The notes beneath the pieces are model-generated. The model worked only from the letters and a program-made list of their open reading frames with translations, was not told where the DNA came from and did no database searches. From contig JBKJMP010000268.1 of the NCBI GenBank assembly GCA_046596395.1, forward strand, positions 1 to 31,861: a stretch of DNA of 31,861 bases, written 5' to 3'. Every line of letters starts with the position of its first letter. Positions within the stretch are counted from its first letter, which is position 1. The stretch comes from Gemmatimonadaceae bacterium. Lineage in GTDB: Bacteria > Gemmatimonadota > Gemmatimonadetes > Gemmatimonadales > Gemmatimonadaceae. A program made the translations under genes and the position numbers. Below, piece by piece: positions 1-31,861 of the stretch.

Positions 1-2349
1 AACCGCCAGACGCCGTCGTACCTGTCGCCAACGGAACTGCCCAGCCGCGGATCGGAGCGCGCATCGCTGAACGGCACGATGCAGGGGCGTCACACCGGCT
101 ACATCGGTGACGGCGTCTTGTCGGAAACCGTGGCAGGCGTGAGCATCGCGCGCTCGGGTTCCACGCCCTTCTTCGAGCTCCCCACCGGCAATGTGCTGTC
201 CGACCATCAGTTGCTCTCCTTCGGCGGTGCGCTGACGAGCAGTCGCCAATCGTCCGCGCAGTTGAGCGCGCGGAACCAGCTGTCGTGGTACAGCCTGAAC
301 GAGCGACACCTCGTCTCGATCACGAGCGAGCTCCGGCACGAGCGCGCCGAGCAGACGTCCGGTGGCAATGAGCTCGGTGTGTTTGCGTTCGCGTCGCTCG
401 ATGCACTTGCCGCCGCGCAACCGTCATCGTTCAGCCGCTCGTTGCCGGCGCGGCCAAGGCGCGAAGGACAGTGGGTTGCCGCTGTGTCGGTTGGAGACCG
501 ATACGCACCGGTTGACGACGTCGAGCTCCAGTACGGCGTTCGGATCGACGCAAACCGCTTCACCACGGTGCCGTCGGACAATCCGCTCGTGACGGGCGTG
601 TTCGGGATGCGGACCGGTGTCGTACCGAGCCACTACTATATGAGTCCGCGTCTGGGGTTCTCGTGGCGGCAGGGGCCCGGGAAGCGCGTCAGGTTGCAGG
701 GAGGCATCGGAATCTTCCAGAGCCTTCCAGCGACGACCACCATTGCGCAGGCGCTCGGCCACACAGGACTCCCCGCGGGCGTTCAATCGATCGCGTGCAC
801 GGGTCCGAGCGTTCCGCGCCCCGACTGGGCGGCGTATGCGACAGACGCACGTCGCATTCCCTCCGCGTGCCAGGATGGACACTCGTCCGTCGTTGCATCC
901 GGTGCGGCGCCAAACGTCGTGCTGTACGACCGTACGTACCGCGCGCCACGCTCGCTCCGCGGCAACCTCCAGTGGAGAACACCACTGCGCAGTCTCGCCG
1001 CTTCCGTCGATGGGACGTACTCGCTGAACCTCCACGAGCCGACGTCACTCGACCTGAACCTCGACAACGGGGCGCGGCGATCGAGCCGCTTCGCGCACGT
1101 CACCGCACTGCGATCCGACGGACGTTCGCTGAGCCGCCAGCTCAGCGTCATGCTCGAGCCGCTCGTGCCGAGCCGCGTACTCGAATGGAGCGTGGGCTAC
1201 GCGTGGTCAACCGTACGCGAGCGCCGTCCTGATTTCGGCGACGGCTGGGCGCCCGCCGATCGAGACTGGCGGCACCAGGTTCAGTATGCGCTCACGATCA
1301 ATCCGCGCGACCTGGTCCGCATCACCTGGTTCGGCAGCGTGCGGTCCGGCCTGCCGTTTACCCCCATGGTCGCGGGCGACGTCAACGGCGACGGCTACTC
1401 GAACGACCGCGCATTCATCTTCGGGCCCACGAGCCACGACACGACCGTCGCCGCGGGCATGCGCGCGCTGCTCGACGATGCGGCGGCGGCCGTGCGCGCA
1501 TGTCTCCTCGCGCAAGAGGGTACGGTCGCGGCGCGTGCGAGCTGTCGAGGGCCGTGGTCGAGCTCCTCGCACCTGACGATGCGCATCAATCCCGCGCGTC
1601 TGCGCTTACCACGCCACGCGGCGATCACACTCAAGCTCTCCAGCCCGCTCGGCGCGCTCGACCGCGTGCTTCACGGTGAAACTCGCAGGCGCGGATGGGA
1701 TGACATCGTACTCCCGTCGTCTACCCTGCTCTTCCTTCGCGAGCGCGACGTTGAGACGGGGCGATATCGATACCACGTCAACCCGCGCTTCGGTACGACA
1801 GATCGCTCGCTCACCGCGCAATTCGCGGCGCCTCGACTCACCCTGCTCTTCGCATTCGACGTCGGGCCTGGTCAGGAGCGGCAGATGCTCGCGCGCGACC
1901 TGGCGCGCGGCCGGCGCACGAGTGGCGAAACCGCAACCCCCGAATCGTTGCGCCGAGCACTCGGCGGGGGGTTGGACATCCCCAATCCGATGGCTGCGCT
2001 GCTGCGCAATGCGGCGGCGCTCGCGCTCACGTCGGCGCAGGCGGACAGCATCGCGGCGATGAATGGAACGTTCGCAACGTTGCTCAGGACGGTGTGGAAT
2101 CCCGTGTGGTCCGCGCTCGGCGCCTTGCCTCGCGACTACGACCACAACGTCGCGTACGCGCTCTATCGCTCCGCACGCGAGGCGTCGGTGGACCAGCTCA
2201 TTCTCCTCGCCCCGTTTGTGTTGGACATCCTCAGCACCGAGCAACGCAGGCAGCTCACCAACGATGTACGCGCTGGACTCGATGTCGGCTATCTCCGCTC
2301 GATCCGGTCAGGCACCATCAGCCAGGGAGTTCGCGGCATGGTCCACTGA
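1..2349 (+). CDS. TonB-dependent-receptor-like outer-membrane beta-barrel protein with C-terminal helical extension (5'-partial)
   Basis: Frame 1 is open from base 1 (NRQTPSY...), so the gene starts upstream of the window. Barrel-type strands (LQYGVRID, SPRLGFSW, APRSLRGNLQ, DGTYSLN) and a D-V-N-G-D-G-Y-S-N-D loop are present. About 150 aa of helical sequence follows the last strand. Confidence 0.7.
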   Translation, partial: NRQTPSYLSPTELPSRGSERASLNGTMQGRHTGYIGDGVLSETVAGVSIARSGSTPFFELPTGNVLSDHQLLSFGGALTSSRQSSAQLSARNQLSWYSLNERHLVSITSELRHERAEQTSGGNELGVFAFASLDALAAAQPSSFSRSLPARPRREGQWVAAVSVGDRYAPVDDVELQYGVRIDANRFTTVPSDNPLVTGVFGMRTGVVPSHYYMSPRLGFSWRQGPGKRVRLQGGIGIFQSLPATTTIAQALGHTGLPAGVQSIACTGPSVPRPDWAAYATDARRIPSACQDGHSSVVASGAAPNVVLYDRTYRAPRSLRGNLQWRTPLRSLAASVDGTYSLNLHEPTSLDLNLDNGARRSSRFAHVTALRSDGRSLSRQLSVMLEPLVPSRVLEWSVGYAWSTVRERRPDFGDGWAPADRDWRHQVQYALTINPRDLVRITWFGSVRSGLPFTPMVAGDVNGDGYSNDRAFIFGPTSHDTTVAAGMRALLDDAAAAVRACLLAQEGTVAARASCRGPWSSSSHLTMRINPARLRLPRHAAITLKLSSPLGALDRVLHGETRRRGWDDIVLPSSTLLFLRERDVETGRYRYHVNPRFGTTDRSLTAQFAAPRLTLLFAFDVGPGQERQMLARDLARGRRTSGETATPESLRRALGGGLDIPNPMAALLRNAAALALTSAQADSIAAMNGTFATLLRTVWNPVWSALGALPRDYDHNVAYALYRSAREASVDQLILLAPFVLDILSTEQRRQLTNDVRAGLDVGYLRSIRSGTISQGVRGMVH

Positions 2350-2380
2350 CGCGGCAACTCTCTCTCCTACGGAGGCAATC

Positions 2381-3547
2381 ATGACCCACGCGCTCCGCGC
2401 CATCACGCTCGTCGCCTGTCTCGCACACCCCGCCCTGAGCCAGCAGTTGCCCGTGCGGCCGTTGGGTGCGGTTGTCGCCACCTCGCGCGCAATCTTCCGA
2501 ACGGTCGGCGGGGTGTACGAGCTTCGCGATGGGCGCATCCTCGTCAATGACATCGAGCGTCGTACGCTTCAGCTGTTCGACGCCGGTCTCGCGACGTCCC
2601 GTACCCTCGCCGACGACTCTACCGGTGGCAGTGCCCCAGCCTATGGCGGCACACCCGCGCGGCTCATTCCCTATCGCGGCGACTCCACCCTCATGGTGCA
2701 GCCGGACCAGTTCTCGATGCTCGTCATCGGGCCGGCGGGTTCTGTCGGTCCTGCCCGCGCCGTCCCGAGCACCGGGCACGTGATGGCGCTCGTGTCCGCC
2801 GCCGCCGGCACGCCAGGCTTCGACGGTGACGACCGCTTCGTCTATCGTCTGCTGCCGGCCCCGCAACGCCCCCACCGCGTGAACGGCACATGGACGCTCG
2901 GCAAGGAGCCGGCGGATTCCGCGCCGCTCGTGCGAGCCAGCCTCTCCACTCGCCGGGTTGACACCGTCGCGCACACACGGATTACCCCGCCGAGGGTCGC
3001 GCTGCAGGAATCACCCAACGGCAAGATGGCCGTGGCGCGCGTGTACGATCCGATGCCGGTCGCCGACGAGTGGGTCGTCACGTCGGACGGCATCATCGCC
3101 ATCGTGCGAAGCAGCGACTATCACGTTGAGTGGATCACACCCGATGGACGCCGGACGTCCTCACCCCGGATCAGCTTCCCGTGGCATCGGCTCACGCCGG
3201 ACGAGAAGGCCAAGGTGGTGGACGCCGCCGCACACGCCTACGCGTCCTCGGGACCCAACGCGCGTCCGTTTCCCATCGTCGCCGCGAACGAGTTGCCGGA
3301 CTACGCCCCGCCGTTTGCGCGCGGGATGATCCACGCCGACGAGGAGGGCCGCATCTGGCTCCAGACCACGGCGACGTACGCGAACGCGAAGGGCACGGTC
3401 TACGACGTGATCGACCGGCAGGGGCGTCTTGCAGATCGTATCGAGGTGCCGGCGGGCCGTGACATCGTCGGCTTCGGTCGGTCGGGAGTCGTCTTCCTGT
3501 CGTCGGCGGGTGCAGCACGCCACGTGGAGAAAGTACGAGTGCGGTGA
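2381..3547 (+). CDS. Secreted hypothetical protein, probable beta-propeller
   Basis: GGAGG RBS at 2371-2375, ATG at 2381 and a Sec-type signal (MTHALRAITLVACLAHPALSQQ). Repeated propeller-like strands (DGRILVND, DGIIAIVR, EGRIWLQ). The listed start at 2063 overlaps the upstream gene and is rejected. Confidence 0.75.
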   Translation: MTHALRAITLVACLAHPALSQQLPVRPLGAVVATSRAIFRTVGGVYELRDGRILVNDIERRTLQLFDAGLATSRTLADDSTGGSAPAYGGTPARLIPYRGDSTLMVQPDQFSMLVIGPAGSVGPARAVPSTGHVMALVSAAAGTPGFDGDDRFVYRLLPAPQRPHRVNGTWTLGKEPADSAPLVRASLSTRRVDTVAHTRITPPRVALQESPNGKMAVARVYDPMPVADEWVVTSDGIIAIVRSSDYHVEWITPDGRRTSSPRISFPWHRLTPDEKAKVVDAAAHAYASSGPNARPFPIVAANELPDYAPPFARGMIHADEEGRIWLQTTATYANAKGTVYDVIDRQGRLADRIEVPAGRDIVGFGRSGVVFLSSAGAARHVEKVRVR

Positions 3548-3554
3548 CGAACGA

Positions 3555-3611
3555 AAGGCCAGAGCCGCTAAACCACCGCGACCCTGGCCTTCCGCGCTCC
3601 CCCCCGGGAGC
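3555..3611. terminator. Two hairpins between convergent genes (possible bidirectional terminator)
   Basis: AAGGCCAG (3555-3562) pairs with CTGGCCTT (3584-3591); GCTCCC (3596-3601) pairs with GGGAGC (3606-3611). There is no U-tract. Confidence 0.35.
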
Positions 3612-3612
3612 C

Positions 3613-4242
3613 CTACCGAATCGTCGCCTTGATCACCGGCTTGAAGAGCAGCCCGTTCTGCGCGATGCTGTTCCCCCGCTGCACGAAGCTGTTGTCCACG
3701 TCGAAGTCCACGAGCGTCGTCGTCGTGTCGTTCGCGCGAACCACGAGTGCGGACTGTAACTTGATCTTGATCCCCGACCGCGCCGCGCTCGGGAACGACA
3801 CGCTCGGCGACGATGTGCTGGTGAGCACCGCGCCGTTCTTGAGCGTCACGCTCGACTTCGAGGGATCGATGATGAGGCGAAGCGACCGGTAGTCGCCCGC
3901 AGCGACGGTGCGTGCGCCGAGCGTCGTGAAGATGCCGTTGCGGAGCGCGAGCAGCTCGATGAGCGCGTTCGGCGTGGCAACCGTGGTCCATCCGCCGCTA
4001 GCGGAACTGTCCGTCGAGGTGGCGGTCGCCGCATCAGTCGAGTCGGAGTCCGCTGCCTTCGCATCCACCCGGACGACGAAGATGTCCACGCGCTTCACTG
4101 AATCGGACGAGAACGGCGCGTCGGTGAGTTGAATCTGCAGAGAGCCGGTGCCCTGGCTGGTGCTGCTATCGGAGCAGGCGGTGATGGCAACCGCGCCGAA
4201 GGCAGCGGCGAACAGGGTCGAACGCACGAGGTGACGCGACAT
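3613..4242 (-). CDS. DUF4382 domain lipoprotein
   Basis: Lipobox AITAC. Motifs LQIQLTDAP, IELLAL, YRSLRLII and TLVDFDVDNSF...FKPVIK are typical of DUF4382. AGGAGA RBS at about 4248-4253. Confidence 0.85.
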   Translation of the reverse strand: MSRHLVRSTLFAAAFGAVAITACSDSSTSQGTGSLQIQLTDAPFSSDSVKRVDIFVVRVDAKAADSDSTDAATATSTDSSASGGWTTVATPNALIELLALRNGIFTTLGARTVAAGDYRSLRLIIDPSKSSVTLKNGAVLTSTSSPSVSFPSAARSGIKIKLQSALVVRANDTTTTLVDFDVDNSFVQRGNSIAQNGLLFKPVIKATIR

Positions 4243-4310
4243 CAGAATCTCCTTGCATCGGGAATCGGACTGCTACTCGAGACGGTGCGACATCGCACTC
4301 GCTTCTGGAG

Positions 4311-4341
4311 ATAGGACTGTCATGATTCGTGCTCGCGTCAC
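4311..4341 (-). promoter_or_regulatory. Putative ECF-sigma promoter for the DUF4382 gene (GTGAC-N17-CAGTC)
   Basis: The minus strand reads GTGACGCGAGCACGAATCATGACAGTCCTAT, with the same spacing as three other copies. Confidence 0.6.
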
Positions 4342-4419
4342 CGACATTCTTACATGTGCGATGCGTCACAACGCGCGTGCGCGATGAGTCACGAGATCAT
4401 GGCCTCACGCGTGCGTTAT

Positions 4420-4449
4420 GTGACCAATGCCAGCAATCCAACAGTCAAT
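4420..4449 (+). promoter_or_regulatory. Putative autoregulatory ECF promoter (GTGAC-N17-CAGTC)
   Basis: GTGAC at 4420-4424, a 17-nt spacer, CAGTC at 4442-4446 and ATG at 4455. No RBS is evident, so the transcript may be leaderless. Confidence 0.6.
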
Positions 4450-4454
4450 CCAGC

Positions 4455-5012
4455 ATGGCCGAGCTGCACCATCAACCGGACGCCGTCGTCGTTGCCGCCG
4501 TCCTCGGCGGCGACACCTATGCGTACAGCGTGCTACTCTCGCGATACCGCGACGCGTACACGCGCTACGCCGTCCGCATGCTCGGCAACCGCGAGGATGC
4601 GGACGATGCGTTGCAGTCCACATTCATTCGTGCGTTTCGCAACCTCGCCAAATGCCAGGATCCGGCGCGGTTCGGTGCGTGGCTCTACCAGATTGCGATC
4701 AATGAGTGCAGGAGCCTCGGCGCGCGGCGCGGGAGGCGCGAGCTGCGCATGGTGCGGGACGATGCGGAGATGGAGCGAGCGCTTGGCATGACGCACGCCG
4801 ACCCCGCCGCCGACATGCGCGACGAGATCCAGCGCGCGCTGGACCAGCTCGACGTCGACCAGCGAGAAGCGTTCGTGCTGAAACACATCGAAGAGTTGAG
4901 CTACGACGAGATGGCGGCGATCACTGGCGTCGGTGTCTCTGCACTGAAGATGCGGGTCAAGCGGGCCTGCGATCACCTGCGGGAGTTGCTGAAGGAGGCG
5001 TACCATGAGTGA
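4455..5012 (+). CDS. ECF-subfamily sigma-70 RNA polymerase sigma factor
   Basis: Region 2 (DADDALQSTFIRAFRNL, FGAWLYQIAINECR) and region 4 (LDVDQREAFVLKHIEELSYDEMAAITGVGVSALKMRVKRA). The start is chosen at MAELHH. Confidence 0.92.
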   Translation: MAELHHQPDAVVVAAVLGGDTYAYSVLLSRYRDAYTRYAVRMLGNREDADDALQSTFIRAFRNLAKCQDPARFGAWLYQIAINECRSLGARRGRRELRMVRDDAEMERALGMTHADPAADMRDEIQRALDQLDVDQREAFVLKHIEELSYDEMAAITGVGVSALKMRVKRACDHLRELLKEAYHE

Positions 5013-5634
5013 CGGAGACGACGAGAAGGAGCGACGCTTCATCGAACGCATCGCGGGACCAATGCGCGCGCCGGAGCGGTTGCGTGACAGCTTCGAGGCG
5101 CGGGTGATGCTGGCCGCTCACGATGCCGTGGGCGCTGGCGAGCCGCGCGAGCCGGTGACGTCGCTCGCATGGTGGCGACGTCCGCGCACCGTCTCCGTGT
5201 CGCCGATGCGGGCGATGGCGATGGCGGCGAGCGTGCTCGTGGCTGTTCTACTCGCGGGTGCGGGCGTGGGCCGGCTCACGCACGATCAGCCGATGGCATC
5301 GCCGGCCATCGCGCTCGAGCGACGCGTGGACACCGTGCACGTCGTCCGGTTCATGCTCACCGACGCCCAGGCGACGTCGATCGTGCTCGTCGGCGACTTC
5401 AACGACTGGTCGAAGAGCGCCACGCCACTGACCCGGACGCCCAACGGCAAGGCATGGATCGCGACCGTCAACCTCCCCGCCGGGCGGCACGAGTATGCGT
5501 TTCTCGTGCGCGACGATGCCGGTGAGCACTGGGTGCCCGATCCCTTCGCCACCACCGTGCACGACGACTTCGGGACGGTCAGCTCGCTCGTGCACGTCGG
5601 GAGCGAGTCGCAGCGGACGTCGAGCTCCAGCTAG
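5005..5634 (+). CDS. Putative anti-sigma factor: N-terminal cytoplasmic segment, one TM helix, C-terminal CBM48 / isoamylase-early-set (AMPK-type glycogen-binding) domain
   Basis: 8-bp overlap with the sigma gene. TM segment AMAMAASVLVAVLLAGAGV. VRFMLT, SIVLVGDFNDW, WIATVNLPAGRHEYAFLV and WVPDP match the E-set/CBM48 pattern. Confidence 0.8.
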   Translation: MSDGDDEKERRFIERIAGPMRAPERLRDSFEARVMLAAHDAVGAGEPREPVTSLAWWRRPRTVSVSPMRAMAMAASVLVAVLLAGAGVGRLTHDQPMASPAIALERRVDTVHVVRFMLTDAQATSIVLVGDFNDWSKSATPLTRTPNGKAWIATVNLPAGRHEYAFLVRDDAGEHWVPDPFATTVHDDFGTVSSLVHVGSESQRTSSSS

Positions 5635-5640
5635 GCCACA

Positions 5641-6783
5641 TTGCGATCGGTCGTCGTACTCGCGCTCGTCGTCACCGCTGGTGCAACGCTCGCACCCGGC
5701 GCGCGTGCGCAGCGCGTCACGTCGTCGGTCGCCTTCACAGGCGCGAATGTCCGGTATGCGGACTCCGTCGGCGTCTCCGCGCTGACGTTGACGCCGAGCG
5801 TGCAGTTGGATCGCGACTTCTCGACGCTCGGAGCGTCGGTGTCGTACTCGCAGCTCGCGTCGGGCGGATGGACGATGCAGGGCGCCGGCAGCGGCTCCCT
5901 CTTCACGTCGCCGGTGCGCGGGCTGACCGGTGAGCTCTCGGCGTTGCTCGGCGGGAGCACCCACGGCGACGGAACGCGCACCGGGCAGTCGATCGCCTCG
6001 GCGCGCGCGCACGTCATTACGCCAGCGCGCGGCGCGTGGATCGGCGCGGGCGCCGGCGGCACCTGGGACGGCGACCGCTGGCGCACGCTGCTCCAGGGCG
6101 AGGCAGCGGCATGGACGCGCATCGGCGAGCGCGCGACCGCGCTCGCGACAGTCACGCCCGTCATGGTGGACGACTCCAGTCGCTACACGGATGCGGAGGT
6201 CGCCGCGCACTGGGATGGCAGCACGTTGGAGGTCGGCGCCTCTGTCGGGGCGCGGAGCGGCAGGCCACGTGGCGCACTGTCGGGCGCGGGCGCGTGGGGT
6301 GGCGTGAGCGTCGCCGCATGGCTCAGGTCCGGGATTGCGGTCGTCGGCAGTGCGGGCGTGTATCCCGCCGACCTCACGCAGGGCTATCCCGACGGACGCT
6401 ACCTGTCGCTCGGCGTGCGACTCGGGCAACGGGCCCGGCGTCCCGTCGTCGAACCGGTGCCGCTCGTCGCGCGAGAGCGTGATGTCGCCGCTCTCGCGGG
6501 TGTGGAGCGATTCACGACCACTGCCGCTGCGGGCGGCCGGCGCACGATACGCGTGCTTGCTCCAGACGCGCGCACTGTGGAGGTGAACGGCGACTTCACG
6601 CGCTGGACGCCCATTGGCCTCACGAAGCTCGCTGGTGGATGGTGGTCAGCCACCCTCCCCCTCGCGACGGGGACATACCAGATGAATGTGAGGACGGACG
6701 GTGGCGCGTGGATCGTTCCGCCGGGACTCCCGCTGCTGAAGGATGAATTCGGGGGCAGCGTGGGCCTGCTCGTCATACCGTAA
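5641..6783 (+). CDS. Exported beta-barrel-like protein with C-terminal CBM48-like domain
   Basis: TTG start and signal peptide. About 250 aa of alternating Gly/aromatic amphipathic strands, then VEVNGDFTRW, WWSATLPLATGTYQMNVRTDGGAWIVPPG and DEFGGSVGLLVIP. Confidence 0.75.
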   Translation: MRSVVVLALVVTAGATLAPGARAQRVTSSVAFTGANVRYADSVGVSALTLTPSVQLDRDFSTLGASVSYSQLASGGWTMQGAGSGSLFTSPVRGLTGELSALLGGSTHGDGTRTGQSIASARAHVITPARGAWIGAGAGGTWDGDRWRTLLQGEAAAWTRIGERATALATVTPVMVDDSSRYTDAEVAAHWDGSTLEVGASVGARSGRPRGALSGAGAWGGVSVAAWLRSGIAVVGSAGVYPADLTQGYPDGRYLSLGVRLGQRARRPVVEPVPLVARERDVAALAGVERFTTTAAAGGRRTIRVLAPDARTVEVNGDFTRWTPIGLTKLAGGWWSATLPLATGTYQMNVRTDGGAWIVPPGLPLLKDEFGGSVGLLVIP

Positions 6784-7356
6784 GGCTGTGACGCGCGCGC
6801 GCAACGCAGCAGTCCAATAGATGAAGGCAATTCATTGCAGTTCCCCGAGGGACCCATCATGCGATACACACATCTGCGTTCTGCGCTCGCACTCGCGAGC
6901 TTGTTGATTGGATCGGCAGCATCCCAGGCATCCGCACAGACGCCGGCTGAGGATCCATCCGCTCGGCTGCGGCAGGTGTTGCCGGCGGATGTCGCGGCGC
7001 GCGTGCTTGCACGCATCGCCGACGCGCGCGCGCGTGACCTGCCCGCGGCAGCACTCGAGAATCGCGCGCTGAAGTTCGCCGCGAAGGGAGTAGCGCCGGC
7101 CGACATCGAGAAGTCGGTCACCGAGCAGGGCGTCCGCATGCTCAATGCTCGGACTGCGCTTACACAGGGTCGCGCGGGACGTCCTGCGCACGACGAGATC
7201 GAGGCAGGTGCCGAGGCGCTCCGGAAGGGTGTCAGTGGCGCTGGCGTTGCGGCGCTCGCGCACAGTGCTCCGTCCGGACGTTCGCTCGCCGTACCGTTGT
7301 TCGTGGTGGGCAGCTTGGTTGATCGGGGGCTGCCGTCCGATGCTGCGCTGTCGCGC
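6634..7356 (+). repeat. Copy 1 of a ~720-bp diverged direct repeat (copy 2 at 20700-21418)
   Basis: Colinear by manual alignment; 26 mismatches counted in the first 150 nt (about 83% identity). Confidence 0.9.
6788..6818 (+). promoter_or_regulatory. Putative ECF promoter (GTGAC-N17-CAGTC) upstream of the 6859 gene
   Basis: GTGAC at 6788-6792 and CAGTC at 6810-6814. It is conserved in the paralogous copy at 20854-20884. Confidence 0.6.
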
Positions 7357-7596
7357 GTGCAGGAGCGCCTTCAGGCGCGGGTGTCCGACGCGGATCTGCA
7401 GGGATTGCCGGCGGGTGTCAGTGCGGGTGAAGTGCGCAAACCGGCGCAGACCGGCCGCGACGTCGCGGCCACGAAGCGCCCAGCGGACGCTGGAGCGGGT
7501 CCAGACCGACGTGGGAATGGCCCGCCCGCTGGCGTACCGGCAAATGGTGGCGCGGGCGCGCGTCCGACCGGGGCCGGCAAAGGCCGTAAGCCCTGA
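6859..7596 (+). CDS. Secreted alpha-helical hypothetical protein with Gly/Pro-rich basic tail
   Basis: GAGG RBS at 6847-6850 and a signal peptide ending ASA-Q. A diverged second copy at 20923 has mostly synonymous changes, which supports the reading frame. Confidence 0.8.
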   Translation: MRYTHLRSALALASLLIGSAASQASAQTPAEDPSARLRQVLPADVAARVLARIADARARDLPAAALENRALKFAAKGVAPADIEKSVTEQGVRMLNARTALTQGRAGRPAHDEIEAGAEALRKGVSGAGVAALAHSAPSGRSLAVPLFVVGSLVDRGLPSDAALSRVQERLQARVSDADLQGLPAGVSAGEVRKPAQTGRDVAATKRPADAGAGPDRRGNGPPAGVPANGGAGARPTGAGKGRKP

Positions 7597-7605
7597 CGAG
7601 CGGGA

Positions 7606-9186
7606 TCACTCCTTCGACAGCGAGAACGTGAACGGCATCTCGAGTAACTGCCGTACCTTCTTCCCACCAACCTGCGCCGGCTGAAAGCGCATCGCTGACA
7701 CAGAGGTCTCCACCGCCTGCGTGAACAGCGCGTGATCCGACCGGAGCACCTTGAGGCTCCCCGGCATGATCTCGCCGTTCACGTCGATGACGAACTGCGC
7801 GACGACTTCGCCCTCCACCTTCGCCCGCCGTAGCTCGTCCGGATAGCGCATCAGCCCAGTGCCCGGGATCTGGCGCGCCTCGCTATTCGGAGGTACGTCG
7901 CTGGACGGCTTGATCACTGAGGCAGGGCGCGCCGGTGACGGCGGACCGCCCAACGAGAACGTGAACGGCTGCTGCACCAGCTGCCGCACTCTGACCCCAC
8001 CGACCTCAGCGGGCGAAAAGCGCATGTTCGGCAACGCGGCCTCGACCGCTGCGGTGAAGTCGCCGTGGTTGGACTGCAACACCTTGAACGTCCCGGGCTC
8101 GATCGCGCCGGTCGCATCGACCACGAACTGCGCGAGCACCTCGCCCTGCACGCTCGCGCTGCGCAGGGCGTCGGGATAGCGCACCCTCCCCGTTCCCGCC
8201 ACCTGCTGCGCCTGTTTCTCCACTTGATACTCGAAGTACGGCTGCTTCGCGACGGTGGGACTCTCTGGCGCGATAATCGGGCGCGGCGCGGCGACGTCGG
8301 CAATACGCGAGTTGCACGCGGCGGCGCCCCCGACGACCGTCGCCGCAATGGCGACGACGATCCTCGTTCGACGACCGCTGGCAGAGATGGGACGCATGGC
8401 GGCAATCCTCCGTTCGAGATGTGAGCGAGACGCAGCGAGCATCGGCGCAAACGGCGTCATGCCCTGCCGCTGAGAGATGAGCAGGAGAAGCTTTCCGTAC
8501 TGCGCCGTGTTACCCTCGGTGGCGAGGACGCGTGCGTCGCAATCCACTTCGAGTGCGAGACGCGCGCGACGCACGATCCACCAGAGCGGCACGTTCCACG
8601 GCACGAGCGCGAGCGCAACGGCTGATCCGATCACGACCCACGGATCACGCGCGCGGCAGTGCTCCTCCTCGTGTCGCAGCACGAGGCGCCGCAACGGCGC
8701 CGCAAGCTCGAGCATCGCCGAAGGCAGCAGCACCCTCGGCGCCACCACACCGACGACTGCGGGACCGACGTCCGCATTCACGAGCACCGGCACGCCATCG
8801 ACGACGCGCGGTTCGCTCGCGCGCCGGATGCGTGCGAGTTGTGCGTAGGCGCGCGCGAGGCGAATCACGAGCACAACGCTCAACATCGCCCACATCACCA
8901 GCAATAGGGTGTCGAGTTGCGCGGACCACGCGAATGTCGCCGGGATGCCGCCCGGCACGGCCTGAATCGACGGCAGCGCCACGACCGCTGATTGCGCCGA
9001 GCTGTCCGGAAGCAGGCGTCGCGCGATCGGAGCGATCACCGGCCACGTTGCTCCGGCCGCCAGGGCCACGAGCCACGGCGCACGCGTCGGACGGCGCACG
9101 GCGCGCAACGCCACTTCCGCGCACAATGCGGTCACCCCGAGCAGGGCGGTGAACACCAGCGCGGAGAACATCCACGCGGCGATCAT
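7606..9186 (-). CDS. BlaR1/MecR1-type M56 metallopeptidase fused to two TonB C-terminal domains
   Basis: TM N-terminus, GPAVVG...PRVLLP, zinc motif HEEEH, PWNVPLWW and EVDCD. Two TonB_C-like repeats follow (YPDALR..VQGEVLAQFVVD / YPDELR..VEGEVVAQFVID), each ending in PFTFSL. Confidence 0.88.
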   Translation of the reverse strand: MIAAWMFSALVFTALLGVTALCAEVALRAVRRPTRAPWLVALAAGATWPVIAPIARRLLPDSSAQSAVVALPSIQAVPGGIPATFAWSAQLDTLLLVMWAMLSVVLVIRLARAYAQLARIRRASEPRVVDGVPVLVNADVGPAVVGVVAPRVLLPSAMLELAAPLRRLVLRHEEEHCRARDPWVVIGSAVALALVPWNVPLWWIVRRARLALEVDCDARVLATEGNTAQYGKLLLLISQRQGMTPFAPMLAASRSHLERRIAAMRPISASGRRTRIVVAIAATVVGGAAACNSRIADVAAPRPIIAPESPTVAKQPYFEYQVEKQAQQVAGTGRVRYPDALRSASVQGEVLAQFVVDATGAIEPGTFKVLQSNHGDFTAAVEAALPNMRFSPAEVGGVRVRQLVQQPFTFSLGGPPSPARPASVIKPSSDVPPNSEARQIPGTGLMRYPDELRRAKVEGEVVAQFVIDVNGEIMPGSLKVLRSDHALFTQAVETSVSAMRFQPAQVGGKKVRQLLEMPFTFSLSKE

Positions 9187-9563
9187 GACGCGCCCTCGGC
9201 ATCAGCCGCATCCGTCAGCTGCTTCGCGAGCCGCTGCAACTCCTCGGCAGTGAGGTCGTGATCGTCCACGAGTTGCGCGAGCAGCGCTTCCGGGGAACCG
9301 AGGAAGAGGGTGTCGATGAGGCGACGCACGGCGCGGCGTTGTGCGGCGCGCTGCTTCACCTTCGGGAAGTAGCGATGCGCGCGCCCTTCCTCGGCGCGTC
9401 GCACGAATCCCTTCGCCTCGAGATTGCGAAGGATGGTGAGCACCGTCGTGTACGCGAGCGGCGTCCCGAGCGTCGCCTGAACTTCGGTGACGGTCCCCGA
9501 GCCCTGCTGCCAGAGCACGGTCATGATGTCGAGCTCGCGCTCGCCGAGTGATGCAGTATCCAC
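9183..9563 (-). CDS. BlaI/MecI/CopY-family repressor
   Basis: LGERELDIMTVLW, LAYTTVLTILRNLEAKGFVRR, GRAHRY. GTG start with GGAG RBS; 4-bp overlap with the M56 gene. Confidence 0.93.
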   Translation of the reverse strand: MDTASLGERELDIMTVLWQQGSGTVTEVQATLGTPLAYTTVLTILRNLEAKGFVRRAEEGRAHRYFPKVKQRAAQRRAVRRLIDTLFLGSPEALLAQLVDDHDLTAEELQRLAKQLTDAADAEGAS

Positions 9564-9575
9564 GCGTCCACTCCG

Positions 9576-9639
9576 AAGTACTAAGTGGATAGTAGGCTAG
9601 CACCGACTCGCGGTGCTGTCAACTATCCACATAGTACTT
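9576..9639 (-). promoter_or_regulatory. Sigma70 promoter of the blaI-like operon flanked by two inverted operator boxes
   Basis: On the minus strand TTGACA (9622-9617) is 17 nt from TAGCCT (9599-9594). Boxes TACTA-N6-TAGTA (9579-9594) and AACTA-N6-TAGTA (9621-9636) form an 18-bp inverted repeat with 1 mismatch. Confidence 0.75.
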
Positions 9640-9673
9640 GGCGACCTGTTCGAGGGCGCACGGGGAGGGACAT

Positions 9674-10039
9674 CTACACCCGCATCGCCACCCCGAGTTC
9701 CCCAGCGATCTTCTTCAGCCGGCGATCCATCGTCCACAGCGTCGCCAGTGGCGTAATCGCGGAAGCGGCCAGCAGGTGCACATCGATGTATCCAACCCCG
9801 CGCCCCATCAGCCGACGCTCGTCGATGAGTGCCATCGCCTCCTCGTGCGAGGCCTCCTGCGCGAGTGGGAGATCGGACAACAGCTCGAGTACCGCACGGC
9901 GCTTCGCAATGTTGCCGCACGCCAGCTCTCCCAGCACCATGGAGTGCACGAGCACGTCGCCCTCATCCAGCGCCACCTCGAGGCCCGTTCGGCCAGTGCG
10001 TAAGTGCTCGATCCAAACCGACGTATCGACGAGGATCAC
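9674..10039 (-). CDS. vapC: VapC-family PIN-domain toxin
   Basis: MILVDTSVWIEHL, VLGELACG, GIG-like GVGYIDVHLLAS and LWTMDRRL. Confidence 0.92.
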   Translation of the reverse strand: MILVDTSVWIEHLRTGRTGLEVALDEGDVLVHSMVLGELACGNIAKRRAVLELLSDLPLAQEASHEEAMALIDERRLMGRGVGYIDVHLLAASAITPLATLWTMDRRLKKIAGELGVAMRV

Positions 10040-10233
10040 GGCTCGGCGACACGACGCCTGGGAACGTCCACCAGCTTCGGCTCGCTGCCGGCAAGACGGG
10101 CAAGCCGACGCGCACTCTCCCGTGCGATCAGGGCACGCAGCCCCTCGTGAAGGAGCGCGGTCCGCTCTGTGATCCCCGTGAGTTTCCCCGCTCTTGCCAG
10201 CAGCGCATCATCGAGGTTCAACGTCGTCCGCAT
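10036..10233 (-). CDS. vapB: VapB-family antitoxin (DUF2191 type)
   Basis: MRTTLNLDDALLARA..LTGITERTALLHEGLRALIARESARRLA; 4-bp overlap with the toxin gene. Confidence 0.92.
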   Translation of the reverse strand: MRTTLNLDDALLARAGKLTGITERTALLHEGLRALIARESARRLARLAGSEPKLVDVPRRRVAEP

Positions 10234-10249
10234 TGCTTGCCACTCTCAT

Positions 10250-10275
10250 GTTGAGGCATAAAAACATGCATCAAC
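10250..10275. promoter_or_regulatory. Inverted repeat upstream of vapB, probable TA autorepression operator
   Basis: GTTGAGGCAT-N6-ATGCATCAAC, 10-bp arms with 1 mismatch. Confidence 0.55.
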
Positions 10276-10332
10276 TGATGCCTCGAGACAAGGGCCCCTT
10301 CCTCGACCTCGAATCGCTCGGCGCGCCCGGGT

Positions 10333-10806
10333 TCACGGCTTGGCGGTGCGAACCGCCGTCATCGTCAGCTCGATCCGGGCGCCCCGCGCCAGTTCCCTCA
10401 CGGCCACGGTCGAGCGCGTCGGGAGCGGTTGGACCGTGAAGTACTCCCGGTAGACCTCGTTGAACCGCGCGAAGTCCGACATGTCCGCGAGGTACGCCGT
10501 CACGGCAACCACGTTCGTCAGGTCCATCTCGGCGCTCGTGAGCACCGTCTGGAGATTGGCCATCACCTGGCGGAACTCTGCTTCGAACCCGCCCGACACG
10601 AGTTGCCCGGTGACGGGATTGCCGCCGGTGGCTCCAGACATGTACAGCGTGTTCCCGACGAGGATCGCCGGCGACAGCGGTGACGGCGTCGGCTTGTAGT
10701 CAGGCGGCTGAATCACCCGCTTCGCGGGCAGCGCCTGTGCGTGCATCGATCCGCCGACTGCGCCGAGGAGTGAGACCACGACCACGAGCGACCGAGTGAT
10801 GTTCAT
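10333..10806 (-). CDS. Rid (YjgF/YER057c/UK114) family protein with N-terminal signal peptide
   Basis: SPAILVGNTLYMSG, LADMSDFARFNEVYREYF, PTRSTVAV (conserved Arg) and LARGARIELT. ATG at 10806 overlaps the upstream stop (ATGA); an alternative ATG is at 10812. Confidence 0.88.
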   Translation of the reverse strand: MNITRSLVVVVSLLGAVGGSMHAQALPAKRVIQPPDYKPTPSPLSPAILVGNTLYMSGATGGNPVTGQLVSGGFEAEFRQVMANLQTVLTSAEMDLTNVVAVTAYLADMSDFARFNEVYREYFTVQPLPTRSTVAVRELARGARIELTMTAVRTAKP

Positions 10807-11969
10807 TTGCATTTGCCAACTGGCCCGGAGGCGAGGTAAAGGACGTTTGGCGCTTCGGAGCGAGCGACGGCGATGTCGGGACGACCGTCCTTGTCAAAGT
10901 CCCCCACGGCGATACCGTATGCCGTGCCCTTCGAATCGCCGAAGGAGACCGGAGTGAATGTCATGCCGGTGCCGTCGTTGAAATAGACGGTGGACAGCGC
11001 CGTGACATTGCCAACAATGAAGTCCGCCGTCCCGTCGCAGTTCAAGTCACCGACGGTCAACGCATACGGGACGATCGCCATGTCGCCAATGGGAACGGGT
11101 GGCACAAAGGTCCCGTCGCCGCGGCCAAAATGGATCGCGATGCCGGTCGCCTCGTCAATCGCCACGACGTCGAGCTTGCCGTCATTGTTGAAGTCCGCCG
11201 CCTCGGCGACCCGGAACTGCGCGTTGGCCGGACCAAACGGCATGCTGGTCATGTGCGCGAGGTCGCCGTGTTTCGTGCCGAGGTACAGTCGGCTCTGGCC
11301 ACCGTTTCGGTGCGGCACGAGCAGGTCGACGATACCGTCGCCATCGACGTCGGCCGCCGCAATCGTCGTGGCCGGTTCCGGCGAGAAACCGATGCAGTCG
11401 GCACCGAACTGTCCGTTGCCCTGGTTCAGGCAGATGTAGTTGAAGCCCGGCGTCCGACCGTGGCGGTTGGCCGCGATGATGTCCGGCCGCCCGTCGCCGT
11501 TCATGTCGGCCACGGTGGCGTTCCGCATGGGCCACTCAGGCCTGCCGTAGGTGGACCCGACGGTGAAGTGGCCCTTTCCATCATTCAGGTACACGAGTTT
11601 TGGACTCGGCGCGTCATTGCTGATGACGACATCGAGGTCGCCGTCGCCATCGAGATCCACGAGGCGCCCTGAATACGACTTGTCGGACGCGGTACCCAGG
11701 TCGTACGTCTCGCGCACGCCGCCCTTGCCGTCGCCCACGAGCACGCGGTCGACGAGGGGCCAGTGGCGGCCCTTGGCGAGCACGAAGTCGAGGTTGCCGT
11801 CACCGTTCACGTCGCCGAAACTCACGTTGGCCGACGTTTCGGACGTCGTCTCCAGGAGCAGGACCCGGTCATACCGTGGGTATTCGACGATCGCTGCGGC
11901 GTCCATGGCGGCGCTGCCCATGAGGACGGCCCCGGCCATTCCGACTTGCCGCGCAGTACGCACGATCAT
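10803..11969 (-). CDS. FG-GAP/VCBS repeat protein (seven-bladed propeller), probably exported
   Basis: Seven DxxxDGxxD motifs (DVNGDGNLD, DLDGDGDLD, DMNGDGRPD, DVDGDGIVD, DFNNDGKLD, DLNCDGTAD, DFDKDGRPD). The start is uncertain; 11969 avoids overlap with the upstream gene. Confidence 0.85.
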   Translation of the reverse strand: MIVRTARQVGMAGAVLMGSAAMDAAAIVEYPRYDRVLLLETTSETSANVSFGDVNGDGNLDFVLAKGRHWPLVDRVLVGDGKGGVRETYDLGTASDKSYSGRLVDLDGDGDLDVVISNDAPSPKLVYLNDGKGHFTVGSTYGRPEWPMRNATVADMNGDGRPDIIAANRHGRTPGFNYICLNQGNGQFGADCIGFSPEPATTIAAADVDGDGIVDLLVPHRNGGQSRLYLGTKHGDLAHMTSMPFGPANAQFRVAEAADFNNDGKLDVVAIDEATGIAIHFGRGDGTFVPPVPIGDMAIVPYALTVGDLNCDGTADFIVGNVTALSTVYFNDGTGMTFTPVSFGDSKGTAYGIAVGDFDKDGRPDIAVARSEAPNVLYLASGPVGKCK

Positions 11970-12000
11970 GCGTTCGCTCCGGGCCAATCGACTTGATGGG

Positions 12001-12966
12001 TCATCGCCGATACTTGCGCCTCGGTATGACGATCGGCTCAAACCACCTGGGAGTGATTACACGGCTCTTCGGGGAGGCCGCGGCGACTTCGCGCACGAAG
12101 CGCTCGTTGCCCTCCACCGCAGCCGGCAGCGGCTTTGGATTGCCGTAACTGTCCGCGTGCGTGGGAATGACAATCGCGGGGTTGCCAAGTGCGCGCATCA
12201 GGCGCCCAGTGAAGTCGTGGATCTCGCGGCGTTGGTCGTTTGCCCCCACCAGGGCGATGTCAGGGCGGAGGCCGGTCATTTCCCGCTCGATGTAGTTCAT
12301 CGACCCCATGATCAGCACCTCGTGCCCCGCCATGCGCAGGAGATAGGCGAGGTTTCCGCCTTCGACGAAGTCGTTGATGTGCAGCGGAGCGCGCAATCCA
12401 CGGGGCGCGGCGCCAGTGATGCCGCGCGTATTGTTGTAATAGTGCTTCTGGTCGAGCGCGCTGTGAATGTTCGGAATCACCTTCAGGGAAAAGGCGCCGA
12501 ACTCGTAGTCCTCTCCGCCGATGACCGTGATGAGGTTCTTGTCGGTCACGCCGTATGCGCGTGCCAGGTTCGCCGCAGTTTCGTGGCCGATGATCGTCGC
12601 CCCCGTGCGCTGGGAGATGTATCCGGCGTCGAGCGCATGGTCGCTGTGGCCGTGCGTGATGATGATGTAATCCGCACGCTTGACGTGCTGGTTGATCAGC
12701 GCCGTGTCCGGCGCGATGATCGGATTCGTCGCGCGGTCGGGTTGCGGGCGGCGCGGATCCCATCGCGCAAATTGCGAGAGGAAGGGATCGACGAGCACGG
12801 TGGTCAGCCCGTCGGTGATCTCCCACCCGGCGTTTCCGAGATAGGTCAGCCGGAGTTCGCCGGTGGCGGAGGTGCGTTTCACCGGGACGGGGGTCGTGTC
12901 CTGCGCGATGGCAGTCGTAGCGGTGACGAGTACGAGGAGCAGCGCGCGCGAGAATCGTCGAGTCAT
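12001..12966 (-). CDS. Exported MBL-fold metallo-hydrolase
   Basis: Signal peptide ending AIA-Q. LTYLGNAGW, VLVDPF, metal motif THGHSDH, later H and IPTH. Confidence 0.9.
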   Translation of the reverse strand: MTRRFSRALLLVLVTATTAIAQDTTPVPVKRTSATGELRLTYLGNAGWEITDGLTTVLVDPFLSQFARWDPRRPQPDRATNPIIAPDTALINQHVKRADYIIITHGHSDHALDAGYISQRTGATIIGHETAANLARAYGVTDKNLITVIGGEDYEFGAFSLKVIPNIHSALDQKHYYNNTRGITGAAPRGLRAPLHINDFVEGGNLAYLLRMAGHEVLIMGSMNYIEREMTGLRPDIALVGANDQRREIHDFTGRLMRALGNPAIVIPTHADSYGNPKPLPAAVEGNERFVREVAAASPKSRVITPRWFEPIVIPRRKYRR

Positions 12967-13167
12967 CCGGTCAGTGGCAATGGGTTGGGCTGGTGCGCGA
13001 GGAGGGCCACGGCAGTCATCGGAACGCTCGGCGGTGGTGGCCAGTACGTCAAGCGCGCCGGCTCACCATCGGCGGCGTCGATGCCACCATCGCAACTGGC
13101 CCGCGCCTCAACGCGGCTGCAGCTTTCGCGGATGCCACACTCCACTGTTGCCAGGGATCGAACTGCC

Positions 13168-14766
13168 ATGCGCACACCACCACGGTCCGCACCACGTATC
13201 CGACCACGGATGCCGCACATCGGATTCGTCGTTGCCATGGCGTGGTTGGCGGTCAGTGCCGAAAGCGCCTCCGCTCAGGGCGCCCAGGGCGCGCCCGCAG
13301 TGGACCGCGTGATGGTCGCGAAGATCCGCGAGGAAGGGCTACAGCGCTCGCGCGTGATGGAGTTCGAGGGCTACATCGCCGACGTGCTCGGTGCGCGCCT
13401 GACGAATTCGCAGGACATGCAGCGCGCGCAGCGCTGGGTGATGGGCGAGATGACGCGCATGGGTCTCGTGAACGTGGCCGCCGAGCCGTACATGGATTAC
13501 GGCGTGACGTGGGACAACGAGTACGTCTCGCTCCACATGCTCGAGCCGGACTACCAGCCGATGGTCGGCTACCCGATCGCGCACACGCCGGGCACCAACG
13601 GCAGGCAGGTAGCCGACGCGGTGATCGTGGACCTAGCATCGCGTGACGACCTCGCGAAATACCGCGGCACGCTCAAGGGAAAGGCCGTGCTCGCGACGCC
13701 GCCGCCCGTGATGGACCTCGCGGCGCTCACGAACGGCGTGCCGCGCCTGACGCAGTTGGATCTCGACCGGCTCGAGCGCGTGGTGATCGTCCCGGCGCGC
13801 CCCGCACCGCCGCGCGCAGTGCGCAATCCCAACGTTCTCTCGGCTGCCGAGAAGATGGCCTTCTACAAGTCGGAGGGCGTGGCGGTGGTGCTGCAGAGCG
13901 AGAGCGGGTGGCTTGGCGCCGTGCGCGGGTTCTCGCGCCCCGGTTCGCGCGAGGATGGGTGGTCGCGGGCTGGCAACCTCGCCGCGCCGGCGATCGTGGC
14001 CGTGACGCCGGAGCACTACAACCGGATGTACCGTATCGTGCAGCGCGGAATTCCGGTGCGGGTGGAGGTCGAGGTTCGCAACCGGATCGGCGAGGCGGTC
14101 GAGAAGGCGTCGAACCTCGTCGCCGAGATGCGCGGCACCGATCTCGCCGACGAAGTCGTGATGCTCGGCGCTCACCTCGACACGTGGCACGCCAGCCCGA
14201 ACGCGAGCGACAACACGTCGGGCGTTTCGGTGGCGATGGAGGCGATGCGCATCCTCAAGGCCGTGGGCGCGAAGCCGCGGCGCACGATCCGCATCGCGCT
14301 CTGGAGCGGCGAGGAGCAGGGGCTGATCGGCTCACGTGCCTACGTGCGCGAGCACTTCGGCAATCCGAACGATCCGGCGGTCGGCGTGAAGCCAGCGTAC
14401 GAGAAGTTCTCGGTCTACTTCAACCAGGACTATGGGGCGGGGCAGTATCGCGGCATCTACCTCCAGGGCAATGAATTCGCGCGCGCGCAGCTCACCGCGT
14501 GGATGGAACCGTTCCGCGACCTCGGCATGACGACCGTGTCGAATCAGAGTGTCGGGAGCACGGACCACGTTCCGTTCGACGACGTTGGGCTCCCGGGCCT
14601 CCAGTTCCTCCAGGACAGGATCCCGGGCACCGGCGGCCACACGAACATGGACTTCCTCGATTCCATCCAGCCGCAGGACCTGGTGAAGAACGCCACGATC
14701 ATGGCGTCGTACGTGTACCACGCCGCGATGGCCGACCGGCGGGTGGCGCGAAAAGGTGGGAAATAG
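13168..14766 (+). CDS. Exported M28/M20-clan metallopeptidase (carboxypeptidase Q-like, PA-type insert)
   Basis: GARLTNS, LGAHLDTWH, ASDNTSG, WSGEEQGLIGS, NQD, TDHVPF and GHTNMD. Start is 13168 or 13210; the listed 1071-aa ORF is an artefactual 5' extension. Confidence 0.88.
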   Translation: MRTPPRSAPRIRPRMPHIGFVVAMAWLAVSAESASAQGAQGAPAVDRVMVAKIREEGLQRSRVMEFEGYIADVLGARLTNSQDMQRAQRWVMGEMTRMGLVNVAAEPYMDYGVTWDNEYVSLHMLEPDYQPMVGYPIAHTPGTNGRQVADAVIVDLASRDDLAKYRGTLKGKAVLATPPPVMDLAALTNGVPRLTQLDLDRLERVVIVPARPAPPRAVRNPNVLSAAEKMAFYKSEGVAVVLQSESGWLGAVRGFSRPGSREDGWSRAGNLAAPAIVAVTPEHYNRMYRIVQRGIPVRVEVEVRNRIGEAVEKASNLVAEMRGTDLADEVVMLGAHLDTWHASPNASDNTSGVSVAMEAMRILKAVGAKPRRTIRIALWSGEEQGLIGSRAYVREHFGNPNDPAVGVKPAYEKFSVYFNQDYGAGQYRGIYLQGNEFARAQLTAWMEPFRDLGMTTVSNQSVGSTDHVPFDDVGLPGLQFLQDRIPGTGGHTNMDFLDSIQPQDLVKNATIMASYVYHAAMADRRVARKGGK

Positions 14767-14862
14767 GGTGGAGAGGAGCTGTCGCTGACGACACAGCGGC
14801 ACCGCGTGTGGAGGGATATTTCCATCTGGCGCCGGGTGGCGTCGAGTGCAATGCTTGTCGGC

Positions 14863-15210
14863 ATGCGGCGCATACTCCTCGGCCTGCTGCTCCTTGTTGG
14901 TTCGGCTGCTTGTGACGCGTACGAGCTGGCGCCGCTCCCGCTCGACATCACCGTGACCACCAATACGCCGACGGCGGCGATCGGCGATTCCGTCAGCTTC
15001 GTTGTGGTCGTTCAAGGTGGATCCCTCATCGGCGTCGAAGCGGACTATGGCGATGGCAGCGGTGACGTGTTCGGCACCAGCGGCGCACGAACGGCCACGA
15101 TCACGTTCAAGCACGCGTACGCGGCGCGCGGGTCATACTCGGTCGGTTTCACGGTCACCGACGCGACGGCGGGACAGAAGACGGGCAAGGTTGTCGTGAC
15201 CGTTGCCTGA
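14863..15210 (+). CDS. PKD-domain lipoprotein
   Basis: Lipobox GSAAC. DYGDG...HAYAARGSYSVGFTVTD matches the PKD consensus. Confidence 0.78.
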   Translation: MRRILLGLLLLVGSAACDAYELAPLPLDITVTTNTPTAAIGDSVSFVVVVQGGSLIGVEADYGDGSGDVFGTSGARTATITFKHAYAARGSYSVGFTVTDATAGQKTGKVVVTVA

Positions 15211-15313
15211 GCACATATTGGCGACCGGCGGCCCGCAGTGACCCGTACGTCCCCCACCGGGTGTGCCAGAACAAGCAGAAAACCTGATCTCCTTCCCGCA
15301 CCAGGAGTCGGCT

Positions 15314-18300
15314 ATGACGGCATTCCCGTGTCGTTGCTTCCCAACGCCCGCGCGACCATGGACTTGTCTGGCCCTGGCGCTTCTCGCCAGCGCAGGCGAC
15401 CTCGCCGCCCAGACACCCACGGCGACGATCGGTGGGCGCGTCACCGGTGAGAACGGTCAGCCGATCGCCGGCGCGCAGGTCCGTCTCGTCGGCACCGGCC
15501 TGGGAACGCTGACCGCAGACAACGGCCGCTACACCATCGTCAACGTGCCCGTGGCGCAATACCGGATACGAGCGCAGATGCTCGGCCATCGCCCAGTGGA
15601 GCGTCCATTGACGCTCGGTGCTGGCCAGACGGCGACGGAGGACTTCGCGCTCAGGAAGCAGGTGCTCGAGCTCGACGCCCTCGTCGTCACCGGAACGGCC
15701 GGTGCGGCGCGCCAGCGCGAAGTGGGGAATGCGGTGTCGCAGATCGACATGTCGAAGGTACAGGAGCCGCCGCAGAACATTGGACAGCTGCTGCAGGGGC
15801 GCGCGCCGGGCATGACCGTGATGTCCAGCTCCGCCGGCGCCGGCAGCGGCTCCATGATCCGTCTTCGCGGCAATGTCAGCGTCGCCATGAGCAACCAGCC
15901 GCTCATCTACGTGGACGGCGTGCGGCTGCGCAGCGACGGCTACCAGCGCAACGTGCCGCCCACCGGGTCCGATCTGCGGAGCGGCAATGACATCGCGAGC
16001 CCCCTGAACGACATCAACCCGAACGACATTGAGCGAATCGAAATCATCAAGGGCGCGGCTGCGGCAACGCTGTACGGCACGGAAGCGGCTGCCGGCGTGA
16101 TTCAGATCTTCACCAAGACCGGACGCGCGGGCAAGCCGCAGTGGTCCATGCAGGTGGATGGCGGCTTCGCGCGCGCGCTTCCGTTCGGACCCGAGCCGAC
16201 CACGGCGCCCGCGGGAGACTCCATTCCGAAGCTGTACCGCGACAGCTTTCCCGACCGGTTCGCCGGCCTGCCCGATCGCGGCGTGTCGCGCGCGGGCGGG
16301 ACGTCGGCATACCTCTTCATCGACCCGTGGCTACGCAAGGGTGTGCAACGTCGCATCTCACTCTCCGTGGGTGGCGGCGGCGAGGCACTGCGCTACTTCG
16401 TGTCGGGCACGGGCAGCAATGAAGACGGCGTGCTGCCGAACGACAACGAGAAGCGGAAAGTGATTCGCGGAAACTTCTCGTTCTCACCACTCGCAAACCT
16501 GATCTTCAACTGGAATACCTCGTACACGAAGGACCTCATCTCGAACACGGCCGCCGGCAACAACGCGCATGGTCTCACACTGAATGCGTTCCGGCGCGAT
16601 CGCAACTACGCGTCGAACGACCGGCCCGAAGTCGTCGGATTGCTGCTCAACCAGCAGCTCACGAGCGACATCGACCACCTCATCACGGGCGGCACGATCA
16701 ACTGGAGTCCGACGGCGAACATCACGAATCGCTTCACGGTGGGCTACGATCTCGCGCAGATCGCGAACCGCAATCTGCGACCGTTCGGCTTCGTGTCGGC
16801 GCCGGGTGGGATCATCTCCAACCGCGAGAACTCGTACCAGAATCTCACCTTCGACTATGCCGGCAGCTACGCGCGGCAACTCGCGAGCAGCCTCAAGTCC
16901 ACGTGGTCGTGGGGCGGGCAGGCCGTCACGACGGAGAACCGTGAGACGTCGGCGTACGGGCAGGATTTCCCCGGGCCGGGCAATCCCACCGTGACCAGTG
17001 CCGGCACCACGCTCGGCTTCGAAGAGCGCTCGCGCATCGTCAACGCGGGTCTCTTTGGCCAGGCGATCTTCGATGCCAAGGACAAGTACTTCCTCACGCT
17101 TGGCGCGCGCGTCGATGGCAACAGCGCGTTCGGCTCGAAGTTCGGGTTGCAAACGTATCCGAAAGCGAGCGTGTCGTGGGTCGCGTCGGAAGAGAGCTTT
17201 TGGCCGTCGTGGAATCCCGAGATGAAGTTCCGCGCCGCGCTTGGTCAGTCGGGTCGCGCGCCCGGCGCATTCGACGCGATTCGCACGTGGGAAAATCCGC
17301 CGAGTGGATGGGGCGGACTGCCGGCGTTCTTCCCGCGCAGCGTCGGGAATCCGGAGTTGGGTCCGGAGCGCACCACGGAGCTGGAACTGGGCTTCGACGG
17401 CGCGCTGTTCGGTGACCGCATGAGCACGTCCGTCACGTGGTACAATCGCAACATCGACAGGGCGCTCTTCAACACCCGCCAGATTCCGTCGCTCGGGTTC
17501 CTCAACTCGCAACTGCAGAACGTCGGAGCCATGTCGAGCAAGGGACTGGAAGCGTCGCTGACCACCGTCGTGCTGCGCCGGCGACGCTTCGAGTGGTCCG
17601 TCGGCGGCTCGATCTACACCAACGACACGAAGGTCGACACGCTCGGCGACGCGGCGGACTTTTCGATCGGCAACTTCGGCTGGATCATGAAGGGACAAGC
17701 GATCCCGATGATCCGCACCGACTTCTGCCTCGCGAATCCGAGCGAAAAGGCGGCACCGATCGTCATCTCGCCGACGAAAGCCAACCCGAACGCGTGCAAC
17801 TACGGTCCAAACCTTCCGCCGCACACGTACGGCGTGAACACGGAGCTCAAGCTCCCGTACGACATCCGCTTCAACGCGCGTGGGGAGTACATGGGCGGCC
17901 ACTACATGTACGATGGCGCGGCATGGAATGCCGTGACTCGCTCGGTACGGTGGCCGGGATGCTACAGCTTCTACGCGCTTCAGGAGACGGGCCGCATCGC
18001 GGAAGCCACCGCGTTGCAGACGTCGCGGTGCACGGTGTCGCTCGCGAAGTCGGATTACTTCGTCTATCCGGCGAACTTCTTCAAGCTTCGCAACCTTTCC
18101 GTCGCCGTTCCCATCGCGACGCGCTACCTCGCGGGCGCCACCTCGGCGTACCTCACGCTCTCGGGAAACAATATCTACAAGTGGGTGAACAAGGACTTCC
18201 CAGTGTTTGATCCGGAAACGGGCAACAACGGTGGTTTCGATGCGCAGGTGCGCTCCATTCTCGAGCACGTGCCGCCGCCGGCAACGTACATGGCGTCGCT

Positions 18301-18316
18301 ACGCGTGACCTTCTGA
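15314..18316 (+). CDS. SusC/RagA-family TonB-linked outer-membrane transporter
   Basis: AGGAG RBS at 15303-15307. N-terminal carboxypeptidase-regulatory-like domain (IGGRVTGENGQPI), VVTGT, plug (PLIYVDGV; DINPNDIERIEIIKGAAAATLYG) and terminal LRVTF. Confidence 0.93.
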   Translation: MTAFPCRCFPTPARPWTCLALALLASAGDLAAQTPTATIGGRVTGENGQPIAGAQVRLVGTGLGTLTADNGRYTIVNVPVAQYRIRAQMLGHRPVERPLTLGAGQTATEDFALRKQVLELDALVVTGTAGAARQREVGNAVSQIDMSKVQEPPQNIGQLLQGRAPGMTVMSSSAGAGSGSMIRLRGNVSVAMSNQPLIYVDGVRLRSDGYQRNVPPTGSDLRSGNDIASPLNDINPNDIERIEIIKGAAAATLYGTEAAAGVIQIFTKTGRAGKPQWSMQVDGGFARALPFGPEPTTAPAGDSIPKLYRDSFPDRFAGLPDRGVSRAGGTSAYLFIDPWLRKGVQRRISLSVGGGGEALRYFVSGTGSNEDGVLPNDNEKRKVIRGNFSFSPLANLIFNWNTSYTKDLISNTAAGNNAHGLTLNAFRRDRNYASNDRPEVVGLLLNQQLTSDIDHLITGGTINWSPTANITNRFTVGYDLAQIANRNLRPFGFVSAPGGIISNRENSYQNLTFDYAGSYARQLASSLKSTWSWGGQAVTTENRETSAYGQDFPGPGNPTVTSAGTTLGFEERSRIVNAGLFGQAIFDAKDKYFLTLGARVDGNSAFGSKFGLQTYPKASVSWVASEESFWPSWNPEMKFRAALGQSGRAPGAFDAIRTWENPPSGWGGLPAFFPRSVGNPELGPERTTELELGFDGALFGDRMSTSVTWYNRNIDRALFNTRQIPSLGFLNSQLQNVGAMSSKGLEASLTTVVLRRRRFEWSVGGSIYTNDTKVDTLGDAADFSIGNFGWIMKGQAIPMIRTDFCLANPSEKAAPIVISPTKANPNACNYGPNLPPHTYGVNTELKLPYDIRFNARGEYMGGHYMYDGAAWNAVTRSVRWPGCYSFYALQETGRIAEATALQTSRCTVSLAKSDYFVYPANFFKLRNLSVAVPIATRYLAGATSAYLTLSGNNIYKWVNKDFPVFDPETGNNGGFDAQVRSILEHVPPPATYMASLRVTF

Positions 18317-18323
18317 GGATCCC

Positions 18324-19667
18324 ATGACAATTCAACGGAAGCGCCTCATTCAGAGGCCGATCGTGAAGGCTCTCCGCAGCTACGCGTTGGTCCTCGTCCT
18401 GCTCGGCCTGTACACGGCTTGCAATACGGAGGTCGTCAACCAGGGGCGATTCGAGGATGCATACCTCAACGACCGAAACGCCGAGGTGGCCCTGGTCAAC
18501 GGCGCGGCACGGGCAATTTCGCAGGGCGTGAACTGGATCAGCTACACGGGCGCCGCCATCACGCGTGAAATCCATCCCGCTGGATCGACCGGAAGCTTCG
18601 GCATCACGACACTCTGGCAGAACGGCGAGCTCCGTGTCGACGACGGCGATCTGGATACCCACTGGGAGCAGGCGCAGCGCGGCCGCTGGATCGCCGAGGA
18701 GGCCGTCCGGCGAATCGAAGCGGCGCAGCCACCTGTCGCTGGCGAGCTGCAAACCCTTGCCGCCTACAACAACGTGCGGCAGCTCGCGTACATCTACGCC
18801 GGGTACGCGAATCGCATCCTGGGCGAGAACATGTGTGAGTCGACGATCGACGGGGGGCCCGCCGGACCGAACACGGTGTTCTTCCAGCGCGCCGAGAGTC
18901 TCTTCACCAAGGCGATTGGCGTCACGGGTGGTACGGCCGCGACCATGGCGGCGCAGCTGACGCGAGCCTATGCCGGCCGAGCCGCCGTGCGCGTCCATCT
19001 CGGGAACTGGACCGGAGCTGTCGCCGATGCCGCACAGGTGCCCATCGGCTTCGTCTTCAACATGCCGTATTTCAACATCGGTGACGACGCACAGCGCAAT
19101 CGCATTTTCTGGGCGTCAGGCAATACGAGAGAAAGCGGGTCGGCGTATCGAGCGCACACGCAGTGGAGCACCTGGTACTACAACTACAGGGTGGCGACCA
19201 GCGATCCACGTGTTCCGATCACGGTCACGACACTCCTGGGCGATGCCGCCATTGAATGCTGTGGCAGGGTGCCGTGGTATCCGGAAGCAAAGCACTCCGC
19301 ATCAGCGTCGCCCATTCGACTCTCGAGCGGGCGTGAGATGCGGCTGATCGAGGCCGAGGCCAAGTTGCGCAACAGTGATCTCGCGGGAGCGATGACATCC
19401 ATCAATCTCGTTCGCACCAACGCGGCAGCGACTGCGATCACCGCCGTCGACATCACCGATGGCTGGCGGTTGCTCAAGCGCGAGCGCGGGATCGAGCTGT
19501 GGCTGGAAGCGCGACGACTGGGCGACATGCGTCGCTGGAAGGCGGGCAACACGCCTGGCGCGCTCGACCCACTCGAGCAGCCAGGTACGGGGTCACATAT
19601 GTCCAAGCAGGACCTCTGCTTCCCCATCGCGGTCTCGGAGCGTCAGACGAACCCCAACTTACGCTAA
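18324..19667 (+). CDS. SusD/RagB-family lipoprotein
   Basis: Lipobox YTAC, 7 bp downstream of susC. EMRLIEAEA and ERGIELWLEARRLGDMRRW are SusD C-terminal motifs. Confidence 0.88.
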   Translation: MTIQRKRLIQRPIVKALRSYALVLVLLGLYTACNTEVVNQGRFEDAYLNDRNAEVALVNGAARAISQGVNWISYTGAAITREIHPAGSTGSFGITTLWQNGELRVDDGDLDTHWEQAQRGRWIAEEAVRRIEAAQPPVAGELQTLAAYNNVRQLAYIYAGYANRILGENMCESTIDGGPAGPNTVFFQRAESLFTKAIGVTGGTAATMAAQLTRAYAGRAAVRVHLGNWTGAVADAAQVPIGFVFNMPYFNIGDDAQRNRIFWASGNTRESGSAYRAHTQWSTWYYNYRVATSDPRVPITVTTLLGDAAIECCGRVPWYPEAKHSASASPIRLSSGREMRLIEAEAKLRNSDLAGAMTSINLVRTNAAATAITAVDITDGWRLLKRERGIELWLEARRLGDMRRWKAGNTPGALDPLEQPGTGSHMSKQDLCFPIAVSERQTNPNLR

Positions 19668-19722
19668 GTCGTACGCTGAAAGGGCAACGACGATACACGG
19701 CACCGTCATTTCTTCGCGAGCA

Positions 19723-20193
19723 CTATGGAGTGAAGCGGAAGAGGGGAATACGGATGTCGGTGCCGGTGCCGCCGGGAGTGCGCTCGCCGCTCCCATTGTC
19801 TTTGAGCGTCTTGTACGCGGCGCTGCCAATGATGAGCGCCGCTCCGCTCAGGAGCGCCCCTGTCCGCAGGCGATCGACCTGTCGCATCTCGAGTTCGATC
19901 AGGTCTGTTCTCGCGATCGACACGCGTTGGTGCAATGTCTCGACGGACGTACCGACGCCGGTGGTCACGACCGTAGGGACTTCGACGATCATGCTCGCCG
20001 GGCCGTTCTCGATCAGTTCTCCGCTCACGAGTCGCGCGTCGGCACTACCGAGGATCGGCACGAGCTTCTCCGCCGCTGCTCCAGAGATGCGAGCGCGAAC
20101 ACTCGTTCCGGGAACGGCAGCCGCCGGCTCGATAGTCGCATACGTGTAGCAGCCCGCACAGAGCGGGAGGACCGCCAGGAGGAGGCGGCGCAT
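19723..20193 (-). CDS. Hypothetical lipoprotein
   Basis: MRRLLLAVLPLCAGC lipobox followed by YTYATIEP, with a hydrophobic segment near the C-terminus. An alternative start is at 20208. Confidence 0.7.
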   Translation of the reverse strand: MRRLLLAVLPLCAGCYTYATIEPAAAVPGTSVRARISGAAAEKLVPILGSADARLVSGELIENGPASMIVEVPTVVTTGVGTSVETLHQRVSIARTDLIELEMRQVDRLRTGALLSGAALIIGSAAYKTLKDNGSGERTPGGTGTDIRIPLFRFTP

Positions 20194-20699
20194 TGACGGA
20201 TTGGGCATCGTACGACGTGACCCTCGCCGCAATGATGTAGCCGAATGCGCAAAAACATCGGCTGCAGGTACGAGGTCCCCAGCGTCTGGGCACACTGCTG
20301 GCTCACGGACTCGCGGTGGCCACCAGAGGGCGGCACGTGGAAGAAGATGCGCTGCTCCGGATACGGCGAGCAGGCAGGCAAGATCACGGATGGACTGCTT
20401 CATGGACGGCTCCTGTCGCACGGCGCTGCCCTCATTCTACGCAGTTCGCTCTGCGGCGCCATGACCGCTCGTGTCCTCGATCCCGCCAGGCGTAAGCTAC
20501 GGTCGATCTGGCCAGCCGCGGCCGCGGTAAAGATCGCGCATGCCGCCTTGTTCGTGGTGGGGTGCAGCGGCTCGCGGACCCCGAACAGTCGGAGGCAGCT
20601 GTTAATGAACAGTTCCACCCAGCTCTCCATGTCGAGCACGCTCGCCGGGACCGGGAAAGCACGGCCTCGACTAACGCGCGGGTTAATGACGAGCCGTCG

Positions 20700-20849
20700 G
20701 GTGGATGGTGGTCGGTCACCCTGCCCGTCGCCGCGGGCGCGCATCAGATGAATGTGAGGATGGATGGCGGCGCGTGGATCGTTCCGCCGGGACTGGCGTC
20801 GCTCAAGGATGAATTCGGGGGCATCGTCGGCCTGCTCGTTGCTCCGTGA
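20700..20849 (+). pseudogene. 3' fragment of a paralog of the barrel-CBM48 gene
   Basis: GGWWSVTLPVAAGAHQMNVRMDGGAWIVPPGLASLKDEFGGIVGLLVAP* aligns to 6634-6783. The upstream part is missing. Confidence 0.85.
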
Positions 20850-20853
20850 ATCT

Positions 20854-20884
20854 CTGACGCGCGCGCGCAACGCAACAGTCCAAT
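20854..20884 (+). promoter_or_regulatory. Retained copy of the ECF promoter motif (CTGAC-N17-CAGTC)
   Basis: CTGACGCGCGCGCGCAACGCAACAGTCCAAT has 2 mismatches to 6788-6818. Confidence 0.55.
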
Positions 20885-20922
20885 AGATGACGGCATCAGG
20901 GCAGTTGCCCGAGGGATCCATC

Positions 20923-21418
20923 ATGCGTTACACACATGTGCGTTCTGCGCTCGCATTCGCGAGCGCGTTGATTGGAACAGCAACATCTCGAGTCTCCGCA
21001 CAAACGCCGGCCGAGGATCCCTCTGCTCGGCTCCGTCAGGTGCTGCCGGCCGACGTTGCCGCACGTGTGCGCGCGCGCATCGCCGACGCGCGCGCTCGTG
21101 ATCTCCCCGCCGCGGCGCTCGAGAACCGCGCGCTGAAGTCGCCGCGAAGGGCGTCGCGCCCGCCGACATCGAGAAGTCCATCGCCGAGCAGGGCGTCCGC
21201 ATGCTGGATGCGAAGACCGCGTAGCAGAAGGGGCGCGCGGGGCGTCCGGCGCACGATGAGATCGAGTCGGCACCGAGGCGATCCGGAAGGGCGTCAGTGG
21301 CGCTGCCGTTGCGGCGCTCGCGCGGAGTGCGCCGTCGGTACGTTCGCTCGCCGTGCCGTTGTTCGTGGTGGGCAGCCTGATGGATCGTGGGCTGCCGTCC
21401 GATGCCGCGCTTTCGCGC
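20923..21418 (+). pseudogene. Frameshifted, truncated paralog of the 6859 gene
   Basis: Relative to copy 1: a 1-bp deletion near 21139 (AAGTTC>AAGTC), an in-frame TAG at 21222-21224, a second 1-bp deletion near 21270, and loss of similarity after 21418. Confidence 0.88.
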
Positions 21419-21713
21419 TGGCGATCCTGTATCGGCTCCGCTTCGAACTCGGGACAGCGCGGGCGGCGTGTCTCCAAGAATGCCGAAAGTCGAGGCCGAG
21501 CGGTCTCGGTTGCAGCTGCATGCCCGAAGCAAGCGCATCATTAATAGTGCAAGTTGTTGTGGAACTGTGCTTTAGCGAAATCCTGCGAACCCTTTCTCGC
21601 GCTTGATAGTGCTCCTGCCTACAAGACTGTGGTGCGTGTGCCACAGTGACTACTCAGGGGTTCCTTGCCATCGAGGTGCGCCGCGTTCCCGCCCGCGCCC
21701 AGCACGCCTGGCT

Positions 21714-23301
21714 TCAGGGATTGATCAGGACGGCCGCGGAGGTGAACGGAACAACGATGCCGTCCGTGATCGCCACATAAAGCACCTGCAACGCGAGACT
21801 GCCCGTTGGCGCCACGATGCTGAAGTCATCGATGTAGCCCCGCGCGGTTGCATTGAGCGTCGTGCCATCCGGCCAGAGAAAGGTGAGTATGCGCGCCGCA
21901 GCCACCCCCTCCCAGTCCTCGAAGTCCACGCGCGTCGCGTCCCCGGTGAGTGCGCCGTCCGCGTATATGAGCTTCTTGGGTCCCAGAAACGGAAGCGGCG
22001 ACGTCGTGATCCTGCCCGTGACATCCGACGGATCACCGAAGTAGAACTTGTACCGGACTCCGCTCAGGTGCTTCGGATGTCCCGCCTGCACGCTCTTGAA
22101 GAGCTTCGGGCATCCGCCCGGTGATTCATACTGCACCGCCCACGTGCTGCCGCTCCAGACCGCGTAGCCGTGGTTCTGCGGAAAGGTGGAGCAGGTTGGA
22201 ACGGGACCAGTCGTGAACGTCATGAACGTTCCCGCTGCGCCGTCCCACCGCCAATCGGATTGCGTGGGATACCCGACCTTGAATTGACGCGCGTTGTCGA
22301 TGCGCGCATTCCCCAGCACCGCGTCGCCGGCGACACCGATCACCACCGATGGCGCACAACCCCCGTTGGCCGAGTAGTCGGCCGCGGTTGAACAGATTCC
22401 GCTCGTGCCGCTGTTGAAGTCGAGGCCGACATACCCAACCTGCGAATCGATCGAAAGGATGCGCGTCTTGTTAGCGGCGTCCGGCGCCTCGAAGTACAAC
22501 CGCATTCGGCCTCCCATTGCGGCGGAGAGCGGCACGACCTGCCCTGTGGCGATCTCGCGCACCAGCGCGGCCGACGTGGACGGATTGAGCAGTCCCGAGG
22601 TGCCGGCGCGACTCGTGAACGAGAGGAAGCTGCTGGTAACCGCCGCCGAGGCAGCCGTGGTCGTCACGCCCGCGGCTAGCCCCTTGGTGTTTTGCTGGAG
22701 CGGTCCGTAGTACATCAACAATCGTCCCCCGAGCGCAGTCGGCGCGTCGTCACCGTAGCGCGTCACGTGGAGCTTGACGTTTCCGTCGGGCACGATCTTC
22801 GTGAGTGTCGAGCTGGACGCTCCGCTTCCCTGGAGGTGCCACACCTCACCCGGTGTCGTCACCGTGACCGACGCCGACGTCGTATCGGGACACTCGGCCG
22901 TCGTGCACGCACGGACAGTGATGCGATAGGGTGTGGATGCGATAGGGTGTGGCAGCCTTGAGATCGCCGAGCGCGAGGCTCGTCGTGGCGCTGCTCGCGG
23001 AGGCGTGTTTCTGCGTGAGCTGATCGGTCCACGTCACCGCGTATCGCTCCACCGAAACGCCATTCGGCGCCGTCCACGCGACGCCGAGCTTCGTGGACGA
23101 CACGTAGGCGGTTCCGGCCACTGTCTTCGCGGCTACCGGAGTTGCCGACAGCGCCGTGACTGTACCGGGCGGCGCGAACCCGGGTGCGACGGGCGCACTC
23201 TCGCCCGCACATGCGGTGAGGGAGAGCGCAACGACAGACAGTCGCCAGCGTCGCGCGAGCGTGTCGAAGCGAACGGGCGGCTCATCGCGGCACGCCCTCA
23301 T
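21714..23301 (-). pseudogene. Lipoprotein with fibronectin-type-III-like domain and large beta-rich C-terminal domain, frameshifted by a 16-bp tandem duplication
   Basis: Lipobox LTAC and FN3-like pattern (LGVAWTAP..YAVTW..LGDLKAATPYRI). Removing one GATGCGATAGGGTGTG copy (22920-22951) joins ORFs 22846-23445 and 21714-22862 into 523 aa. Confidence 0.85.
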
Positions 23302-23438
23302 CCTTCGTATCGCATCTATCGGATCGAGGGCCAGGCGCATCCTCATCCTGACGTCCGCCATGGCCGTGAAGAACTGGATCCGCGTGAGGGAGACAAGAAT
23401 GATGGGTAGGCGCCCAGCGGCGCAAACGGAGCATCCTA

Positions 23439-23467
23439 CTGACAATAAAAGTTGTCAATGATAGAAT
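23439..23467 (+). promoter_or_regulatory. Sigma70 promoter with overlapping palindromic operator
   Basis: CTGACA (23439-23444), 17 nt, TAGAAT (23462-23467), then ATG 6 nt later. The palindrome TGACAA-N6-TTGTCA lies at 23440-23457. Confidence 0.75.
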
Positions 23468-23473
23468 CTCGTC

Positions 23474-24064
23474 ATGCTCGACATCCACGTGATCGATGAT
23501 CCGGCGGCGGCGACGGTGGCGTTGGAGCCGATGCGAAGCCGACTCCTCTCCGAGCTCGCCGCGCCCGCCTCGGCGGCGACGTTGGCCGTGCGGGTCGGCA
23601 TGGCGCGGCAGAAGGTCAACTACCATCTGCGGGCGCTGGAGTCGCACGGGCTGGTGCGGCTGGCCGAGGAACGCAAGTGGGGCGGGCTGACGGAACGGCT
23701 CCTCGTCGCGACGGCCACGTCCTACGTCGTTTCACCGAGCGCCCTGGGCCCGGTCGCCGTCGATCCGGATCGGGACGTCGATCGGCTGTCCGCGAGCTAT
23801 CTCATCGCCCTGGGCGCACGGGTTGTCCGCGAAGTGGGCGATCTCGTTCGCCGCGCGAGCGAATCGGGCAAGCGCCTGGCGACCCTGGCGGTCGATACCG
23901 AGGTCCGCTTCCGGTCGCCGGCGGACCGCGCGGCCTTCAGCCACGAGCTCACCGAAGCCATCGCGACACTCGTTTCCAAATATCACGATGAATCCGCCCC
24001 CGGCGGCCGCGCGCACCGGCTGGTGGTCGTGGCGCACCCCCTACCGCAGAAATCCCTTCCTTAG
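23474..24064 (+). CDS. ArsR-like winged-helix transcriptional regulator
   Basis: LEPMRSRLLSELAAPASAATLA..MARQKVNYHLRALESHGLV..ERKWGGLTERL. Confidence 0.88.
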   Translation: MLDIHVIDDPAAATVALEPMRSRLLSELAAPASAATLAVRVGMARQKVNYHLRALESHGLVRLAEERKWGGLTERLLVATATSYVVSPSALGPVAVDPDRDVDRLSASYLIALGARVVREVGDLVRRASESGKRLATLAVDTEVRFRSPADRAAFSHELTEAIATLVSKYHDESAPGGRAHRLVVVAHPLPQKSLP

Positions 24065-24074
24065 AGGATCCATC

Positions 24075-24896
24075 ATGAGCGTAGAGAAAGAAGCTTCCGG
24101 TCGCCGTTCCGTTCAGGTCGACGTCGAGGTCCCCGGCACCCCGGAGGAAGTGTGGCAGGCCATTGCGACGGGGCCTGGTATCTCGTCCTGGTTCGTGTTG
24201 ACGGAGTTCGAGGCCAAGGACGGGACGCCCGTCGCGGTGACGGCGAATTTCGGCCCGGGCATGGTGTCCCGGTCTGCCGTGACCGCCTGGGATCCGCCGC
24301 GGATGTTCGCCGCGCAGGGCGAGGGTTGGGGTGGCTCTCCCCCCATCGCAACCGAGTGGAGCGTCGAGGCGCGCGCGGGCGGAGTGTGCCGCGTCCGCGT
24401 GGTGCACAGCCTCTTCGCCAGCACCGACGACTGGGACAACCAGCTTCAAGCCACCGAATCCGGCTGGCCCGGCTTCTTCCGTACCCTGCGGATCTATCTC
24501 ACGCACTTCCGCGGCCAACGCTCCGCGCTCATGCAGTTCGTGGCTCCCGTCGCGGGCACCGAAGCGGAGGCCTGGGAAACGCTGATCGCGGCGATGGGAG
24601 TGAAAGGCGTGCGCGTCGGGCAGCGTTGGACGTCGCCCGCGGGTGTCCCGCCGCTCAGCGGCGTGGCGGAGTACGTCAGCCAGAGTCCGTGCGACATCCT
24701 GCTTCGGCTCGACACGCCTCGCCCGGGCGTGGCCGCGCTTGGCGCCTTCAACGTCGGCGGCCAGAGCATGGCAGCGCTGAGCTTGTACCACTACGGCGAT
24801 CAGGCGGCCGAGACAGCCGCCCGTGAGACACCGAGGTGGCAAGCGTGGATCGAGGAACGCTTCCCGATGCCGGCGGAGTCGAGCAAGACCGAATGA
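24075..24896 (+). CDS. SRPBCC/AHSA1 (START-like) domain protein
   Basis: GAGG RBS and ATG at 24075. VEVPGTPEEVWQAIATGPGISSWF, WDPPRMF, CRVRVVH and GWPGFFRTL. Confidence 0.88.
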   Translation: MSVEKEASGRRSVQVDVEVPGTPEEVWQAIATGPGISSWFVLTEFEAKDGTPVAVTANFGPGMVSRSAVTAWDPPRMFAAQGEGWGGSPPIATEWSVEARAGGVCRVRVVHSLFASTDDWDNQLQATESGWPGFFRTLRIYLTHFRGQRSALMQFVAPVAGTEAEAWETLIAAMGVKGVRVGQRWTSPAGVPPLSGVAEYVSQSPCDILLRLDTPRPGVAALGAFNVGGQSMAALSLYHYGDQAAETAARETPRWQAWIEERFPMPAESSKTE

Positions 24897-25279
24897 ATTT
24901 GTGAACTGGGGTGCATTGCCGTCGTTGTGTGCTCGCTACCAGCCTCCCCTGTGCGGCTACTGCCGCGAATGTCAAGGAAACAGGAGACGCGATCGATCGT
25001 GTGCGAAACGGCATCCGCGAGAACCCCGCGGCGTGTGCCCTCACGCACGGTGCGGTATCGTCGGCGACGAAGCCGACCCGCGCGCGGGAGGGAGGCCTGC
25101 GATGTATGGCATCATGCCGATGACGATTTCGACACCAGCAATGCTGGTCGCGAAATCAGCCGCAGCTCTGCTCCAAGGAATCTGCAAAGTGCGAGCGGAG
25201 CGCAATACTTGGCCAGCAGCGGCTCAACGTCGCGTCACCTGCAAGTGTTACCCATCATGCTGGAATACTCTGTTACCCA

Positions 25280-25594
25280 TCATCCCGCTTGCTCAGGTCG
25301 TGATCGCGGGTCGTCCTCGGCCAGAATACTCTGTGAGAGTTCGAGGCATGCCGCACATATGGCGAATGACGGCAACGCGCCGGCGATCGGCACGTCGCGC
25401 CGCCCGCAGAGCAAGCACGGCTCGGCGGTGGCAGCCGCCGACTCTCCGGTGGCGAGCAGTGCGATACATGACTCACAGATGTAGATGCCGGGGCCGGCCA
25501 TCAGTCGCCGACCTTCGGCGCTGGGCAGGCGGCAGGCGCGGCAGCGGGGGAAACGATGCGCGAAGCGACGGACCCGCTCACTAGTGTTGGCCAC
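25280..25594 (-). CDS. Small protein with tandem ClpX-type C4 zinc fingers
   Basis: CRAC-x-LMAGPGIYICESC and CLLC-x-AICAACLELS. AGGAGG RBS precedes the GTG at 25594. Confidence 0.75.
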   Translation of the reverse strand: MANTSERVRRFAHRFPRCRACRLPSAEGRRLMAGPGIYICESCIALLATGESAAATAEPCLLCGRRDVPIAGALPSFAICAACLELSQSILAEDDPRSRPEQAG

Positions 25595-25631
25595 AGACCC
25601 TCCTCTCCGAGAATGCGTGTCGCCACCTAAC

Positions 25632-25789
25632 GAGGATGTAGAATAAATCCCCCGCGGCGGCGCGAGGCCCAAAGTGCGCCTTCGAATATCATTGCCGCTT
25701 TGACGATCGTCGATCTGAGGCGATCCTGGGAGGTCGCTTTCGGCGAAAGCCGCGTTGGAAAATCACATCGGGGCTTATTCTACATCCTC
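25632..25789. mobile_element. 158-bp MITE-like element with 15-bp terminal inverted repeats and AAC flanking direct repeats
   Basis: GAGGATGTAGAATAA (25632-25646) and TTATTCTACATCCTC (25775-25789) are a perfect inverted pair. AAC occurs at 25629-25631 and 25790-25792. Confidence 0.6.
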
Positions 25790-25905
25790 AACGCCAAAGT
25801 TCACTTGCAAGCGAACAAATAAAAGCGCAAGCGTGAGCGGGCGCCATCAGTAAATCGCTTGTCGAGAGCAACGCACGTTCGATTGCGGGTCGCGGTCTGG
25901 CCGAC

Positions 25906-26121
25906 TTACGCGTAGAGGAGCCGACCTCGCGGTGTCGGAATGTCGCGTCCCAGTTCGCGGGCGGTTTCAATCCACTGCTGGATGACGACTTCGGCCTGCG
26001 CCAGGGCAGCGCCATAGGTCGGTCCGTCCGCGGCGCAGCCAGAGAGTTCTGGGACCTCAGCGACAAACGCTTGGTCTGTCTCACTCCAATAAATGATGAT
26101 CTCGTACCGATAGTCAGGCAT
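25906..26121 (-). CDS. hicB: HicB-family antitoxin
   Basis: YRYEIIIYWSETDQAFVAEVPELSGCAADGPTYGAAL..WIETARELGRDIPTP. Confidence 0.92.
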   Translation of the reverse strand: MPDYRYEIIIYWSETDQAFVAEVPELSGCAADGPTYGAALAQAEVVIQQWIETARELGRDIPTPRGRLLYA

Positions 26122-26391
26122 CGTCAGTCTCGGGGAGAAGAGAGTCGGCCAGCCGGTATCGCAAGATAGCCTCGCGGACCTGTCGCACCTGATAGGGCTT
26201 GGCCGTGCCCTCCGGCCGCGGCTGTAGATTGAGGATCTCAGCTACGCCGTCCGCGAGAAGATCCGATGACTGCCGCGCTGCCGCTCGGCGAACCCGAGTC
26301 GACTGAGAAGGCCGCACAATTCATCGAAGCGGACGGTTTGGTCGGCCGTTCCGCTAAGGAGGCGCTGCAGCGCCTTGCGGTATCGAGTCAC
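26114..26391 (-). pseudogene. hicA: HicA-family toxin, frameshifted
   Basis: GTG at 26391 gives TRYRKALQRLLSG..VRFDELCGLLSRLGFAERQRGSHRIFSR, then TAG at 26244-26242. The rest (DGVAEILNLQP..AKPYQVRQVREAI) is in another frame; one base is missing near 26251-26254. Confidence 0.85.
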
Positions 26392-26980
26392 CCTGCAAAT
26401 CTAGCCTTCTCATGAACGCTGGCGCTATCGAACGCTTACTCGGCCGCACGATATGCGACCTATCGCCGCCAACGGTATGATCCGCAGCCCAAATCCGCAA
26501 CGCTGTCGGGACATCCACTCGACGGCAGCAACAGTTTACATCGGACGGATGCAAGGCCGCCTGTCGAGCATCGAGCCACATCCCTGCACTCTCTCGTACG
26601 TGGCGCATGCGCTGGCCGCATCGGTGCGGCATCGAATGCACGAGCCGGAATTCGCCCGCTTGATGCGCAGGAGTTGAGATTTGGACTGCAGGGGACGGAT
26701 CGCCGCCCGGCGCGTGCTCACGGCGACGTCAGCTACAGAACCAACCTTCCCCGCACCGGCGGCTCGACCGCGTCGCCCGACTTTAGACGCCTTGCCTGTG
26801 TCCTTCCCCCAAGGCCACCAACTCGCGGCCGATCGTGAGTGGTACGCTGCCGAGTGAGTAGCCGTCCGGGCCGACCTTGCGCCGTTGATCCCGAAAAATG
26901 CGAATCGCCTAGCGGCGGCGATGAACCGCAGTCGTCCGGCGCGCCGGTGCCTTTCACCAGGTCATCCGGCGCTGCACGGA

Positions 26981-29257
26981 TCAGCGCTTCCGCGCCGGTG
27001 CGAGCATCAGCCGGTGAGCGGCCGCCTTCTCGACAGCGCCACGCGAGAACACCAGGGGAAAGTACTCTCCCCTCCCGTAGCTCTCCGTCAGGTTCTTGTA
27101 GAACGGACTACCCGGCTGCCCCGACTGACCGGGCACGTTCGTCGCCACCGATGCGTCGAGATCGTTCATGTCGATGATCTCCCGAAACGTTGCTCCCACC
27201 GCGGCAACGAAACCCGCGCCGCCATGCCGCTCCACGGGCGACACGTCGTATGCCTTCACGAGTGCATGCGGCAACTGGCTCGTGTTGAACCGCCCCCACC
27301 GCCACTGCGACGCATCCGGCCCTAGCACTCGGCGTAATGAGTCGGCCGCCATTTCGATCGCCTGCTCGAGCAGGTGCTGGCGCCGTTCGCCGCTGGTGCT
27401 TGCCGAACGAAGCTCGTCGGTGATCCCGCGCGACGCATACCGATAGACCGCCGCCGCCAGGCTCTCCCGCCGATGCTGGCCGTCCCACGCCGCAAGCGCC
27501 GACCGGGCGCGCTCGATCTCGGCGTTGGCGGACGTCCACCCGCGAAAGAGCGGGACGTCGCGCACCGCGCGCGCCAGATACGCATCGTGCTGAAGTGCCT
27601 GCAGGTCCTCGATGCTGAACTTGCGTCCGCTCGACAATACCTCAGCAATGCGGTCCATGCGTGAGCGCTGCGGGGTGTTCAGGAAGAACAAGGGCGGGTC
27701 GTATCCGTCCGGGTGAATATCGTGATTGGCGGTGGCGATCCAGCCGCGTGCGGGATTGAGCTCGCGGGGGAGATCGTTCCGCAATCCGTTCCACTCGTAC
27801 TCACCCGTGCCCGAGACTGGCAGGCGTCCGTGCCAGTTGGGCCGCTTCGGGGACGCCGCCGACGCCTGCCACGCAATGTTCCCGCGCGTGTCGCCGCAGA
27901 TCATGTTCTCGGCGGGCGCGAGATAGTAGCGCTGCGCCGCGAGAAACTGCCGGCAGTCGGTCAACGCGTGGTAGCGCAGTGCACTGATGTAGCCCGCGGA
28001 GCCCGGCAGGTGCATCGTCGAGCGCATGGCGTACGCCTTGTGGCGCACGGTGTCCTCGTGAAAGACCGGACCGTGACGCGTGAACTTGTACGTCACCGCG
28101 ACCGGCGCGGCATCCTTCACACGAATCGTGTCGTGCACCACGCGCACCTTCTCCCACCGCCCGCGGAAACGCACTTCACGATGGTTGGCAGGATTCACGT
28201 CCTCGACATAGACGTCTGCCTGGTCGGTCCCGACGATCGTGAGTCCCCAGCCGATGTGCTGCGTGTGGCCGATGGCCACGCCGGGCAGCACGGGCTCCGT
28301 CGCGCCGATGACATTCCACCCGGGCGCATTCAGGTGGACGATGTACCGGATGGACGGATTCGCGACGTTGCGATGCGGATCGTTCGCCACGATCACGTGA
28401 CCGTTCGTCGTCATGCGGCCGCTCAACACCCAGTTGTTGCTGCCCGGCGAGTTCTCCTGCACGCCGGTATTCGCGCTCGGCAGCGCATCGCGCATGGCGC
28501 GGTAGGCGGGCAACAGCTCGGGCTTCACGTCGGGCGAGCGAATGCCCCCCAGGCTCGCGAGGACTTCCGGACCGATGATCGACAGGTCCACACCGCGCGG
28601 CAGCACGAGGTCGCGGTACGGTGAGGGCCGCGCCGCCTTGTTCGCCGAATCAGCCCCGAGTCGCACAACCTCGCGCGCCAGTCGCAGTTCGTCCAGCACA
28701 TCGTCGGTGGGCATCGCTGTCTGGGTGCGCAGCAGCGCGACGTCCGGCGTCCACCGTGCGGGACGAAGCCCGGTGAGCTTGAACTCGATTGGCAAACGGT
28801 CGCCGGCTTCATCAATGAACGCATTCACGCCGTTCGCGAATGCCTGAAAGATCCGGCGTCCATCGGGGTGATAGCTCCGCCACTCGCGGTCTGTGAGAGG
28901 ACTACGGTACTTGAGCAGCCTGACCAGCCGGTCGTGCGGCAGGTAGGACGGGCCGAGGATCTCCGCCAGCGTGCCCTCGTAGGTGCGGCGGTACATGTCC
29001 ATCTGCCAGAGCCTGTCCTGCGCCTGTACGTATCCCTGCGCGAAGAAGAGGTCGTCGATGTTCCGTGCGTAGATGTGCGGGACACCCCACCGATCGCGGA
29101 TGACCTCGACGCTGTCGCGCAGTCCGCGCAGCTGCACTCGGCCGTCGATCTGTGCGAGCGACGCCGTCGCGAGTGATGGGAACGACTCGGGTGTCTGTCC
29201 GCCTCCAGGCATCGCCGCGACGAGCGTGGCGAGACCGATGAGAAATGCGCGCGTCAT
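26981..29257 (-). CDS. Penicillin acylase family (Ntn-hydrolase, S45) exported amidohydrolase
   Basis: Signal peptide MTRAFLIGL. VIRDRWGVPHIYA, FAQGYVQAQDRLWQM, nucleophile GSNNW, ANDPH, NPARGWIATAN and PGQSGQPGSPFY. Confidence 0.93.
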   Translation of the reverse strand: MTRAFLIGLATLVAAMPGGGQTPESFPSLATASLAQIDGRVQLRGLRDSVEVIRDRWGVPHIYARNIDDLFFAQGYVQAQDRLWQMDMYRRTYEGTLAEILGPSYLPHDRLVRLLKYRSPLTDREWRSYHPDGRRIFQAFANGVNAFIDEAGDRLPIEFKLTGLRPARWTPDVALLRTQTAMPTDDVLDELRLAREVVRLGADSANKAARPSPYRDLVLPRGVDLSIIGPEVLASLGGIRSPDVKPELLPAYRAMRDALPSANTGVQENSPGSNNWVLSGRMTTNGHVIVANDPHRNVANPSIRYIVHLNAPGWNVIGATEPVLPGVAIGHTQHIGWGLTIVGTDQADVYVEDVNPANHREVRFRGRWEKVRVVHDTIRVKDAAPVAVTYKFTRHGPVFHEDTVRHKAYAMRSTMHLPGSAGYISALRYHALTDCRQFLAAQRYYLAPAENMICGDTRGNIAWQASAASPKRPNWHGRLPVSGTGEYEWNGLRNDLPRELNPARGWIATANHDIHPDGYDPPLFFLNTPQRSRMDRIAEVLSSGRKFSIEDLQALQHDAYLARAVRDVPLFRGWTSANAEIERARSALAAWDGQHRRESLAAAVYRYASRGITDELRSASTSGERRQHLLEQAIEMAADSLRRVLGPDASQWRWGRFNTSQLPHALVKAYDVSPVERHGGAGFVAAVGATFREIIDMNDLDASVATNVPGQSGQPGSPFYKNLTESYGRGEYFPLVFSRGAVEKAAAHRLMLAPARKR

Positions 29258-29365
29258 GACTTGGCTCGATGCAATTGGACCTGTCTGGATAGAGTGCTCT
29301 TGGAAACTGCGCTTGCTCAACCGGAGCGCGGAAGATCGCGCGCATCTCCTCCCGAGGGCGATCGG

Positions 29366-29767
29366 TCACGCGGAAAGCAGGCGCACGCCCTGCAGCCGTC
29401 CAAGATCCCGGTCGAACGTGATGAGATCCACGGCATCGCGAGCGTAGTCTGCATGAATGAGCAGGTCTATCAATCCTGGCCAGGATCTGACAGATGACCG
29501 CGCGGCGGGTTCGGCGAGCACCCCGCGGGCGACCCCGGAGGAAGTCACTCGTGCGTCGGCCAGGAGGCCAGACATGGCACGGATGGCACCCGCGTGCGGG
29601 ACGGCGTAGTGGTGGCGCAGCGCAAAATACGTCTCGCCGATGACGAGGTCAGAGATGTTCACCGGCGCACCCGCCTCCTCGAGCAACGTGGCCGCCACCT
29701 CGGCCTGTCCGCGGGGAACTCCGGTGAGTAAGCGCAGCACGACTGAGGTATCGAGTCCCACGCTCAC
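29366..29767 (-). CDS. vapC: PIN-domain (VapC-like) toxin
   Basis: LDTSVVLRLL, VIGETYFAL, DLLIHAD and LITFDRDL; GTGA overlap with the upstream gene. Confidence 0.85.
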   Translation of the reverse strand: MSVGLDTSVVLRLLTGVPRGQAEVAATLLEEAGAPVNISDLVIGETYFALRHHYAVPHAGAIRAMSGLLADARVTSSGVARGVLAEPAARSSVRSWPGLIDLLIHADYARDAVDLITFDRDLGRLQGVRLLSA

Positions 29768-30048
29768 GTGCCGCGCTCCCGCTTTCGGGCCCCTGCGATG
29801 CTCTTGCGGACCGCGTGCATCGAGTGGTCATCGACGACCGTCGCATACCGTTCGAGCGACCCGAACCAGGGCGCGGGGGTGCGTTCTACCGCCGCTGCTC
29901 CCGTGCGGCTAGCTGGCGCTGCTACAGGCGTGTCGAGGACACGGCGGATTCCTTCCGCGACGAGCTCGCGAACGGTCCGCCCGCGGCGTGCCGCCTCGAT
30001 CTTGAGTCGCCGGTACAGGGCATCGTCGAACTCGATGGTGGCTTTCAT
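29764..30048 (-). CDS. Ribbon-helix-helix antitoxin
   Basis: MKATIEFDDALYRRLKIEAARRGRTVRELVAEGIRRVL, directly upstream of the PIN gene. Confidence 0.85.
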   Translation of the reverse strand: MKATIEFDDALYRRLKIEAARRGRTVRELVAEGIRRVLDTPVAAPASRTGAAAVERTPAPWFGSLERYATVVDDHSMHAVRKSIAGARKRERGT

Positions 30049-30165
30049 GTAAGCAATATAACAAGCTTGACCGTTGCCGTGCGGGCTTCCCATCGATGAG
30101 CGTCGGCTCACAGCGCATGTGCGAAATAGCTGAGCATGAGCGTGAAGCGCCCCAGCTCAGTGTGT

Positions 30166-30261
30166 TCAGGGGTCCAGTCGTTCGATGAGCGCCCGCGCGA
30201 TGCTCCGAGCATCCAGCGTCTCCCGATCGCTGAGGATGATCACGGAGATGCGATGCTCCGG
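30166..30261 (-). pseudogene. Orphan 3' gene remnant resembling a serine-hydrolase (beta-lactamase-family) C-terminus
   Basis: The frame reads PEHRISVIILSDRETLDARSIARALIERLDP*, with no start or N-terminal part. The resemblance is from memory only. Confidence 0.3.
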
Positions 30262-30312
30262 AGGGCGTGGAGTGTCGCCACGGCGAGCCCCTCAACGAGA
30301 ACGCGAAGGGAA

Positions 30313-30807
30313 CTACCCTCGCGCCAACATCTCCCGAATGATGATCGCATCCTGCCGATCCTGCGGACGCCCTGCGGCCTCCTTCGACCGCAGGATGTCT
30401 TCGAGTCGCGCAACGAGGAGCTCGCTGCCATAGACCTCGAAGCGATCCGCGCTCGGCGCGAGATCGTCGAATCCCGTGGTGCCAGCCGGCTGGAAGATGA
30501 GGTCGAGTCGCCCGGCAAGTGTCACCAGGTTCCAGATGTCGGCGCGGGCACGCGTGCGGGCGCTCACATCGAAGGGCAGCCCCTCGGGAATCGTATCGGT
30601 AAAAACCCTCGCATCCAGGGCTCGCAATGCAGTCGCGAGGCGCTCGAGGTTCTCATCGTCGCGCGCCGGCGTGATGTGGGCGTCGGCTGTCATACGTGGA
30701 AAGCCATTGAGGCGCGCGCCGAGCGCGCCGACGAGCACGAACTTGACGTGGTGCTCCGCGAGCGTGCGAAAGAGGCGCTCGGGGTCGAGCGGATGCAACT
30801 CAGCCAT
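30313..30807 (-). CDS. Nucleotidyltransferase-fold protein
   Basis: FVLVGALGARLNGFPRMTADAHI, GRLDL and DILRSKEAAGRPQDRQD. ATG at 30807 overlaps the upstream stop. Confidence 0.8.
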   Translation of the reverse strand: MAELHPLDPERLFRTLAEHHVKFVLVGALGARLNGFPRMTADAHITPARDDENLERLATALRALDARVFTDTIPEGLPFDVSARTRARADIWNLVTLAGRLDLIFQPAGTTGFDDLAPSADRFEVYGSELLVARLEDILRSKEAAGRPQDRQDAIIIREMLARG

Positions 30808-31132
30808 CGCTGGCCACCTTCTTTCGCGCGAGCGAGAGGAATCGCGCCGCGTTCGCAATTTCCTCGAGACGAGCCTCAGGCAAAAGGGAGCGGATGCGCG
30901 CAACGTCTTCCATCATGTGCGAATCCACGACCGTCGCGACCGTGAGCTCCGCGTCGAGCGTGAAGCCCGCTGCTTGAAGGAGACGGGTGAGCGTGTCCCA
31001 CGACGGGCTCGTCGTGCCCGCTTCGATTCGGGCGACGACGGATTGAGCGGTCCCGGCGCGCGCCGCCAAGGCGCGCTGACTGAGTCCGGCGCTGAGCCGC
31101 GCGGTGCGGAGGAAATGATGCGGGCCCGACAT
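30800..31132 (-). CDS. XRE-family helix-turn-helix protein (candidate antitoxin/regulator)
   Basis: LRTARLSAGLSQRALAARAGTAQSVVARIEAGTTSPSWDTLTRLLQAAG. Confidence 0.88.
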   Translation of the reverse strand: MSGPHHFLRTARLSAGLSQRALAARAGTAQSVVARIEAGTTSPSWDTLTRLLQAAGFTLDAELTVATVVDSHMMEDVARIRSLLPEARLEEIANAARFLSLARKKVASDG

Positions 31133-31139
31133 ATCGCCA

Positions 31140-31168
31140 ATGATAGCTTAATAGCTATCATAGACCAA
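31140..31168 (-). promoter_or_regulatory. Promoter and perfect palindromic operator of the XRE-NTase operon
   Basis: ATGATAGCT-TAAT-AGCTATCAT at 31140-31161. On the minus strand TTGGTC (31168-31163) is 17 nt from TATCAT (31145-31140), 7 nt before the ATG. Confidence 0.7.
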
Positions 31169-31200
31169 GTCGCCATCATACATGGACTTAGCCGAGTAGA

Positions 31201-31861
31201 TCATGGCCGGAGCATCGCCTCGAACGGTGCATACCCGCGCAGCAGTTCGTAGATCTGCGGCGACCGGTGATACAAGTCCGAGCGCCAGCCGGCCGGCGGC
31301 GACGCCTCGAGGAGCAGTGCCACCGTGCCGGCGCTGTCGCCCGTTGCCGCAGCGATCGCGGCTCGCGCCGTGAGGGCACTTCTCCGCGCAGCGGGCGGCG
31401 CCCGTTCAATCGCCGCTGACGCGCGCGCGGCGCCTGCCCGATCGCCGCGCATCGCGCGGGCGATGCCCGCGTACGAAAGCGCTTCGACGTGTCCCGCCTG
31501 GCGTTTCAGCAGGCTGTCAGCGAGCGCCTGCAACCGGTCCCACGCGCGCGCCGCGTGCAGCGCACGCGCACGCGCGATCGGCTGGTGAACCCCTTCGTTC
31601 GACGAGGACGAGTCGTGCCACGCGACGACGCGCGCCGCAAGACGGTCGGCCGCCCCTGGATGATCGTGCGCCCGAAGCTCGTGCACGGCGAGAACGGCCA
31701 GACGATCGGGGGACGAGAAATTTCGCCCGAGGGGCAACCGTAGCACGTCGTCCACGAGCACGCGGAGCTCTTGCTCGCGCCCGAGCGCAGCGAGCCCCAG
31801 GATCCCTGGCACCGCCGCAAACCCTCGCCCCTTGAACTGCCGACAGGCGCGAGCGCCGTCC
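31201..31861 (-). CDS. C-terminal TPR-like helical region of a larger protein (5'-partial)
   Basis: The frame is open to the window edge. It has Ala-rich helical repeats and ends LLRGYAPFEAMLRP*. Such tails often belong to Ser/Thr kinases or SARP-type regulators (inference). Confidence 0.6.
   Translation of the reverse strand, partial: DGARACRQFKGRGFAAVPGILGLAALGREQELRVLVDDVLRLPLGRNFSSPDRLAVLAVHELRAHDHPGAADRLAARVVAWHDSSSSNEGVHQPIARARALHAARAWDRLQALADSLLKRQAGHVEALSYAGIARAMRGDRAGAARASAAIERAPPAARRSALTARAAIAAATGDSAGTVALLLEASPPAGWRSDLYHRSPQIYELLRGYAPFEAMLRP

Follow-up and report, generated by a model that had tools for sequence, protein, structure and literature searches.

A conserved cassette was found in the 31,861-nucleotide stretch of Gemmatimonadaceae DNA analyzed here (the window), in which a stress-type ECF sigma factor is encoded with a membrane protein carrying a CBM48-fold domain, an outer-membrane barrel with a second such domain, a secreted helical protein, and a divergent DUF4382 lipoprotein. 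The cassette is real and strongly conserved in the Gemmatimonadota, and it is a genuine ECF module that probably acts as an autoregulated sigma/anti-sigma envelope switch. All five genes claimed in the first-pass annotation of this DNA were present in the ORF list. That annotation knew of no characterized example, which held for the cassette, as our literature search found no paper that describes it, but not for anti-sigma factors bearing carbohydrate-binding modules, which are known from the RsgI/SigI systems.

Genes and predicted products

The sigma factor ORF spanned positions 4329 to 5012 (+). Because homologues were 179 to 192 aa long and a promoter motif lay inside the longer ORF, the start was placed at ATG 4455, which homologue comparison indicated to be the conserved start, giving a protein of 185 aa (4455–5012, +). 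It matched Sigma70_r2 (E 8.5e-15) and Sigma70_r4_2 (E 1.2e-14) and scored 85 bits against TIGR02937 (cut-off 42.9), while no equivalog model reached its cut-off. With sigma-2 and sigma-4 domains only, in a chain within the range of about 180–200 aa, the protein falls within the definition of ECF (group 4) sigma factors. The solved structures nearest to it were AlgU, SigE, RpoE, CnrH, and SigW. The text of an ECF classification paper (PMC7826278) named no group for CBM48 or for the Gemmatimonadetes.

The following gene (5005–5634, +) shared its first 8 bp with the end of the sigma gene, stop codon included (ATGAGTGA), and was preceded by the Shine-Dalgarno sequence GAAGGAGG. Its product, the 5005 protein, is a candidate single-pass anti-sigma factor with a cytoplasmic N-terminus, a TM helix (a single hydrophobic segment at approximately residues 70–90, N-terminal to which about 45 residues form a conserved cytoplasmic segment), and a domain of CBM48 fold predicted to be periplasmic. 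Residues 114–201 scored 39.5 bits against AMPK1_CBM (cut-off 26.8) and 32.8 bits against CBM_48 (cut-off 22.4). The Pfam and TIGRFAM matches, together with the 8-bp overlap, confirmed the earlier description of an ECF sigma factor overlapping a single-TM CBM48 protein. No Pfam family, anti-sigma domains included, matched residues 1–100 of the 5005 protein or the N-termini of 42 family members, no HxxxCxxC or Cys-His zinc motif was present in the family alignment, and the protein had no Pfam match to the RsgI or FecR families. A profile of its N-terminus retrieved only RseA from the PDB, at a sub-threshold E of 0.22. From synteny and topology, we infer that this N-terminus sequesters the sigma factor. 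Proteins combining zf-HC2 with CBM48 form clusters in other phyla, indicating repeated use of CBM48 as a sensor domain of anti-sigma factors.

The third gene (5641–6783, +) followed after a 6-nt gap, had no promoter motif of its own, and is predicted to be co-transcribed with the sigma and anti-sigma genes. The AlphaFold2 model of its product (pLDDT 83.6) comprised a signal helix, 14 strands at residues 25–262, a disordered linker at 267–285, and a beta-sandwich at 290–380. Residues 300–357 scored 24.7 bits against CBM_48, above the cut-off of 22.4, and the score against AMPK1_CBM was 24.9 bits, under the cut-off of 26.8. Foldseek matched the barrel part to OmpG and CymA and the tail to the AMPK beta2 CBM; the CBM part superposed on the latter (4yee, solved with cyclodextrin) with a TM score of 0.8 by target. 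Autotransporter and inverse-autotransporter barrels were among the weaker fold matches. The exported beta-strand protein with a second CBM48-like domain that had been proposed was thus recovered as a 14-strand outer-membrane barrel, and since it was plug-less, with no Plug or TonB_dep_Rec match, the statement that the module has no TonB receptor also stood. Because of the even strand number of the barrel and the membrane topology, both CBM48 domains should be periplasmic. Complex prediction for the barrel and anti-sigma CBM48 domains gave no support for a contact and no verdict either way.

The helical protein gene (6859–7596, +; ORF start at 6835 or 6859) encoded a secreted helical-repeat protein ending in a disordered tail rich in Gly, Pro, and basic residues. 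In the structure model, a signal peptide preceded a helical core at residues 30–185 with pLDDT above 95, in agreement with the secreted helical protein described earlier. The protein was all-alpha and had no Pfam family match, and the structural neighbors searched for its modeled core were not informative. It lies outside the MucB_RseB fold and family, and its likeness to those proteins is one of operon position only. Its family comprised 1901 cluster representatives, and paralogues occurred in two further modules of the same genome. Module C417 consisted of a sigma gene and overlapping anti-sigma and helical genes (hhalign probability 99.1), and module C41 contained anti-sigma, helical, and barrel genes; at least four such CBM48 modules were present in one 72%-complete genome. 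The occurrence of the helical protein with paralogous CBM48 anti-sigma modules also favored a role as co-regulator over one as a pure output of the system.

On the opposite strand, the short 209-aa form of a DUF4382 lipoprotein was encoded divergently (3613–4242, −). The Pfam DUF4382 match (E 5.6e-24, 85.4 bits versus a cut-off of 25) and a signal peptide ending in an ITAC lipobox, seen in the translation, verified this assignment. DUF4382 orthologues beside the module shared 45–68% identity.

Conservation and the promoter-like motif

Synteny was determined in 80 related Gemmatimonadota loci from different species, counting for each gene only the loci with room for it. In 72 of the 80 loci, a sigma orthologue (50–78% identity) lay immediately 5' of the anti-sigma gene. 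The neighbors of the barrel gene included the anti-sigma gene (70/70), an orthologous sigma gene (68/70), the helical gene (65/65), and the DUF4382 gene (25/40). The expectation that the five genes would travel together was therefore upheld for four of them, which were always together, but the DUF4382 gene was present in only about 60% of loci with room.

Two genomes of the same genus had no close barrel orthologue, and the four-gene form was patchy. A decayed, partial second copy of the barrel end and the helical start was identified by alignment elsewhere in the window (20690–21430, +). It held approximately the final 50 codons of the barrel gene, a promoter site at 20854–20880, and about 170 codons from the start of the helical gene; the alignment of 1-kb stretches of this copy and the module showed 85% identity, two deletions of 1 bp, and a TAG in frame.

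The motif TGTGAC-N18-AGTC preceded the sigma, helical, and DUF4382 genes, and it marks exactly three transcription units: an operon of the sigma, anti-sigma, and barrel genes, and the helical and DUF4382 genes on their own. The site of the sigma operon (4420–4446, +) ended 8 nt before ATG 4455, a second site preceded the helical-protein gene (6788–6814, +), and a site of the form GTGAC-N17-CAGTC lay 72 nt upstream of the DUF4382 gene (4315–4341, −). The pattern occurred four times in the window against 0.21 occurrences expected. Among relatives, it was found upstream of the sigma (61/69), helical (59/78), and DUF4382 (29/34) genes, and upstream of none of 76 barrel genes and none of 72 anti-sigma genes. 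A G before TGAC, which the pattern left unconstrained, was present at all 137 sites. L003 and L089 each contained exactly two sites, both at the expected places and one of them at the helical gene. In most relatives (approximately 47 of 60), AGTC and the start of the sigma gene were 8 nt apart, and a motif with this exact spacing from the start codon implied a leaderless, autoregulated operon. The motif is presumably the promoter used by the sigma factor, and the DUF4382 gene is its putative local target.

Proposed mechanism and competing readings

As an envelope switch, the cassette would operate as follows. In the resting state, the sigma factor would be held at the inner membrane by the short N-terminal cytoplasmic part of the 5005 protein, whose periplasmic CBM48 fold would serve as the input domain. 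From the barrel, on its tether of about 20 residues, the other CBM48 domain would be suspended in the periplasm, so that an incoming ligand or the condition of the outer membrane could be coupled to the sensor. The trigger would be an envelope signal, either a glycan (not necessarily an alpha-glucan) gripped by two invariant tryptophans or a disturbance of the outer membrane, and it would cause release of the sigma factor, presumably by proteolysis of the anti-sigma factor. Once freed, the sigma factor would act on the TGTGAC-N18-AGTC promoters of the genes for the helical protein and the DUF4382 lipoprotein and of its own operon, which would be leaderless. Since the helical protein accompanies CBM48 anti-sigma factors in this cassette as well as in the paralogous modules of three genes, its most likely role is that of an RseB-like co-regulator that binds the anti-sigma factor's periplasmic domain and would provide feedback.

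The first-pass annotation had proposed alpha-glucan sensing. On this reading, fragments of maltodextrin, glycogen, or starch would enter, perhaps through the OmpG/CymA-like barrel, and their binding by the two periplasmic CBM48 domains would release the sigma factor. Both domains conform to the definition of CBM48 (sequence above a curated cut-off and a beta-sandwich fold), with CBM48/AMPK-CBM matches above Pfam cut-offs, and the superposition on a cyclodextrin-bound CBM and the presence of the 14-strand sugar channels OmpG and CymA among the best fold matches of the barrel agree with the proposal. The sugar-site residues of AMPK beta1 (1z0m) we take to be Trp100, Lys126, Trp133, Leu146, and Asn150. 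The equivalents of Trp100 and Trp133 were invariant across both families (W135 and W176 in the anti-sigma factor; W322 and W357 in the barrel protein), so the sugar-binding aromatics that had been anticipated were retained in both domains; in the family alignments, however, the Lys126 equivalent was a near-invariant Ala, Asn150 was replaced by Ser, and Leu146 by Phe. With the tryptophan pair invariant but the hydrogen-bonding Lys and Asn replaced, alpha-glucan sensing by these domains is possible. As the function of the cassette, we nevertheless consider it rather unlikely. The large ORFs of the window contained no glycoside hydrolase domain, as had been stated for the locus, and in three other neighborhoods with Pfam labels the one glycoside hydrolase nearby was an unrelated-looking GH3, 5 kb away in one of them. 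Neither the window nor the other neighborhoods examined held an alpha-glucan enzyme or transporter, and the detectable regulon consisted of uncharacterized envelope proteins with no catabolic genes; nothing tied the module to alpha-glucan metabolism, and this part of the proposal was not supported. Furthermore, the presence of at least four modules in an incomplete genome is easier to reconcile with a sensor fold of general use than with a single sugar, and the resemblance to OmpG and CymA was topological, at about 10% identity.

Reuse of the CBM48 folds for protein contacts would turn the cassette into a FecA-FecR-like relay without TonB, in which the barrel domain contacts the anti-sigma domain and the signal is the loss or gain of that contact. 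The adjacency and co-transcription of the barrel and anti-sigma genes in nearly all relatives, the expected periplasmic location of both domains, and the flexible tether between barrel and domain would all suit such a relay, but three-gene modules work without any barrel and invariant, presumably exposed tryptophan pairs are more typical of ligand sites, making it improbable. We see a slim chance of a TonB-independent trans-envelope glycan relay, in which the channel admits a chain, both CBM48 domains grip it, and the bridge thereby formed from the outer to the inner membrane frees the sigma factor while the helical protein modulates the response. If true, this would add a mode of polymer sensing that is new for diderms, as well as a new function for CBM48. 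It is very unlikely that, in the manner of inverse autotransporters, the linker returns through the barrel to display the CBM48 domain as a surface glycan adhesin that the sigma factor merely regulates. An N-terminal barrel, disordered linker, and C-terminal folded domain are the layout that this would need, and type V-like barrels did appear among the weaker matches; however, the best matches were 14-strand porins and not 12-strand type V barrels, the passenger is one small domain, and a LysM or periplasmic N-terminal domain is absent. Equally little credence can be given to the 5005 protein being a co-transcribed, membrane-anchored periplasmic protein, with the sigma factor controlled otherwise. 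Its N-terminus does lack an anti-sigma family match or zinc motif, but the translational overlap with the sigma gene, the co-occurrence with an orthologous sigma gene in 68 to 70 of 70 loci with room, the conserved cytoplasmic segment before the single TM helix, and the analogous zf-HC2 and CBM48 proteins elsewhere all argue for an anti-sigma factor.

Comparison with known systems

The CBM48 domains shared their fold with the CBM of AMPK beta (1z0m, 4yee; sequence E 2.6e-9) and kept its two sugar-stacking tryptophans; they differ by the three substitutions described above and by their fusion to a membrane anchor or an outer-membrane barrel in place of a kinase scaffold or GH13 enzyme. The barrel resembled the monomeric porins OmpG (TM by target 0.57–0.69) and CymA (0.46–0.48) in its 14 strands, but its loops are very short on both faces and it has an extra C-terminal periplasmic domain. 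FecA-FecR-FecI and Bacteroides SusC-like signaling likewise pair an outer-membrane barrel with an ECF sigma/anti-sigma couple, and, as in FecA-FecR-FecI, the periplasmic domain of the barrel could communicate with the anti-sigma factor. The transducer there has 22 strands, whereas the barrel here has 14 and no plug, TonB box, or N-terminal signaling domain, and the anti-sigma factor has no FecR domain.

A closer parallel in sensor design is RsgI/SigI of Clostridium thermocellum, in which a membrane anti-sigma factor carries an extracytoplasmic carbohydrate-binding sensor (PMC10328401, PMC6582324, PMC4711584). The cassette shares the membrane anti-sigma factor with a carbohydrate-binding module outside the cytoplasm, but its sigma factor is of ECF type and not SigI, its module belongs to CBM family 48 and not 3, 42, or PA14, neither an N-terminal domain of RsgI type nor an autoproteolytic periplasmic one was detected, and no glycan-degrading regulon was evident. 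The host is a diderm, and the sensor therefore lies in the periplasm.

The cassette departs from RpoE-RseA-RseB of E. coli, AlgU-MucA-MucB of P. aeruginosa, and SigW-RsiW of B. subtilis in having a CBM48 beta-sandwich as the periplasmic domain, a shorter cytoplasmic part without a match to any ASD or zf-HC2 model, an operon that includes the gene for an outer-membrane barrel, and TGTGAC-N18-AGTC as its presumed promoter; relative to the first two systems, the partner is an all-helical repeat protein and not of RseB/MucB fold. The autoregulated ECF sigma factor, single-pass anti-sigma factor, and periplasmic partner are common to all, as is the envelope-monitoring logic, and AlgU, RpoE, and SigW are among the best solved relatives of the sigma factor. 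The cassette is a variant of this familiar sigma/anti-sigma signaling scheme.

Gene content and conservation of the cassette

ECF sigma/anti-sigma pairs form one of the major classes of bacterial signaling systems, with mostly unknown inputs, and the Gemmatimonadota are abundant soil bacteria whose regulation is almost unstudied. The ORF list of the window confirmed five genes at the places where the first-pass annotation had put them. The DUF4382 gene (3613-4242, minus strand) matched Pfam DUF4382 with an E-value of 5.6e-24 and encoded a signal peptide with a terminal ITAC lipobox. The sigma gene, lying within 4329-5012 on the plus strand, encoded Sigma70_r2 and r4_2 domains and scored 85 bits against the ECF superfamily model TIGR02937 (cut-off, 42.9); no equivalog model was matched at cut-off. 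Its true start is ATG 4455, giving a protein of 185 aa; the orthologues measured 179-192 aa, and the promoter-like motif fell inside the longer ORF. The anti-sigma candidate (5005-5634, plus strand) overlapped the sigma stop by 8 bp, with the Shine-Dalgarno sequence GAAGGAGG upstream; it contained a single hydrophobic segment, and its last 90 residues exceeded the Pfam cut-offs for both AMPK1_CBM and CBM_48. The barrel protein gene (5641-6783, plus strand) also passed for CBM_48 at the C-terminus of its product, and the helical protein gene (6859-7596, plus strand) had no Pfam family. The earlier statement that the locus lacks a glycoside hydrolase agreed with the window's large ORFs, none of which encoded such a domain.

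The DUF4382 protein of the window was a short form of 209 aa. Most of its relatives were longer, carrying in addition a CarboxypepD_reg-like domain (ca. 295 aa; related locus L014:2838-3725) or a DUF4397 domain (ca. 415 aa; L013:3635-4888), and no solved structure was found among them. Elsewhere in the window, a gene for a BlaI-like repressor was followed by one for a BlaR1 M56 peptidase (7606-9563, minus strand), in the C-terminus of which two TonB_C domains replaced the penicillin-binding sensor. A SusC-like TonB-dependent receptor (CarboxypepD_reg, Plug and barrel) and a SusD-family protein were encoded at 15263-19667 on the plus strand, a pair occurring here in a Gemmatimonadota genome with no adjoining glycoside hydrolase.

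The anti-sigma candidate had 236 relatives of ca. 200 aa, with a CBM48 domain in 120/120 of those listed, and for the barrel protein 8000 candidates were scored, of which 160 were relatives; in both sets, those with names belonged to the Gemmatimonadaceae. In a scan with one genome per species, barrel-protein relatives were encoded on 431 stretches, and synteny was determined in the best 80 of these, all from Gemmatimonadota. An orthologous sigma gene (50-78% identity) was directly upstream in 72 of the 80 loci. When only loci with room for the gene in question were counted, the barrel gene was accompanied by the anti-sigma gene in 70/70, the sigma gene in 68/70, the helical gene in 65/65 and the DUF4382 gene in 25/40. 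Co-occurrence of all five genes, as envisaged in the first-pass annotation, therefore held for the anti-sigma, sigma and helical genes and in part for the DUF4382 gene, which was placed either divergently upstream, as in the window, or co-directionally downstream of the helical gene. The genes flanking the module were not conserved. The barrel-CBM48 profile matched 184 of the 301 sampled genomes of the phylum, although many of these matches were to paralogues or covered only part of the profile, and a close barrel-protein orthologue was missing from two genomes of the same genus. One of the 301 genomes (G156) is unpublished, and none of the conclusions depends on it. Compact and conserved, the cassette seems to be self-contained, and comparative sequence directly reveals its promoter, the structure of its operon and its set of partners.

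The anti-sigma candidate and the two CBM48 domains

We consider it very probable that the 5005 protein is an anti-sigma factor. Its gene overlaps the sigma gene translationally and is universally paired with an orthologous sigma, and the protein has a conserved cytoplasmic segment of ca. 45 residues ahead of one TM helix; in other phyla, protein clusters join zf-HC2, the anti-sigma zinc-finger family, to CBM48. Against this assignment, the N-terminus matched no anti-sigma family, as Pfam and PDB profile searches with it returned nothing significant and RseA appeared only below threshold (E-value, 0.22).

The barrel protein, of 380 aa, was modeled with AlphaFold2 on 49 homologues (pLDDT 83.6), giving a signal helix, 14 beta-strands with very short loops (residues 25-262), a disordered linker (267-285) and a beta-sandwich (290-380). 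Foldseek placed the barrel part nearest to 14-strand porins, with TM scores by target of 0.57-0.69 for OmpG and 0.46-0.48 for CymA, and the tail nearest to the AMPK beta2 CBM (TM 0.8 by target). Because the number of strands in the model is even, both ends of the barrel would face the periplasm, so that the second CBM48 domain is most likely periplasmic, as in the anti-sigma candidate. A relay from one CBM48 domain to the other is a candidate mechanism; complex prediction with anti-sigma residues 100-209 and barrel protein residues 283-380 gave a score of 0.01, the mark being 0.32, a result that weighs neither way.

The CBM48 fold normally grips starch or glycogen. The anti-sigma domain was aligned to AMPK beta CBMs and then read on both family alignments, taking Trp100 and Trp133 of the AMPK beta1 CBM to be the stacking residues and Lys126, Leu146 and Asn150 to be further residues of the sugar site. 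The equivalents of Trp100 and Trp133 were invariant in the anti-sigma and barrel families, and the loss of sugar-binding aromatics that the first-pass annotation had allowed for was not seen. At the Lys126 position there was a near-invariant Ala, at Asn150 a Ser and at Leu146 a Phe. Since both stacking Trp residues are invariant, a ligand-binding surface has probably been kept, with a specificity that cannot be read from sequence; alpha-glucan is a candidate ligand. The identity of the ligand would show whether CBM48 was re-purposed away from alpha-glucans and would give a function to two large protein families, the helical partner and DUF4382.

Promoter-like motif and putative regulon

The pattern STGAC-N17-CAGTC occurred at four sites in the window, compared with 0.21 expected: right before the sigma start (4420-4446), upstream of the divergent DUF4382 gene, upstream of the helical gene (6788-6814) and ahead of a decayed copy of the module. 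This partial duplicate (20690-21430, plus strand) retained the last ca. 50 barrel codons, the promoter site and ca. 170 helical codons; its intergenic site was the CTGAC variant (20854-20880), the aligned 1-kb stretches were 85% identical to the module, and it carried two 1-bp deletions and an in-frame TAG.

Related loci were scanned for TGAC-N17/18-AGTC within 230 nt upstream of each gene. The motif was present upstream of the sigma gene in 61/69 loci, the helical gene in 59/78 and the DUF4382 gene in 29/34, and was found upstream of neither the barrel gene (0/76) nor the anti-sigma gene (0/72). The base 5' of TGAC, which the search pattern left unconstrained, was G at all 137 of 137 sites, and the base preceding it was T in 80%. 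This distribution is read as three putative sigma-dependent transcription units: one of the sigma, anti-sigma and barrel genes, and one each for the helical and DUF4382 genes. At the sigma gene, exactly 8 nt separated the end of the -10-like AGTC from the start codon in most loci (ca. 47 of 60 counted), including the window (4420-4457) and related loci L003 and L089; given this spacing, we infer that the sigma mRNA would be leaderless.

Across the window's own genome, a MAG of 72% completeness, 60 sites fitted the loose pattern (ca. 90 expected by chance) and 16 fitted GTGAC-N18-AGTC (ca. 30 expected), both chance values being rough base-composition estimates. No convincing further regulon member emerged in this MAG, and sites in promoter position before exported proteins were confined to the window. 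In eight related loci (L011, L018, L022, L031, L053, L055, L066 and L086; e.g., L018:2909-3376, minus strand), the module was adjoined by a gene with the same motif upstream, encoding a prepilin-type protein of 156 aa with a pseudopilin-like GFTxIE N-terminus. This gene may be an additional member of the regulon in one sub-clade; the incomplete MAG yielded no close homologue of its product. The sequencing runs listed as containing the stretch were soil DNA metagenomes only, with no RNA run among them.

The helical partner, paralogous modules and known systems

The model of the helical protein had an all-alpha repeat core (residues 30-185, pLDDT > 95) and a disordered Gly/Pro/basic tail. Foldseek against the PDB, AFDB clusters and the Atlas, together with a wide structural alignment, gave no informative neighbor; the matches were limited to designed repeat proteins, models labeled DUF4197 or HEAT, and its own uncharacterized family, which comprised 1901 cluster representatives. 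The same incomplete MAG encoded at least three more CBM48 anti-sigma modules. The one at C417:857-2569 consisted of a sigma, an anti-sigma and a helical gene, of which the anti-sigma and helical genes overlapped, and hhalign to the helical family gave a probability of 99.1; C41:1-2070 carried an anti-sigma, a helical and a barrel gene, in that order, and C179:2814-3918 a sigma and anti-sigma pair. Given several such modules in one genome, the CBM48 fold apparently serves Gemmatimonadota as a general sensor in the periplasm. The helical protein accompanied the CBM48 anti-sigma more constantly than any other partner, the barrel being optional, and for this reason the role of a regulator placed like RseB would suit the helical protein better than that of a pure output, although the two folds are unrelated.

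Some metagenomic gene calls joined module proteins in one reading frame (P0330, P0349 and P0376, of 586-645 aa, and P0317, at L090:2-1066), combining sigma, CBM48 anti-sigma and helical protein, or CBM48 and helical protein. These may be genuine fusions, in which case they would lend support to a functional link, or artefacts of assembly or gene calling; the contig that carries P0317 is 1.3 kb long, and the call lies at its edge.

In the open-access literature, we found no paper on the cassette, none in which CBM48 or a glycogen-binding domain is linked to an anti-sigma factor, and none treating ECF systems of Gemmatimonadota. The initial interpretation, an ECF module for envelope signaling that places CBM48 domains at both membranes, was supported. 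The module is well defined and, on present evidence, is not a new principle. Its operon logic is like that of RpoE-RseA-RseB or SigW-RsiW. In Clostridium thermocellum, the RsgI/SigI anti-sigma factors carry CBMs (PMC10328401, PMC6582324, PMC4711584), and the sensor type of the module is like theirs, but its sigma factor is not of the SigI type and the RsgI domain is absent. The anti-sigma domain also differs from ASDI, failing that profile test. The outer-membrane partner recalls FecA-FecR, although the module has neither a TonB-dependent transducer nor a FecR domain.

What the first reader, a model, noticed from the sequence alone, without database searches (positions are those of the whole stretch)
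4311..20884. Self-evident ECF regulon: (G/C)TGAC-N17-CAGTC occurs four times with identical spacing
The motif is at 4341-4315 (minus, DUF4382), 4420-4446 (plus, 8 nt before the sigma ATG), 6788-6814 (plus, helical protein) and 20854-20880 (decayed copy). The spacers of the first three are unrelated, yet both boxes and the spacing are fixed, and each points at a gene of the module. ECF sigmas commonly autoregulate through bipartite promoters. This ties the divergent DUF4382 gene to the system and gives a testable target motif. A weaker GTGAC-N19-GTC lies at 4369-4343 (minus).
Basis: partly seen in the sequence, partly recalled or inferred. Interest (0 to 1): 0.8.

Follow-up and report, generated by a model that had tools for sequence, protein, structure and literature searches.

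The report
Conserved ECF sigma promoter motif
A two-box DNA motif (GTGAC, 18 bases, AGTC) that precedes three transcription units of a small sigma/anti-sigma gene cluster in a soil Gemmatimonadaceae genome is a real promoter signal kept across the bacterial family, most likely read by the cluster's own alternative sigma factor; this is the ordinary, expected design of such systems.

Summary
In detail: (G/C)TGAC-N17-CAGTC occurs four times at the stated coordinates, against 0.21 expected. Only three sites are independent. The fourth lies in an 85%-identical, frameshifted 720-bp duplicate of the third site's surroundings.

- **Same genus:** in three syntenic loci all three sites recur with unrelated spacers (12 of 12 sites).
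- **Family level:** in 35 Gemmatimonadaceae loci GTGAC-N19-GTC lies upstream of the sigma gene in 30 of 35 (four more have N18). It lies upstream of the helical-protein gene in 32 of 32 and next to DUF4382 in 8 of 11. Elsewhere in these loci the pattern occurs only 14 times in 316 kb.
- **Unbiased word count:** TGAC-N18-AGTC comes out as the top bipartite word.

The family consensus is tGTGAC-N16-G-n-AGTC; the C of CAGTC is specific to the genus. An in-frame ATG or GTG sits exactly 8 nt after GTC in 24 of 30 sigma genes, so the sigma mRNA is probably leaderless. No further convincing targets were found in this 72%-complete genome. No transcript data could be found, so sigma dependence and start sites remain inferred.

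This is a new member of a known kind (an autoregulated ECF promoter) and of moderate interest. The scan had not noted it on other DNA.

The parts
4315..4341 (-). Promoter motif P_DUF4382 (GTGAC-N17-CAGTC), pointing at the DUF4382 gene. Predicted transcription start about 4306-4309, giving a leader of about 65-70 nt with a Shine-Dalgarno sequence (AAGGAGA) before the ATG at 4242.
   Evidence: Conserved on the same strand and in the same position in L031, L032 and L033. A motif precedes a relocated DUF4382 in L053 and L065-L067.
4420..4446 (+). Promoter motif P_sigma (GTGAC-N17-CAGTC). The ATG of the sigma gene starts 8 nt after it, at 4455, so the predicted transcription start is at or next to that ATG (leaderless mRNA).
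   Evidence: Conserved upstream of sigma in 30 of 35 loci, plus 4 with N18. An in-frame start codon lies at the same offset in 24 of 30 loci.
6788..6814 (+). Promoter motif P_hel (GTGAC-N17-CAGTC), located 5 nt after the stop codon of the CBM48 barrel-like gene and 44 nt before the ATG of the helical-protein gene. Predicted transcription start about 6820-6823.
   Evidence: Present in the corresponding intergenic region in 32 of 32 loci.
20854..20880 (+). Relic copy of P_hel (CTGAC-N17-CAGTC) inside the decayed duplicate; 25 of 27 bases are identical to site 3.
20700..21418 (+). Decayed segmental duplicate of 6634-7356. It covers the 3' end of the CBM48 gene, the intergenic promoter and the 5' two-thirds of the helical-protein gene. 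Identity is 85.0%, with 5 indels, frameshifts and a stop codon.
4343..4369 (-). Weak GTGAC-N19-GTC match. It lacks the conserved A before GTC and the conserved G two bases further upstream, and it is not conserved in the orthologous loci. Probably chance.
3613..4242 (-). DUF4382 lipoprotein-like gene (209 aa), a target of the divergent promoter.
   Evidence: Pfam PF14321, E = 5.6e-24.
4455..5012 (+). ECF sigma factor gene (185 aa) with sigma-70 region 2 and region 4 only.
   Evidence: Pfam PF04542 and PF08281. The nearest solved relatives are AlgU, sigma-E, CnrH and SigW.
5005..5634 (+). Membrane anti-sigma factor gene (209 aa). It overlaps the sigma gene by 8 nt (ATGAGTGA). The protein has a short cytoplasmic N-terminus, one transmembrane helix, and a CBM48/AMPK1_CBM domain outside the membrane.
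   Evidence: Pfam. Predicted complex of residues 1-75 with sigma scores 0.77 against 0.00 for the best control.
5641..6783 (+). Exported 380-aa protein with a C-terminal CBM48 domain. It begins 6 nt after the anti-sigma stop codon, so it is presumably the third gene of the sigma operon.
   Evidence: Pfam. Synteny in 113 of 301 family genomes.
6859..7596 (+). Exported helical-repeat protein (245 aa) with no Pfam family, transcribed from its own promoter P_hel.

Best explanation
GTGAC-N18-AGTC (in this genus GTGAC-N17-CAGTC) is the -35/-10 promoter of the ECF sigma factor encoded at 4455-5012. At rest, the sigma is held by the co-translated membrane anti-sigma factor (5005-5634), whose CBM48-type domain lies outside the cytoplasm. 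When an unknown envelope or glycan signal releases it, sigma-RNA polymerase fires three promoters. P_sigma drives the operon of sigma, anti-sigma and the CBM48 barrel-like protein, which gives positive autoregulation, and its mRNA begins at the start codon (leaderless). P_hel drives the exported helical protein. The divergent P_DUF4382 drives the DUF4382 lipoprotein. The fourth motif copy is a dead relic inside a decayed duplicate. What is shown: the motif, its conservation, its orientation, its spacing and its linkage to these genes. What is inferred: which sigma reads it, where transcription starts, that the sigma mRNA is leaderless, and what the signal is.
For: -: four matches against 0.21 expected.
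- the genes are an ECF sigma, a CBM48 membrane protein, a CBM48 exported protein and DUF4382.
- in the three syntenic loci of the same genus (L031-L033), all three sites recur on the same strands with divergent spacers (12 of 12 sites match GTGAC-N17-CAGTC).
- across 35 Gemmatimonadaceae loci, GTGAC-N19-GTC lies at most 90 nt upstream of sigma in 30 of 35 (four more have N18). It lies in the intergenic region before the helical-protein gene in 32 of 32 and beside DUF4382 in 8 of 11. The rest of these loci hold only 14 hits in 316 kb.
- positions the search did not constrain are also conserved (A before GTC in 64 of 70, G two bases upstream in 52 of 70, T before GTGAC in 47 of 70).
- an unbiased count ranks TGAC-N18-AGTC first in both upstream sets (21 of 29 and 25 of 32, against at most 5 of 29 in shuffles).
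- an in-frame ATG or GTG lies exactly 8 nt after GTC in 24 of 30 sigma genes. In several loci an in-frame stop lies just upstream, which excludes an earlier start codon.
- predicted sigma/anti-sigma complex scores 0.77 against 0.00 for the best of 3 controls. In the tool's calibration this mark was reached by 51 of 78 solved complexes and 2 of 108 mismatched pairs. Contacts fall on sigma region 2 and region 4.
- no sigma-70-type promoter is found in 3500-7800.
- Published practice: ECF sigmas usually autoregulate, and their promoters are found exactly this way (PMC3817407).
Against: - No transcript data exist for this organism; no RNA run was listed. Transcription starts and sigma dependence are therefore untested.
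- The -35 box reads GAC rather than the AAC usual in ECF promoters. The GAC-to-GTC spacing (19 nt) is at the long end of what I recall for ECF promoters (own knowledge).
- The same genomes carry a 57-60% identical paralogous sigma whose own promoter, GTGAC-N18-GTC, is very similar. Recognition by or cross-talk with that paralog cannot be excluded.
- About half of the putative leaderless start codons are GTG. That works in mycobacteria but poorly in E. coli (own knowledge).
- In L031 the ATG lies only 4 nt after CAGTC.
- DUF4382 lacks the motif in 3 of 11 loci.
Confidence: 0.85

Rival explanations
1. The motif is a genuine ECF-type promoter, but it is read mainly by another sigma: the paralogous 'type-B' ECF found in the same genomes (in this genome on contig C417), or both sigmas read it. 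The module would then be part of a cascade or a shared regulon rather than strictly self-regulating.
For: Type-B sigma genes are 57-60% identical and occur in 26 of 26 loci of the same genus and in this genome. Each is preceded by GTGAC-N18-GTC-N8-ATG, with the same -35 box and the same GTC core. Rhodius et al. note that sigma-sigma cascades occur (PMC3817407).
Against: The two promoter classes differ consistently. Spacing is N19 in 12 of 12 type-A sites of the genus and N18 in 26 of 26 type-B sites. The flank before GTC is CA in type A and GG in type B. The motif always travels with the type-A module across genera. The simplest reading is one sigma per module.
Confidence: 0.08
2. The motif is the operator of a dimeric transcription factor that binds an inverted repeat (TGAC ... 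GTCA), not a promoter.
For: GAC and GTC are reverse complements. In some sites the match extends to TGAC-N19-GTCA and so scores on both strands.
Against: The boxes are asymmetric. A palindrome would need C two bases after GTC (seen in 7 of 70 sites) and T after GTGAC (10 of 70 sites). All sites point toward the downstream gene. The distance to the sigma start codon is fixed at 8 nt. The spacer is unconserved and has the length of a -35/-10 spacer. No candidate DNA-binding regulator other than the sigma travels with the module.
Confidence: 0.04
3. Chance recurrence, or the remains of a repeated or mobile element.
For: Genome-wide, the N17 spacing is not enriched over other spacings. One of the four copies does stem from a duplication.
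Against: Spacers and flanks of the three independent sites are unrelated, so they are not copies of one element. The motif is conserved at the same three gene boundaries in dozens of genomes.
Confidence: 0.01

Closest known systems
Autoregulated ECF sigma promoters of the RpoE/SigW/SigX type (E. coli sigma-E, B. subtilis sigma-W/X/M, Streptomyces SigR), as catalogued by Staron et al. 2009 and Rhodius et al. 2013 (PMC3817407)
   Same: A bipartite -35/-10 motif with fixed spacing lies directly upstream of the sigma/anti-sigma operon and of a few linked envelope genes. The -10 box is built on a GTC core. The sigma has regions 2 and 4 only, and its best sequence matches are SigX, SigM, SigW and RpoE models. 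The regulon is compact and sits next to the sigma gene.
   Different: The -35 box is (T)GTGAC rather than the usual GGAAC/TGAAC (GAC instead of AAC). The GAC-to-GTC spacing is 19 nt, one more than the 18 I recall for SigR (own knowledge). No curated equivalog model or named ECF group could be assigned with the tools at hand. The main text of the 2021 re-classification names neither this motif nor Gemmatimonadetes, and its supplements could not be read.
Leaderless mRNAs of Actinobacteria and Deinococcus-Thermus, where the transcription start coincides with the start codon (own knowledge)
   Same: The start codon (ATG or GTG) lies at a fixed 8 nt after the -10 GTC. There is no room for a Shine-Dalgarno sequence. 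The arrangement is conserved in 24 of 30 type-A and 26 of 26 type-B sigma genes.
   Different: Here the inference comes from promoter geometry only, with no 5'-end data. Only the sigma gene is affected: the other two promoters of the module have leaders of about 45-70 nt with Shine-Dalgarno sequences.
Class I transmembrane anti-sigma factors (RseA, RsiW and MucA type)
   Same: The gene is translationally coupled to the sigma gene. The protein has a short cytoplasmic N-terminal domain, one transmembrane helix and a sensor domain outside the membrane. The predicted complex contacts both sigma region 2 and region 4.
   Different: No Pfam anti-sigma domain is detected. The external domain is a CBM48/AMPK1_CBM carbohydrate-binding-type module, and the next gene carries a second copy of it.

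Membership tests
ECF (group IV) sigma-70 factor | Only sigma regions 2 and 4 are present, in a protein of about 180-200 aa | tested here: met
   PF04542 (residues 27-94) and PF08281 (residues 123-175) in a 185-aa protein. TIGR02937 sigma70-ECF scores 85.8 bits against a cutoff of 42.9.
Autoregulated ECF promoter | A bipartite motif with fixed spacing directly upstream of the sigma gene, conserved among orthologs while the spacer sequence drifts | tested here: met
   found in 30 of 35 loci (plus 4 with N18). It is the top bipartite word in an unbiased count.
Autoregulated ECF promoter | The same motif upstream of other genes linked to the sigma gene (a regulon) | tested here: met
   present before the helical-protein gene in 32 of 32 loci and beside DUF4382 in 8 of 11.
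Autoregulated ECF promoter | Canonical AAC in the -35 box | tested here: not met
   the -35 box is the required word GTGAC in all 70 collected sites, so it reads GAC rather than AAC. GTGAC is also the commonest 5-mer in an unconstrained count. This is a variant box; the function may be the same.
Autoregulated ECF promoter | A -10 box built on GTC or CGT | tested here: met
   GTC was required by the search, but the preceding A (64 of 70 sites) was not, which gives AGTC. The unconstrained count also returns AGTC.
Autoregulated ECF promoter | Transcription starts about 6-9 nt downstream of the -10 box and depends on the sigma | not testable with these tools
   No RNA run was listed. This needs 5'-end mapping and reporter or in vitro assays.
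Class I anti-sigma factor | A recognisable anti-sigma domain (zf-HC2 or RskA type) | tested here: not met
   only the CBM48/AMPK1_CBM domain is detected. There is no hit in the N-terminal 100 residues at E <= 0.01.
Class I anti-sigma factor | The N-terminal domain binds sigma regions 2 and 4 | tested here: inconclusive
   the model scores 0.77 against 0.00 for the best control, with contacts at sigma residues 19-62 and 118-183. This supports binding but does not show it.
Leaderless mRNA | The 5' end of the transcript coincides with the start codon | tested here: inconclusive
   a start codon lies 8 nt after GTC in 24 of 30 loci. In several loci an in-frame stop lies inside or just before the motif. 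There are no 5'-end data.

The most novel reading that the evidence does not exclude
Two paralogous ECF modules coexist in the same Gemmatimonadaceae genomes and share the -35 box GTGAC and the -10 core GTC. They may be kept apart only by a one-base difference in spacer length (N19 versus N18) and by the two bases before GTC (CA versus GG). Both sigmas would be made from leaderless mRNAs whose translation start is fixed by their own promoter. If true, this would be a natural example of minimal promoter insulation between recently diverged ECF sigmas.
Probability: 0.3. Interest if true: 0.55.

Novelty: new member of a known kind. Interest (0 to 1): 0.35.

Why it matters
It gives a concrete, testable promoter model (tGTGAC-N16-G-n-AGTC) and a defined mini-regulon for an uncharacterised ECF sigma family. 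That regulon comprises the operon of sigma, CBM48 anti-sigma and CBM48 barrel-like protein, plus an exported helical protein and a DUF4382 lipoprotein. The family is widespread in Gemmatimonadaceae, a common but poorly studied soil group. The result links three proteins of unknown function (DUF4382, the helical-repeat protein and the CBM48 barrel-like protein) to one envelope-signalling circuit. It also predicts a leaderless sigma mRNA. The design itself, an autoregulated ECF with a compact local regulon, is textbook.

Tried and rejected
- **Additional regulon members.** GTGAC-N18-AGTC occurs 16 times in the 4.57-Mb, 72%-complete genome, three of them in the module. The others lie inside high-GC3 reading frames or have no plausible gene downstream. 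G009, G010 and G032 have 9-15 hits each, of which 3 are in the module. None was accepted.
- **Transcript evidence.** Only soil DNA metagenome runs hold the locus. No RNA run was listed, and read laying was not used.
- **Weak site 4369-4343 (-).** It is present but lacks the conserved A and G and is absent from the orthologous loci. It was rejected as a conserved promoter.
- **Palindromic-operator reading.** Rejected because the boxes are asymmetric and all sites share one orientation.
- **Named ECF group.** NCBIfam gives only sub-threshold hits to SigX, SigM, SigW and RpoE models. The main text of the ECF re-classification paper mentions neither Gemmatimonadetes, DUF4382, CBM nor GTGAC, and its supplements are not held. 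Literature searches for the motif and for Gemmatimonas promoters found nothing relevant.
- **Function of the helical protein.** A confident model was obtained (mean pLDDT 81, above 95 over residues 30-185). It has no PDB match at E <= 0.001 and only DUF4197-like or uncharacterised AlphaFold DB neighbours. No function was assigned.
- **Sigma-70-type promoters.** None was found in 3500-7800.
- **Motif search in order-level loci.** The strict pattern mostly failed there. Reading the intergenic regions by eye showed the variant GTGAC-N18/19-(A/G)GTCT.


Full report
**Observation.** The expectation is 0.21, and none of 100 dinucleotide-preserving shuffles reaches four. The sequence shows the sigma ATG at 4455, 8 nt after CAGTC. 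The spacers of the first three sites are unrelated. The weaker GTGAC-N19-GTC at 4369-4343 (-) is also present.

**Genes.**
- 3613-4242 (-): DUF4382.
- 4455-5012 (+): an ECF sigma factor with regions 2 and 4 only.
- 5005-5634 (+): a 209-aa protein that overlaps the sigma stop codon by 8 nt and carries a C-terminal CBM48/AMPK1_CBM domain.
- 5641-6783 (+): a 380-aa exported protein with a second CBM48 domain.
- 6859-7596 (+): a 245-aa exported protein with no Pfam family.

The organism is a soil Gemmatimonadaceae metagenome-assembled genome of 4.57 Mb in 682 contigs, 72% complete and 66% G+C.

**The fourth site is not independent.** Positions 20700-21418 are a decayed duplicate of 6634-7356, with 85.0% identity over 718 aligned bases and five indels. 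The duplicate spans the 3' end of the CBM48 gene, the intergenic promoter and part of the helical-protein gene, and it contains frameshifts and a stop codon. Its motif differs from site 3 at 2 of 27 positions. This leaves three independent sites.

**Own genome.**
- GTGAC-N17-CAGTC occurs 10 times in the assembly. Other spacings (N13-N22) give 3-12 hits, so the pattern is not enriched genome-wide. However, 3 of the 10 hits lie within 2.5 kb of each other in this module.
- With the family-level core GTGAC-N18-AGTC there are 16 hits, three of them in the module.
- Nine of the other thirteen lie inside long reading frames with high GC3. The remaining four have no credible gene downstream.

As far as this incomplete assembly shows, the regulon is local.

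**Orthologs in the same genus.**
- The sigma has one 72%-identical ortholog (G009) and two at about 61% (G010, G032). All three share the full gene order: DUF4382 (divergent), then sigma, anti-sigma, the CBM48 protein and the helical protein.
- In all three loci, GTGAC-N17-CAGTC is found upstream of DUF4382 on the opposite strand, immediately upstream of sigma, and in the gap before the helical-protein gene. The spacers differ throughout. Counting the window, that makes 12 of 12 sites.
- Each of these genomes has only 9-15 matches in total.

**Family level.** The N-terminal domain of the 380-aa protein marks the module.
- It is found in 113 of 301 sampled genomes of the family (46 of 77 genera). 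It is also found in other families of the order and class.
- I examined 35 loci: the window, L031-L033, L036-L063 and L064-L067.
- Exact GTGAC-N19-GTC lies within 90 nt upstream of sigma in 30 of 35. Four of the rest have N18, and one has a different sigma.
- It lies in the intergenic region before the helical-protein gene in 32 of 32, and next to the DUF4382 start in 8 of 11.
- The remainder of these loci holds 14 matches in 316 kb, counting both strands.
- In several genera DUF4382 sits downstream of the helical-protein gene on the same strand, yet it still has its own motif (L053, L065-L067). In L042, L044 and L058 it has none.
- Positions the search did not constrain are also conserved: A before GTC in 64 of 70 sites, G two bases further upstream in 52 of 70, T before GTGAC in 47 of 70, and C at the second base after GTGAC in 48 of 70. 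The consensus is tGTGACsc-N13-G-n-AGTC-w-a-t.
- The C of CAGTC is fixed only within this genus.
- In more distant loci of the order, the gap before the helical-protein gene carries GTGAC-N18/19-(A/G)GTCT.

**Unbiased check.** To avoid circularity, I counted all bipartite words (4-mer, gap of 12-23, 4-mer) in the regions upstream of the helical-protein gene and of sigma, after removing near-duplicate loci. The top word in both sets is TGAC-N18-AGTC, found in 21 of 29 and 25 of 32 sequences. The maximum for any word in 20 shuffles of the helical-protein set is 5 of 29. GTGAC is the commonest 5-mer in both sets.

**Leaderless sigma mRNA (inferred).**
- In 24 of 30 type-A sigma sites, an ATG or GTG in frame with the sigma homology lies exactly 8 nt after GTC. 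In two more it lies 9 nt after.
- In L049, L054, L057 and L064 the reading frame opens only one base before GTGAC. In L040, L041 and L045 it opens within 20 nt. No earlier start codon is therefore possible in those loci.
- ECF polymerases start roughly 7-10 nt after the GTC of the -10 box (own knowledge of sigma-E-type promoters). A transcript from this promoter would therefore begin at or within a base or two of the start codon, with no room for a Shine-Dalgarno sequence.
- The other two promoters have leaders of about 45-70 nt with Shine-Dalgarno sequences (AAGGAGA before 4242, GAGGGA before 6859).
- The simple scan finds no sigma-70-type promoter in 3500-7800.

**A paralogous module.**
- Most homologs in the genus (57-60% identity) belong to a second, three-gene module without the 380-aa protein: sigma, CBM48 anti-sigma and a helical protein. 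The window's own genome has one on contig C417.
- All 26 such loci carry cTGTGAC-N18-GTC-N8-ATG upstream of sigma and no second site. One of these loci, L026, comes from the unpublished genome G012. Without it the count is 25 of 25.
- The two modules thus share the -35 box, the GTC core and the leaderless geometry. They differ consistently by one base of spacer and in the two bases before GTC.
- Whether this insulates them is unknown.

**Anti-sigma.** A predicted complex of the sigma with residues 1-75 of the downstream protein scores 0.77, against 0.00 for the best of three controls. In the tool's calibration this mark was reached by 51 of 78 solved complexes and 2 of 108 mismatched pairs. 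Contacts fall on sigma residues 19-62 and 118-183, that is regions 2 and 4. The model supports binding but does not show it. A pass may also reflect resemblance to solved ECF/anti-sigma complexes. Pfam finds no anti-sigma domain.

**Rivals.**
- A palindromic operator is unlikely. The boxes are asymmetric, every site points at its gene, and the distance to the sigma start codon is fixed.
- Chance or a repeat element is excluded by the unrelated spacers and the conservation across genera.
- Recognition by the paralogous sigma cannot be excluded without experiments.

**Comparison with what is known.** Finding ECF promoters as conserved bipartite motifs upstream of autoregulated sigma genes is standard practice (Staron et al. 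2009; Rhodius et al. 2013, PMC3817407).
- The sigma resembles the RpoE, AlgU, SigW and SigX type.
- The motif is a variant of that class: GAC replaces AAC in the -35 box, the -10 box is AGTC, and the spacer is rather long.
- I could not assign a named ECF group. The main text of the 2021 re-classification (PMC7826278) mentions neither this motif nor the phylum, and its supplements are not held.
- The helical protein folds confidently as a helical repeat but matches nothing informative.

**Verdict.**
- This is a new member of a known kind: a textbook autoregulated ECF circuit in an unstudied family. The leaderless sigma transcript and the near-identical paralog promoter are the only mildly unusual features.
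- Claims about tallies include the unpublished genomes G012, G067 and G192. No specific site claim other than the single type-B locus L026 rests on them.

Noticed in passing
G000 contig C417:2030-2557 (-) and loci L003-L007, L010-L030: A paralogous three-gene module (sigma, CBM48 anti-sigma, helical protein) whose sigma gene is preceded by cTGTGAC-N18-GTC-N8-ATG in 26 of 26 loci. It has the same -35 box and GTC core as the window's module, one base less spacer, and GG instead of CA before GTC. L026 is from the unpublished genome G012.
   Followed up: partly
L003, L005, L007, L010, L011, L013, L015, L016, L023, L024, L027, L029, L030 and G000:C417, about 100-130 nt upstream of the type-B sigma start: The word CCGTAGATT recurs at a similar distance upstream of the type-B sigma gene. 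It could be a housekeeping -10-like box (TAGATT) or the end of a conserved upstream element.
   Followed up: no
L032, L033 and L036, in the divergent intergenic region between DUF4382 and sigma: The -35 box of the DUF4382 promoter forms half of a short palindrome, GTCAC-N4-GTGA(C/T); in L033 this is a perfect 14-bp palindrome. It could be a binding site for a further regulator or a second back-to-back -35 box. The window itself lacks it.
   Followed up: no
L069, L072-L074, L076, L079-L081, L084 (other families of the order and more distant genera): Here one array holds sigma, anti-sigma, a type-B-like helical protein, the CBM48 barrel-like protein and a type-A helical protein. This suggests that the two modules of Gemmatimonadaceae arose by splitting or duplication of a longer ancestral cluster.
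   Followed up: no
window 6859-7596 (+): The helical protein has a signal peptide, a confidently modelled helical-repeat core (residues 30-185, pLDDT above 95) and a Pro-rich disordered tail. It has no solved-structure match. Its nearest AlphaFold DB clusters are uncharacterised or DUF4197-like.
   Followed up: partly
L006 and L026, upstream of the type-B sigma: Short tandem repeats (8-nt CCGACTGT-like units in L006, CTTCCTAT-like units in L026) lie directly upstream of the sigma promoter.
   Followed up: no
L042, L044 and L058, upstream of DUF4382: In these three loci DUF4382 lies downstream of the helical-protein gene and has no GTGAC...AGTC motif. It may be co-transcribed or under other control.
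   Followed up: partly
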